Positions 1-52,361 of a stretch of DNA of 52,361 bases are shown here, piece after piece (positions within the stretch are counted from its first letter, which is position 1; every line of letters begins with the position of its first letter). The stretch is taken from assembly GCA_964626495.1 (NCBI GenBank), contig CAZVFT010000004.1, positions 1-52,361 of the forward strand, written 5' to 3'. The DNA comes from an uncultured bacterium. Lineage in GTDB: Bacteria > Fidelibacterota > Marinisomatia > Marinisomatales > CAZVFT01. Made by a program: the position numbers and the translations under genes. Below the pieces are notes generated by a model. It had not been told where the DNA came from. It saw nothing but the letters and a program-made list of their open reading frames with translations, and did no database searches.

Positions 1-62
1 GAAAAATACCTGGTTTGGTGTTTCCTGACCGGACAGGTTAAACCTAAGTCTTTTTCTAGCCA

Positions 63-2489
63 TTACTCCTCTAAAATCAACTCCTCCTCCATCAAGTAGA
101 GAAATCGCTCATCGTTGATCAATTTTGCTCTATCGAGCATTTTTGTAATAGGGACATCTGTTTCAAACATCTCGAGAATTTTCATCAGTTCTGATTTTGT
201 TTTGAGGTTAAATTCAAATGATAATGGTTCTACCCCTTTGTAGATTTGTAAATCGTACTTATCTTCTTCAAGGTTTGCCTTTTTCCGGGCAACTTCAATA
301 GCGGTATCCAGTCCACCTAAAATGTCCACAAGACCTTTTTCCTTTGCATCAATCCCGGACCAAATTCGTCCCTGGGCAACAGCATCCACTTCCTCAATTG
401 TCATCCCTCGACCTTCCGATACCCGGTCAAGAAACTGTTCATAATAACTGTCCACAATAGCCTGCATTTGTTGACCTTCTTCTTCCGTGAACGTTCTATG
501 CATCCCAAATTGCTCTGCATGTGGAGTTTCCTTGATAATATCAACGTTATAGCCAATTTTCTTAAACAACCCACCAAGGGAAATCTTTCCGGATAGAACT
601 CCAATGGATCCCGTGATGCAGGCTGAATCCGCCACAATCGTATCAGCAGCACAGGAAATATAATAGCCACCAGACCCCGCCACATTCGCCATAGAGATGA
701 TGAACGGTTTTTGATTCTCCTCATCTGCCGAGTCAGGATGAGTCGTTCGGTGGACCTCTCGCCAGATATCCTCGGATGCCAGTACCGATCCCCCCGGACT
801 GTTCACACGCATCACAATGGCTTTCACCGATTTATCCTCACGAGCCGCCTGGATGGCACCTGCTGTGGTCTCTGAACCGATGATCTTATCTCCACCAAAT
901 GGAGAAGGTTCACTCTTACCGGGATAAATGGGACCCTCGGCATAAATTAAAGCTATCTTTGGTCCGATAACAGGTTCCCAATCGTATACCCACTGTCTTG
1001 GTAACTTATTCACCTTTTTAATCTTAACTTTCTCCCCAGCAATTTCTTTCATCTTCGTTTCGATCTGATCCGGGTGAAAAATACCGTCTATGAGTCCCGT
1101 TTCCAGAGCCATAGGAGGTGTGTAAAGAGCTTTGGCATATACCTCATTCAGCTTTTCTGGAGTCCAGTTTCTACCTTTCAGAATCATCTCTGAAAAGACA
1201 GTATGGAGATCATTTAAAACGGCTTCATAGGCTTCGCGGCTGGTTTCTGTCAAGTGTTCCCTTGTAAACGGCTCTGCTGCTGTTTTGTAATCTCCCCGAC
1301 GATAAAATTGAGCTTCCACCCCAATTTTGTCAAACAGCCCTTTTAAAAAACCAACACCCAGTGCTAGACCATCTACAGCTAAAAATCCCCCTCTGTTCAG
1401 GTAAATGGAATCAGCCACACAGGCGAGGGCATAGGAAACGTCAGAACCGGAATCCATGAAAGCATATATCTTCTTCCCGGATTGTTTAAAATAACGGAAA
1501 GCCTGAATCAACTCGTCCATCATTCCCATACCGGAATGATAATTGTCTGGTTTGAGAATAATTCCGTCAATAGTAGGATTATCAGTCATATCCCGGATTT
1601 TTTGAATCAAATCCCGGAGAGTGATTGTCTTTGGACCAAAAAAGACCTTAGGAGTGGGAGAGTCCGTGATGGGCGTATCAAATGCCATTTCTACGAAGGT
1701 GGAAGCCTTTTTTGGTATTATTGAACGACGGATTTCTTGGGAGACATGGAAACCCACGAGACTCGACCCATATTGATTGTCTTCATCAAGATTGTGATAT
1801 GTTTCCATACTGGCTTCTCCAAACCCGATACCAATTCCTATTTGAATCCCATTATCCTTCGTGTTGTAACTGGTAAATAGTTTGATACCATCAATCGGTT
1901 CGGTGTTTATTTGAAGGACTCCACCAAGATCTGTCACATTCTCGAAAAAAGTCTCCGCATCAAAAGAAAGGCGATGATCATAAGCAATAGTCATCCGGTT
2001 GCCAAATGGTCGGAATGCAATTCCGAGTCCAAACTCCTGCGGAAGTCTTACACCTTTACGTTCACGTGACCATAGATTCTTCCACGAAAGACCAGAAGAA
2101 ATCCATGAAAATCCACGGTACATCATCCCGAGGTCGATCTTTTCGTAACCATCACTCGAGAAATGGGTGGTAGATCCCAAATAAATGCCTTTCCAGAAAT
2201 GTTCACCACTTCCCCAGTGAAAGAGATCAGGATCCTCCTTCAGGTAGGTGAAACCAAAGCCGGTGCGTCCAGCTTGAAAATAGACACCAAAATCCTCTTG
2301 AGTTGAATCCAGCTTGGTAAAGTCCAGAGGGCTCAGAAAGAGCATATTAAAACCCCGTGAAACACCAAGTCCCGCTGGATTGATAACGAGACCGGATGCA
2401 TCATCCGAAACAGTGACAGATGTATTTGGAATAAATTGACCAAAAATAGAAAATGACAAAAGCATAATAACAATACTGATTTTTTTCAT
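63..2489 (-). CDS. sppA: Signal peptide peptidase SppA, 67K type (two tandem S49 domains) with an extra ~250-aa N-terminal signal peptide + beta-strand-rich domain
   Basis: 808-aa ORF. Second S49 repeat has the catalytic-Ser block 'MANVAGSGGYYISCAADTIVADSACITGSIGV'. First repeat: 'FMDSGSDVSYALACVADSIYLNRGG...RRGDYKTAAEPF'. N-terminus 'MKKISIVIMLLSFSIFGQ' looks like a cleavable signal peptide. SD-like AAGGGGA lies upstream of ATG 2489. Confidence 0.85.
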   Translation of the reverse strand: MKKISIVIMLLSFSIFGQFIPNTSVTVSDDASGLVINPAGLGVSRGFNMLFLSPLDFTKLDSTQEDFGVYFQAGRTGFGFTYLKEDPDLFHWGSGEHFWKGIYLGSTTHFSSDGYEKIDLGMMYRGFSWISSGLSWKNLWSRERKGVRLPQEFGLGIAFRPFGNRMTIAYDHRLSFDAETFFENVTDLGGVLQINTEPIDGIKLFTSYNTKDNGIQIGIGIGFGEASMETYHNLDEDNQYGSSLVGFHVSQEIRRSIIPKKASTFVEMAFDTPITDSPTPKVFFGPKTITLRDLIQKIRDMTDNPTIDGIILKPDNYHSGMGMMDELIQAFRYFKQSGKKIYAFMDSGSDVSYALACVADSIYLNRGGFLAVDGLALGVGFLKGLFDKIGVEAQFYRRGDYKTAAEPFTREHLTETSREAYEAVLNDLHTVFSEMILKGRNWTPEKLNEVYAKALYTPPMALETGLIDGIFHPDQIETKMKEIAGEKVKIKKVNKLPRQWVYDWEPVIGPKIALIYAEGPIYPGKSEPSPFGGDKIIGSETTAGAIQAAREDKSVKAIVMRVNSPGGSVLASEDIWREVHRTTHPDSADEENQKPFIISMANVAGSGGYYISCAADTIVADSACITGSIGVLSGKISLGGLFKKIGYNVDIIKETPHAEQFGMHRTFTEEEGQQMQAIVDSYYEQFLDRVSEGRGMTIEEVDAVAQGRIWSGIDAKEKGLVDILGGLDTAIEVARKKANLEEDKYDLQIYKGVEPLSFEFNLKTKSELMKILEMFETDVPITKMLDRAKLINDERFLYLMEEELILEE

Positions 2490-2513
2490 AGCAATTCCCC
2501 TTGTTTTTCGTGC

Positions 2514-3422
2514 TTATGAATTCGCATAAATATTTCTCATGAGCTCTTCAAATTTAACTCTTTTTATGGTACTCTTCCAAAAAATTCGGCGATATTCTTC
2601 CAATGTTAATTCCTGCCACCCCTCTTTTGTTTTTTCAACAATTTCCACACGAGGTAAAAATTCTCCCTTCTGACTCTGTTTTGCAAAGCGTTTGTTCCAA
2701 GGACATACCTCCTGACAGATATCACATCCAAAAATCCAGCCATTTAGCTGATTTTTAAATTCATCGGGAAGTTCGCCCCTATTTTCGATTGTGTGATAGG
2801 AAATACAACTCCTGGCATCCAGCACATAATCGGAAAGTGCACTCGTTGGACAGGCATCGATACAAGCTGTGCACGTCCCACACATATCTTCGTCAAAAGG
2901 TAAATCATAATCAAGCTCTATATCCAGAATCAATTCCCCAAGGAAAAGCCAGCTTCCATAGTCTCTGGTAATCAAATTAGTATGCTTCCCCAGCCATCCT
3001 AATCCCGCACGTTGAGCCCACGCTTTTTCTAATACGGGAGACGTATCAACACAGACAAGACCCCTTACTTCTGGCTTAACCTTTTGAATGTTTGGTACCA
3101 ACTTCCTGAGTTTCCGCTTCACCACATCGTGGTAATCATCTCCCCAGGCGTAGTTAGATATCTTTAAATTGGTATTTGCAGTTCCGTGGAAATAATTTAT
3201 CGCTACAGAGACGATTGACTTTGCTTCAGAAAAATAATTCCGGACGTCTTCTCTTTCTTCCATCCGATTTTCCATCCACTTCATGGTAGCGTGGTATCCA
3301 CGATTGATCCACTCCCGAAGTCGTAATGACTCCGCTTCCAAAGGTTGTGCTGGAGCAATCCCTACGAGGTCAAACCCAAGATTTTGCGCCTGTGATTTGA
3401 TGAATTCCGAAAGATTATTCAT
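2514..3422 (-). CDS. queG: Epoxyqueuosine reductase QueG
   Basis: Two 4Fe-4S motifs, 'CGTCTACIDACPT' and 'CDICQEVCPWN', plus 'GWLGKHTNLIT'. Likely start is ATG 3422 (MNNLSEFIK...), which overlaps the Nudix stop by 8 nt. The longest ORF would start at 3476. Confidence 0.85.
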   Translation of the reverse strand: MNNLSEFIKSQAQNLGFDLVGIAPAQPLEAESLRLREWINRGYHATMKWMENRMEEREDVRNYFSEAKSIVSVAINYFHGTANTNLKISNYAWGDDYHDVVKRKLRKLVPNIQKVKPEVRGLVCVDTSPVLEKAWAQRAGLGWLGKHTNLITRDYGSWLFLGELILDIELDYDLPFDEDMCGTCTACIDACPTSALSDYVLDARSCISYHTIENRGELPDEFKNQLNGWIFGCDICQEVCPWNKRFAKQSQKGEFLPRVEIVEKTKEGWQELTLEEYRRIFWKSTIKRVKFEELMRNIYANS

Positions 3423-3975
3423 GAGGAGAAATTGATCGGTCACCTGACAGAATTTTCTCAGCCCACAAAAGTCCAATGATGGCTTTTACATCCTTAATTT
3501 CTCCCTGCTGAATGAGGTCAAGGCAGGTTTCAATCTCACACGGAAACAGTTCAATCATTTCATCGTGGTCTGTGTTTTGAGATGTCCTATTCAGCTCTTC
3601 TGCCAGATAGAGCCATATTCGTTCATTGCTGTAGCCAATACAGGGATGAATCTCCCCAATTTGTTTGATCTTTCCTGCTCGATATGCTGTTTCTTCTTCC
3701 AGTTCCCGAATTACCGTCTCTTCTTTAGACTCTCCTTTGTCAATTTTACCAGCGGGGATTTCAATTTCCACTTCTCCAAGCGCATAGCGAAATTGTCGAA
3801 TTAACAGGATTTTCCCGTCAGGTAAAATGGGAATGATTGCCACCGCACCGGGATGTTTTATATATTCCCGAGTGGTTTCCCGTCCTGAAGAAAGACGTAC
3901 AACATCCCGCCAGACATCCAACAGTTTCCCCCTAAAAATGTGTTCCGTCCTAATCTGGGTTTCTTTTAACTCCAT
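3415..3975 (-). CDS. Nudix hydrolase (ADP-ribose pyrophosphatase-like)
   Basis: Nudix box 'GKIDKGESKEETVIRELEEETAY'. ATG at 3975 is preceded by TTG at 3978. GGAGG/GGAG SD-like sequences lie upstream. Confidence 0.8.
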   Translation of the reverse strand: MELKETQIRTEHIFRGKLLDVWRDVVRLSSGRETTREYIKHPGAVAIIPILPDGKILLIRQFRYALGEVEIEIPAGKIDKGESKEETVIRELEEETAYRAGKIKQIGEIHPCIGYSNERIWLYLAEELNRTSQNTDHDEMIELFPCEIETCLDLIQQGEIKDVKAIIGLLWAEKILSGDRSISPHE

Positions 3976-4005
3976 CAACTCCTCTCAACCTCCTTTAAAA
4001 TGGTT

Positions 4006-4048
4006 AGATAAGAAATGGGAGCGTAAAGACTATTGGAACGCTCCCATT
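4006..4048 (-). terminator. Rho-independent terminator candidate (11-bp perfect stem)
   Basis: 'aatgggagcgt' (4014-4024) pairs perfectly with 'acgctcccatt' (4038-4048) around a 13-nt loop. On the minus strand the stem runs into U-rich 'uuucuuaucu'. It lies ~260 nt downstream of the 4306 stop and ~35 nt upstream of the Nudix start. Confidence 0.45.
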
Positions 4049-4101
4049 CTGGTAAAACTAAATAGAGTCTGTCTATAATGTAGTGCTTTCTTTCTCTATA
4101 G

Positions 4102-4247
4102 CCCCGTCATTCATGGCGGGGTTAAAGATACTACAAACGCTCTGACGCCGTTCGCGGCGTTGTAAACGCTTAATATTCCAAATGATAAGGGCATGAATGC
4201 CCTACTAGAATTTTGACACATTCAAATCCCAGCCCTGAAGGGCTGGG
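4102..4247. repeat. Array of four unrelated GC-rich hairpins in an AT-rich spacer
   Basis: ccccg..cgggg (4102-4121); acgccg-ttcg-cggcgt (4145-4160), flanked by direct 'aaacgct' at 4135 and 4164; agggca-tgaa-tgccct (4188-4203); cccagccc-tgaa-gggctggg (4228-4247). Confidence 0.7.
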
Positions 4248-4270
4248 CTATTGAAACAAAGACTCGTGAC

Positions 4271-4299
4271 TTTATAGACAAACACTAAATAATCCCCAA
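4271..4299 (-). promoter_or_regulatory. Weak sigma70-like promoter candidate reading into the hairpin array
   Basis: Minus strand reads TTGGGG (4299-4294), 17-nt spacer, TATAAA (4276-4271). The -35 is poor and there is no experimental support. Confidence 0.2.
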
Positions 4300-4305
4300 T
4301 AACGA

Positions 4306-5052
4306 TTACAGGTCGTCCATAAGTTCTCTTGCCTCGTCTTGAAGAATTCGATCGCTTTCAGATTCTGGGGTTAGAGCAAGGGCTTTTTCATAGGCTTTTT
4401 TCGCACTATCTTCATCATCCAGCTCTTTAAACGTTTTTCCAAGCCAGACGTAATTACGAACATCTTCCGGATCCAGCTCAATGGCTTGTTTGAAAAAGCC
4501 GCGAGCTTCCTCAAAACTGGCTTTTGGCGGTTTAGCATAAATCAGACTGGCTATCTGTCGTTCGAACCAGCTCAAATCCGCTAACGTGTAATGCCAGCGA
4601 CCCATGACGTGATAAGTGCCATCATCCTCAGGATCCAGCTCTATAGCCTTCAACGTATGGTCTCGGACATGGTAAGAATTGAGAATCTTCTGCTTGGTAC
4701 CTTCGATAATTCCCACTTGACCGATGCAGATAGCATACCATTTATGAGATTCCGCTCGATTCGGATTCATATCCAGCGCTTCCTTTGCATAATCGAAAGC
4801 TATGTAGATCTGCTCATTACTGTACGCTTCATCGTCAGAGTTATCATAGAAATCGAAATGAGCTCTGGATAACCTCCAGATAACTTCGAAATCATTCTGT
4901 GCAATGGCTTCTGCTTTCTTCAGGACTTCATACACTGCATCATAGTCTTTGCCCTCATGCAGGTCGTCTGCCTGTTGCAACAGGTCACCTACCTCCTGAG
5001 CAAATAACCCCACAGAAATAGCGAGGATTGCCAAGAACAGTATTTTTTTCAT
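4306..5052 (-). CDS. Secreted TPR-like protein resembling the eukaryotic RMD (regulator of microtubule dynamics / FAM82) helical-repeat domain
   Basis: 248 aa. Signal peptide 'MKKILFLAILAISVGLFAQ'. 'ESHKWYAICIGQVG..EG.K.KI...Y...H...AIELDP.D....H.MGRWHY..A.LSW.ER.IA.....PP..S.EEA..FF..A.ELDP' matches my recollection of human RMDN1. GGAGGG SD lies 6 nt upstream of the ATG. Confidence 0.6.
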   Translation of the reverse strand: MKKILFLAILAISVGLFAQEVGDLLQQADDLHEGKDYDAVYEVLKKAEAIAQNDFEVIWRLSRAHFDFYDNSDDEAYSNEQIYIAFDYAKEALDMNPNRAESHKWYAICIGQVGIIEGTKQKILNSYHVRDHTLKAIELDPEDDGTYHVMGRWHYTLADLSWFERQIASLIYAKPPKASFEEARGFFKQAIELDPEDVRNYVWLGKTFKELDDEDSAKKAYEKALALTPESESDRILQDEARELMDDL

Positions 5053-5112
5053 GATATTCCCTCCTCTTTTGTAAAGTATTTAACGCATGTAATTTTTAAA
5101 TCCATCCTAAAC

Positions 5113-5274
5113 TTAAAGAGATTTTAAAAATGTTAATACTTTTGATTTAAACTTTTTAAATATATTCCCAATATTTTCTACTCCCTCTACCATCTGCTCC
5201 CATTCTATTTGAAAACCATAACTATGAATCACTACATGCCTAAACTTTCGATAAATATTTCGATGTTCAGCGTT
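5113..5274 (-). pseudogene. C-terminal remnant of a HEPN (DUF86) toxin gene; no start codon, N-terminal half missing
   Basis: Minus-strand frame reads 'NAEHRNIYRKFRHVVIHSYGFQIEWEQMVEGVENIGNIFKKFKSKVLTFLKSL*'. It contains the R-x4-H motif (RHVVIH) and the typical DUF86 C-terminal helix. An in-frame TGA lies at 5275-5277. The short ATG ORF starting at 5272 is in another frame and stops after 18 codons. Confidence 0.45.
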
Positions 5275-5284
5275 TCAGACTTGG

Positions 5285-5554
5285 TCATAAAATTCTCTTA
5301 CCGATAGCTTTAATATACAGGGTGAACTTTGTGGGTTGTGAAAGAGGGATTATATCTACTGGTATGTGAAGTTCCTTCTCCAGTTCTGCCCCTAATTTAT
5401 AAAGATTCCATCCGCTAACACCATCACATGCAAGATCAAGATCGTTTGCCTCTGTTGATTTATCCAAAGTACTGCCAAAGAGAATTATCTGTGTGGCTCC
5501 AAATTTTTTGGATATTGACACTGCCCTATCTATTTGTCTCTGGTTAACTGCCAT
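5285..5554 (-). CDS. MNT-type nucleotidyltransferase (antitoxin of HEPN/MNT modules)
   Basis: 89 aa with 'ILFGSTLDKSTEANDLDLACD' (GS...DxD nucleotidyltransferase signature). A HEPN remnant lies immediately downstream. Confidence 0.75.
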   Translation of the reverse strand: MAVNQRQIDRAVSISKKFGATQIILFGSTLDKSTEANDLDLACDGVSGWNLYKLGAELEKELHIPVDIIPLSQPTKFTLYIKAIGKRIL

Positions 5555-5568
5555 TACAACTGTATCTG

Positions 5569-6336
5569 TTAAAAGTATTCAATATACGTGATTTTCAACT
5601 CTCGACTAAAATAATCCACTCTGTTTTCATCAAACAACAGATTATTAAAATCCAGCTCAATGTGTAGATGTTCAACGAAAGTCCATCGAACAGCCGCATT
5701 CAGATACCCACCACTATTTAAAGACATTGTCTCTGCAGTTTCATCATTTTCGTTAAATGCTGCATTGTATTCAATTAGAATAGACAGTTCCGGGTTGAAT
5801 TCCATATCTATCCCAAAAAATAGATTGGGATCTTCATCGCCGTCAGTTCTTTCCGTAAAATTATAATTCGTACCACTATGAATACCCAGATTCCCCATAA
5901 AGGTTTTCCAGTTTTTACTGGCTGATAAATACACACCATAGGATTTTGTTTCATACCGTTTCATTGATTCATCAGAATTATAGGTACCAAACCCCTGTGT
6001 ATTAATCCCGATGGAAATCCCCGGCATAGATGTAGTTTCATCAATCAAATGGTATTTAATATTTGCTTCTGGACGTGGGTAGGCAACAGGAATTGTATCA
6101 CCAATGAGATAGCTGGCACCATACGAGAGACCAAACATAAATCTATCAGTAATACCCACTGATAAACCAGCGGTAAGTCCACCGTTGCGTTGAATTCGCA
6201 TTTCTAAGGAATAGCTTCCTCTTGTTAATGTACCTGCAGTGGGGATGGTCACAAGATCGGTAGGTGGGGGATATTCCAGAGTTTGACCTGCTGTAAATGT
6301 AACAATGAAAAGGGAAATGAATAATTTTATCCTCAT
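5569..6336 (-). CDS. Outer-membrane beta-barrel protein, unknown family
   Basis: Signal peptide 'MRIKLFISLFIVTFTAGQ', alternating beta-strand pattern, C-terminal 'ITYIEYF' (terminal Phe). Start ATG 6336 has GGAG 8 nt upstream. The longest ORF starts at 6348. Confidence 0.55.
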   Translation of the reverse strand: MRIKLFISLFIVTFTAGQTLEYPPPTDLVTIPTAGTLTRGSYSLEMRIQRNGGLTAGLSVGITDRFMFGLSYGASYLIGDTIPVAYPRPEANIKYHLIDETTSMPGISIGINTQGFGTYNSDESMKRYETKSYGVYLSASKNWKTFMGNLGIHSGTNYNFTERTDGDEDPNLFFGIDMEFNPELSILIEYNAAFNENDETAETMSLNSGGYLNAAVRWTFVEHLHIELDFNNLLFDENRVDYFSRELKITYIEYF

Positions 6337-6403
6337 AATAGGCTCCATTTTTGTTTCAATATACTTTCACAGAAAGTTAAAATCAAGGTTAGAAGTGTCC
6401 TAT

Positions 6404-7399
6404 TTAATAAATAACGGGATAGACAACTTTTCCATCCCGCTGTTCAATTTCTCCTACAGAAGGCAGGGGTATAACCAGAATATCGTCATCATCGAGCAAT
6501 TTAAATCGGACATATTTATCATTCATCTGAATAAGGTCACCTTCTAAGATTTGACCGTTTTTCAAATATATTGTATCAGAAGATTTCTGGATTTCTTCAG
6601 TTAACAATGTTCCCGATTCTTCTTGAGGTTTCCATCCGGCTACTACTCGTTCACGAATATCCTTGATGATCTCTGAACTCTCTTCTAACATATTATCCAA
6701 GCCGGACTGTTTTCCCGATTCTACATCCCTCCCCTTTTCTTCTTCGGGAATCACAACACCTACATGACTTACTTTCGCACCGGTTGAATCATATTCCGTG
6801 AGTTCACAAAACCGGCTCTCAGGATCATAATAGGTCCGAAACAACCGTACTATCTTCCCTCCTGGATAGCTGATCCAACGTTCTTCCTTAATGTTCCCTT
6901 TATCAAAATAATCGTGAAAGATAGCTCCAAATTTCGTCCCATCCACACTATAAAATTGATAACTATCAATTTCCCCATCAGGTAAATAATCGTACTGTGT
7001 AATGCGATCTCGGAATTCTCTGTATCGTTCTTCAGGAAAATTGTATTCAATAAAAGCCATAGACATATCTTCAGAACCATAGACGTACATCATTTCAATT
7101 TCACCCTGTCCGTTATAATGTAGTTTTCGTATAAGATTTCCAGTATGGTCATATTCAAATATCTCTTCCCATATCAAATTACCCATAACATCAACTTTCG
7201 ACTTAGAGACCGGCTTATCATCAGAATCGAAAAATGCCCTGATATATTCACGCCCAGTAAGCTCTGTTGCTTCCATGGTGGTACCCCTAATGAAATCTTG
7301 CTCAGTTTGATAGTACTTTACAACAACAGGCTCTTGGGCGGAAACTGTTATAATAAAAAGCAGAAAAAATACTGTCGGCAGCAACCTCATCAATTTCAA
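6404..7399 (-). CDS. Secreted hypothetical protein with YD/RHS-like repeat signatures
   Basis: Signal peptide 'MKLMRLLPTVFFLLFIITVSAQEP'. Repeat-like 'FEYDHTGNLIRKLHYNGQGE' and 'TEYDSTGAKV'. No catalytic motif recognised. Confidence 0.45.
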   Translation of the reverse strand: MKLMRLLPTVFFLLFIITVSAQEPVVVKYYQTEQDFIRGTTMEATELTGREYIRAFFDSDDKPVSKSKVDVMGNLIWEEIFEYDHTGNLIRKLHYNGQGEIEMMYVYGSEDMSMAFIEYNFPEERYREFRDRITQYDYLPDGEIDSYQFYSVDGTKFGAIFHDYFDKGNIKEERWISYPGGKIVRLFRTYYDPESRFCELTEYDSTGAKVSHVGVVIPEEEKGRDVESGKQSGLDNMLEESSEIIKDIRERVVAGWKPQEESGTLLTEEIQKSSDTIYLKNGQILEGDLIQMNDKYVRFKLLDDDDILVIPLPSVGEIEQRDGKVVYPVIY

Positions 7400-7460
7400 A
7401 TTACAAAATTGATAAGAAGTATCAAAGCCATGAATGAAGTATTTTTGTTATGACAACTTG

Positions 7461-7489
7461 TTGACATGACGAAATTGTTATGGTAATTT
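7461..7489 (+). promoter_or_regulatory. Sigma70-like promoter candidate for the plus-strand surface locus
   Basis: TTGACA (7461-7466), 17-nt spacer, TAATTT (7484-7489), 58 nt upstream of ATG 7548. It sits among 'TTGTTATG' boxes at 7445 and 7475 and 'TTGTTGACATGAC' at 7458. Confidence 0.35.
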
Positions 7490-7547
7490 TCAAGCCGGTA
7501 GAGGGTAAAAACGAAAAGCTTTCCCACATATACCTTATTATAAAGAA

Positions 7548-9752
7548 ATGTCAGATATGAACCACATTCAAGGGAAAAGTCCCGCTCGATTGAGAGGTAT
7601 ACTTCTCATTGCTATCCTGCTTACTTTCACTCTTCCTTCTACTACTCACTCACAAGAACCAACAGTTGAGTGGGTTAATGACAAGTACACATCCGTGGGG
7701 CAACTTGGAATGACCATCACAAACTTTGGTATTCTGGGGGAAGGATGGAATAACGCTGACCAACCCTCATGCCGGTATAAACAACATACTGAGATTCTTC
7801 GGGAACAGATAGAACATTTCTCCTTTGCTGGACTCTGGATTGGTGGTAAAGTAAATGGAGACCGACGAGTCTCCACTGCTATTGTTGATGGTGTTTTTCC
7901 ATCGGCTCAGGAAGGATTTGAATATATACCAACATCTGGCATCCAAATTCGTTCATCTATCTCATCCACCGCTGAAGATCCTATGGCAGAATATTATTCT
8001 CCGTATGCTGTCTCTCACCAGGATTTTGTCACTAATTTTCAAGACTTCGATTTTAGTATACCATATCATACTCAATTGGGTATCAGTGTGCATCTGGAAT
8101 CCTACGCCTGGAACTTCACCTTTGCAGATGCATTTGTCATTCTCAATTATACCATCATTAACCAATCGGCAAATACAATTAAAGACATCTATGCTGGCAT
8201 CTGGGCTGATGTCTCTGTGGCAAATATGAACTATACCAGTGAATATGAGCCTGGTGGTGGATTCACGTGGTATGACAATTTGGATGGCTATGATGAATCC
8301 ATTGACGAAAGCAACTATACACGGGATATTGCTTATCAATACGATGCGGATGGTGACGATGGATGGGCAGAATCGTATATCGGTCTCACTATGCTGGGAG
8401 GGACTACTCCAAGACCCTATTTACAATCTCATTACAACCAATGGGTCTGGTCCTCCACTACCAACGATGACTATCCAGAATATACTATGCCTTTAAATGA
8501 TTATGACCGGTACGATCAATTAATGACTGATGTACCAATAGGAACTGGAGATTTGTATACGAATGGTTACCCAAATCAAACAGATAGCTGGTTAATGATG
8601 ATCTCATGCGGTCCCCTTGGAAGCCAGCCAGCTAATGTGGACTCTTCCAGCTGGGAATTGCTACCGGGAGATTCCTGTAATGTTGTCTTTGCAGTCGTAA
8701 CAGCTCTATGGAATGGAAGCGGTGAAGATTCTGGTACGAGAAGGGCAAACCTTCACATCAATTCCGATTGGGCTCAAAAAGCGTATGACGGAGAGGATAA
8801 AAATCGCAACAATATACTGGATGAAGGTGAAGATATAAATCAGAATGGTAAAATAGACCGATACATACTTCCTGAACCACCCCCCGTTCCAAATATGACG
8901 ACAGATGTGGGGGATCAAACGGTCACTATCTACTGGCAAAACAATGCTGAACATTTCATCGATCCTGTGAGTCTGGAGAAAGACTTTGAGGGATATCGCA
9001 TATACGGAGCAAGGAAGACTTATGGAGATGAATCAGCGGAATTCACACTTCTGGCAGAGTTTGATTTAATAGATAGCGTTTACTCAAATATAGGCTATAA
9101 TACAGGATTTGATGCAATAAGGATAAAAAATGATTTCGGAGAACCAGACAGTCAACAAATTAACGGCAGGTATTATCATTATAAATACACAAATGATGGT
9201 GTAAAGAACGGTTGGCTGAATTATTATGCCATCACATCTTATGACCGTGGGAATCCCGATGCTAATTTAGAGAGTCTTGAAAGTTCTGAGTATGCCAATC
9301 GAAAATATGTTTATCCAGGAGTGAAGGTGGCGGATGATGATTGGACTGCCGACCCAAAAGTTTATCCCAATCCCTACCGAGGACAGGCAACCTGGGAAGG
9401 TTATGGCAGCCGGGAACAAATGATCTGGTTCACCAATCTTCCATCAAAAGCAGATATCCGGATTTTTACTCTGGCTGGTGACATCGTAGATATAATACAT
9501 CACGATGAATCCAGATATGCAGGTCAAGATATTGTGAATATTGACGAAGGAAATCACAAAGTTTTACCCGATGGTACACCTACCTATCCTGAAGCACCCC
9601 ATTTCAGCGGTGGCGAGCACGCCTGGGATCTTATCACAAGATATGAACAAGCTATTGCCTCTGGGCTTTATCTGTTCAGTGTGGAAAACAAAGTTGAAGG
9701 AAGCTCATCTTACGGTCGGATAAAAGAAGGTAAATTTCTTATTATTAAATGA
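7548..9752 (+). CDS. Large secreted hypothetical protein with Ca-binding-like loops, an FN3-like segment and a variant T9SS/FlgD-Ig-like C-terminal domain
   Basis: 734 aa. Hydrophobic N-terminus 'LRGILLIAILLTFTLPSTTHSQ'. 'DGEDKNRNNILDEGEDINQNGKIDRY' at 8787-8864. 'PPVPNMTTDVGDQTVTIYWQNN...FEGYRIYG' is FN3-like. C-terminus 'KVYPNPYRGQ...ADIRIFTLAGDIV...SGLYLFSVE...KFLIIK'. Confidence 0.6.
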   Translation: MSDMNHIQGKSPARLRGILLIAILLTFTLPSTTHSQEPTVEWVNDKYTSVGQLGMTITNFGILGEGWNNADQPSCRYKQHTEILREQIEHFSFAGLWIGGKVNGDRRVSTAIVDGVFPSAQEGFEYIPTSGIQIRSSISSTAEDPMAEYYSPYAVSHQDFVTNFQDFDFSIPYHTQLGISVHLESYAWNFTFADAFVILNYTIINQSANTIKDIYAGIWADVSVANMNYTSEYEPGGGFTWYDNLDGYDESIDESNYTRDIAYQYDADGDDGWAESYIGLTMLGGTTPRPYLQSHYNQWVWSSTTNDDYPEYTMPLNDYDRYDQLMTDVPIGTGDLYTNGYPNQTDSWLMMISCGPLGSQPANVDSSSWELLPGDSCNVVFAVVTALWNGSGEDSGTRRANLHINSDWAQKAYDGEDKNRNNILDEGEDINQNGKIDRYILPEPPPVPNMTTDVGDQTVTIYWQNNAEHFIDPVSLEKDFEGYRIYGARKTYGDESAEFTLLAEFDLIDSVYSNIGYNTGFDAIRIKNDFGEPDSQQINGRYYHYKYTNDGVKNGWLNYYAITSYDRGNPDANLESLESSEYANRKYVYPGVKVADDDWTADPKVYPNPYRGQATWEGYGSREQMIWFTNLPSKADIRIFTLAGDIVDIIHHDESRYAGQDIVNIDEGNHKVLPDGTPTYPEAPHFSGGEHAWDLITRYEQAIASGLYLFSVENKVEGSSSYGRIKEGKFLIIK

Positions 9753-9780
9753 ATTCGTAAACAAGAAAAGGAGAAAGCCT

Positions 9781-12700
9781 ATGAAACAGTTAATAAAAAT
9801 AACAATAACCCTTGTCGTGATGTTTGCACTTGTTCCAAGTGTAATTGGACAAACGTCTATTTACGACATTCAATATACAACAGAGCCAGGTTCTGGAAAT
9901 GACTGCTATCCATCCCCTATTGTTGGACAAACTGTTACTATTTCCGGACTTGTTACTGCTATGAGGAGCACCGGCACCAGATGGTATATTCAGGATGGTG
10001 ATGGCATATGGGATGGCATCTACATCTATGACTCCTCTGTTCAACCGGCTCAGGGAGACTCCGTCACATTCACAGCAGATGTGGCAGAATACTACGGTTT
10101 AACCGAGCTGATGAATGTATCAAATTTCACCAATCATTCGTCAGGACATACACTGTACAACCCACTATCTGTTTCCACGGGAGTCCTTGGTAGCGGCTGT
10201 TCAGCAGAGGGAGAAGAATATGAAGGTCTGCTTATAGTACTGACGGATGTGACCGTAACTCAGGAACCCGATCAATATGGTCAGTGGTTTGTTGATGACG
10301 GAACTGGTGAGTGTGAGATTGAGGATGCCCTCTTCTCTGCTACCACGAACATTGGAGATTTCTTCGATTCCATTATAGGTGTGGTTAGTTGGGGTTATGG
10401 GGAATATGAAGTAAACCCCAGAAGTGCAGATGACCTGATCACTACAGCCATCGGACCAACACTTGTTGATATGACCTTTACACCCACATTCCCTGCACCC
10501 AATGAAGATGTCGATGTGACAGTAACTGCTTACGACGACAAAACCGGATTGGTCATTGATCTGTATATTTCGGTGGATGGAGGTACATATACCTCTTCAC
10601 TGATGACGGACAATGGAGACTCAACCTATTCTGGAATCGTCCCTGGTCAGCCCGAATGGAGCACCTCCGATTTCTATGCTCTGCTCACCGATAGCGACAA
10701 CAATATTGTTACTTCTGATACCTTCAGGGTGACCTACTTTACATTGCCTGAGGTTATTCCCATTGACTCTGTTCAATATACTGATGACCCCTCTGGAGAT
10801 TCCCCCTTAAATGGACAGCAGGTTACCATCAGTGGTGTGGTGACAGCAGAATTCTGGGGAAGCAGCGATAACCGGTACCTGTTCGTCCAAGATGCGGAAA
10901 CCCCATGGAGTGGAATTATGGTCTTTGAATACGGTGGATGGGACAGCTTTGACTTTCAATCTTCAGGTGGAACTGTTCACTCCGTGGCTGAAGGAGAGCA
11001 GGTAATTGTTACAGGTACGGTGGACGAATACTACGGAAAAACGGAAATTACTAACGTGACTCAAGTTCTAATTCTTGGTCCAGCAACGAATATGATTAAT
11101 CCAATAGATGTAACTCCCGGTCAGATAATGACCGGTGGCTCTGATGCGGAAGCATATGAAGGCGTACTGGTGCGCGTTACTGACGTAATTGTTGATGATG
11201 AAGACCTAGGCAACGGCGAATGGTCAGTAACTGATGGACAGAATTCTGTCCGCGTGGATGATCTATGGGATTACTATTACTGGCCAGAAGAGGATGCAGA
11301 ACTTGAAAGTGTTACTGGATGCCTTGACTACAGTTATAGCGATTTCAAGATTCAGCCCCGTCTTGCAAGGGACGTTGTTGAAGAGGGAATAGTACGACTT
11401 CAGCGTATCCAGCAGGTTCTTTACAGCGACCTTATCAAAGCAGGTGAGGATGCCACGTCTGACATATCCTATATGTATGGGGATACTGTTACTATTGAAG
11501 GTATCGTTACTATGCCCACAGGTTTGAGTTATGCCGGTGCTGGAGTCAAGTTCATCTATGAAGATGAACACGGCGGTCCCTGGAGTGCAATCCTCTCATA
11601 TGATCCTGACAGCACAGCCTTCCCTGTTCTATTTGAAGGTGACAAGGTCCGGGCAACAGGATCCATATATGAGTACAATACAGCGGTATCCAATATGACA
11701 GAGCTCTTTATCACTCAGCCAGTTCAAATAATAGATTTTGGCGTTGATTTACCACCTGTGGATACCGTTGCTACTGGTGATCTCCGCTGGCCAACAGAAG
11801 CGGAACAATGGGGTACTGTGATGGTTTCCGTTAATGATGTTGTAGTCACACAAGACCAGCTACAGTATGAAATGTTCGCTGTTGATGATGGAACGGGTGA
11901 AGTGCGGGTGGATGATGATTCTGACAGTATACAGGTATGGTTTGATACGACCGGGGCTCCACCTATTGGTACACTCATTGAGTCAATACGCGGATGGGTC
12001 TATCACCACTATGGTGCTTATAGTGATTCTTCTGCTTATAAACTGGAACCCTTGTACATTTCCGATATCGTCTTTGGAGCAGGACCTCCAAGCTTCCAGG
12101 ATGTTGGAAGGGTTCCGTGCGTACCAGGACCAGATGACGATGTAACAGTGACCTGCGAGATTAGTGATAACTCTATCGTAGTAAACGCAGAACTCTTTTA
12201 CTCAATTGACGGTGGTGCATATCAATCCACTGCTATGATAAATACCTCTGGCATGGATTGGGAAGGCACAATTCCAGCTACAGGCATCGAAGGTGGTACT
12301 GTTGATTACTACATCGAGGCTACAGATGATGGTGCGGGCCAAGGAGGAGTAGAAACCAGCACTCATCCAAGCAACATCACTCAGCTTCAGCTGGGCTATG
12401 TCACAAAGTCTGATGACCTGGACATTGCCGACGTCCAGTTCACGGAGTGGCCTCTTGGCGATTCAAGATTCAATGGATGTGAAGTGACTGTTGCCGGAAT
12501 CGTTACTGCTGATACAGCTCAATACTATAGTGGTTATGGAGCATATGCTATGCAGGATGCCACAGGTCCCTGGAACGGAATCATCTTTGATGCAGTGGAT
12601 GTTAGTCAACCTCTGTTGACACGTGGCGACGAAGTGACTATTACAGGAACTGTAGAAGAATATGATCCTGAGTGGCACTTTAAATACGATAACAATACAA

Positions 12701-13362
12701 AGATAATCAATGTATCCGATGTTACCATAAATAGTTCAGGGAATACCATTACTCCCCAATCCGTGGCGACAGCTGATCTCGCTCAGGATGCAGAGGAAGT
12801 GGAATCATATGAAGGGTGCCTTGTGAAGATATCAAACGTGACAGTCACTGCAATAAACGAGTATGACTGGAGTGTGGAAGATGAATCAGGCACTTCCTGT
12901 CTCATTGATAACGATATGGCTAATGCCGAAGCAGATACGTTTCTGAATCACCTCGAAATTGGAACTCAACTATCATACGTTACCGGTTTATTCATCTTCA
13001 GCTTCGGAACTTACAAGATCGAAGTAAGGGATATGAATGACATAGGAACGGTGAGTATTGACGAGGATTTTGAGGCTCAACCGTTTAGCTACAAACTGTA
13101 TCCCAACTTCCCCAATCCATTCAATCCTGAAACGCGAATACGCTTTGAGATTGGAAACAAGGAACACGTTAAGCTAATTGTGTACGACATTCTCGGGCGG
13201 CAAGTGAAAACGCTTATCAATAGCACCTATGATGCGGGTCACTATGTGATCAACTGGGACGGCACGAATAACTACGCGCACCCAGTAAGCACCGGACTCT
13301 ACATCTACAGAATCAAAGCAGGTAATTTCATCGAATACAACAAGATGATGCTGATAAGATAG
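9781..13362 (+). CDS. T9SS-sorted surface protein with four tandem bipartite OB-like modules and two Ig-like inserts
   Basis: 1193 aa. Signal peptide 'MKQLIKITITLVVMFALVPSVIGQ'. AAGGAG SD. The module 'I..[IV]Q[YF]T...G..VT[IV].G[IV]VTA....[FY].QD....W.GI.......GD.V...G.V.EY.G.TE[LI]' followed by 'YEG.LV.[LV].[DN]V.V......W.V.D..G' occurs 4 times. A type-A-like sorting domain sits at the C-terminus. Confidence 0.65.
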   Translation: MKQLIKITITLVVMFALVPSVIGQTSIYDIQYTTEPGSGNDCYPSPIVGQTVTISGLVTAMRSTGTRWYIQDGDGIWDGIYIYDSSVQPAQGDSVTFTADVAEYYGLTELMNVSNFTNHSSGHTLYNPLSVSTGVLGSGCSAEGEEYEGLLIVLTDVTVTQEPDQYGQWFVDDGTGECEIEDALFSATTNIGDFFDSIIGVVSWGYGEYEVNPRSADDLITTAIGPTLVDMTFTPTFPAPNEDVDVTVTAYDDKTGLVIDLYISVDGGTYTSSLMTDNGDSTYSGIVPGQPEWSTSDFYALLTDSDNNIVTSDTFRVTYFTLPEVIPIDSVQYTDDPSGDSPLNGQQVTISGVVTAEFWGSSDNRYLFVQDAETPWSGIMVFEYGGWDSFDFQSSGGTVHSVAEGEQVIVTGTVDEYYGKTEITNVTQVLILGPATNMINPIDVTPGQIMTGGSDAEAYEGVLVRVTDVIVDDEDLGNGEWSVTDGQNSVRVDDLWDYYYWPEEDAELESVTGCLDYSYSDFKIQPRLARDVVEEGIVRLQRIQQVLYSDLIKAGEDATSDISYMYGDTVTIEGIVTMPTGLSYAGAGVKFIYEDEHGGPWSAILSYDPDSTAFPVLFEGDKVRATGSIYEYNTAVSNMTELFITQPVQIIDFGVDLPPVDTVATGDLRWPTEAEQWGTVMVSVNDVVVTQDQLQYEMFAVDDGTGEVRVDDDSDSIQVWFDTTGAPPIGTLIESIRGWVYHHYGAYSDSSAYKLEPLYISDIVFGAGPPSFQDVGRVPCVPGPDDDVTVTCEISDNSIVVNAELFYSIDGGAYQSTAMINTSGMDWEGTIPATGIEGGTVDYYIEATDDGAGQGGVETSTHPSNITQLQLGYVTKSDDLDIADVQFTEWPLGDSRFNGCEVTVAGIVTADTAQYYSGYGAYAMQDATGPWNGIIFDAVDVSQPLLTRGDEVTITGTVEEYDPEWHFKYDNNTKIINVSDVTINSSGNTITPQSVATADLAQDAEEVESYEGCLVKISNVTVTAINEYDWSVEDESGTSCLIDNDMANAEADTFLNHLEIGTQLSYVTGLFIFSFGTYKIEVRDMNDIGTVSIDEDFEAQPFSYKLYPNFPNPFNPETRIRFEIGNKEHVKLIVYDILGRQVKTLINSTYDAGHYVINWDGTNNYAHPVSTGLYIYRIKAGNFIEYNKMMLIR
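13090..13359 (+). other. T9SS type-A-like C-terminal sorting domain of the 9781-13362 protein
   Basis: 'YKLYPNFPNPFNPETRIRFEIGNKEHVKLIVYDILGRQVKTLI...GLYIYRIKAGNFIEYNKMMLIR'. Confidence 0.75.
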
Positions 13363-13382
13363 AATGATGGAAATAATAGTGT

Positions 13383-13410
13383 TGCGGGGGCTTAAATTTT
13401 AGCTCCCGCA
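13383..13410 (+). terminator. Stem-loop after the 1193-aa gene (attenuating hairpin or weak terminator)
   Basis: 'tgcgggggct' (13383-13392) pairs with 'agctcccgca' (13401-13410), with one G-U, around an 8-nt loop. The downstream U-tract is poor ('gtgctttcc'). Confidence 0.35.
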
Positions 13411-13434
13411 GTGCTTTCCTTGCTGGTATAAGTG

Positions 13435-15843
13435 ATGATAAAAAGAACGCTACTCATTCTCTTAGTTCTGCTGTGGGCGTGTTCCCCCTGGGAATACGAG
13501 GATCCCACTTCGCCAATAGGTAACCAAGCACCAGAAACATACCTGACTCTTACAGCGTCAGATACCATTTATGCCTCCCTGGAGAATGTTGATATCATTA
13601 TTGATCCAGTGACTGGTGACACAACCTACGATACCACCTGGACTTACTATATTGGAGAGGATCCAGATACGGGGGTAATTGTGGATACTCTTGCTTCAGC
13701 TTTTAAAGACACTTTCTCCAGTCGACAGGAACTATATTGGTGGGGTGAAGATAGGGATGGTGAAGTCAATGGATATCGGTACCGGTGGAGTACAGATACT
13801 ACCTGGACTTATACCACGAACGAAGTGGGAATATTCTACATTCCGATAACTACTTTATTTGATGTGTTCATATTCGAAGTGGTCGCTATAGATAATGACA
13901 GTCTGATCGATCCATCACCAGCTCGACTCGTACTTCCAATTCGGAATTCCCCACCAGAAATCAGCTTTCGTTACCTTAGCAATCCTCTTTATGACGATTT
14001 ACCCGAACCCAAATCTATCTATTACACCTTTCCTACTCGAACCTTCGTTTGGGATATCTTCGATCAAGATGGTAAGGAGACCATTGATACTGTTTACTAT
14101 GCTATGGATGATACGTGCGAAACATGCTGGACAGCATTATATGCCGCTTCCTATAGCAGTATCACCCTCGATTCTATCCCACCTGGTGAACATAAATTTT
14201 ACTTAAAAGTTAAGGATATTGCTGGCGCTTATAGTCGTACTATTTTCTTTCCTGATGAGAGTGATGTTAACTATCCAGACACATGGATTGTGAAAGAACC
14301 AGCAGGCGAACTTCTCCTAGTAGATGACTATCCTCTGGATACACCCAATAATGCTTTGAACTGGTATCAAAGCCTTTTAGATACAATGATAAACGTAGAT
14401 GGATACTCTATCTGGGAAATTGGAGAAGAACTTCCCTATTCAAGTATCGATCTAACAGCTACACTATCATATTTTGATAAAATTATTTGGTATGCGGGTT
14501 ATGTCGGCAGCTTCACATATCACGATGCCGATGGAAGTATCAACGCATTCATAGAAAAAGGAGGACACTTTTTTCTCAATTTCGCCACATTTGCTGATAC
14601 AGCACTTTCCTGGTTTCCTATCAGTAGTGTGACCCCTTTGAATCCCGGTGGAGATATAAATTCCAAGAAAAAACTTATTCCTCAAATCGATGATGCTGAT
14701 ACTTTAATGATTGCCAGTACAATCTCCGTGAATGTAAAGGGATTTGAAAGCACTGAATATTTTCAGAGCCTTTATCATCTCCAGTTACCTGAGGATCCTG
14801 AAGACCTCTGGCAGGGTGAACCCAATATATGTGGAATGTTTAAAAATCCCTTATCTCCCAATAGTGGAAACGCTGTGATTTTGTCCATTCCACTATATAA
14901 AAGTTATACTTCTGTCCTGGACACCAAATGGGAAATCCAGAATGAAGAACATAACAATATTCTATATGGTACTGATTTTATTAATGACCAGACGGGCTGG
15001 GTTGTTGGAGAAGATGGAATCATTCTACATACAATTGATGGAGGTGATTCATGGGAAGTGCAATACCCAACAGATAAAGACTTGAGATCCGTTGATTTTG
15101 TTGATGAGATGACGGGATGGGCGGTTGGAAAAAGTGGTACAATTCTCCATACTGTTGATGGCGGTACAAGTTGGAGTGAACAGAATAGTGAAACTTCTAA
15201 AACGCTTTACTCCGTGATCTTTATTGACGAAAACAGTGGATGGGTAGCGGGAAAAAGTGGAACGATTTTACAAACGAATGATGGTGGGAATAATTGGAGC
15301 CAACAAGAGAGTGGAACGGGGATGCGACTTGAAGATATTACATTTATCGATTCCCAAAAAGGATGGTGTGTTGGCGCCCAAGGTACTATTTTATTCACGG
15401 ATGATGGTGGCGAGCACTGGATAACAATTGATAGTGGCTTAAGTAACGAACCTTGGTTCTACTCAGTCTGTTTCATCGATTCACTGGAAGGCTGGATTGT
15501 GGGTGTCTCAGGAATCATTCTAAAAACTACAAATGGTGGGGATAACTGGAGTATATTATATAGTGAAATTCAAACCACATTATGTGATGTACTCTTTTTA
15601 AATAATGACTTGGGATGGGCTGTCGGAAAAGAGGGAAAAATAATATCAACTATTGATGGCGGTGAAAATTGGGTCGAAGTCTTTAGTAATACAGGACACG
15701 ATTTATGGTCTATTTACCTTCTTGACTCGGATGTTGGAAAAATTGTTGGTGGTTCCAGTGGCCAAAGCATTATCTTAAATAAAAAAGCAGGTGGTGGATC
15801 AAACAGATTCTTTAATCTTTTGTTAAACAATATTTTTCAATAA
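13435..15843 (+). CDS. Putative lipoprotein: ~500-aa N-terminal region of unknown function + C-terminal BNR/Ycf48-like beta-propeller
   Basis: N-terminus 'MIKRTLLILLVLLWACS' (lipobox-like). GTG 13432 is an alternative start. Six clear blades of 'GW.VG..G.I[LI].T.[DN]GG..W', e.g. 'TIDGGDSWEVQ','TVDGGTSWSEQ','TNDGGNNWSQQ','TDDGGEHWITI','TTNGGDNWSIL','TIDGGENWVEV'. Confidence 0.65.
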   Translation: MIKRTLLILLVLLWACSPWEYEDPTSPIGNQAPETYLTLTASDTIYASLENVDIIIDPVTGDTTYDTTWTYYIGEDPDTGVIVDTLASAFKDTFSSRQELYWWGEDRDGEVNGYRYRWSTDTTWTYTTNEVGIFYIPITTLFDVFIFEVVAIDNDSLIDPSPARLVLPIRNSPPEISFRYLSNPLYDDLPEPKSIYYTFPTRTFVWDIFDQDGKETIDTVYYAMDDTCETCWTALYAASYSSITLDSIPPGEHKFYLKVKDIAGAYSRTIFFPDESDVNYPDTWIVKEPAGELLLVDDYPLDTPNNALNWYQSLLDTMINVDGYSIWEIGEELPYSSIDLTATLSYFDKIIWYAGYVGSFTYHDADGSINAFIEKGGHFFLNFATFADTALSWFPISSVTPLNPGGDINSKKKLIPQIDDADTLMIASTISVNVKGFESTEYFQSLYHLQLPEDPEDLWQGEPNICGMFKNPLSPNSGNAVILSIPLYKSYTSVLDTKWEIQNEEHNNILYGTDFINDQTGWVVGEDGIILHTIDGGDSWEVQYPTDKDLRSVDFVDEMTGWAVGKSGTILHTVDGGTSWSEQNSETSKTLYSVIFIDENSGWVAGKSGTILQTNDGGNNWSQQESGTGMRLEDITFIDSQKGWCVGAQGTILFTDDGGEHWITIDSGLSNEPWFYSVCFIDSLEGWIVGVSGIILKTTNGGDNWSILYSEIQTTLCDVLFLNNDLGWAVGKEGKIISTIDGGENWVEVFSNTGHDLWSIYLLDSDVGKIVGGSSGQSIILNKKAGGGSNRFFNLLLNNIFQ

Positions 15844-16011
15844 CCTAAATTGAGCGATTCTATTGCACTACCGAAGAAAAAACTCACGTCTAACGAGTTG
15901 TACTCATTGTGGAATGCTTAGACCAAAATAACAAATACAAACTGAACAGTTTATGCTGCAGAATCTCTAAAATTAGGAATAAATATCTGCTAAATATGAC
16001 GAGTATTGTGA

Positions 16012-18846
16012 ATGATTAAAAAGATTACAATTATTCTCTTTCTACCTTTGTTGCTTATTGCTCAAGATCGTGGAATTATTGAGGGTACTGTTACAAATTC
16101 GGAAACAAACGAGCCTCTCCCGGGAGCAAACGTTATCATAAAAGGAACTTATTACGGAGCTGCAACAGATTTAGAAGGTCACTTCCTCATCAGTGGTGTT
16201 TCCCCGGGTAATTATGACATTGAAGCTTCAATGATGGGCTATAAGGTTATGCTCCAGACAGGTATTCAGGTAAAACCTAACACGACTGTAAAAATTCAAT
16301 TTCTCATGGAGCAGACAGTTCTTACTTTTGGAGAAGAAGTTGTAGTTATCGGGAAAAAACCACTTTTTGATGTGGATGAAACCGCTTCCATCAGTCGAGT
16401 TTCCAAAGACGATATTCAACAAAAAATCGTGTCCAGCATTGAAGATATTCTGTCTGAACAGATTGGTGTAACCAAAGTGGATAACGAAATCCATATCCGG
16501 GGAGGACGAATTGATGAGACTCTCTACATCATCGATGGGCTTTCCATTAAAGATCCTCTCTCAGGATATTCAGGTAATCTTTTTATCAACCCTGATGCGA
16601 TCGAAGACCTTGAAATTATCACTGGTGGGTATAATGCAGAACATGGTCAGTCAATGTCCGGAGTGTTAAATGTCAAGCTCAAAGAAGGAAGGGACAAATT
16701 TGAGGGAAGTCTAAAGCTTACCAGCGATAACTGGGGAATGTCAAATGATAATTTCTCCCATTTTTCTACAGACCGGATTGAATATAACTTTGGAGGTCCC
16801 TCTCTCATGCTGGAATTGTTTCCCAAAATTTTGAGGATTAACTTGCCCGGGAAATTCTCCTTTTTCAGTAACGGGTATGGAAAAATCAGCAATACTCAAC
16901 TTCCCACTGCCTCGAAACTGTACCCCCACAGGAACTGGTCTCCACCTTTTGGAATGTCTGAAGACGTTGCCAACGAAATCATGGAAAAACTTTCTCCCAG
17001 AGAAGAAAATAACTGGCATCTGCTTCATAAACTTACCTGGGAAATCACTTCTCAGAAAAAACTGTCTGCTTCTTATGATATATCACTAAACATTTCTCAG
17101 GGATACTTTTTACCCCGGGCATTTTCATATACCTATTTCCCTTACCGATATATCAATATTCTCGATTACTACAACACAATCACCCGTGAGTCGCGACTTC
17201 TCAAATTCAACTGGACCCACACCCTGAATCCTAAAACGTTTTATGAAGCAACTCTGGGTCATTTCATAACCCTCGAACACAGCGCCGCTCAGGATCTTCA
17301 CTGGACTGAGTATAAGGAGCACCTTGATATTGATCCAATTAATTACACCATTGATGATAGGGATGGTAACATAGGTATTACTTATGGGGACGAATTCTAT
17401 GATACGGGATTTACATCTGAATGGTATGATATCTCAAGCGACAACTATCGTTTTGACCTAGATTGGACATACCAGACATTGAAACGTCATAAGACAAAAG
17501 CTGGCATAGAGGGAACGTTTACAGAAATCCAGGTTGTAGACATTGATGAACCCTGGACTGGTACAACTGGATTAGGAAAAAATTACGACATTTATCGAGC
17601 AAAAACTGCTTTTGGAGCCTTTTACATACAAGATCGAATCATATTTGAGGGAATGACCGCTAACATAGGGATAAGGTATGATTTTTGGTTTCCTGGAACG
17701 TACTATGATGCAGATACTACATTTACAACCTCTAGTGACACAATTCTACCATCGTGGTTAACAATTGAGGAGGCTCTGGAAAGATCTATTATTTATGGCC
17801 AAGATGCTCTTGAGAAATTCAGAGATGAGACCTTTCAACTCTTTGATCATAGAGTAAAAGGACGTCTAAGTCCCCGGGTAGGGATCTCTCATCCAGTTAC
17901 GGACAATGATGTTCTCTATTTCTACTATGGTCATTTTTCTCAACTTCCAACATTTCAATACGTCTATGCTAAGCTTCAATCAGTGTCCCAGTCCACATAT
18001 CAGCTCTTTGGCAATCCAAACTTGAATCCCAAGACGACTGTTCAATATGAACTGGGGATTAAACACAGGTTCAGTGAAGATCAAGTCATGGAAATTAAAG
18101 CATACTGGAAAGATATGTTTGACTACGAGACATCTCAAACTATTACACTCCCCCCACCATATTCAAACTTACATTTTAATATGTATTTTAACGCTGACTA
18201 TGCTCGTGCCAGGGGAATTGAGATTATCTTGAAGAGCCGCTTCTGGCAACATTGGTATGCTGATGTGAACTTCAATTATTCGATCATCACAGGTAAGAGC
18301 TCCGACCCCAATGACAATCTTCTCGTTCAGGCAGGTGAGCTTAGAGAAAAACCGCTCGGAGAAGTATTTATGCGGTGGGATAAACCTGTTCAGTTCTTTG
18401 CGAACCTTTCCTACAATCATCCCTCGGGTTTGACTGTTTCCTCCCGTTTTGAATATGAAACAGGACGACGCTATACTCGAGGCATTCCTGATACAGAAGA
18501 ATATCCTCCTGACGGGATCCGGGAAGTAAGCGGTATCAGATATTATGACGGCACCATAGAGGACGATAAACCTTACTATTACATCAGTGAACAACCGGTA
18601 ACCAACAGTGATCTTAAGATCTCAAAAATGTTCAAAATTGGAAAACTAAAATATCGAATTTTCTTAGAAGTTGAAAATGTCTTCGACGAGCGAATTCCGA
18701 GACGTATTAATCCTTTCACGGGACGTGGATACGATCCGGGAGAAATCATTCCATACAGCATGATCAACAGTCCAAACCCGAATTATAATCCAAACCGTGT
18801 TCGTAGACCCAGAACAACTGAACTTGGAATACAGATTATTTTCTGA
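16012..18846 (+). CDS. TonB-dependent receptor with N-terminal carboxypeptidase-regulatory-like domain
   Basis: 944 aa. 'IIEGTVTNSETNEPLPGANVIIKGTYYGAATDLEGHFLISGVSPGNYDIEASMMGYK'. Plug 'IHIRGGRIDETLYIIDGLSIKDPL'. Long beta-barrel region ending in 'ELGIQIIF'. Confidence 0.9.
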   Translation: MIKKITIILFLPLLLIAQDRGIIEGTVTNSETNEPLPGANVIIKGTYYGAATDLEGHFLISGVSPGNYDIEASMMGYKVMLQTGIQVKPNTTVKIQFLMEQTVLTFGEEVVVIGKKPLFDVDETASISRVSKDDIQQKIVSSIEDILSEQIGVTKVDNEIHIRGGRIDETLYIIDGLSIKDPLSGYSGNLFINPDAIEDLEIITGGYNAEHGQSMSGVLNVKLKEGRDKFEGSLKLTSDNWGMSNDNFSHFSTDRIEYNFGGPSLMLELFPKILRINLPGKFSFFSNGYGKISNTQLPTASKLYPHRNWSPPFGMSEDVANEIMEKLSPREENNWHLLHKLTWEITSQKKLSASYDISLNISQGYFLPRAFSYTYFPYRYINILDYYNTITRESRLLKFNWTHTLNPKTFYEATLGHFITLEHSAAQDLHWTEYKEHLDIDPINYTIDDRDGNIGITYGDEFYDTGFTSEWYDISSDNYRFDLDWTYQTLKRHKTKAGIEGTFTEIQVVDIDEPWTGTTGLGKNYDIYRAKTAFGAFYIQDRIIFEGMTANIGIRYDFWFPGTYYDADTTFTTSSDTILPSWLTIEEALERSIIYGQDALEKFRDETFQLFDHRVKGRLSPRVGISHPVTDNDVLYFYYGHFSQLPTFQYVYAKLQSVSQSTYQLFGNPNLNPKTTVQYELGIKHRFSEDQVMEIKAYWKDMFDYETSQTITLPPPYSNLHFNMYFNADYARARGIEIILKSRFWQHWYADVNFNYSIITGKSSDPNDNLLVQAGELREKPLGEVFMRWDKPVQFFANLSYNHPSGLTVSSRFEYETGRRYTRGIPDTEEYPPDGIREVSGIRYYDGTIEDDKPYYYISEQPVTNSDLKISKMFKIGKLKYRIFLEVENVFDERIPRRINPFTGRGYDPGEIIPYSMINSPNPNYNPNRVRRPRTTELGIQIIF

Positions 18847-19859
18847 TGAGAACGTATCGTTACACCACCACCTTTATATTGTTTCTAGTCCTTTCTGTTG
18901 GAAGAAGTCAACAGAATCTTTTTCCAATCCTCGGTGGACAGAGGGTTGGTACATCCATTTTCACATTTCTTAAAATTGGTGTAGGAGCCAGACCTGCAGG
19001 TATGGCTGAAGCTGTCGTAGCAACAAATCAGGACGCTTCCGCTCTCTACTACAATCCAGCAATCATCGCCCAGCTGAAAAACACCCAATTCACGGCTACC
19101 CGGATAGAATGGCCAGCAGATATTCACTACGACTTCTTCGGGATCTCGAGACACATCAGTGGCAGTCACTATCTCGGAATCAGTGCTGGAATTCTTCATA
19201 TGACACCTATGGAAGAAACCACAGAATACATGCCCCATGGAACTGGCAATTATTTTATCTTTCAGGACCAATTTATGGGAATTACCTATAGTGCCCGATT
19301 ATCTGATAGATTCAGTTTCGGAATCACAGCTAAATACGTAAATGAAAATCTGGCTGGAAACAAAATGGACACCTGGCTTATAGATATGGGCACTTTCTAC
19401 TGGACGGGATTCAGGTCCCTCCGATTCTCCGCCTCCCTGTCTCACTTCGGTCCTCAGTGTAAACCTGATGGAACGTATGAACGATTCGTACTTGATAGAG
19501 ATACAGGTGAGGAAGTCATCATCGATTCTGAATATAAACTTTTCTCGCCCCCTACGGTCTTCCGGGTAGGAACAGCAATGGAAATCTTTTCGTCTCATTA
19601 TCAAACAATGACTATCGCCATTCAGCTAAATCATCCTGTGGATGATGCGGAAAATATTGTTGCTGGTGTTGAATACCTCTTTATGAAATCCTTTGCTGTG
19701 AGAGGTGGATATAAACTAAACAAAGAAGGTGAAGATTTCTCACTGGGTGTTGGTTTATACCTACCATTGGGACCGGTAAAAGTATCGGTGGATTATGCCT
19801 ATACCAATTTTTCCTATCTCTCCGACCCTACGCGACTTAGTATTGGTATGGAGTTTTAA
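18846..19859 (+). CDS. PorV/PorQ-family-like outer-membrane beta-barrel
   Basis: 337 aa. Signal peptide, then 'FLKIGVGARPAGMAEAVVATNQDASALYYNPAIIAQL' (the ARxxGMG...DAsA.yyNPA signature as I recall it for PorV). C-terminal 'LSIGMEF'. The ATG overlaps the receptor stop (TGATG at 18844-18848). Confidence 0.7.
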   Translation: MRTYRYTTTFILFLVLSVGRSQQNLFPILGGQRVGTSIFTFLKIGVGARPAGMAEAVVATNQDASALYYNPAIIAQLKNTQFTATRIEWPADIHYDFFGISRHISGSHYLGISAGILHMTPMEETTEYMPHGTGNYFIFQDQFMGITYSARLSDRFSFGITAKYVNENLAGNKMDTWLIDMGTFYWTGFRSLRFSASLSHFGPQCKPDGTYERFVLDRDTGEEVIIDSEYKLFSPPTVFRVGTAMEIFSSHYQTMTIAIQLNHPVDDAENIVAGVEYLFMKSFAVRGGYKLNKEGEDFSLGVGLYLPLGPVKVSVDYAYTNFSYLSDPTRLSIGMEF

Positions 19860-19861
19860 TT

Positions 19862-21337
19862 ATGTCAAAAAAACATCTCCATCACTTTCACCTTCGCCTT
19901 TGCCGCTACCTCACTCTCACTGGATTGATATGGTTGTTTAGTTCCTGTGTTGATAAAATGTCTCTTCCTACAGATATTAGTATGCAGGGAGGGAGTTTTA
20001 CCGGAGATACCACTTACCTGCGTCTTAATCCCATCTGGGATGAGGACAATGGGTATCAATTTCTAACCCCCATTGAAATTTCCATTGCACAGGATGGTCA
20101 TATCTTCATAGCAGATTCATCAAGTCAACGAATTTTTGTTATTGATCAGGGTGGAAAGGTGCTGGAAGAGTTTGAGCCCCTGACAAACTTAATAGATGAA
20201 GAAGGAAACAGCCTTTCTCCCATTGATGTGGATGTTGACCAAAAAATGAATGTCTTTTTTATTGATGGGTCCCGACGTGTTTATCGATGGAACCAGATCT
20301 GGAATGATCTTGGAATTGATTCAATTGCTATTTCTGCAACATTCATCAAAAATACTACGGATAGCACCGTTTCTCCAGGATCTGAGGAATGGCTAAAGCT
20401 AGCGAACAGTGAAGAGTGGGAACTTTATGAAGTTGAATGGTCCACTGATGATGAAAACATTGATTCCCTACTTAATCCTCATCTCTTCTTTGACGCAGGT
20501 ACTCCGGGAAACGAAGCAGCTGATACTTATTTCAATAGCTCTCTTTCACTCTTTTCCGGCATCTCTACATCTGGAAATAATGATTTTTTCTACGTAACGG
20601 ATGAATATTTTGAGCGTATTGTTCGAATAGATTTTGAGCGGTCACACTTCATTAAATTAGGAAGTGGTAACGAAGTTTGGGTTCATAAAGGTGTTTTTAA
20701 AGGATCGAAACTCAAAGTTGCTAACTGGGGAACTGGTGCTGGGACTGTTAACGATCCTGTTGCTATTGATGTTGATTATGACGGCAATATTTACTACGCA
20801 CAATTGGGAAATTACTTTTCCATCCATAAAATTCATGAAGTCACGGGAGACTATACAACCTACCCCTCGGTTTTTCAACCAGGACAGAATGAAATTATGG
20901 AACTGTTCCGATTTGCAGATCCTATGGATGTCGCTGTAGATAAAAGCCAATTCATTTATGTAGCTAATACAGGAGAGCAGGAGATTCAGGTCTTCAATTC
21001 TTATGGTAACTTTTTTAAAAAAGCTGGGATTCAAAAGGTTATAGTTGACACTACAATTTGGGAAATCAATGTAATTGATACGACTGAATTAGATACCTCG
21101 ATATGGATTTATGATCCTGACACAGTCTTGGTTGATACAACCCTTTATATATTTACTTATGACAGTACAGCAATAGATACTTTTTATACTTCTGAAGAGA
21201 AAGGAATCCTCCAGTCACCAAGGGCTGTTGCAGTAGATGATCGCGGAGTTATTTATGTCTGCGATACACCCAATTCGAGGATTGTCCGATATCGCCTTTC
21301 TAATATTTTAGAGGAAGATATTATACCAGAAAATTAG
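19862..21337 (+). CDS. NHL-repeat lipoprotein
   Basis: Lipobox 'LIWLFSSC'. NHL-like blades 'IAQDGHIFIADSSSQRIFVIDQGGK','VDQKMNVFFIDGSRRVYRW','AVDKSQFIYVANTGEQEIQVFNSYGNF','AVDDRGVIYVCDTPNSRIVRYRL'. The ATG lies 2 nt after the upstream stop. Confidence 0.7.
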   Translation: MSKKHLHHFHLRLCRYLTLTGLIWLFSSCVDKMSLPTDISMQGGSFTGDTTYLRLNPIWDEDNGYQFLTPIEISIAQDGHIFIADSSSQRIFVIDQGGKVLEEFEPLTNLIDEEGNSLSPIDVDVDQKMNVFFIDGSRRVYRWNQIWNDLGIDSIAISATFIKNTTDSTVSPGSEEWLKLANSEEWELYEVEWSTDDENIDSLLNPHLFFDAGTPGNEAADTYFNSSLSLFSGISTSGNNDFFYVTDEYFERIVRIDFERSHFIKLGSGNEVWVHKGVFKGSKLKVANWGTGAGTVNDPVAIDVDYDGNIYYAQLGNYFSIHKIHEVTGDYTTYPSVFQPGQNEIMELFRFADPMDVAVDKSQFIYVANTGEQEIQVFNSYGNFFKKAGIQKVIVDTTIWEINVIDTTELDTSIWIYDPDTVLVDTTLYIFTYDSTAIDTFYTSEEKGILQSPRAVAVDDRGVIYVCDTPNSRIVRYRLSNILEEDIIPEN

Positions 21338-21428
21338 TCGACGTATAAACTACTTAAGGATTATTGGTTACTTCAACAACACCATCCATTTACTCCCTAT
21401 AAATGGGGATACGATGGACAAGCCTTCC

Positions 21429-23234
21429 TTACTTCAACAGCAGCATCTTACGGGTTTGTGTGAAACCTTCTGCACGTATCTGATACAGGTAAACACCAGC
21501 ACCCACAGACTTACCGAAACTGTCCATACCATCCCAAACTGCCTTATGATAACCACTCACCACTCTACCCCTAACCAGTTCTTTTACCACTCTTCCCATC
21601 AAATCATAAATCACAATGGTTACATAAGATTGTTCAGGCAGCTCGTAGCGGATTGTTGTAACAGGATTGAAGGGATTAGGGTAATTCTGAAATATCAAAA
21701 TGCGTTGCGGTGTTGAAGGCTCCTCATTGATAGTTATTCCAAAATTTTGTGCTCCTGGTGTTCCCAAATCGCCATTGCCATAAGGCTCGGTGGAAGTACT
21801 CCAGTTGCTACCCACACTGTTATCCATTGCCGGGTCAAGAAGCGCCATAGAAGCACCATTGGGATCAGGAAAATTGGGACCGCCATCATATTCCACCCTA
21901 TCAACCTCGATGCTATTTTCATTCAGAAGAATAATTTCATCACCCGAATTGCCAAGCGTAATAGATGAATAATCGTAGTCTAACTCAACTCCCCCATTCA
22001 GCGTTGTGTCGCCATTTTGCCCAAGTACAAAATAATCCCCAGGATGGACATAAAGCGATTCCGAATCACACTGTATCACATGATTGTCTGTCCCCAGATC
22101 CCGGATTGTCCAACCGCATAGATTTACTACGATAGAATCCGCATTGAAAATTTCAAACCACTCACCATAAGAATCACTCACAGCTGCAGGATTTTGCATA
22201 ATCTCATTGATAACTATATTCGGAGTGGCAATATCGGTAATGAAAGAGAGTTCCAAGTACACCGGAATGTGATCAGATGATACCACCAATGCATCGGCAA
22301 TTGTATCAGGAACCGCAGAGTTAATCCCGTAGTTGATCGCTTGATTGAAATGCTGACCGTCATTTCCAAAAGGAGTATAGGAATCTCCAACATAATTTAG
22401 ATTGTTTGTATTGGTGATCTGCGAGGAAGCTAAGATGAAATCAAAACGGTCATCCATTCCACCCCCTGCTCCACCATTTCCATAATACCTTGGAGATTGA
22501 GTGTGAACATCCCGAAAGGAATAATTGATATGCCAGTAGCCAATCCGATTAATGGGATCGAAAACCCGTCCGTCATTATCAACTTGAGATTCTGTTAATC
22601 TCTGGAATCCTCCTTCCCCGGAATGGTAAAAATTAAAATCTCCCAACACTAAAAACGGAATAGATGGATCCAGCTCATTAAGGTAATTTCGTAAATTATT
22701 TGCCTCTGATTCCCTATCGTCTATATCTGCGGGATCATCTCCTGCCTTCAAATGAACACCATACAACCTGAATTCCATATTAGTAGCCATGTGTTTCATT
22801 ACAAATTCGATTACGTCCCGATGACCCCACTGATTGGTCACATCCACCGTACTGGTGCTGATAAACTCAAAGTATGCAGGTTTAAAAAACAGTGCGATGT
22901 CTATATCGGTAGAATATTGATCGGTAAAATCCGCCCCTGCATAGAGACTGGGTGTGTCATAATTCAACACATCTGTTAAAAAATGAGTGTATCCTGTTGA
23001 ATTATGAACCTCCTCAGCCATAATAATATCCGGACTGACATAATGAACAACATCTCTCATATCGTCTTCACGATCATCATCACTACTGGTTCCTGAATAA
23101 TCAAGGAGATTGTAGGTCATAATCTTCTGAGTATAAAAAGATTGTGCCTGAATAGATGGGCTCACAAATAAACCCAGAATTGAAATAAAAAAAATAGACC
23201 GAACGATATAAAAAGAACTCACGACTTTAATCAT
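21429..23234 (-). CDS. Secreted endonuclease/exonuclease/phosphatase (EEP) family nuclease with lamin-tail domain and T9SS sorting domain
   Basis: 601 aa. EEP motifs 'KIMTYNLLDY','FLVLGDFNF','SSDHIPVYLEL'. LTD 'IVINEIMQNPAAVSDSYGEWFEIFNADSIVVNLCGWTIRD'. Sorting domain at the C-terminus. Confidence 0.8.
   Translation of the reverse strand: MIKVVSSFYIVRSIFFISILGLFVSPSIQAQSFYTQKIMTYNLLDYSGTSSDDDREDDMRDVVHYVSPDIIMAEEVHNSTGYTHFLTDVLNYDTPSLYAGADFTDQYSTDIDIALFFKPAYFEFISTSTVDVTNQWGHRDVIEFVMKHMATNMEFRLYGVHLKAGDDPADIDDRESEANNLRNYLNELDPSIPFLVLGDFNFYHSGEGGFQRLTESQVDNDGRVFDPINRIGYWHINYSFRDVHTQSPRYYGNGGAGGGMDDRFDFILASSQITNTNNLNYVGDSYTPFGNDGQHFNQAINYGINSAVPDTIADALVVSSDHIPVYLELSFITDIATPNIVINEIMQNPAAVSDSYGEWFEIFNADSIVVNLCGWTIRDLGTDNHVIQCDSESLYVHPGDYFVLGQNGDTTLNGGVELDYDYSSITLGNSGDEIILLNENSIEVDRVEYDGGPNFPDPNGASMALLDPAMDNSVGSNWSTSTEPYGNGDLGTPGAQNFGITINEEPSTPQRILIFQNYPNPFNPVTTIRYELPEQSYVTIVIYDLMGRVVKELVRGRVVSGYHKAVWDGMDSFGKSVGAGVYLYQIRAEGFTQTRKMLLLK
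21432..21701 (-). other. T9SS type-A-like C-terminal sorting domain of the EEP nuclease
   Basis: 'ILIFQNYPNPFNPVTTIRYELPEQSYVTIVIYDLMGRVVKELV...GVYLYQIRAEGFTQTRKMLLLK'. Confidence 0.75.
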
Positions 23235-23315
23235 TTATAATCCTTTCTCCATTAAATATTTACTTTATATCCGTTTAGAGATATTGGTTTTAAAAAAAAA
23301 GGTGATTCAACGTAT

Positions 23316-23335
23316 GAGTTCACTCCGAAAAGGTG
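23316..23335. repeat. Dispersed 20-mer, copy 1 (GAGTTCACTCCGAAAAGGTG)
   Basis: 19/20 identical to 39230-39249 (GAGTCCACTCCGAAAAGGTG). The first 10 nt recur exactly at 39361-39370. All copies lie in non-coding spacers. Confidence 0.7.
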
Positions 23336-23440
23336 AAACCCAGTGAAATGAAAAAACAGTTTTCACGGTTCAAGTACGCCAGTTTTTCTATTAATTACAA
23401 AAACCATTAAAATGGTTATGTCTTCTTGTATATTGTTGAT

Positions 23441-23464
23441 AACCCACGACTTAAGTCGTGGGTT
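23441..23464. repeat. GC-rich tetraloop hairpin
   Basis: 'aacccacgac-ttaa-gtcgtgggtt', a perfect 10-bp stem with no adjacent U-tract. Confidence 0.7.
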
Positions 23465-23473
23465 GAACTTGAA

Positions 23474-23524
23474 TAAAAAAGATTATGAACCGTTTCACTT
23501 GTCCGGCTCTCGACGGAACGGTTT
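23474..23524 (-). terminator. Candidate terminator of cysS
   Basis: Stem 23487-23496 / 23515-23524 (10 bp including 2 G-U). On the minus strand it is followed, after 6 nt, by 'tttttt'. It lies 45 nt after the cysS stop. Confidence 0.4.
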
Positions 23525-23568
23525 CTTTCATTTGAAAAATACCTTTCTGGATTGGCCTCACCGTATAA

Positions 23569-24963
23569 TTAAGTTTTTTTAACCACAGTACCAGCAGATG
23601 TATCCCCTAATTTTATGGATTTTTTTTGGAAATAATCTCTTATTTCATCTGCTCTCTTCCAATCCTTCTTTAATCTCGCCTCTTCCCTTTCTCTGATAAG
23701 TTGACGGTCATTATCACTCAATACAACCTCCCCTTTAAAAATAACTGCCAGAACTGTATCAAATCTTTTTAATAATGAAATAGCTTCAGCTGCCTTTTGC
23801 TGATCAATATTATCATTTTCAATCTGTCGGTTCAATTCCCTTATCCAGTCAAAAATAACAGCAAGACCTTCCGATATATTCAAATCCTTATTCAGGGCTT
23901 TTATAAATTGATTTTCCACTTCCTTATATGTTTTCGTATTTTTTTCAACTAAATCTCCAGCAAGTGACTCCAATCGAATCCGAATATCCTGCAATCGTTC
24001 AACAGCTCCCGCAGATGCTCTCAATCCCTCTTCAGTCAAATTTAATTTCTGTCTATAGTGCGTTGTTAGAAGCAAATATCTAATCGCTGTAGGATCATAC
24101 CCTTTTTCTAATAGATCTTGAAGGATGTAATAGTTTCCCAATGATTTACTCATCTTTGTATCATCCACCAGAAGATGTTCACAGTGCACCCACATATTGA
24201 CAAACGGTTTTCCAGTGGCACAAACACTCTGTGCAATCTCATTTTCATGATGAGGAAATATCAAATCCACACCACCACAGTGAATATCAAAATGTTCACC
24301 AAGATATTTCATCGACATGGTAGAACATTCAATATGCCACCCAGGCCTTCCCTTTCCCCAGAGTGAGTCCCACCCGATATCACCATCTTCCTCTTTCCAC
24401 CCCTTCCATAAAGCAAAATCATAGACATTCTCTTTATCATACTCATCGCTCAATACTCTTTCCGTCTTGACACTTCCCGTTAAATCTACTTTCGATAATA
24501 TTCCATAATCCTTGAACGATGAGATATCAAAAAATACACTTCCATTTGATGTCACATAAGCGTGTCCCTTTTCGATCAAAATCTTCACCAATTCCTGCAT
24601 ATCTGAAATATGGTCTGTAGCCGCCGGATAAACATCGGCTGGAATAATACTCAAAATTTCCATATCCTTAAAGAATGCAGATTTATAAATGTCTGTCAGC
24701 TTTTTTAGACTGACTTTCTCAGTATTACACCGCGCAATTATTTTATCATCAACATCAGTAAGATTTGTAACATGTTGTACATCAAACCCCAAAAATAACA
24801 AATACCGTTTAAGCAAATCGATGAAAACAAATGAGCGAAAATTCCCGATGTGAGGATATTCATAGACAGTCGGTCCGCAAGAGTACAGTTTTACCCTCCC
24901 TTTTTCGATGGGTTTGAACTCCTCTATTTTTCGGGTTAATGTATTGTAAAGTGTAAGACCCAT
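23569..24963 (-). CDS. cysS: Cysteine--tRNA ligase
   Basis: 'YPHIGNFRSF' (HIGH) and 'KMSKSLGN' (KMSKS). 464 aa. The ATG overlaps the upstream stop (TAATG). Confidence 0.95.
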   Translation of the reverse strand: MGLTLYNTLTRKIEEFKPIEKGRVKLYSCGPTVYEYPHIGNFRSFVFIDLLKRYLLFLGFDVQHVTNLTDVDDKIIARCNTEKVSLKKLTDIYKSAFFKDMEILSIIPADVYPAATDHISDMQELVKILIEKGHAYVTSNGSVFFDISSFKDYGILSKVDLTGSVKTERVLSDEYDKENVYDFALWKGWKEEDGDIGWDSLWGKGRPGWHIECSTMSMKYLGEHFDIHCGGVDLIFPHHENEIAQSVCATGKPFVNMWVHCEHLLVDDTKMSKSLGNYYILQDLLEKGYDPTAIRYLLLTTHYRQKLNLTEEGLRASAGAVERLQDIRIRLESLAGDLVEKNTKTYKEVENQFIKALNKDLNISEGLAVIFDWIRELNRQIENDNIDQQKAAEAISLLKRFDTVLAVIFKGEVVLSDNDRQLIREREEARLKKDWKRADEIRDYFQKKSIKLGDTSAGTVVKKT

Positions 24964-25475
24964 TATCTCTTTATCGCCTTCAATTTCCCTGGATCAATCA
25001 ATACCGATATTGCTTGTTGAATCCCATCGATCTTGATGACAAATCTATTTCCACCATCTTTTCTGGATAGAATTCCTTGAATTCCTTTCATTGGACCCAT
25101 CGTAATCTCCACTTCCTCTCCAACTTCCATATAATCGTGCGGTTCCGGGGTATATCCACCCTCAAGCATTTTTTTTACACCTTCAATCTGGAAGTCTGGT
25201 ATCACAGCCGGTTTCTTATTGAAATTCACTATATGATGAACACCGTGAGTTTGTAATACGTACAGTGAATCCACAAGAGGAATACGAACAAAAAGGTAAC
25301 TTCGGAATAGCGGCATCCATACCATTTTTTTCCTGTCTTTCCACTGACAATGTCTCTTAACCAGGGGTAAATAGGATTCTATATCCTTTTTTTTCAACCA
25401 CTCATCAGCCACCTTTTCATGTCGAGGTTTCGTATAGACAGCCAACCAGACAGGATCATTGCTATTGTTACTCAT
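24963..25475 (-). CDS. NusG-like specialised paralog (UpxY-family-like transcription antiterminator)
   Basis: 'WLAVYTKPRHEKVADEWLKKKDIESYLPLVKRHCQWKDRKKMVWMPLFRSYLFVR' (NGN domain). KOW-like 'EVGEEVEITMGPMKGIQGIL'. ATG 25475 overlaps the ddl stop by 8 nt. Confidence 0.7.
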   Translation of the reverse strand: MSNNSNDPVWLAVYTKPRHEKVADEWLKKKDIESYLPLVKRHCQWKDRKKMVWMPLFRSYLFVRIPLVDSLYVLQTHGVHHIVNFNKKPAVIPDFQIEGVKKMLEGGYTPEPHDYMEVGEEVEITMGPMKGIQGILSRKDGGNRFVIKIDGIQQAISVLIDPGKLKAIKR

Positions 25476-26376
25476 TTCGGGCAAACTCAACAATTTTTAT
25501 AACCAAATCCTGAAAAGATATTCCCACAGCTTTTGCAGCTTTGGGGACCAGACTCGTACTGGTCATTCCGGGAAGGGTGTTGATCTCCAGACAATAGTAA
25601 TCATTTTCAGGGTTTAAGCGAAAATCTACCCGGCAATAATGCCTGCATTCCAGGAGATTCACAATACGAAGAGCCGTATCTTGAATATCCTTAGTAAGAT
25701 CTTTCGGTAAATTTGCAGGACATTCATAACGAGACATCCCTTCTGTATATTTGCAGGTATAATCATAATAGTCGTGCGAGGGGATAATCTCGATAATGGG
25801 TAATGCTTTGTCACCAAGAATAGAAACTGTAATTTCCCGTCCGGGGATATATTCCTCAAATAAAATTTCAGACCCAAATTCACTGGCTAATCTGACTGCA
25901 TCATCCAAGCCACTCTCACTTTTTACGATGCTAAGTCCCATAGTACTACCGTCAGCGTTTGGTTTTATCACAACGGGATACACAACATTTGTTGGTTTCA
26001 AATTAATCCTGCTCGTATTTTCCTGATTGAATTGCATCCAATCAGGTGTCAAAATAGAACTATTTCTTAGAATCAATTTCGTTAGATGTTTATCCATTGC
26101 AATGGCAGATGCCTTGTGGTCAGATCCGGTATACTTGATTTTTAAACTCTGAAGCAGCCCCTGCACTGTTCCATTTTCACCTTCGCCACCGTGAAGAGCA
26201 TTAAATACTACATCTGAATTTCGAAGAGTGGACAATACCTCATCCACAGTATCATTGTAGACACACGGTTCAGCTTCCACTCCAGCCGAGATTAGAGCTT
26301 CCACAACCGCCTTCCCTGTGTTGAGAGATACTTCCCTCTCAGAGGAATTTCCCCCCATTAACACTGCAACTTTCAT
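25468..26376 (-). CDS. ddl: D-alanine--D-alanine ligase
   Basis: 'MKVAVLMGGNSSEREVSLNTGKAV', ATP-grasp region, 'EINTLPGMTSTSLVPKAA'. Start ATG 26376 forms an ATGA overlap with the gmhB stop. Confidence 0.9.
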   Translation of the reverse strand: MKVAVLMGGNSSEREVSLNTGKAVVEALISAGVEAEPCVYNDTVDEVLSTLRNSDVVFNALHGGEGENGTVQGLLQSLKIKYTGSDHKASAIAMDKHLTKLILRNSSILTPDWMQFNQENTSRINLKPTNVVYPVVIKPNADGSTMGLSIVKSESGLDDAVRLASEFGSEILFEEYIPGREITVSILGDKALPIIEIIPSHDYYDYTCKYTEGMSRYECPANLPKDLTKDIQDTALRIVNLLECRHYCRVDFRLNPENDYYCLEINTLPGMTSTSLVPKAAKAVGISFQDLVIKIVEFARNE

Positions 26377-26927
26377 TGTATCTTTACCTGCGATAAAAAG
26401 TATTTGGTGCAATCTTCTAATGTATCACCGATAAAATCAACGAATTCACCATCTTTTTTAATCTTTTTTTCGGTCTTATTTCCATTGCCAGTTCGAACGA
26501 GGATAGTTTTTATTCCCAATAATTTACCCGCTTTAATATCTTTATAAGAATCGCCAATGATGTATGTTCCAGAAAGATTGAATTTGTGATCATCTGCCGC
26601 CTGATGAAACAATTGTGTCTTTGGTTTACGACAATTACATTTTTCATCTGGGTGATGTGGACAGTAATAAATCCCCAGTAACTCGACTCCATTTTCGCGA
26701 AATGTTTGGGCAATATAATCGTTAATTCCCATTAAATTTATTTTATCAATTAATCCTCGTGAAAGCCCTGATTGATTCGTAACGATCACAAATTGAAATC
26801 CTCGATCTGATAACATTTTCAAAGCAGGCAGGGTATAATCAAAAAATCGAAATTTCTTAAGTGAACTGATATACCCAGGATCACGATTGATTGTACCATC
26901 ACGATCAAGAAAAATTACTGGACTCAT
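26373..26927 (-). CDS. gmhB: D-glycero-D-manno-heptose 1,7-bisphosphate phosphatase (HAD-IIIA)
   Basis: 'VIFLDRDGTIN', 'VTNQSG', Zn-site 'CPHHPDEKCNCRKP', 'IGDSYKDIKAG'. Confidence 0.8.
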   Translation of the reverse strand: MSPVIFLDRDGTINRDPGYISSLKKFRFFDYTLPALKMLSDRGFQFVIVTNQSGLSRGLIDKINLMGINDYIAQTFRENGVELLGIYYCPHHPDEKCNCRKPKTQLFHQAADDHKFNLSGTYIIGDSYKDIKAGKLLGIKTILVRTGNGNKTEKKIKKDGEFVDFIGDTLEDCTKYFLSQVKIQ

Positions 26928-26930
26928 AAA

Positions 26931-28013
26931 TTACTCACCTTTCTCTAGTAACGTATCCTGTTCTGTAGCAGATATTGGAATTTTCACTGCAGAATATCCC
27001 AACGTATTTGCCATTTTATTTATTTCATCACGGAGAAAAACTTCTCCTTTTGATGAGGCACTTACAGCAGTAATAGCTTCACCATTCGTCGCATTAACAA
27101 GTCGGGCATCCAGCTCAATCATAGAACCTAAATAACTAACACTTCCTACTACAACAGCATCTACACCAACGATCTTCCCTACATCTACTGCCGTTTCCTG
27201 ATCCACCACGCCTGTAAGACCAAGTGCTTGTTCTTCCATTATTTTACTGAGTTGTGTCCGTTCCATTACTCTAAATTGTCCCGTATTGATTAAGGCTGTA
27301 ATTAACATTTCCACTACAGATTCACCCAATTTTGTTTCTTCACTTTTCGTTCCTGTATCTTCAAATGGAAAAATAGCAATGTACGGTTTAATTTCAAGAA
27401 TCTCATATTCAGAAGGAACGACTAAATCCCCTGTCTTAGATTCCTGTTCTACTTTTAAGGTATCTACAGCAGGTGTCTGCTGCGCTTTAACAACCTCGGG
27501 TTCAGCAATCTTGGACATATGGAAGGTTTTAATATGAAGTTCAATATCTTCCTTTTGTTTTGTTTCACGAGAATATTCTCGAGCTTTTTTTAGATGATGT
27601 AAAGCCATTGATTTTCGGCCTTCTCTCCAGGAAAGGTAAGCTTTCACGAGATGCCCCTTAGCAGAGGTAGGTAATATTTTTAATATTATTTCAGCTTCTA
27701 TCTTTGCTTTTCTAAAATCCTTTTGTCTGAGGGCGATGAGTCCAAGATACTCGTGAGCTTGTAGAAAATTAGGATGATCTTCTACTATTCGATTGAAGAC
27801 GATCTTAGCATCGTTATATTTTCCATCTTCGTATAATTTTACCCCTTTGGAAAAACGCCACCGCAAGCGGAATCCCATCTTATGTGATTGATGCATCTGG
27901 GCTACCTCACTCGAAGCAGTAACTGTCCGCTCTGTCTCAGGAAATATTTCAGTAGTAAAACTAAGAACAAGGATAATACATAAATAATACAAGTATGACT
28001 TAATCATATTCAC
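26931..28013 (-). CDS. TPR-repeat protein with C-terminal CsgG/FlgO-like (COG1462-type) domain
   Basis: N-terminal hydrophobic segment and TPR-like helices. C-terminal 'YIAIFPFEDTG...LGESVVEMLITALINTGQFRVMERTQLSKIMEEQALGLTGVVDQETAVDVGKIVGVDAVVVGSV'. Confidence 0.45.
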   Translation of the reverse strand: MNMIKSYLYYLCIILVLSFTTEIFPETERTVTASSEVAQMHQSHKMGFRLRWRFSKGVKLYEDGKYNDAKIVFNRIVEDHPNFLQAHEYLGLIALRQKDFRKAKIEAEIILKILPTSAKGHLVKAYLSWREGRKSMALHHLKKAREYSRETKQKEDIELHIKTFHMSKIAEPEVVKAQQTPAVDTLKVEQESKTGDLVVPSEYEILEIKPYIAIFPFEDTGTKSEETKLGESVVEMLITALINTGQFRVMERTQLSKIMEEQALGLTGVVDQETAVDVGKIVGVDAVVVGSVSYLGSMIELDARLVNATNGEAITAVSASSKGEVFLRDEINKMANTLGYSAVKIPISATEQDTLLEKGE

Positions 28014-29005
28014 TGTTCCTTTCCTTTTTCACTGTTTTTCAATAAATATAATCGAATTACTTCGATACTGACTGAACTTTTTATAAAATAATAAAGTCCG
28101 ACTAAGGTTAAAGGAATAAAATTAATAGCATGATTGAGTATAGCATATGCTAGAGCAACATCAGTGGTCTGTTGATAGATATAAACCAGAACATTTTTAG
28201 AAGCAAAGTGCCAGGTTCCTATAAATCCGGGAGCAGATGGGATTGATATCGCCAGTGAAGTCGCTATCAGAAGTACTCCCGCCTGCATCCCATTCGCGGT
28301 GATATGAACTGCTTTTAATGAAGCAAAAGTTACCATTAAGTAGATAAACCAGAGTAACAGAGTAATAACAAGAATCTGGCTTACGTGTTTGGTTTTTCTA
28401 AGTACGATTAATCCCTGAACAAATTTATCAATTATTTCAATAGCCTTCTGTCCATATTTCCTCTGAAAAATGGATAGCTTTTCAAATTTTACTATCCATT
28501 CCTGATGGGTTTTGGATATCCACCATAAAATAATGCCAACAAGAATTACTGATATACCAATAATAATCCCTGGTATAGAGAATGCTTGTGGAACATCCCC
28601 CCAAATAAAAATAATAATAAGAAACACCAGAAAACCAACCATATCCACAACCCGTTCTACTACGACTGTCCCAAAAGCTGAACTTGCTGAAACCTTTTCA
28701 TCCATTTTCAAAGCATAGGCTCTCAAGATTTCACCCAGACGAAGAGGAAGAGCATTATTCCCAAAATTTCCAATCATAATATTGGCAAATAGCGGATATT
28801 GCCGAATCTGTTTAATGGGCAAGACAATAATACGATATCTAATAGCCCGGACCCAAACACTCCCAAGTAACAATAAAACTGCCACTAAAATCCACCCGAG
28901 ATGAGCCTGACCAAGGGCATTACCAAGAGAATGAATATCCACTTTCCGGAATGCAAGATACAATCCTAAAGCACTGATAATTATTCCAACCAATAGCTTT
29001 TTCAT
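28010..29005 (-). CDS. UPF0104 / lysylphosphatidylglycerol-synthase-TM-like (flippase-like) membrane protein
   Basis: 331 aa, polytopic. 'LGWILVAVLLLLGSVWVRAIRYRII' is typical of LPG_synthase_TM-type proteins. No C-terminal synthase domain. Confidence 0.6.
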   Translation of the reverse strand: MKKLLVGIIISALGLYLAFRKVDIHSLGNALGQAHLGWILVAVLLLLGSVWVRAIRYRIIVLPIKQIRQYPLFANIMIGNFGNNALPLRLGEILRAYALKMDEKVSASSAFGTVVVERVVDMVGFLVFLIIIFIWGDVPQAFSIPGIIIGISVILVGIILWWISKTHQEWIVKFEKLSIFQRKYGQKAIEIIDKFVQGLIVLRKTKHVSQILVITLLLWFIYLMVTFASLKAVHITANGMQAGVLLIATSLAISIPSAPGFIGTWHFASKNVLVYIYQQTTDVALAYAILNHAINFIPLTLVGLYYFIKSSVSIEVIRLYLLKNSEKGKEQ

Positions 29006-29006
29006 C

Positions 29007-29657
29007 TCACTCTCTCAAATCTATGATTTCACCAGCTGTCAGATTTCCTTGAATTAAACACTTTGGATCGTTCAACGGTAAAACTCGATTGATTCGAATG
29101 GAGACCTGAATATCCTCACCGGCTGTAGCATAAATCAATTGAGGAAGCCAACTGTTTTCATCTACTAAAATCTTCAATTTATCGAAGCCAACCATTGTTT
29201 TTCCCACCAATAGCAATTCAACCAGTGAGGTTCCCACTCGCTCTGCGCTTTCGACATAGAATAAATCAAATTCACCTAAAAAGAGGGCAAAAATGTTGGA
29301 TGGATCCTGTCGGTTGAAATGGTCAATTATTAACTGGTCAGTTTCTGGATATTTCATCATAATTGTTGATTTCTTGATCAGCACTTCCTGGTAAGGAAGT
29401 TCGAGTTTCAAATAATCTTTTCCTAAAACTTGAAGAGTTCCCTCTCCAGTCCATGAATCACCCTCAAATTCGTAATACCACTGAACCGTAAAAACAAGAC
29501 CACCGGTATCTGCGACAGAGGTCACCAGATGATCGAGAATTAATTCTGGAGTTTTAATAAGATTTTGGGGATTCAATGTGGTGGCACTTATGAAAAAAAA
29601 GAAGTACACCAGATTGATCAAGATGGGAAGAATCCGTATCCTACCACCCATTATCAT
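29007..29657 (-). CDS. LolA-like periplasmic lipoprotein-carrier-fold protein (tentative)
   Basis: Position directly after ftsK matches the common ftsK-lolA synteny. Signal-like 'RILPILINLVYFFFFISA'. Size ~215 aa. Start ATG 29657 or 29651 overlaps the end of ftsK. The sequence alone is not diagnostic. Confidence 0.45.
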   Translation of the reverse strand: MIMGGRIRILPILINLVYFFFFISATTLNPQNLIKTPELILDHLVTSVADTGGLVFTVQWYYEFEGDSWTGEGTLQVLGKDYLKLELPYQEVLIKKSTIMMKYPETDQLIIDHFNRQDPSNIFALFLGEFDLFYVESAERVGTSLVELLLVGKTMVGFDKLKILVDENSWLPQLIYATAGEDIQVSIRINRVLPLNDPKCLIQGNLTAGEIIDLRE

Positions 29658-31947
29658 CCAGACTTGAGAGGTAGTTATCATCAACCAAGACCTCCCTGGC
29701 TTTACTTCCCGTAAAAGGTCCTACAATACCTGCTTGTTCCATCTGGTCGATGAGTCTTGCTGCTCTGGAATAACCAATACGGAGCCTGCGCTGAATCAGA
29801 GAAATGGATCCCTGCTGATGTGTTACCACCAATCGAACCGCTTCATTAAACAGTTCATCCCTGTCCCCTTCTCTACCAATTTCCTCACCGGAGATATGTA
29901 CTTTCATTCCCTCCAGTTTCAACTCTTCTGGTGTGGGCTGTTTGGTAATATGGTCAACAACATTATTTATTTCTTCTAATGTGACATATGAATTATGAAG
30001 ACGGATAAGTTCAGAAGTGCCAGGAGGAAGAAACAACATATCTCCTTTTCCTATCAATTTTTCAGCTCCGTTACTATCAACAATTGTTCGGGAATCCACA
30101 CGTGTAGCTACCTGAAAAGCGATCCGGGCAGGGAAATTAGCTTTGATGATCCCTGTGATAACATCTACGGATGGACGTTGAGTTGCTAAGACAAGGTGGA
30201 TTCCAACAGCACGCGCCATTTGTGCGAGGCGTGCAATGGGAGCTTCCACATCCTTTGGAGAGTGAATCATCAAATCCGCCAGCTCATCAATAATTACCAA
30301 AATGTATGGCATTTTCTCCAGATTTGTGTCCGTTTTTGCTTTTTCCTGAAATTCCTTAATGTTACGTACTGTGGCTTCTGCAAGAACATCATACCGACGA
30401 ACCATTTCCTGCTCAGCAGCCCTGAGGGCAAACACAACGTTTTCTGGTGTGGTTATCACATATTCATTAATATCTTCAGTGGTGAGCAAATGATATTTAT
30501 CAAGAGAACGATACACGGACATCTCAAGTTTTTTCGGATCAATAAGAATAAAACGAACTTCATCCGGGGTGGCTCGGTATAGAATGCTGGTAATGATGGT
30601 ATTGATACATACCGATTTTCCTGATCCTGTGGTTCCGGCAATCAGAAGGTGGGGCATCTCATCAATTTCAATCATATAATTTTCACCGCTGGTGGTTTTC
30701 CCCAGTGCGACTGCTAACTTTGAAGTGGAATTCACATATTTTCCAGAATTAATAACAGAACGGAGATAAACAATGGATGGATAACGATTCGGGATTTCAA
30801 TACCGACAGTCGATTTCCCAGGTATGGGAGCAACTACTCTTACTTTTTGTGCTTCCATTACCCGTGCTAGATCGTCCGATAGTTGCACAAATTTGCTGAC
30901 ACGAACACCTTCTGCCGGTTCCACTTCAAACAGAGTAATGACGGGACCAGGAGAGATATTGACTACTTTCCCTTCAACTCCAAATGTTTGAAGGGACTGC
31001 ACCAAATAATTGGCTTTTGCTACTAGCTCATCATAGCTTGTGCTGGATTTTACCTCAATCGGCATATTCAGAAGATCAACAGAGGGCAGCTGATACTGTC
31101 TGGTTGGACGCTTCGTAGTCGTATCGAGATCTACCTCATCCTCGATTACCTCTTCTCCAATAGTGAATTCCTTCTCGTTGTCCATCTGAGCTATGGATTC
31201 TCCTCTCGAAGGTTCAACCTTTTTTTCATCAGAAACAGGTTTGGGTTCTGGCGTCGGTTGCCGAGAGGGTTCAACGGATTCGATAGTCAATTGCTCTGGA
31301 GCTTTTTCTCCTTTCGGTTGTTTTACCTTAAGTTGCTCTAACAGTTTTTTGGTGTGTCTTTTCCGTGCATCTTCCCTTTTTTTCTCAGAAGCTAACATTT
31401 TTCGACGGTCTTTGTACCTGGTAATCTTTTCACCTGTCTTTTTGAAGGGCCAATAAAGACTCCAGCTGAAATAACCCCGGATTAATATTAGGGCAAGTCC
31501 AATAAGAAAAATCCAGCTTCCAATGGTACCGAGAAAGTCGTGAATTAAATTTGCCAACAAGCAGCCTAACAATCCTGAATAGTGGTAACTAATCGCTTCA
31601 TATGAATCTTTAATAGCCGCAGGCAAACCAATCAAAACAGCCGTTAATAGGGCAAGAGCCAACACATATATTGTCAACTTCACCATGGCTTTTTCAGGTC
31701 TTTTACTGAATATCCACCAGCCCCAGATAAGTCCCAAGAGAGGAAAGATATACGCTGCATAACCAATCGTCATTTTGATTAACCAGTGCGAAACATAGAC
31801 GCCAAATATTCCCATCAAATTGTTGATGGCAATATGCTTTGAGATTGCAGGTTCCTCAGCGGGATCAAAGGTGATCATACTCAGAAGTACAAAGAGGGAT
31901 ACAACGATAAGAAGAATCCCTATTATTTCATTTCGCCTATTTTGCAT
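29641..31947 (-). CDS. ftsK: DNA translocase FtsK
   Basis: N-terminal TM segments, charged linker, Walker A 'GTTGSGKSV', 'VIIDELADLM'. Gamma domain 'ISLIQRRLRIGYSRAARLIDQMEQAGIVG'. Confidence 0.95.
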   Translation of the reverse strand: MQNRRNEIIGILLIVVSLFVLLSMITFDPAEEPAISKHIAINNLMGIFGVYVSHWLIKMTIGYAAYIFPLLGLIWGWWIFSKRPEKAMVKLTIYVLALALLTAVLIGLPAAIKDSYEAISYHYSGLLGCLLANLIHDFLGTIGSWIFLIGLALILIRGYFSWSLYWPFKKTGEKITRYKDRRKMLASEKKREDARKRHTKKLLEQLKVKQPKGEKAPEQLTIESVEPSRQPTPEPKPVSDEKKVEPSRGESIAQMDNEKEFTIGEEVIEDEVDLDTTTKRPTRQYQLPSVDLLNMPIEVKSSTSYDELVAKANYLVQSLQTFGVEGKVVNISPGPVITLFEVEPAEGVRVSKFVQLSDDLARVMEAQKVRVVAPIPGKSTVGIEIPNRYPSIVYLRSVINSGKYVNSTSKLAVALGKTTSGENYMIEIDEMPHLLIAGTTGSGKSVCINTIITSILYRATPDEVRFILIDPKKLEMSVYRSLDKYHLLTTEDINEYVITTPENVVFALRAAEQEMVRRYDVLAEATVRNIKEFQEKAKTDTNLEKMPYILVIIDELADLMIHSPKDVEAPIARLAQMARAVGIHLVLATQRPSVDVITGIIKANFPARIAFQVATRVDSRTIVDSNGAEKLIGKGDMLFLPPGTSELIRLHNSYVTLEEINNVVDHITKQPTPEELKLEGMKVHISGEEIGREGDRDELFNEAVRLVVTHQQGSISLIQRRLRIGYSRAARLIDQMEQAGIVGPFTGSKAREVLVDDNYLSSLDDNGW

Positions 31948-32010
31948 TATTAAATATCACAATAATTACATCATATAATCTGAGGTAAATAAAGGAAAAC
32001 CTCAATTGAT

Positions 32011-33117
32011 TTATTCCATTAAAGAGCCATGTTTCCAGAATGGTGGTTTAACAATGCGAGCCTTGATGAACTTCTGCCGAATCTCAATTTGAATTTCAGT
32101 ACCGGATTTTGCATATTTCCTTAAAACGTATCCAAGACCAATCCCCTTTTTCAGACAGGGTGAATGTCCCCCACTTGTTACAAAACCCACTTCATCACCT
32201 TCAACAAATATTTTGTATCCATGTCGTGGAATTCCTCTTTCCGTCAATCCAAAAGCAACCAGTCGGCGATTGGATTTGTATTGTTTTACATTAAGAATAG
32301 CTTCTTTTCCAATAAAATTATCTGACTCAACTATAGTAATCCATCCCAATCCAGCTTCGATAGGGTTTGTGGTTTCGTCAATGTCATTACCGTACAGACA
32401 ATATTTCATTTCCAGTCGGAGAGAGTCACGAGCTCCAAGACCGATTGGTTTTATCCCGTGTTGTTCCCCAATCAACATAATCTCATCCCATAAATACCTG
32501 GCCAAATCTCTATCTTTCACATAGAGTTCATATCCCAATTCTCCAGTATATCCCGTCCTAGTACATAAAAGTGGAATTCCATCAATCGTTGTTTCTGTTA
32601 CATGATAAAATTTCAGCTTATGGACAGTGATTGATTCATTGAGTACGTTACGTAAAACCTCTCGAGATTTAGGTCCCTGAACGGCTATGAGAGTTGTTTC
32701 ATCAGAAGTATTGTAAAGTTCAACATCTCCTTCAAGATGCTGTTCTAACCACAGCAAATCTTTCTCAATATTCGCTGCATTAACAACTAGAAGATAATGA
32801 TTTTCCAGACGATACAGAATACAATCGTCCACGATGCCGCCAGTTTCATAGCACATAGCGGTATATTGTGCCTGTCCCACATCAAGCTGAGATACATCGT
32901 TGATGGTCATTCTCTGAAGAAAAGCCTCAGCATCCTTACCTCTAATTTCAAATTCACCCATATGCGAAAGATCAAATATCCCCACTTTTTCCCGAACTGT
33001 CAGGTGTTCATCCATAATACCGGAATATTGTACCGGCATCTCATAGTCAGCAAAGGGAATTATTTTACCACCAAGTTCCCGGTGTATTTCGTAGAGAGAT
33101 GTTTTTTTTAAGTCCAT
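32011..33117 (-). CDS. gcvT: Glycine cleavage system aminomethyltransferase T
   Basis: 'TSLYEIHRELGGKIIPFADYEMPVQYSGIMDEHLTVREKVGIFDLSHMGE', 368 aa. Confidence 0.95.
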   Translation of the reverse strand: MDLKKTSLYEIHRELGGKIIPFADYEMPVQYSGIMDEHLTVREKVGIFDLSHMGEFEIRGKDAEAFLQRMTINDVSQLDVGQAQYTAMCYETGGIVDDCILYRLENHYLLVVNAANIEKDLLWLEQHLEGDVELYNTSDETTLIAVQGPKSREVLRNVLNESITVHKLKFYHVTETTIDGIPLLCTRTGYTGELGYELYVKDRDLARYLWDEIMLIGEQHGIKPIGLGARDSLRLEMKYCLYGNDIDETTNPIEAGLGWITIVESDNFIGKEAILNVKQYKSNRRLVAFGLTERGIPRHGYKIFVEGDEVGFVTSGGHSPCLKKGIGLGYVLRKYAKSGTEIQIEIRQKFIKARIVKPPFWKHGSLME

Positions 33118-33398
33118 CAGTTATTCAAATTACTTAAATATCTTACTGACTAATGTTGTATAGTTTAAGACTATGCAGTTCATATCCTCTTTATAAACCG
33201 TGATATCATACAGTATGCAATTTACACAATTCCATCACTCCTCCATAGGAGCTCCCTTCTGGAGCACCACTCCATAAATCCACAATCTTCTTCCTTCATC
33301 ACTTAACATTCTATAAAACCCCGAAGGGTAAACTCCGGTTATTCTCTTTAATTCCTTCCTCTATCAACCATTATCCATCATCCCTCAACCATCATCAT

Positions 33399-34487
33399 TC
33401 ACCCATTAGCTTTTCTAAAATCCTCCATAAACTCAGCCACTTTCTCGGCTCCTTCAAGAGGCATAGCATTATACATAGAAACTCGGATACCACCCACGCT
33501 TCTGTGTCCTTTCAACCCCACAAAACCAGCTTCTTTCGCTTCAGCTATCAGCTTTTTTTCCAGATCCTCATTTGGCAGGCGAAGAGTAACATTCATCCAG
33601 CTGCGACTTTCTTTTTCTGCGGTACCCCTGAAAAATTCGGGATACGTTTCAATCAAGCGATATATTGCATCTTTTTTCTTACGATTTACTTCTTCTACCG
33701 CAGTGAGTCCACCCTGATTTTTGATCCATTCGAGAACTAATTTGACGATATACACAGCAAAAACGGGAGGCGTATTAAATAGGGAATTTTTCGCTGCCTG
33801 AGTACGATAATCAATCATTGTGGGGAGTCCCTCTTTACATTTTTCCAGGAGGTCATCCCGAATGACTACTAACGTGATACCAGAAGGCCCAAGATTCTTT
33901 TGAGCTCCAGCGTAAAACATAGCAAATTTGGAAAAATCCAATTGCCGCGAACAGATATCGGATGACATATCGCTGATTAGAGGAACTTTACCAGTGTCAG
34001 GAAATGTGTGATATTGAGTCCCTTTGATTGTATTGTTGGTGGTAATGTGCAGGTAAGCAACATCTTCAGGATAATCAATATCAGCTGGTTCGGGTATGAA
34101 TGTATAATCAGCATCCTTTGACGACCCTGCGATATGAACCTGACCGATATTTTGAGCCTCTTTAATAGCTTTTGTCGTCCAGGTTCCTGTATCTACATAA
34201 GCTGCTGTCTTGCCTTCGTGGAGAAAATTGAGAGGGATATACGCAAACTGGGTGGATGCACCTCCACCTACAAACAGCACTTTGTAGTTCTCGCCTAACC
34301 CCATAATTTCCTTAGCTAGAAAAATTGCAGAACTGTTGACTTCTTCATATTCAGGAGATCGATGAGAACTCTCTAAAATGGACATGCCCGTTCCCCGGTA
34401 ATCCAGCAGTTCTTCCTGAACCGTTTCAAGAACTTCCAGTGGGAGTATTGCGGGACCGGGGTTAAAGTTAAATACTCGTTTTGTCAT
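33399..34487 (-). CDS. serC: 3-phosphoserine aminotransferase
   Basis: 'FNFNPGPAILPLEVL', 'YAGAQKNLGPSGITLVVIR' (PLP Lys), 362 aa. Confidence 0.95.
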   Translation of the reverse strand: MTKRVFNFNPGPAILPLEVLETVQEELLDYRGTGMSILESSHRSPEYEEVNSSAIFLAKEIMGLGENYKVLFVGGGASTQFAYIPLNFLHEGKTAAYVDTGTWTTKAIKEAQNIGQVHIAGSSKDADYTFIPEPADIDYPEDVAYLHITTNNTIKGTQYHTFPDTGKVPLISDMSSDICSRQLDFSKFAMFYAGAQKNLGPSGITLVVIRDDLLEKCKEGLPTMIDYRTQAAKNSLFNTPPVFAVYIVKLVLEWIKNQGGLTAVEEVNRKKKDAIYRLIETYPEFFRGTAEKESRSWMNVTLRLPNEDLEKKLIAEAKEAGFVGLKGHRSVGGIRVSMYNAMPLEGAEKVAEFMEDFRKANG

Positions 34488-34541
34488 GACTTTTCCTTTA
34501 TTTTATTGATTGCTTCGTTAGATCGTTTACCAATAGAATTA

Positions 34542-35417
34542 TCAACCAACATATTTACCAATGATTCGATCAATGATCTCTCCAATTCTCAACAGGTTTT
34601 CCTTCGTGGATGCACCAAGATGTGGAGTCATCAGGACATTAGGAGCATCCATTAGCGGCGAATCTTCTGGAGGATCGGAGTACCAGACATCGTTTCCAAA
34701 ACCTGCCAGTTTCCCGCTTTTTAAGGCTTCCGCTACATCCTCTTCAATAACGGTTTTTCCTCTTCCTGAGTTAATAAGATAAGCTCCATCTTTGAATTCA
34801 CTGAGAATCTCCTTGTTGATGATACCCTTCGTCTCATCAGTAAGAGGAAGGTGCAAAGAAACATAATCAGCAACACTCAGGACACCTTTCATATCTGGTT
34901 TCATTTCTGCAAAATCGTTGGATGTTACATAGGGATCATACGCTATAACCTTCATTCCAAACGCAATGGCTCGCTTTGCTACCTCCATTCCGATTCGCCC
35001 AAGACCAATAATTCCAAGAGTCTTTCCATACAACTCTGTCCGTTTTAACTGTTTCTTGAGCCACTTACCTTCATGCATGGATTGATCCGCCACAGAGAGA
35101 TGATTGGGAAGAGCAATCATGAGAGCAAAGGCTATTTCAGCTACAGCTATGGAAGAGGCTTCAGGTGTATTCCTGACTATGATTCCTTTCTCTTTTGCAT
35201 AATCCAAGTCTACATTATCCAGACCCACACCACCACGAATCACCAGTTTCAGGTTTGGTGCTGAATCGATGTATTCCTTTGTAACCTTAGTTTTACTTCG
35301 GACAAGTACAACTTCCGCTTCAGGAAGACGACTTTTATCATCGGTGACTTCTCCATATTTGGAAAGTATCTCCGGTAAACCCGGATCAAAAGCATCAGAT
35401 ATAAGTATTATCATCAT
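34542..35417 (-). CDS. serA: D-3-phosphoglycerate dehydrogenase-type 2-hydroxyacid dehydrogenase (short form, no ACT domain)
   Basis: 'GKTLGIIGLGRIGMEVA' NAD fold and 'NSGRGKTVIEEDVAEALKSGKLAGFGNDVW..P'. AAGGGG SD precedes the ATG pair at 35417/35414. The longest ORF starts at TTG 35432. Confidence 0.8.
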   Translation of the reverse strand: MMIILISDAFDPGLPEILSKYGEVTDDKSRLPEAEVVLVRSKTKVTKEYIDSAPNLKLVIRGGVGLDNVDLDYAKEKGIIVRNTPEASSIAVAEIAFALMIALPNHLSVADQSMHEGKWLKKQLKRTELYGKTLGIIGLGRIGMEVAKRAIAFGMKVIAYDPYVTSNDFAEMKPDMKGVLSVADYVSLHLPLTDETKGIINKEILSEFKDGAYLINSGRGKTVIEEDVAEALKSGKLAGFGNDVWYSDPPEDSPLMDAPNVLMTPHLGASTKENLLRIGEIIDRIIGKYVG

Positions 35418-35428
35418 TTTCCCCTTTC

Positions 35429-36673
35429 TCAATTAGTTAACAAATTAATGATCATTCCACTACGTAGTTTTGGTTCAAACCAAGTGGATTTCGGCGGCAT
35501 CACTTTTCCAGCATCAGCAACATTTAACAGCTGCTGAATTGACGTAGGATAAAGCGAAAAAGCCAATTTGTACTCATTAGAATCCACTAATCTCACCAGT
35601 TCCCTCGTTCCTCGGATCCCTCCAACGAAATTAATCCGTTTATCCGTTTTGGGGTCGCTGATTCCTAAAATAGGAGCGACGAGATTCTTTCCCAGAATTG
35701 CTACATCAATGGAGCCCGTTGGATCATCAGAATCAAATGTCCCATCTTTCGATATGAGTAAAAACCACTGTCCTTCACAATACATCCCAAAGGTGTGAGG
35801 TTCTGCTGGCGTTATTTCATTCTCATTGGGTTCAACAACAAACGTCTCTGAAACTTTCTGGAGGAGCTCTGATAATGATAACTCATTCAAATCCTTCACC
35901 ACTCGATTATATGCCAGAATGTTCAACTCAGAGTCGGGAAACATCACATTGAGAAAGTAATTGAATGGTTCATCTCTGGTGAAATCTGGATACTTTTTGC
36001 GAAAACGGCGGCACACTTCTGATGCGGACTGACTTCGATGATGACCATCGGCGATATAAAGATGGGGCAGTCTAGCAAATGCATTGACAATCTCTTTTAT
36101 AAGATTATCATCCGCCACTACCCAGAATTCGTGCCTAACATCATCGTCTGCAACAAAATCGATGGTGGAAGGACCTGAAGTGATTTTAAGGAATATTTCA
36201 GTAATCATCTCATCCTTCCGAAAAGTAGAAAATACGGGACCCACCTGAGCCTTAAGGAATTCAATATGGTTCGCTCGGTCGTTTACCTTTTCCGGGCGGG
36301 TATGTTCATGTTTTTTAATTAACCCGGCATCATATTCATCCACGGAAGTCAAAGCTACCAGTCCAGTTTGACTCTGCTCATTCATTGTCAACCGGTAGAG
36401 ATAAAAGCACAGCTTGGAATCACGAACCATCAATCCATTATCTACTAACTTTGTTAGATTATCCTTCCCCCGCTGATAGACTCTTTCGCTATAAGGATTA
36501 ACCGTGTCATCAAATTCCAATTCGGCTTTGTTCACCCGCAGGAAGGAATCTGGATTGTTCTTGGCTATTTTTCTGGCTTCTTGTGTGTTCAATACATCAT
36601 AGGGTGGAGAAGCTATTTCTTGGGCGAATTCTGGTTTTGGTCTTAAACCTCTGAATGGTTTTACAACTGACAA
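35429..36673 (-). CDS. DUF1015 family protein
   Basis: 'VKPFRGLRPKPEFAQEIASPPYDVLNTQEAR' and 'LYIADGHHRSQSA'. TTG start at 36673 with canonical GGAGGA 5 nt upstream. Confidence 0.8.
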   Translation of the reverse strand: MSVVKPFRGLRPKPEFAQEIASPPYDVLNTQEARKIAKNNPDSFLRVNKAELEFDDTVNPYSERVYQRGKDNLTKLVDNGLMVRDSKLCFYLYRLTMNEQSQTGLVALTSVDEYDAGLIKKHEHTRPEKVNDRANHIEFLKAQVGPVFSTFRKDEMITEIFLKITSGPSTIDFVADDDVRHEFWVVADDNLIKEIVNAFARLPHLYIADGHHRSQSASEVCRRFRKKYPDFTRDEPFNYFLNVMFPDSELNILAYNRVVKDLNELSLSELLQKVSETFVVEPNENEITPAEPHTFGMYCEGQWFLLISKDGTFDSDDPTGSIDVAILGKNLVAPILGISDPKTDKRINFVGGIRGTRELVRLVDSNEYKLAFSLYPTSIQQLLNVADAGKVMPPKSTWFEPKLRSGMIINLLTN

Positions 36674-36880
36674 TTTATCCTCCGTTCAAATATCAAGCAG
36701 TTCTGAAGTAAATATTGTGAGAAATATTAAGACAAAATGTCTTTATAATTCAATAGGTTTCTTCGTAAAAATGAAAGTACAAACTTCGATAAAGATGACA
36801 TTTTTAAACTTCCATTATTAAGTTAAATAGATTTTTTAAGGCGCACATATTTTAGGTATGTAATGACTTAGCCTAAATTA

Positions 36881-36911
36881 TTCACCACAAAGGTCGCAAA
36901 GAACCGCAAAG
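36881..36911. repeat. Word-stutter module 'ttcaccaCAAAGgtcgCAAAGaaccgCAAAG'
   Basis: CAAAG occurs three times at 9-10-nt spacing inside a 581-bp non-coding spacer. Confidence 0.65.
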
Positions 36912-36999
36912 TATTTTTATAATGGGAGTTACAATAATTTGCTGTTTCAACATAACGAAAAAGATTTTTCATAGACAATTCTTTTATCTTTAAACATAT

Positions 37000-37055
37000 C
37001 CGTGTTTATCTGCGTTCATCTGCCTGCCCCGCCCGCCTGACATCTTTCGGGCAGG
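37000..37055. repeat. Word-stutter 'ccgtgtttATCTGCgttcATCTGC' followed by a GC-rich hairpin
   Basis: ATCTGC occurs twice at 10-nt spacing (37000-37023). 'cctgccc' (37023-37029) pairs with 'gggcagg' (37049-37055). Confidence 0.6.
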
Positions 37056-37130
37056 TAGGGAAGAATGACCGTATCTGGGTGGCTGATGAATAGGTCAAGT
37101 TAGTTTTATATTGGGAATGAATTGGAGAAT

Positions 37131-37156
37131 CAAGTTCCAAGTTAAAAGTTACAAGT
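37131..37156. repeat. Word-stutter 'cAAGTTccAAGTTaaAAGTTacAAGT'
   Basis: AAGT(T) occurs four times at exact 7-nt spacing. Confidence 0.65.
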
Positions 37157-37254
37157 AATTAAGCAACTTTATCATCGGTAAATTGACACTTAAAACACGA
37201 ACCATAAACCTTTTTTCAAGAAACCATACCTAACTGAAAGGTAACATCCCATCG

Positions 37255-37851
37255 TTACGACAAACTCATTAATGCCTTTTTGATAATATCCTCGAGTTCT
37301 CCTTCAAACTCGTTTTTCCGCTTCATTTCTGATAAAGATTTAAATGCTTCTCCACGGGTATAGCCCAATGTAGTAAGAGCCTTCATTGCCCCGTCAAATT
37401 CCCCTGTCTCCTCCTTGCTCATTTCCTGGACAAACTGTTCTTCCTTTTCAACCACCAATTTTTCTTTCAACTCCAGAATGATTCTACCAGCAGTTTTTGG
37501 ACCAATTCCGGGTAGCGCTCGTAATGCTCCTACATCACCCGCAACAATGCGACGTCTGAAATCATCTGGATTGGTTCCAGACAGGATATTCATAGCAAGT
37601 TTGGGACCAATTTTACTGACCCCGATGAGCATATTAAAAAGATTACGCTCTTCGTGAGACTGAAAACCATATAATTCCAGTGCATCTTCCCGGACATTGA
37701 GATACGTCAACAGCTCTACTTCCTTACCGGTTGCAGGTAAACAATCAAACGTAGAGATGGGAATTGCGATGGATAATGATATCCCGCCAATGTCCACATT
37801 TACGGTGGTTGGTGTTTTATCTCGTAATTTTCCTTTGACTAAGTCGATCAT
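37255..37851 (-). CDS. ruvA: Holliday junction branch migration protein RuvA
   Basis: 'MIDLVKGKL', HhH 'LIGVSKIGPKLAMNIL' and 'LRALPGIGPKTAGRIILELK', 198 aa. Confidence 0.9.
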   Translation of the reverse strand: MIDLVKGKLRDKTPTTVNVDIGGISLSIAIPISTFDCLPATGKEVELLTYLNVREDALELYGFQSHEERNLFNMLIGVSKIGPKLAMNILSGTNPDDFRRRIVAGDVGALRALPGIGPKTAGRIILELKEKLVVEKEEQFVQEMSKEETGEFDGAMKALTTLGYTRGEAFKSLSEMKRKNEFEGELEDIIKKALMSLS

Positions 37852-37888
37852 AGCAAATAAACCTTTATAAGAGATTTCTGATCATATT

Positions 37889-38368
37889 TTACGATAATTT
37901 CATCTGATTCAAATGACACAGTCCTGCTGCGAGGGCATCAGTAATGTCGAAGGATGAAGGGGGTTCATCCAGTTTTAGAATAGATTTCACCATAAATTGA
38001 ACCTGTTCCTTGGAAGCAGCTCCACTCCCAACAACGGACATTTTAATTTTCCTTGGGGGATATTCAAAACACTTGATGTGTTGATGAGCTCCCGCCAGAA
38101 GAATAACTCCTCGTGCCTGACCCAATACAAGTGCTGTCCTTGGATTCTTACTGAAAAAAGATTCCTCAACAGCCATCTCAGTAGGTTGATACTCATGAAT
38201 AACTTGACAGATACGATCGTACAGAATAGATAACCGATCATAAATAGGTTTTTTTGCTGATGGAACAATAGTTCCAAATGTAACAACCTTAAGTGTGTCA
38301 TCATTACCTTCAATAACTCCAAAACCCGTAGTAGATATTCCCGGATCAATTCCAATCACTCGCACCAC
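37889..38368 (-). CDS. ruvC: Crossover junction endodeoxyribonuclease RuvC
   Basis: 'VIGIDPGISTTGFGVI', 'MAVEESFF', 'DITDALAAGLCH'. GTG start directly abuts the yebC stop. Confidence 0.9.
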   Translation of the reverse strand: MVRVIGIDPGISTTGFGVIEGNDDTLKVVTFGTIVPSAKKPIYDRLSILYDRICQVIHEYQPTEMAVEESFFSKNPRTALVLGQARGVILLAGAHQHIKCFEYPPRKIKMSVVGSGAASKEQVQFMVKSILKLDEPPSSFDITDALAAGLCHLNQMKLS

Positions 38369-39115
38369 TTATTCCACTCCCACCAACTCTTCATCAGGAA
38401 TATCAAAATTTGCATGAACTTTCTGAATGTCATCATGATCCTCCAGAGATTCCATCAGTTTCAGTACTTTCCCAACATCACTGCCTGTTACCCTCACGGT
38501 ATTTTTCGGCAGCATTTCAATCTCTGAGTTTCTAATGACGAATCCTTGTTTTTCCAGATACTCGTGGACATCAATCAAATGCTCAGGGGCTGTAGTAATT
38601 TCAAAAGCATCTTCCTCTTCAGAAAAATCTTCTCCTCCCCCTTCAATAATGTGCTCAAACAGAATATCTTCATTAACATCATCTTTATTAACAGTGAGCA
38701 ACCCCTTTTTTTCAAACATCCACGCTACACATCCAGGCTCACCAAGATTTCCACCATATCTGGTCATCAGATGGCGGAGCTCAGCCACTGTCCGTTTCCG
38801 GTTATCTGTCATCACCTCCACCATTATGGCTACTCCTCCGGGACCATATCCTTCAAAAATAGCCTCTTCATAGGAAACACCTGGAAGTTCACCGGTACCA
38901 CGCTGGATAGCACGCTTAATGTTATCGGCAGGCATATTGGCTGCCTTTGCCGTTAGAATAGCTTTCCGTAACCTGGGATTGGTATTCTCGTCACTGCTAC
39001 CAAGACGAGCTGCTATAGTGATCTCTCTTATGATCTTCGTGAATATTTTCCCCCGCTTCTGATCGAGAGCACCTTTCTTCCGCTTAATGGTTGACCATTT
39101 ACTGTGTCCGGACAT
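38369..39115 (-). CDS. yebC: YebC/PmpR family DNA-binding regulator
   Basis: 'MSGHSKWSTIKRKKGALDQKRGKIFTKIIREI', 248 aa. Confidence 0.9.
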   Translation of the reverse strand: MSGHSKWSTIKRKKGALDQKRGKIFTKIIREITIAARLGSSDENTNPRLRKAILTAKAANMPADNIKRAIQRGTGELPGVSYEEAIFEGYGPGGVAIMVEVMTDNRKRTVAELRHLMTRYGGNLGEPGCVAWMFEKKGLLTVNKDDVNEDILFEHIIEGGGEDFSEEEDAFEITTAPEHLIDVHEYLEKQGFVIRNSEIEMLPKNTVRVTGSDVGKVLKLMESLEDHDDIQKVHANFDIPDEELVGVE

Positions 39116-39229
39116 TTATTCTCTCAATTTCTAATTTTTAGAGTGACCAGTGAAACTTCCTGAAACGAATCTTTTAGAATTAAATCTAATGATCCATAAA
39201 AAATTGATTTTAAAACATATCTTTATCAA

Positions 39230-39249
39230 TACCATTAAAGAGTCCACTC
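39230..39249. repeat. Dispersed 20-mer, copy 2 (GAGTCCACTCCGAAAAGGTG)
   Basis: See 23316-23335. It is followed at 39281-39291 by 'tatattgttga', which also follows copy 1 at 23429-23439. Confidence 0.7.
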
Positions 39250-39519
39250 CGAAAAGGTGTTTTTACAAAAGTATGAGATTATTAACTTCATATATTGTTG
39301 AAGATAGACTTTTTGCATTAGCGAGAATTAGCGTAAACCTGTCAGGCTTTTGACTGATTCGCGGTTTCTGGAGTTCACTCATTCAACTTAAACAATAAAC
39401 GTTCCTTTCATTGTAATTTAGATATGAGAATTGTCGAGAACAACCCTTTTCCCGACGGAAATAAGTAGACGATTCCCCTTACAATTATCTTTTCCATTCT
39501 TACTAATTCGGATAATTTG

Positions 39520-39578
39520 CCACAAAAAAGCGTAAAGCGTAAAACGTGATATGTGATGCGTAAAACAGCCCGTCCCGA
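39520..39578. repeat. Word-stutter 'GCGTAAAGCGTAAAacGTGATatGTGATGCGTAAAac' plus GC-rich hairpin
   Basis: GCGTAAA occurs three times (39520, 39527, 39548). GTGAT occurs twice at 7-nt spacing. Hairpin 'tcccga-gttg-tcgggg' lies at 39563-39578. Confidence 0.65.
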
Positions 39579-39620
39579 GTTGTCGGGGATTTCCGGGGAA
39601 TTAACGAAACTAAAAAATAC

Positions 39621-40055
39621 TTACCAGACTTTTGGTTTGTAAATAACCTTTGTCCGGATAATCCAAGTGGATTTATACCCCATTTGCACTATTTGTTGTT
39701 GAATTTTCTCAGCTTCCGATCGATTTGTAAAATTACCCACTCGTACCTTGTAATTGGGGGAATCAAACACAACATAGATTTCTTCTCCAAACTGATAGAT
39801 CAGGCTGTCTCTAATTCCTTCTGCAATCTCATAATCTTTGGTGGAAATGACCTGAATCCGGTACCCTTGAACAGTGGAATCGGGACTTACCTGAGGAGCT
39901 TTTATCTGAACAACAGAGTCTGGCCAGATCATCATTGGCCATTCCAGTTCAGGTTCATCCAGCTGAAGTGGATCAAACGATTCATCAAAGTTTGTTGTAT
40001 TTTCTTGAGCCAATATCATGGTTAATAGAAAAATTGGTAGAATTATATTGTTCAT
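39621..40055 (-). CDS. SPOR domain protein
   Basis: C-terminal 'GYRIQVISTKDYEIAEGIRDSL...YKVRVGNFTNRSEAEKIQQQIVQMGY'. N-terminal signal/anchor. It starts 1 nt after the batE-like stop. Confidence 0.75.
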   Translation of the reverse strand: MNNIILPIFLLTMILAQENTTNFDESFDPLQLDEPELEWPMMIWPDSVVQIKAPQVSPDSTVQGYRIQVISTKDYEIAEGIRDSLIYQFGEEIYVVFDSPNYKVRVGNFTNRSEAEKIQQQIVQMGYKSTWIIRTKVIYKPKVW

Positions 40056-40056
40056 T

Positions 40057-40815
40057 TCACAGTCTCCTCAGGTGATCTGCTTTGAGCCACCCTTTTTTGC
40101 CATCGATAAGTTCAATTTCCAACCAGGGAAATTGCTCCTGTGTGATTTTTGCCTTTGTCCCTTCATGGACGATATACAACACTTTACCAATTTCTGTAGG
40201 TGAAGAATATACTTTGCCATCATCGGTAACGATAATAGCTTCATTAAGGTCAGACACTTCAAAACGTAAATCAATATAAATAAATAGAGAAATCATGGTA
40301 ATAATTAGTCCAATGGTTGATACTTTTTTAATCCAACTCCTCAAAGATGGGGAAGCAAAGCTGGATAAAGCAAATACCACAGAGGAAACAAGAAACAGAG
40401 AACTGATAAGTAACAACCATTGACGAGGGGAAAATCCGTGTTTGAGAGCCCCATACCACTCGATGAGAAAAAATCCTTCCGGAACCTCAACCCGGTCTAC
40501 TATCCGAGCATTAGAAACTTTTAAATTAAATCGAATATCTTCATCCTTGGGATGTAACTTCAAGCCCTTCTCATAAGCCCAGATAGCATCTCCCAATCTT
40601 CCTAATCGATAATAGGCATTCCCCAAATTATAATAGAGATCCACGTGTTCATATCCTTGTTGAATCACATGATTATAGAGATTTATCGCTTCAGCGTATC
40701 GCTGGTTTAGATAATGGTCATTTGCTTCCTGAAAGATACCATTCAGAAAGTCCTGCTGACAGAAAATCACCATCGGAATACAAAAAAAACAAATGATATA
40801 GCTTTTTATCTTCAT
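40057..40815 (-). CDS. batE: BatE-like protein (TPR + TM + SH3b)
   Basis: TPR 'YNLGNAYYRLGRLGDAIWAYEKGLKLHPKDEDI', TM segments, C-terminal SH3b-like 'WLEIELIDGKKGWLKADHL'. Confidence 0.65.
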   Translation of the reverse strand: MKIKSYIICFFCIPMVIFCQQDFLNGIFQEANDHYLNQRYAEAINLYNHVIQQGYEHVDLYYNLGNAYYRLGRLGDAIWAYEKGLKLHPKDEDIRFNLKVSNARIVDRVEVPEGFFLIEWYGALKHGFSPRQWLLLISSLFLVSSVVFALSSFASPSLRSWIKKVSTIGLIITMISLFIYIDLRFEVSDLNEAIIVTDDGKVYSSPTEIGKVLYIVHEGTKAKITQEQFPWLEIELIDGKKGWLKADHLRRL

Positions 40816-42575
40816 AGATTCGAATTGATTTCCTTTAGAAGTACCAGTACTTCTTTTGCCAGCAACACTGCACTCGTTTCCTCTGGAAGAGCTTCCGGCG
40901 AAAATCTACCCTGTTCACAGGTTGCCAAAATTTCAACTAGTCGATTGATCTTTTCACTGGGTATTCGATCATCAAGCATTTTTTTAACACTATCTGGATC
41001 GAGATTTGCAGAAGCAAAGTTTGTCTTATCACCAACATAATCATACACTGTTTGAGCAACCTGATCGTAAGATTCCGAGGTATGTATTTTCAATAACCTT
41101 TTACGAGTACGAGTCAAAGCTCCCCGTGCCCTTACCTTCGCGGGATCACGATTCCACTGAGACCGCAAAGTTCCCACTATTTTGGGTCCCCCAAACAGCA
41201 TTATAGCAATAAGATTCATCCAGATTACAAAAGCCGGCACCGATCTCTGACTTACCGACTTGAATCGAATTGAAGACGACCGGATATGTCGAATATCGCT
41301 TTCAAGCAGAACAATTTCATCCTTCGTCAATCCGGAAGAAGTAATATATCTTTCCTTACTTGGTTGAACTGTTAATTCAATTATTTTAGTAGATGCCTGT
41401 TTCCATTTACCAGATGCAGGATTAAAAAAAGACAACTCGCTCTGGGGAATTAAAAACCGTCCCTCCCGCCTTGGAATAATAATGTATTCCCAGCTTTTTA
41501 CACCAGAAATTTCGTCACGAAATCCCTTTTGAAATGTTACCTTCGGTTCATATACATCCAACCCTTCCGGAAATGACGGTTCTGTCAATTCAAAAAGATT
41601 AAAATTCCCAGTCCCTTCAAGCTCAATGATATATGATACGGCTTGGTTTGTTTCTGTTACCACAGTGTCAATAACATACATCAGAGAAAATTTCCCCACC
41701 GCTCCAGTATAATTATCAGGTCTATTTTCTATTGGAATTGGTTTTATTTTGAATTTTACAGGTACAGATCGGACAATCTGCTTGGCAGTTCGAGTAAAAA
41801 AGGAATCTGAGAAAAAATCGAAGTTAAAAGGAGAACGTCGCGTCTTAGAAGGGACTTCATAGGTACAGTTCAACACCATAGGATCCAGAACCAATTCCCC
41901 ACTCCTTGTGGGAAATAGTGCCACCTTGCTCAATGTCGCCACCTGATACCGAACTCCCTTCACAGAAGTCTCTCTGAATGTGGGTTGTCTCGGTACCGAT
42001 AACTCTTCCTGCCAGAAACCAATACATTCAGGTTTCTTCTCCACAGAATATTGACGAAGATTAACCCGTGAATACAATTTATAGTAAACCGTAATCTGTT
42101 CCCCCTGGAATGCTTCATTCTTATTCACCTTAACATCGAGAAATATAATCGGAGTTTCTTCAACAGTTTTAGCTCGCTTTTTTTTCTTTGTCTTCCTTTC
42201 CTGTCTAGTCTTTAACACTGTAATTGTTATTGATTTAAGGGTCTGTTTTTCTCCATCCACCACACACTTTAATGCAGGAATGGTTAATGAACCTGTCCGA
42301 TTGGGTAGCAATGTCCAGGACAGTGACTTTGTGCTGGACATCTGACCATTTATCCACTGATAACTGCTGCTTTGTGCCGGTCCGGAGATAATGGTAAAAT
42401 CTTTGATTTGCGTTATATCCACCTGTGGATAACCACTGGAGCCCTCTGTCACAACTTTGAAGTTAATGGTTTCATTCAGGGTAATCTGGTTGACGTCAAC
42501 TGTCGAATAAACCTTAACCTGACTGAAAATCGAAGAGACTAAGAAGAATATCATCATTAATCTATGGTACAGCAT
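40812..42575 (-). CDS. batD: BatD-like protein
   Basis: 587 aa. Signal peptide, repeated Ig-like segments, a TM near residue 440. Position between the batC-like and batE-like genes. Confidence 0.65.
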   Translation of the reverse strand: MLYHRLMMIFFLVSSIFSQVKVYSTVDVNQITLNETINFKVVTEGSSGYPQVDITQIKDFTIISGPAQSSSYQWINGQMSSTKSLSWTLLPNRTGSLTIPALKCVVDGEKQTLKSITITVLKTRQERKTKKKKRAKTVEETPIIFLDVKVNKNEAFQGEQITVYYKLYSRVNLRQYSVEKKPECIGFWQEELSVPRQPTFRETSVKGVRYQVATLSKVALFPTRSGELVLDPMVLNCTYEVPSKTRRSPFNFDFFSDSFFTRTAKQIVRSVPVKFKIKPIPIENRPDNYTGAVGKFSLMYVIDTVVTETNQAVSYIIELEGTGNFNLFELTEPSFPEGLDVYEPKVTFQKGFRDEISGVKSWEYIIIPRREGRFLIPQSELSFFNPASGKWKQASTKIIELTVQPSKERYITSSGLTKDEIVLLESDIRHIRSSSIRFKSVSQRSVPAFVIWMNLIAIMLFGGPKIVGTLRSQWNRDPAKVRARGALTRTRKRLLKIHTSESYDQVAQTVYDYVGDKTNFASANLDPDSVKKMLDDRIPSEKINRLVEILATCEQGRFSPEALPEETSAVLLAKEVLVLLKEINSNL

Positions 42576-42576
42576 T

Positions 42577-43329
42577 CTACCAATCTTTTTCCAGCTTTTT
42601 TGATTTGGCTGTTTCCAATCGCCTTTTCATTAAATTTTTCTCATCTGCTTTCAGAGCATTTAAAATCGCTTCTACACATGCCCGCCCTCCTTCAGAGGGA
42701 GCAGGCGGGTCAGGTTTATTGTCTTCCTCCTTCATCTCCTGAGGTTGTGGTTGAGACTGCTGCTTCTCAGATGTTTGTTCATCCTGGGGCATCTGTTGAG
42801 GTTGTGATTGTTCTTGTTCCCCCTCTTCACCTTCCTGAGGCTGTTTCTGTGGATTCTCCTGCTGACTTGTGGAATCCTGTTCTTGCGATTGTTCTGACTC
42901 AGGCGACTGTTGTTGTTGCATCTGTTGCAACATCAAGCGGCATAATTCATAGTTGTATTTTGCATCTACATCTTCGGGATTTAATTCAAGAGCTTTCCGA
43001 AATGAAGCACTACTTTCTTGATATCTCCCCTGTTGAAATAACGTATTTCCAAGATTGTAAAATACTTTCGATTTCAAACGTTTATCATCCAATGTTAAGC
43101 TGGATTCAAACTCTGAGAGCGCTTGCTCATAATCGCCCATGATGTAAGCCGAATGTCCTGCCCCAAAGTGAGCTTCCGCCATACCGGGATATTTTTGAAG
43201 AATTGATTCGTAATACTCCAGACCTTTGGAATCCGGTTCTAAGTTACTTTCTGTCTCAGATTCCTCCTGAGCAAAGAGTATCGAAAGGATTATTATCAAA
43301 AAACCTGATGCTCTACACAAACCGACCAT
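42577..43329 (-). CDS. batC: BatC-like TPR protein with long Q/E/S-rich low-complexity tail
   Basis: TPR 'AEAHFGAGHSAYIMGDYEQALSEFESSL' and 'YNLGNTLFQQGRYQESSASFRKALELNPEDVDAKYN'. Tail 'QQMQQQQSPESEQSQEQDSTSQQENPQKQPQEGEEGEQEQSQPQQ...'. Confidence 0.65.
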   Translation of the reverse strand: MVGLCRASGFLIIILSILFAQEESETESNLEPDSKGLEYYESILQKYPGMAEAHFGAGHSAYIMGDYEQALSEFESSLTLDDKRLKSKVFYNLGNTLFQQGRYQESSASFRKALELNPEDVDAKYNYELCRLMLQQMQQQQSPESEQSQEQDSTSQQENPQKQPQEGEEGEQEQSQPQQMPQDEQTSEKQQSQPQPQEMKEEDNKPDPPAPSEGGRACVEAILNALKADEKNLMKRRLETAKSKKLEKDW

Positions 43330-44344
43330 GCCAGGTTCCCCGTCTTTTTCTTCGATTTGTTACAAATAAGTCAGTTACAAATAAAATTAACGATGCTGAA
43401 AGAAATATTTGGTATCTGTCCTCAAACTGGGAATATTGATGTGTTTTCAATGTCCGTTTTTCCATAGCGTTAATAACATTCAGCAAATCTACTACCGCAT
43501 TGGCTCGGTTGTCAAACCGTGTAAAAACCCCATTTCCAGCCAGGGCAAGGTCTTTTAACATTCCTTCATTTAGGATGGTGGTGATGAGTTTTCCCCGTCG
43601 GTCTTTCTTGTAATCGATTCTGTTACCGTTATCATCAAAGACAGGAATGAGTCCCCCAACAGGTGTCCCGACACCCACAGTATGTATGATTACGCCTGCG
43701 CTGGCTACTTCGTGGGCAAATTCCAGAGCCAGACCTTCGTGATCCTCTCCATCTGTAATCACAACGAGAACTTTGTATTTTTCACTTTCTAGGGGGAACG
43801 ATTTCATTCCTAATTCCAATGCGTCTCGTAAAGCTGTTCCCTGTGTCTGAATTAATTTGCTATCAATAGCCCCGAGAAAGAGTCTTGCAGCATCGTAATC
43901 CCTCGTCAATGGAAGATATAAATGGCTAGTTCCGGCAAACACAATAATTCCAATACGGTCTCCTTTGAGGTTGGATATCAATCTGGAAATTTCAAACTTT
44001 GCTTTTTCAAGACGGTTTGGTTTCACGTCTTCTGCCTGCATACTGGCTGAAATATCCAGAGCTACCAAAACATCTACCCCTTTCCGCTTCACTTCTGTCA
44101 ATTTCATTCCAATCTGAGGACCGGTTGCTGCAAATATCAGGAGAATTAATCCCCAGTATGTCATTCGATTTTTCCAGCGAATCGCTGATTGATTTATCTG
44201 TGAAAAGAGTCGATCCCTGACCTTCTCACTTCCCCAATGACTAAGTTCCTCGGAGTTCCGCTTCCTCCATACCCACTGTAAAATACCAAAGAGAGCAAGT
44301 AATCCATAAAAGGCGAAAATATAAGGATATCGAAAATTAACCAT
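43313..44344 (-). CDS. batB: BatB-like VWA-domain membrane protein
   Basis: MIDAS 'LDISASMQAEDVKPNRLEKAK' and 'VVITDGEDHEG'. N- and C-terminal TM segments. Confidence 0.8.
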   Translation of the reverse strand: MVNFRYPYIFAFYGLLALFGILQWVWRKRNSEELSHWGSEKVRDRLFSQINQSAIRWKNRMTYWGLILLIFAATGPQIGMKLTEVKRKGVDVLVALDISASMQAEDVKPNRLEKAKFEISRLISNLKGDRIGIIVFAGTSHLYLPLTRDYDAARLFLGAIDSKLIQTQGTALRDALELGMKSFPLESEKYKVLVVITDGEDHEGLALEFAHEVASAGVIIHTVGVGTPVGGLIPVFDDNGNRIDYKKDRRGKLITTILNEGMLKDLALAGNGVFTRFDNRANAVVDLLNVINAMEKRTLKTHQYSQFEDRYQIFLSASLILFVTDLFVTNRRKRRGTWHGRFV

Positions 44345-45336
44345 TACATTTTCCTTCGAAAAATTCCTTCGGAAATAATTCTTTCGCTAAATGCCAGAAA
44401 AAGAGCAGGAATAAGACACCAGGCAAAAAGTTCACGATATTCAAGATATTCTTTAACCTGAATTTCTGATCTTTCCAGTTGATCAATCTGTTCATAAACC
44501 TCCACTAAACTCTCCTCATCAGTAGCACGGAAATACTTCCCATTGGTACGCTCTGCCACCTGCCGCAGGGTCTCTTCATCAATATCTACCTCCACCTGAA
44601 CATGTCGCTTTCCTAAAATAGGATCATCCACCGGATAGAGTGCTTTACCTTTTGTTCCAATACCAATTGTATAAATTTTGATCCCACATTCCTGAGCAAA
44701 CCCAGAAGATGTCAATGGATTTAACTCGCCGGCATTGTTGCTTCCATCTGAGAGGAGAATGATAACTTTACTTTCAGCGTCACTATCACGAAGACGATTT
44801 ACGCCATGGGCGATAGCCATCCCAATCGCCGTACCATCATGCTCCTTATCGATGATAGTAACTTGTTTCAATAGATTTTGAAGAACCTCATAATCGATGG
44901 TGAGTGGACATTGAATATAACTTTCACCTGCGAAGATTAAAAGTCCCAGACGATCACCTTCTCGGTCATTGATAAAATCTTCTGCTGTTTTTTTTGCAAC
45001 CTCTAGCCGATTGGGTTTGAAATCTTCAGCCAGCATACTGCTGCTGATGTCAAGTATCAGCATAATATCAACAACATTGACAGAAGTTTCCGATAAATCA
45101 ATGACCGCCCTTGGTCGAGCCATTGCCATCACAAGCAGACTGATAATAATCATCCTTAGAGTAAATAGAACCTTTATCTTCCACCCACCGGAAAGATTCT
45201 TGACTCGTTTAAGCAGATCCAACGAGGAGAATTGAATCGTCCCCTCACGATACTGTCCCCAGCGGATATACCACCATACTGCAAATATAACAATTGCTAA
45301 CAGAAATAGAATCCATGGATGTGTAAATTCAAACAC
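44344..45336 (-). CDS. batA: BatA-like VWA-domain membrane protein
   Basis: 'FEFTHPWILFLL', MIDAS 'LDISSSMLAEDFKPNRLEVAK', 'ILLSDGSNNAG'. GTG start at 45336. Confidence 0.8.
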   Translation of the reverse strand: MFEFTHPWILFLLAIVIFAVWWYIRWGQYREGTIQFSSLDLLKRVKNLSGGWKIKVLFTLRMIIISLLVMAMARPRAVIDLSETSVNVVDIMLILDISSSMLAEDFKPNRLEVAKKTAEDFINDREGDRLGLLIFAGESYIQCPLTIDYEVLQNLLKQVTIIDKEHDGTAIGMAIAHGVNRLRDSDAESKVIILLSDGSNNAGELNPLTSSGFAQECGIKIYTIGIGTKGKALYPVDDPILGKRHVQVEVDIDEETLRQVAERTNGKYFRATDEESLVEVYEQIDQLERSEIQVKEYLEYRELFAWCLIPALFLAFSERIISEGIFRRKM

Positions 45337-45552
45337 AGGTTACGTGGAATAATTACGTTCTATATAATGACAAAAAATGAGAATTGTTTCTTCACTAAAA
45401 AGTTACCTATCACTTGAATATTGATAGTCGAAACTCAAGGCAAGTTTCCCCAAAACAAACGGGATTTCAAAAACTATATAATCTGAAAAATGATAGTGAC
45501 GGAGCACAATTCCACCCGCTTGTCGCGAAAGTTCAGACATCAAGCGGAAAGT

Positions 45553-45792
45553 TTATTTCTCAGTAGGTTTGTCTTTTTCTTTGGGTTTATCGTTAGAATC
45601 TACCGCATCCTCTAACTCTTTTTCTACCCCTTCGACAGCACCTTTAAACTCTTTAATTCCCTTACCCAGACCTCGTGCAAGTTCTGGTAGTTTTTTTGCA
45701 CCAAAAAGAAGCAGGATAACCAAGAGGATTAAAATAACCTCCCACGCACCGATAGTCCCAAATAGTACCGGGATGTTTAATAGATGTAACAT
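45553..45792 (-). CDS. tatA: Twin-arginine translocase subunit TatA/E
   Basis: 'GAWEVILILLVILLLFGAKKLPELARGLGKGIKEFK'. ATG 45792 has GGAGGA 7 nt upstream. The longest ORF starts at 45807. Confidence 0.85.
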   Translation of the reverse strand: MLHLLNIPVLFGTIGAWEVILILLVILLLFGAKKLPELARGLGKGIKEFKGAVEGVEKELEDAVDSNDKPKEKDKPTEK

Positions 45793-45811
45793 AATCGATT
45801 CCTCCATATTA

Positions 45812-46102
45812 TTATCGAAAATATCTCAAAAAGTAGTAGGACGCAGCAAGACCGAAAAGTCCTACAAAATTTAATTTAATCCTTAATCCCAGAACAAAAG
45901 CAATTATGCCTAAATCCAGAGAGATGGCATCATTTTCGCTACCAAACAACCCCCCCAACGAAAATTCCACACCCTGTAGAAAAAAATTTTTTACAACACC
46001 GTCAGGTAAAATATAACCCAAGAGTTCTCCAAGTAATGTTCCCAACATCGCACCAACAAACAAAATTAAAATTATTACTTTTATTGACCGATTGCTATCC
46101 AA
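45812..46102 (-). CDS. Small membrane protein, DUF4321-like
   Basis: 96 aa, 'ILFVGAMLGTLLGELLGYILP...LDLGIIAFVLGLRIKLN'. TTG start with GGAG 6 nt upstream. The family call is from memory. Confidence 0.45.
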   Translation of the reverse strand: MDSNRSIKVIILILFVGAMLGTLLGELLGYILPDGVVKNFFLQGVEFSLGGLFGSENDAISLDLGIIAFVLGLRIKLNFVGLFGLAASYYFLRYFR

Positions 46103-46104
46103 CC

Positions 46105-46872
46105 TTACTCCATTTCTCCTTTCTTGTTTATGTTAGTAACCGGTTTAACCTTCAGTTCCATTTCATAAATATTGTGGTGAATAATCCAATTTATCAATCC
46201 CCATAACACATACAAAATTGACATAGGGAAAAAAGCCATTGAACCAAAAATCAAAACAAATATAAATCCCAGTCCAACATAAAACAAAAACAACTTGTTA
46301 TCTAATACTTTTTTTATATTTGGTACTTTTCCGTATCTAACAGGACTAATCATCAAATAGGATAACAGAAATACCAATGGAAGGGCAATCCTTGGATCTC
46401 CAACGGTACCATTTAACTTGAGATTAAACAAGACGAAAGAGGCCATAATTACAGCCATTGCTGTGGTTGTTAGTCCAAGATAAAATGGAAGGGGATGTTT
46501 AGATGTAATGACATTAAATCGAGCCAAACGGATACCGCCAAAAAATAAGGGAATAAAACTGATAGCTGCTGCAAGGAGAGGACTTAATCCATCAACGTAG
46601 GCAAAATAGACAAGAATCGCAGGAACAACACAAAAAGAAACAAGATCAGCAATAGAATCAAATTCAATGCCGAATTTGGTTGGAGTATTGAATAATCTTG
46701 CAAGATTCCCATCCATCAAATCAAAAAAAGCAGCAGCAAGAATAAGCCATGCTCCCTTTCCAAACTCTCCCTGGGTAATCATCACAATTGCAAGAAATCC
46801 AAAAAACATATTTAACACGGTAAATATATTTGGAATAACAGTAACGCCAATTTTCACTTGAGGTCTTCTCAT
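46105..46872 (-). CDS. pssA: CDP-diacylglycerol--serine O-phosphatidyltransferase
   Basis: CDP-alcohol motif 'DLMDGNLARLFNTPTKFGIEFDSIADLV' (DxxDGxxARx8Gx3Dx3D). Confidence 0.85.
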   Translation of the reverse strand: MRRPQVKIGVTVIPNIFTVLNMFFGFLAIVMITQGEFGKGAWLILAAAFFDLMDGNLARLFNTPTKFGIEFDSIADLVSFCVVPAILVYFAYVDGLSPLLAAAISFIPLFFGGIRLARFNVITSKHPLPFYLGLTTTAMAVIMASFVLFNLKLNGTVGDPRIALPLVFLLSYLMISPVRYGKVPNIKKVLDNKLFLFYVGLGFIFVLIFGSMAFFPMSILYVLWGLINWIIHHNIYEMELKVKPVTNINKKGEME

Positions 46873-47513
46873 ACGAACTCTCCTAAAATAGTCTCACCAC
46901 CTTTTACTTTTTGCCCAACTTTCACAGTTAGATTCACAGTATCAGGAAGAAAAATATCAATTCTTGAACCAAAACGGATAAATCCCAATCGATCTCCACG
47001 TGTAACCCTGTCCCCTACTCGAAGATTACACAAAATCCGCCTTGCAATAAAACCAGCAATCTGGTTGACTTTGACAAAGGTCTCACCAGATTTTATATGT
47101 ATTTCCGTTCGTTCGTTCAAGTGTGATGCTTTTTGTTTGAAAGCGGTAAAAAATTTACCCGGGGTATAATTCACTGATGTTACTTCTCCAGAAACGGGAA
47201 CCCGATTTACATGTACGTCAAAAATTGACAGAAAGATTGATAATTTCGTTGATGACATAGAATCAGACTGAGAGGATTCTATATTTTCTATACATATTAT
47301 CTTCCCATCAGCGGGTGAGAGAACAATATGATCCTCCAGTGGGAGTTTCCTTTGAGGATCTCGAAAAAAATAAAAACAGAAGATTATAAACAGTCCACCA
47401 AACATAGCAATAAACATAAGAAAAGTATATCCCGTAAAAATCCAACCGATATAAAAAACTATTGTGATTACAGCTGATGGGAATATTATTATTTTTCCTT
47501 CGGGAGCTATCAT
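46869..47513 (-). CDS. psd: Phosphatidylserine decarboxylase (short form)
   Basis: 'GDRLGFIRFGSRIDIFLP' with the GS self-cleavage site. 4-nt overlap with pssA. Confidence 0.85.
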   Translation of the reverse strand: MIAPEGKIIIFPSAVITIVFYIGWIFTGYTFLMFIAMFGGLFIIFCFYFFRDPQRKLPLEDHIVLSPADGKIICIENIESSQSDSMSSTKLSIFLSIFDVHVNRVPVSGEVTSVNYTPGKFFTAFKQKASHLNERTEIHIKSGETFVKVNQIAGFIARRILCNLRVGDRVTRGDRLGFIRFGSRIDIFLPDTVNLTVKVGQKVKGGETILGEFV

Positions 47514-47515
47514 CT

Positions 47516-48628
47516 CTATTCAGGTTTAGTTAATACTAATTTTGTTGTCAGCATTTTGTCATCTCGAAAAAAAAGTATGTTGACTTTATCCCCTGCTCTG
47601 AGAAGATTTTCTTCAATAACCCGTAATACTTCATTTCTAGAATTTACAGGTTGATTGTTAACCTCGTAGATTACATCCCCAACCTGCAGTTTAGCTTTTT
47701 CCGCTGAACTCCCGGGTTTCACTTCGGTCACGATGACACCACCCAATTTTGGTAAACCAAGATATCGTGTAAGAGACTTGTTAACTCGTTGCACCGATAG
47801 ACCTGTCGTAAAACTCCGATCAATTCGACCAAATTTTTTCAGCTCCTCAGCACTTTCTCTTGCCCGATTGATAGGAATAGCAAAACTGATTCCAATGGAA
47901 CCCTCATTCCCCACCCCTGTGAATATGAATGTATTAATTCCAATCACTTCACCATTGGCATTACAGAGAGGACCACCACTATTCCCCCGGTTCACTGAAG
48001 CATCCGTCTGAATCATATCCTGATACACACGTCCCGAATACTCCCTCCCAAAGTCAAGATCAACAGCACTTACAATTCCAACCGTTGCCGTCGGTTGTTT
48101 ATTCACGTCAAACAAACCAAAGGGATTCCCTAATGCAACGACCCATTCACCAATAATGAGATCGTCCGAGTTTCCAAGTTTAGTGTAAGGAAGATCGCGC
48201 CCCTCAATTTTGAGTAAAGCAAGGTCTAAGGTTTTATCTGCTCCCACAATAATGGCATCGTAATCCTTTCCTCCAGGAAGAGTCACAATAATTTCAACTG
48301 CTCCCTCGACTACATGTTGGTTTGTCACAATATATCCATCTGAGCTGATAACCACGCCGGATCCAACAGATTGTACTCGCTGTTGAAACGGTTCTTCTGG
48401 AAAGAAAAACTGAAAAAACGGATCATCAAAAAATGGTGAATGATGATACTTTTTTACCTGGATCACATTGATACTCGCTACTGCTGGACCAACTTTTTCT
48501 ATAGCTCGAGTAATGGCAGTTTCTCTTGACTTCCGGATGTTTGATGCATACACCTGCTCAAAACACACATGAAATATGATCACAATCGATAAAACGATTA
48601 ACAGGACTGTTTTGTTAATCTTAATCAT
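47516..48628 (-). CDS. htrA: S1C (HtrA/DegS-like) serine protease with one PDZ domain
   Basis: Catalytic triad contexts 'VTNQHVV', 'DLALLKI', 'GNSGGPL'. PDZ 'GGVIVTEVKPGSSAEKAKLQVGDVIYEVN'. Confidence 0.85.
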   Translation of the reverse strand: MIKINKTVLLIVLSIVIIFHVCFEQVYASNIRKSRETAITRAIEKVGPAVASINVIQVKKYHHSPFFDDPFFQFFFPEEPFQQRVQSVGSGVVISSDGYIVTNQHVVEGAVEIIVTLPGGKDYDAIIVGADKTLDLALLKIEGRDLPYTKLGNSDDLIIGEWVVALGNPFGLFDVNKQPTATVGIVSAVDLDFGREYSGRVYQDMIQTDASVNRGNSGGPLCNANGEVIGINTFIFTGVGNEGSIGISFAIPINRARESAEELKKFGRIDRSFTTGLSVQRVNKSLTRYLGLPKLGGVIVTEVKPGSSAEKAKLQVGDVIYEVNNQPVNSRNEVLRVIEENLLRAGDKVNILFFRDDKMLTTKLVLTKPE

Positions 48629-49355
48629 AAATCACTTCTTCCAAGAAAAGTCCATTGGAAGGCGCCTTAAATACTTTTGAATGAAAATCCTTTGAATTTA
48701 ATATTTTTCCAAAGCCGTCCACTTCTATTTTTCCCTTTCCTACTTCTATCATTGTTCCCACGAGATATCTGATTAAATGATGTAAAAAACGATTTGCTTC
48801 AACCTTATAAATTAAGAAATCTTTATGTTTTATCCACTCAGATTGATAGAAAGTACACCGACGATTTTCTAAATCCGGTGAATATTTACAGAAAGAGGTA
48901 AAATCATTTTCCCCCTTAATAAGATTTGCACTGGTTTGCATTTTTTCAAGGTCCAAATTCTCAGGAACCCGCCAGACATAATTCCGATCAATGATATACT
49001 GATCAGTTCGGCAGTAGTAGTGATATCGCCGTCGCTGGGCACTGTACCGTGCATGAAAGTCATCAGGGACGATTTCGCAACTTTTTATCCTTACATCCTC
49101 ACCGATATTTCCGTTTATTGCTAGACGAAAATTTTCACAAACCCATGTCTTTTCAATAGAAAAATTCGCAACCTGCCCTCGAGCATGTACACCAGTATCA
49201 GTCCTGCCTGCCCCGTGAATTCGAATTAGCTCACCGTTGTTGAGCTTTTTCAGAGCATCTTCAATTTCACCTTGAACCGTTCTTTGGTTCAGCTGATACT
49301 GCCAGCCAAAAAATTTTGTGCCGTCATATTCGATAACAATTTTGTAATTAGGCAA
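48621..49355 (-). CDS. truA: tRNA pseudouridine(38-40) synthase
   Basis: 'YKIVIEYDGTKFFGWQ' and 'HGAGRTDTGVHARGQVANF'. Confidence 0.9.
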   Translation of the reverse strand: MPNYKIVIEYDGTKFFGWQYQLNQRTVQGEIEDALKKLNNGELIRIHGAGRTDTGVHARGQVANFSIEKTWVCENFRLAINGNIGEDVRIKSCEIVPDDFHARYSAQRRRYHYYCRTDQYIIDRNYVWRVPENLDLEKMQTSANLIKGENDFTSFCKYSPDLENRRCTFYQSEWIKHKDFLIYKVEANRFLHHLIRYLVGTMIEVGKGKIEVDGFGKILNSKDFHSKVFKAPSNGLFLEEVIYD

Positions 49356-50100
49356 GTGATTTGAATCCTATAATACAAAGTAAAGCGATTGTAAGAGCCA
49401 TTCCATCCATAACGGTAAATGGTACAGGTGATGCAACCCCCCGTGGTATAATCCTTCCATAATCACGAACCTCCATCGCCCATCCTAACTGTTCAGCCCG
49501 TCGAAAGGATACAGCAATTAATGCTGGAAGTTTTGTTGCATATCTTTTAACATTTCCCCAACGTCCATTATCAGAAGGAAATCCCAAGGCTTTCTCAAAA
49601 TTACCATAGTTTCGAATATCATCCTGACATGTGGGAAAAAATCGAAATGTCAGATAGAGCAGTTGAAACCCATCCTCAATAAATCGCCATTTAATCCCTG
49701 TCTTCGACCATAAGGTTCGTAGAGAATCAATCAGGGATGTTAGATTACATAATCCTAAAAATAATGCCATTGACAAGATCATCAGGAATAACCGAAGAGC
49801 TGATAGTCCTGTTGAGACAACAATTTCGTTGAAGGCTTGATTAGAGAGAATCAATGATATCCCGATGTACACCCCAAACATCAATGGTAAAAACAGGAGG
49901 AATGGCTTGATTCTGAAAATTACCGATTGAAGAATATTTTTTGAGGAAAAAAGGGGCAGAAATATAACCATAAGAAAAAGGTGTTGAATCATGTGTGATG
50001 CTTTAAATACCAAAGCTATGTATATCAATACAAGAATCAGGATGGTTAGTGGATTTAACCTTTTATTAAAATGCATATGAAAGTCGGAATCCAAATTCAC
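49348..50100 (-). CDS. ecfT: ECF transporter T component (EcfT/CbiQ family)
   Basis: Polytopic, 250 aa, 'FRRAEQLGWAMEVRDYG' near the C-terminus. Adjacent to truA, as in the ecfA-ecfA'-ecfT-truA arrangement. Confidence 0.6.
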   Translation of the reverse strand: MNLDSDFHMHFNKRLNPLTILILVLIYIALVFKASHMIQHLFLMVIFLPLFSSKNILQSVIFRIKPFLLFLPLMFGVYIGISLILSNQAFNEIVVSTGLSALRLFLMILSMALFLGLCNLTSLIDSLRTLWSKTGIKWRFIEDGFQLLYLTFRFFPTCQDDIRNYGNFEKALGFPSDNGRWGNVKRYATKLPALIAVSFRRAEQLGWAMEVRDYGRIIPRGVASPVPFTVMDGMALTIALLCIIGFKSLA

Positions 50101-50719
50101 CTGTTACCAGATTCAGCGTTGGAACAACACTTGCTTTACTTATACCATAAGTTTTCCTGTGAAGATATAAAGCGTGAATAGAAGAAACTATGTGGTTTAA
50201 AACAATCCCTCCGATGGTAAAACGGGTTATTTTTTTAACGGTATCCCTTTTTTTCCGCATTACCCGAAATTTGTCCCGATTTGTTTCCGTATCCCACTCC
50301 CAATCATATCCTTCATCAGGAGGATAAACATTCCTAGGATTCCTAAATCTCTGCTGTTCCTCGTTATAGTCATCAAAACAGTTGTAATTCCCAATATCCA
50401 CAAAATACTGAGCATCTTTTCTGCTAGGGTTTATCCCAGCGTGGTCAGCAGCAAATGTCTTGAAGCGATTCTCAGTAGAGTGCAATATCATCACACTTTG
50501 ATAAAGAATAAGAAAAAGGCTAACCTCGGTTATAGTGAAGAGTTTACCTGTCCCTGATTTTCCAATATTGTACTGCCCCAATCCAGGTAAGATAGCAGAT
50601 TTTAAAATGACCCTTCTAAGAGAAGGCACCTCATTGCTTGACTGATAAATCTGTCCCTGAACAGAGACAACCAGTAAAGATATAACAACCAATCCGATCT
50701 TCAACGATTTCGAAACCAA
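50066..50719 (-). CDS. Hypothetical envelope protein, DUF5683-like 'PGLGQ' motif
   Basis: 'ILKSAILPGLGQYNIGK'. Probable TTG start at 50719, preceded by AGGAGG, giving '(M)VSKSLKIGLVVISLLVVSVQG'. The longest ORF starts at 50755. Confidence 0.4.
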   Translation of the reverse strand: MVSKSLKIGLVVISLLVVSVQGQIYQSSNEVPSLRRVILKSAILPGLGQYNIGKSGTGKLFTITEVSLFLILYQSVMILHSTENRFKTFAADHAGINPSRKDAQYFVDIGNYNCFDDYNEEQQRFRNPRNVYPPDEGYDWEWDTETNRDKFRVMRKKRDTVKKITRFTIGGIVLNHIVSSIHALYLHRKTYGISKASVVPTLNLVTGEFGFRLSYAF

Positions 50720-52239
50720 ATAAAACCTCCTAAAATTAAACCAAGAAACAGGCATAATTGTACAAAGACATCTCCATATTTTGCATAAAATGTTACAACT
50801 TGTTTTGGTGAAATGCCAGCAGAGAGTATACCTTCTCTGTTTACTGACAATTTTTCTACTACTCTACCAGCAGCATCATAAATCACAGATATTCCGGTGT
50901 TGGCACATCTCACCAGCGGCATTCGATTCTCAATGGCTCGGAAACGACAAATCATAGCATGTTGAAACGGTTCAGATGTATTTCCATACCACCCATCGTT
51001 GACCACAACAACAAGGAATTGAGCATCCCTCCTGACAAATTCCCTCACCAGCCCAGGGAAAATAGCCTCAAAACAGATACAGGAAGCGAACTGGATAGAA
51101 TCCACATAAAAAATTGTATAGGTATCCCCATTATCATAATTTCCCTGACCCAAATTTATTTCATCCAGGACAGGAAACCAGTCCGATAAAGGTACATACT
51201 CACCAAATGGGACCAGATGTATTTTGTGAAAAATCGATAAATCATCAGCGGATTTTATCAAGAGTACACCATTGAATACTTTTCTCTCATCACCCTCATA
51301 TTGCCAATCAATCGTACCAGTCAACAGGGGTATATTTGTCTCCGTTACCCTTTTCACCACTTTCTTCAATCGCCTTCTGTTTTTACGAAGATAGGCAGGT
51401 ACAGCGCTCTCAGGCCAGATGACTAATTGAGGATTTTCCTTAGCTACTTCGACGAAAAGCGAGTCAAGGTGATGAAAATTCCAATCCCTTTTCGAGGGAT
51501 CCCACTTGTCCTTTGGAAAAACATTTGGTTGTACCAGCGAGACGCGAAAGGTGTTATTATCTCCAGGATTAGATGTCATTGATACCAACCGTACACCACC
51601 AAGAATCCAGGGAATAACAAACAGAACTGCACACAAAATAAATGTTCTTTTAAAAGTTATCCTGGGAAGGTCTACCATGCGATAAATGAGAATGTTCAAA
51701 ACGATCAGCCAGAATGTAATTCCATAAATCCCTGTTACTTCTACAATTTGTATAAGGGGTAGATATTCCACTTGTGTCGTCGCCAGAGATATCCAAGAAA
51801 AACCAAGGGTGCCAAGTGAAACGAAATATTCAACAGAGACCCACAGAAAGGGGAGGATTAAAAAACCCTTTCCCGTTCTGGTATGAACCCATGTAAATGC
51901 AAGTCCAATCAAACCCCAGAACAATGCCAGATAAAATACAGCACTCACCATTGAAAGAAACGCTGCCCATCGATATGTGCCGATATTGAAGGCTAACCAG
52001 TAAACAGCAATGACATTTGCACCCACACCAGCTAAAAATCCATTCCAGAAACCCCGTTTTAGACTTTCCCGGCTCAACACAATTAATAGAGGAACCAGAC
52101 CAAACCAGGCAAAAAATCCCAGCTTTAATGGGGGATATGACAACCCGATAAGAATCCCTGAAAGGAGCGAGAGCTTCCATTGAGATTGTCTTTTTAGCCT
52201 GAATAATTCATCAGGAAAATTAATTTTTATGTATCGCAA
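50701..52239 (-). CDS. lnt: Apolipoprotein N-acyltransferase
   Basis: N-terminal polytopic region. CN-hydrolase 'LVIWPESAVP' and 'FASCICFEAIFP' (catalytic Cys). The annotated start is TTG 52239 with no SD and lies inside a long inverted repeat, so the start is uncertain. Confidence 0.85.
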   Translation of the reverse strand: MRYIKINFPDELFRLKRQSQWKLSLLSGILIGLSYPPLKLGFFAWFGLVPLLIVLSRESLKRGFWNGFLAGVGANVIAVYWLAFNIGTYRWAAFLSMVSAVFYLALFWGLIGLAFTWVHTRTGKGFLILPFLWVSVEYFVSLGTLGFSWISLATTQVEYLPLIQIVEVTGIYGITFWLIVLNILIYRMVDLPRITFKRTFILCAVLFVIPWILGGVRLVSMTSNPGDNNTFRVSLVQPNVFPKDKWDPSKRDWNFHHLDSLFVEVAKENPQLVIWPESAVPAYLRKNRRRLKKVVKRVTETNIPLLTGTIDWQYEGDERKVFNGVLLIKSADDLSIFHKIHLVPFGEYVPLSDWFPVLDEINLGQGNYDNGDTYTIFYVDSIQFASCICFEAIFPGLVREFVRRDAQFLVVVVNDGWYGNTSEPFQHAMICRFRAIENRMPLVRCANTGISVIYDAAGRVVEKLSVNREGILSAGISPKQVVTFYAKYGDVFVQLCLFLGLILGGFIWFRNR

Positions 52240-52282
52240 TTTATATCAATTATATGTGGATATTTTCCTGATGAATTGTTCA
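52200..52282. promoter_or_regulatory. 21-bp inverted repeat enclosing the presumed lnt start
   Basis: 52200-52220 'tgaataattcatcaggaaaat' is the reverse complement of 52262-52282 'attttcctgatgaattgttca' with one mismatch. The loop is AT-rich and 41 nt long. A third copy of 'ttcatcagg' lies at 52295-52303. Confidence 0.7.
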
Positions 52283-52361
52283 CCGAAGGCCGATTTCATC
52301 AGGGTTAACCCTGACACTGATCCTGAAGCTTCGGGATGGGTTCGTGTGAATTGCAAATGTG

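Follow-up and report, generated by a model that had tools for sequence, protein, structure and literature searches.

A T9SS-built, SusD-less outer-membrane cassette in Marinimicrobia as a candidate system for nucleic-acid capture and import

The window analyzed here is a 52,361-nt stretch of contig CAZVFT010000004.1 from a member of the Marinimicrobia (SAR406), which agrees with the original prediction that the host is not a classical Bacteroidetes. Six genes lie together on its forward strand: O1 (7548–9752), the first of the block, encoding a 734-aa secreted protein; O2 (9781–13362), a 1193-aa T9SS cargo protein; O3 (13432–15843), an 803-aa lipoprotein with the lipobox LWAC; O4 (16012–18846), a 944-aa TonB-dependent transporter (TBDT); O5 (18846–19859), a 337-aa outer-membrane barrel of the PorV/PorQ (FadL-like) family; and O6 (19862–21337), a 491-aa NHL-repeat lipoprotein with the lipobox FSSC. 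On the reverse strand, O7 (21429–23234) encodes another T9SS cargo protein, of 601 aa, and two further reverse-strand genes precede O1, namely U1 (6404–7399), encoding a 331-aa secreted protein, and U2 (5569–6348), whose 259-aa product carries a signal peptide and is probably a small outer-membrane beta-barrel. The predicted coordinates of the seven ORFs O1 to O7 held on reanalysis, as did the junctions within the block (28 nt, 69 nt, 168 nt, a 1-nt TGATG overlap, and 2 nt) and the hairpin in the O2–O3 spacer (13378–13415, forward strand), which has 15 bp and a folding energy of −25.4 kcal/mol (z = −3.4), matched by 0 of 200 shuffled sequences. It is possibly a partial terminator or an RNA-stabilizing element; the T-tract that follows is weak, and the terminator scan made no call there. 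A sigma70-like promoter proposed ahead of O1 could not be recovered, with no site called in 7400–7547 and no excess of promoter-like sites in the region (58 versus 51.5 ± 6.9 in shuffles). As originally predicted, domain HMM searches of the locus detected neither a SusD-like gene nor any glycoside hydrolase or peptidase.

Three of the large proteins (O1, O2, and O3) had been described as lacking a recognizable catalytic motif, yet O2 is by no means without features. Behind its signal peptide, O2 contains four OB/DUF5689-type modules (M1, 9844–10455; M2, 10756–11391; M3, 11392–12084; M4, 12421–13074), two Ig-like spacers (10456–10755 and 12085–12420), and a type A C-terminal sorting domain (CTD; 13093–13359). 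In HMM searches, it matched the OB portion at the N-terminus of ExeM/NucH three times (2.5e-27), together with a PF01336 OB fold (1.2e-8) and a TIGR04183 sorting domain (37 bits), and the four modules are mutually homologous (hhalign probability 98–100%). The window's own O2 falls below the Pfam DUF5689 threshold, so that its link to this family rests on orthologues and profile comparison: M1 aligns onto the Pfam DUF5689 match of the orthologue at locus L002, and among 30 orthologues examined, 18 match DUF5689, 24 an OB fold, and 13 a lamin-tail domain (LTD), with a few matching CBM_56 and CBM_20. Across all phyla compared, O2 appears from these profiles to be of DUF5689/ExeM-OB type and to be the one invariant binding protein of the cassette, and we propose that it may act as a nucleic-acid-binding arm.

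In all phyla, the cassette opens with an O1 orthologue (HMM E-values 1e-158 to 1e-175), and O1 itself has no match among Pfam, NCBIfam, or PDB sequences. It comprises a signal peptide, a beta-supersandwich core (approximately aa 90–430), an Asp-rich linker of Ca-binding-like character, an FN3-like domain (approximately aa 445–590), and a highly conserved, atypical T9SS-CTD-like domain (aa 600–734). The core of its AF2 model (pLDDT 64) is similar to the sandwich found at the N-terminus of GH116, GH94, GH63, and GH65 enzymes, at a TM of only 0.2. The tail, a CTD-like sandwich with two family-specific insertions, is the most conserved region of the protein. Sorting domains had been assigned at this locus before, and the assignment stands for O2 and O7 by TIGR04183, but the domain in O1 lies below every HMM threshold and is discernible only by alignment.

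The predicted TonB receptor and PorV-like barrel were both borne out. In O4, a CarboxypepD_reg extension at the N-terminus accompanies a plug and a 22-strand barrel (CarbopepD_reg_2, 6e-19; Plug, 8.5e-12); the protein scores under the SusC/RagA cut-off (74.6 versus 368) and in its AF2 model (pLDDT 74) is nearest to classical TBDTs. Its identity is 62–69% across Marinimicrobia and 28–45% in other named FCB phyla, all named distant relatives found being non-Bacteroidia FCB lineages. We propose that it serves as the import channel, a direction of transport suggested by this architecture. O5 belongs to the PorV/PorQ family NF033709 (185 bits, cut-off 90), remains below the equivalog cut-offs for PorV (65 versus 250), PorQ (72 versus 220), and PorV2 (50 versus 325), and matches PorV in the PDB (6h3i, 3e-5) and Toluene_X (4.9e-5). 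Wherever the contig runs beyond the TBDT, an O5 orthologue comes next. There is precedent for PorV-like barrels that hold on to the uncleaved CTDs of their cognate partners (PMC10202324), and given this precedent, the translational coupling of O4 and O5 through the TGATG overlap, the distinct position of O5 within its family, and the conserved, insertion-bearing CTD-like domain of O1, we suggest by analogy that O5 probably docks the CTD-bearing proteins O1 and O2 beside the transporter, in parallel to PorQ holding PorZ.

The first approximately 500 aa of O3 (13432–14931) are a conserved cassette component, kept in other phyla at E-values of 1e-41 to 1e-58, and orthologues are mostly of that length, matching aa 1–497 only; the O3 stop overlaps the TBDT start in most loci. 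The predicted BNR propeller is a genuine PSII_BNR/Ycf48-type domain (approximately 14944–15801; 7.6e-41 on aa 500–800), but it is a lineage-specific C-terminal addition rather than part of the core, present in the window and in six of 83 related loci (L064, L066, L067, L069, L071, and L073). The NHL repeats of O6 (1.7e-18), which form a beta-propeller, were recovered as expected, and an orthologue follows O5 in nearly all loci, its place being taken in L171 by a Metallophos phosphoesterase. We propose that O6 may be a surface lid or a substrate-handling partner.

O7 combines an EEP phosphodiesterase/nuclease domain (aa 39–330), an LTD (aa 336–449), and a type A CTD (aa 518–601), in line with its earlier description as a secreted nuclease (Exo_endo_phos and LTD matched; TIGR04183, 38 bits, cut-off 23). 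The catalytic residues of the EEP domain do not vary among 23 orthologues, and of the relatives with solved structures, Nocturnin and EEP enzymes of the CCR4 type come closest; on these domain assignments, we propose O7 as the putative secreted nuclease of the system. Among 27 Marinimicrobia loci, 18 have its gene directly upstream of O1 and in the same direction; in the window's clade it is found downstream and convergent, and there the nuclease "faces" the six genes because the block is inverted. O7 thus appears, by synteny, to be an operon member displaced by inversion, which the original prediction missed. An orthologue also stands directly after O6 in Melioribacteraceae and two metagenome loci. 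In Ignavibacteria-like loci, that position is filled in 37 of 49 cases by a protein with DUF5689, two PLD domains, and a CTD, the PLD domains being closer to NucT (6e-17) than to cardiolipin synthase (3e-4), and 2 of the 49 carry an EEP protein. Other neighbors are the Metallophos gene of L171, a Phosphodiest gene at another locus, and, downstream of the cassette in one Fermentibacteria locus, hypoxanthine phosphoribosyltransferase and thymidine kinase.

Whether the gene order recurs in relatives had been named beforehand as a check, and neighborhood comparison found it conserved throughout the phylum and beyond. The order O1-O2-O3-TBDT-PorV-like-NHL is kept in all 42 Marinimicrobia loci that have both O1 and O6, and, with strong HMM scores, in six loci from KSB1, Ignavibacteria, a "Bacteroidota" MAG, Zhuqueibacterota, Fermentibacteria, and Melioribacteraceae. 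Apart from the Metallophos substitution in L171, the layouts of L170 to L172 fit as well, as judged by gene calls without family HMMs; 32 metagenome loci are complete for the six genes, and partial loci are consistent. Such recurrence in several phyla indicates an association far beyond chance. In Marinimicrobia, the unit proved larger than first described, U1 and U2 belonging to it too. The fast-evolving U1 (23–43% identity among loci), which matches no family above threshold, immediately follows the O6 orthologue in 36 of 52 loci, and U2 (61–74% identity; weak matches to DUF5777, OMP_b-brl, and OmpG) comes after U1 in some 45 Marinimicrobia loci and closes the co-directional cluster in most; it was not found beside the cassette in the loci compared from other phyla.

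Bacteroides ddbABCDEF, a DNA-utilization locus with experimental support, combines a CarboxypepD_reg-type TonB transporter and nucleases with a DUF5689 protein, DdbD, the predicted DNA-binding partner of the transporter, and is evolutionarily related, according to its authors, to the Riemerella transformation system (PMC12478041), in which a DUF5689 protein and a CarboxypepD_reg outer-membrane partner are essential (PMC8459023). The cassette resembles both in joining a CarboxypepD_reg-type TBDT to a DUF5689-type protein and nucleases, with O4 as the possible counterpart of DdbC and RA0C_RS04915. The original prediction could name no described system of this composition; this still stands for the full set, and our literature search found no account of O1, O3, the PorV paralog, and the NHL protein together with such a transporter, but the ddb and Riemerella relatives exist. 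That prediction also rightly saw a SusD-less unit conserved around a TBDT while missing its likely substrate, to which the tandem OB/DUF5689 modules of O2, the recurrent phosphodiesterase neighbors, and the likeness to ddb and Riemerella point. With slightly better than even confidence, we regard the locus as a T9SS-built, SusD-less, Ddb-like system for nucleic-acid capture and import. T9SS would export the CTD proteins O1, O2, and O7; O7 would cut DNA into fragments on the cell surface or close to it; and the four modules of O2 would hold DNA or oligonucleotides, as DdbD is predicted to do for DdbC. O5, a dedicated PorV/PorQ paralog produced in constant proportion to the transporter, would keep O1 and/or O2 there through retained CTDs, O3 and O6 would complete an extracellular cap, and TonB-energized O4 would deliver the fragments to the periplasm, where they would be salvaged or catabolized.

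Some observations run counter to a DNA substrate, among them the eight of 27 Marinimicrobia loci without O7 upstream, the absence of any hydrolase from the surroundings of L170 and L172, and the resemblance of the O1 core to accessory sandwiches of glycoside hydrolases or phosphorylases. This resemblance would suit a system taking up cell debris or polymers in general (peptides, glycans, or mixtures), with O1 and the OB-type modules binding ligands other than nucleic acid and a hydrolase that varies by lineage. OB folds can bind oligosaccharides, CBM matches occur in O2 orthologues, CTD proteases take the enzyme's place at two loci (S8 adjacent to the cassette in KSB1, M4 inside it in one Ignavibacteria MAG), and L172 has an amino-acid permease downstream. 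We nevertheless consider this unlikely, since the DUF5689/ExeM-OB type of O2 is invariant in all phyla, phosphodiesterases far outnumber proteases (37 PLD plus 2 EEP of 49, and EEP in most Marinimicrobia), and no glycoside hydrolase is linked. A port for natural transformation, through which the pair of O2 and O4 would take long DNA across the outer membrane, as has been suggested for the DUF5689/TBDT pair of Riemerella, while nucleases trim or limit it, draws on the same Riemerella and ddb parallels (PMC8459023, PMC12478041) as our own reading. The secreted nucleases and nucleotide-salvage genes beside the cassette fit degradation better, however, and no ComEC, ComEA, or DprA occurs in the listed flanks or the window ORFs scanned (14 ORFs at 39.6–52.2 kb and the ORF at 37889–38368 lay outside the scan). 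In favor of such a port, NucT-type PLD nucleases are linked to competence in Helicobacter, and the effect of TonB on natural transformation has been the subject of a Riemerella study (PMC8383284). The universal presence and high conservation of the cassette in oligotrophic lineages suggest instead a core nutritional role, and we judge transformation an unlikely function.

The EEP and PLD superfamilies also include lipid phosphodiesterases, which counts against a DNA substrate and raises the scavenging of phospholipids or phosphoesters, whereby these enzymes would be phospholipases or sphingomyelinases, O5 would take the lipid moiety, and the TBDT the head group. Despite the FadL/PorV fold of O5 with its Toluene_X match, and Phosphodiest and sulfatase-like genes near two loci, this seems very improbable: the PLD domains are far closer to NucT than to cardiolipin synthase and are fused to DUF5689/ExeM OB, O7 bears an LTD and resembles RNA- or nucleotide-directed EEP enzymes, and O5 scores with the PorV/PorQ family, not with FadL transporters. 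Least probable of all is a role in the structure or biogenesis of the outer membrane or T9SS (as a cargo-attachment or assembly complex) rather than in nutrient import. Near-universality and strong conservation in every locus sampled speak for it, a PorV-family barrel together with CTD proteins whose CTD is unusually conserved recalls the PorU-PorV-PorQ-PorZ attachment complex, and a FadL-like barrel in the Bacteroidota BAM binds a surface protein (PMC12578637); yet the plug and 22-strand architecture of O4 is typical of importers, the cassette has neither a sortase/peptidase (PorU-like catalytic domain) nor a BamA-like protein, and recurrent hydrolase and salvage neighbors point to substrate acquisition.

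Two ecological observations speak for a nucleic-acid substrate: TBDT transcripts of Marinisomatota reach high abundance at the deep chlorophyll maximum (PMC13096325), and MAGs of this group turned up in enrichments amended with DNA (PMC8630151). The locus is thus one Marinimicrobia copy of a six-gene cassette of the outer membrane that is conserved across non-Bacteroidia FCB phyla, and on balance, with slightly better than even confidence, we think that this cassette captures, cuts, and imports extracellular nucleic acid.

The seven open reading frames of the locus lie exactly where the original prediction had placed them. Six on the plus strand encode a secreted protein (O1, 7548-9752), a T9SS cargo protein (O2, 9781-13362), a lipoprotein (O3, 13432-15843), a TonB-dependent transporter, or TBDT (O4, 16012-18846), a PorV-like barrel (O5, 18846-19859) and an NHL lipoprotein (O6, 19862-21337), and they converge on a minus-strand gene for a nuclease-like T9SS cargo protein (O7, 21429-23234). 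To the left of O1, on the strand opposite to O1-O6, lie the genes U1 (6404-7399) and U2 (5569-6348), and housekeeping genes, including QueG, NUDIX, CysS, Ddl, FtsK and GcvT, occupy both flanks. The predicted junctions from O1 to O6 were recovered (28, 69 and 168 nt, a TGATG overlap and 2 nt), as was the hairpin in the O2/O3 spacer (15 bp, 13378-13415, -25.4 kcal/mol, z = -3.4), which is followed by only a weak T-tract and could set the ratio of O1/O2 to O3-O6 transcripts. The sigma70 promoter claimed upstream of O1 found no support: none was called, and promoter-like sites in this region were no commoner than in shuffles. Clear Shine-Dalgarno-like sequences precede only O2 and O7 (AAGGAG, GGAGAAAGG; 9753-9780, 23235-23260) and are missing at O1, O3, O4, O5 and O6, so ribosome-binding signals are heterogeneous across the locus. 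Scans of the whole window for tRNA genes and Rfam families gave no matches.

O1, one of three large proteins in which the original prediction had recognised no catalytic motif, is without sequence relatives of known function. O2, another of the three, does have recognisable features and consists of a signal peptide, four paralogous OB/DUF5689-type modules of ~200 aa (M1-M4), two Ig-like spacers and a T9SS C-terminal sorting domain (CTD). The modules are mutually homologous (hhalign probability 98-100%) and visible only by profile-profile comparison, BLAST of O2 against itself having found no repeats; they match the N-terminal OB domain of ExeM/NucH three times (2.5e-27), and also the OB fold PF01336. 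Among 30 O2 orthologues, DUF5689 (PF18942) was detected in 18 (best 9.7e-20), an OB fold in 24 and LTD in 13. The window's own O2 scores below the Pfam threshold for DUF5689 and is separated from O4 by one gene (O3); in the L002 orthologue, the DUF5689 match covers the whole model and aligns onto module M1 of O2. Outside Marinimicrobia, O2 is shorter, with two modules, and is always present. Four of the 30 orthologues (L039:4540-8394 and three others) carry a cytochrome c domain (PSCyt1, Cytochrome_CBB3 or Cytochrom_C) N-terminal to the OB modules, so that a haem domain is joined, for no evident reason, to a putative DNA-binding protein secreted by T9SS.

Both O2 and O7 have SPI-type leaders, leaving O3 and O6 as the only lipoproteins of the cassette, and both pass the TIGR04183 type A sorting domain model (37.4 and 38.1 bits, cut-off 23) as predicted; the sorting domain proposed for O1 has no HMM match and is CTD-like by alignment only. 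O7 combines this CTD with EEP and LTD domains, the EEP catalytic residues are all kept in 23 orthologues, and its nearest solved structures are the nucleic-acid or nucleotide phosphodiesterases Nocturnin and CCR4. The O1 model, built from database homologues and of moderate quality (pLDDT 64), comprises a beta-supersandwich, an FN3-like domain and a CTD-like sandwich. In alignment this last domain has the ends YPNPY and KFLIIK and two family-specific insertions, and no other part of O1 is as well conserved between phyla (41-47% identity vs 33-39% for the body), features that would be unusual for a signal normally cleaved off. Pfam searches at E up to 5 with O1, pieces of O2, the O3 N-terminus and U1 returned nothing usable, nor did PDB sequence searches with O1 and O2 yield a significant match. 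A carbohydrate function for O1 was not adopted, the fold search having given only low-TM matches to accessory beta-sandwiches.

The remaining domain calls stood up to HMM searches: CarbopepD_reg_2 (6.4e-19) and Plug (8.5e-12) in O4, PorV/PorQ in O5, NHL repeats in O6, BNR at the C-terminus of O3, and EEP with LTD in O7. The same searches agreed with the predicted lack of a SusD, glycoside hydrolase or peptidase, a SusD-like match appearing on no ORF of the locus. The O4 model is a classical plugged 22-strand transporter that resembles generic TBDTs and is uninformative on substrate. O5 belongs over its full length to PorV/PorQ family NF033709 (185 bits vs cut-off 90) and matches PorV in the PDB (6h3i, 3e-5), but fails the equivalog cut-offs for PorV (65 vs 250 bits), PorQ (72 vs 220) and PorV2 (50 vs 325); it is a distinct PorV/PorQ subfamily, always coupled to the TBDT. 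When the window's proteins were compared with 83 related loci, the Ycf48/BNR propeller of O3 (14944-15801, aa ~505-790) proved to be restricted to the window and six other loci (L064, L066, L067, L069, L071 and L073); it is a lineage-specific C-terminal add-on to a conserved lipoprotein of ~500 aa. O3 elsewhere has about that length and its stop overlaps the O4 start, an overlap whose loss coincides with the propeller and which is replaced in the window by the 168-nt spacer.

The nearest relatives of O4 are all from Marinimicrobia (SAR406, Neomarinimicrobiota, Fidelibacterota), the closest, from MAG NIOZ-UU84, at 99% identity, with more than 100 clusters at 62-69%. Conservation of the predicted gene order was upheld, O1-O2-O3-O4-O5-O6 being kept in all 42 loci that contain both ends. 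The EEP+LTD gene corresponding to O7 lies directly 5' of O1 on the same strand in 18 of the 27 loci with sufficient upstream sequence, and U1 and U2 orthologues come after O6 in 36/52; the O1-O6 block of the window and its nearest clade is therefore inverted between O7 and U1 relative to most Marinimicrobia genomes. This inversion explains both the facing nuclease gene and the divergent genes upstream. The loci of that clade with the inverted layout are L006-L008, L011, L033, L049 and L059, and no inverted repeats were found at the end-points (7400-7547 and 21338-21428) of the block (7548-21337). In the complete 2.14-Mb Fidelibacterota chromosome OZ252221.1, an rve-family integrase fragment and two small ORFs sit between O1 and O2 (L001:4062-4379), so the cassette tolerates insertion at that junction. 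The MAGs that hold some cassette contigs (L044, L067, L071 and that of protein P0262) bear the labels Opitutia, Winogradskyella, Parcubacteria and Saccharimonadales, and these contigs are probably binning contaminants.

Beyond Marinimicrobia, a search of 1.84 billion representative proteins returned full-length O4 relatives at 28-44% identity, assigned by cluster names and profile search to KSB1, Zhuqueibacterota, Fermentibacteria, Ignavibacteria/Melioribacteraceae, Zixibacteria, Krumholzibacteria, Eisenbacteria, Rubricoccaceae and 'Bacteroidota' MAGs. HMMs built from the Marinimicrobia orthologues recovered the complete six-gene set, with its order unchanged, in six of the nine non-Marinimicrobia contexts examined, with E-values of 1e-160 to 1e-175 for O1, 1e-64 to 1e-123 for O2, 1e-43 to 1e-58 for O3, 1e-91 to 1e-120 for O5 and 1e-22 to 1e-29 for O6; the other three (L170-L172) match in layout by gene calls and Pfam only, except for the NHL gene of L171. 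Ignavibacteria-like metagenome loci, 80 in all, keep this order too; 32 are complete and the others are broken off at contig ends. Given this conservation across phyla, the six-gene block is an ancient cassette of the FCB superphylum and no local arrangement, and chance adjacency of its genes was rejected on the synteny.

The case for a nucleic-acid substrate is backed independently by the enzymes that join the cassette elsewhere. In 37 of 49 Ignavibacteria-like loci, the gene directly after O6 encodes DUF5689, two PLD domains and a CTD, and in three loci (two metagenomic, and L089 of Melioribacteraceae) this position is taken by an O7 orthologue. One locus has a Phosphodiest gene upstream of the cassette, and in L171 a Metallophos (calcineurin-like) phosphoesterase (14571-15797) follows the PorV-like gene in place of the NHL gene; the O2-like protein of L171 has an LTD. 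The Fermentibacteria MAG GCA_016928395.1 carries genes for carbamate kinase, hypoxanthine phosphoribosyltransferase and thymidine kinase after the NHL gene (L088:14777-16876), with overlapping or near-touching junctions that suggest co-transcription of nucleotide salvage with the cassette. The FCB-wide spread suggests an ancient invention with swapped enzyme modules: EEP, PLD/NucT, Metallophos and sometimes proteases.

Among the described systems closest to the locus is ddbABCDEF of Bacteroides thetaiotaomicron, with three nucleases, the TBDT DdbC (WP_008762511.1), the DUF5689 protein DdbD (WP_048698952.1), which is predicted to bind DNA and cap DdbC, and DdbE (PMC12478041). B. thetaiotaomicron needs this locus, described as PUL-like and SusD-less, to deplete exogenous DNA (Sharan et al. 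2025, PMC12478041). Like the ddb loci of gut Bacteroidales, which combine a SusD-less TBDT, a predicted DNA-binding DUF5689-type surface protein and secreted nucleases, the window's locus has a CarboxypepD_reg TBDT that lacks SusD and a partner of DUF5689 type; its putative secreted nuclease would be a further Ddb-type feature of the architecture. By analogy, the O2/O4/O7 trio would follow the same PUL-like logic of binding, cutting outside and importing. The ddb surface proteins DdbA, D, E and F are, however, SPII lipoproteins, whereas the binding protein and nuclease here are CTD-bearing T9SS cargo; ddb as described has no PorV-family barrel, NHL lipoprotein or homologues of O1 and O3; O2 has four tandem modules against one in ddb; and the nuclease families may differ. 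Riemerella anatipestifer requires a CarboxypepD_reg outer-membrane transporter (RA0C_RS04915) and its DUF5689 neighbour (RA0C_RS04920), with a nuclease gene near, for natural transformation; this DUF5689 protein adds DUF5017 and is not T9SS cargo, and no other cassette gene out of the remaining four is reported for that system (PMC8459023). The original prediction could name no described system of this composition. We found none in the literature containing the O1, O3, PorV paralog and NHL lipoprotein components; the ddb and Riemerella DNA loci are described relatives. From the Ddb-type features, T9SS delivery and the four extra components, we class the locus as a T9SS-coupled, PorV-paralog-containing relative of DNA-utilisation loci in non-Bacteroidia FCB phyla, a placement made by architecture; DdbC-like proteins of Bacteroides and Riemerella were sought by cluster name among the distant O4 relatives, and the named ones came only from non-Bacteroidia FCB lineages.

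The SusCD-type loci for polysaccharide or peptide use, and the utilisomes, of Bacteroidota share with the window a CarboxypepD_reg-type TBDT, surface binding proteins with hydrolases, and co-transcribed genes, but the window has no SusD, its accessory proteins are delivered by T9SS, and the O4 model is closest to classical TBDTs. On the SusC/RagA model TIGR04056, whose cut-off is 368 bits, O4 scored far lower (74.6) and over its N-terminal region only, and no SusD gene was found; on these failed SusC/SusD tests, together with the synteny, an ordinary PUL was rejected. In the BtuB-BtuG system of Bacteroides, which likewise lacks SusD, the TBDT for vitamin B12 is capped by a surface lipoprotein that forms a beta-propeller. 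This propeller lipoprotein may be analogous to the NHL lipoprotein O6, although propeller family and substrate are different. The extracellular endonuclease ExeM/NucH (NF033681) joins OB, LTD and EEP in one protein, whereas here they are split between O2 (OB) and O7 (EEP+LTD); against its cut-off of 300 bits, O2 scored 95.9 (positions 1-120 only) and O7 20.9 (287-545). The PLD-family nuclease NucT of Helicobacter has its likeness in the NucT-like PLD fused to DUF5689 in the Ignavibacteria version of the cassette. ExeM/NucH and NucT are stand-alone nucleases, whereas the window's elements are parts of a transporter cassette. In the PorQ-PorZ, PorV-PorU and PorP/SprF-SprB systems, a cognate PorV-like barrel retains an uncleaved CTD as a surface anchor (PMC10202324). 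These T9SS pairs likewise have a PorV-family barrel encoded beside CTD proteins, but they serve secretion, attachment or gliding, and O5 lies below the PorV, PorQ and PorV2 equivalog cut-offs. We know of no T9SS barrel/CTD pair coupled to a TonB-dependent importer.

From domain content and neighbouring genes we infer that the substrate is nucleic acid, and we propose that T9SS exports O1, O2 and O7, of which O7, as a putative nuclease, would fragment extracellular DNA while the OB/DUF5689 modules of O2 hold it above the transporter. O5 would be made in a fixed ratio with O4 via the overlapping stop and start codons, and may retain the CTDs of O1 and/or O2 so that these proteins stay beside the transporter, a docking proposed by analogy with PorQ-PorZ, PorV-PorU and PorP/SprF-type pairs (PMC10202324) and from the unusual conservation of the O1 CTD. 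The lipoproteins O3 and O6 would complete the cap, and TonB-driven opening of O4 would admit the fragments.

Uptake of DNA for transformation and not as food would differ from the import model only in the fate of the DNA; in the Riemerella system, DNA crosses the outer membrane and serves genetic transformation (PMC8459023). A general importer of polymers, with a hydrolase that differs between lineages, was considered beside two counter-examples to the nuclease pattern, a KSB1 locus with a CTD-bearing S8 subtilisin-like protease directly after O6 (L084:11243-14113) and one Ignavibacteria MAG with a CTD-bearing M4 thermolysin-like protease inside the cassette (L085:5263-8469), exceptions that may mean a broader or mixed substrate range; L170 and L172 have no hydrolase nearby. 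We also weighed phospholipid or phosphoester scavenging; the PLD domains encoded after O6 in the Ignavibacteria-like loci match the NucT nuclease (6e-17) far better than cardiolipin synthase. The last rival, an envelope or T9SS biogenesis module, shares the weakness of the others, in that none accounts for the invariant OB/DUF5689 protein and the recurrent nuclease-type enzymes as well as nucleic-acid import does.

In deep and oxygen-poor ocean waters, Marinimicrobia (SAR406) rank with the most abundant of the uncultured bacteria, and dissolved DNA makes up a large reservoir of organic phosphorus and nitrogen there. TonB-receptor transcripts of Marinisomatota are prominent in the ocean in situ (PMC13096325), and Marinisomatota MAGs turned up in DNA-amended enrichments (PMC8630151), circumstantial evidence that agrees with the DNA-import model. 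A phylum-wide predicted DNA-binding arm, secreted nuclease and transporter would provide a concrete, testable route for DNA turnover by SAR406, and would carry the DNA-transporter idea of Bacteroides Ddb and Riemerella, so far limited to a few Bacteroidia in culture, over to KSB1, Zixibacteria, Fermentibacteria, Ignavibacteria and others. More speculatively, and with rather more doubt than confidence, we suggest that the cassette encodes an undescribed, FCB-wide 'type IX-built utilisome'. In this machine, which would replace the SusD/lipoprotein architecture, O1 and O2 would be delivered by T9SS, keep their CTDs and be held permanently on the TBDT by a dedicated PorV/PorQ paralog, and through it SAR406 and other uncultured lineages related to them might obtain most of the dissolved DNA that they take up in the dark ocean and in sediments. 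On the proposed mechanism, T9SS would both supply and anchor the capture proteins of a TonB importer via a private PorV paralog, joining two systems that have been studied separately.
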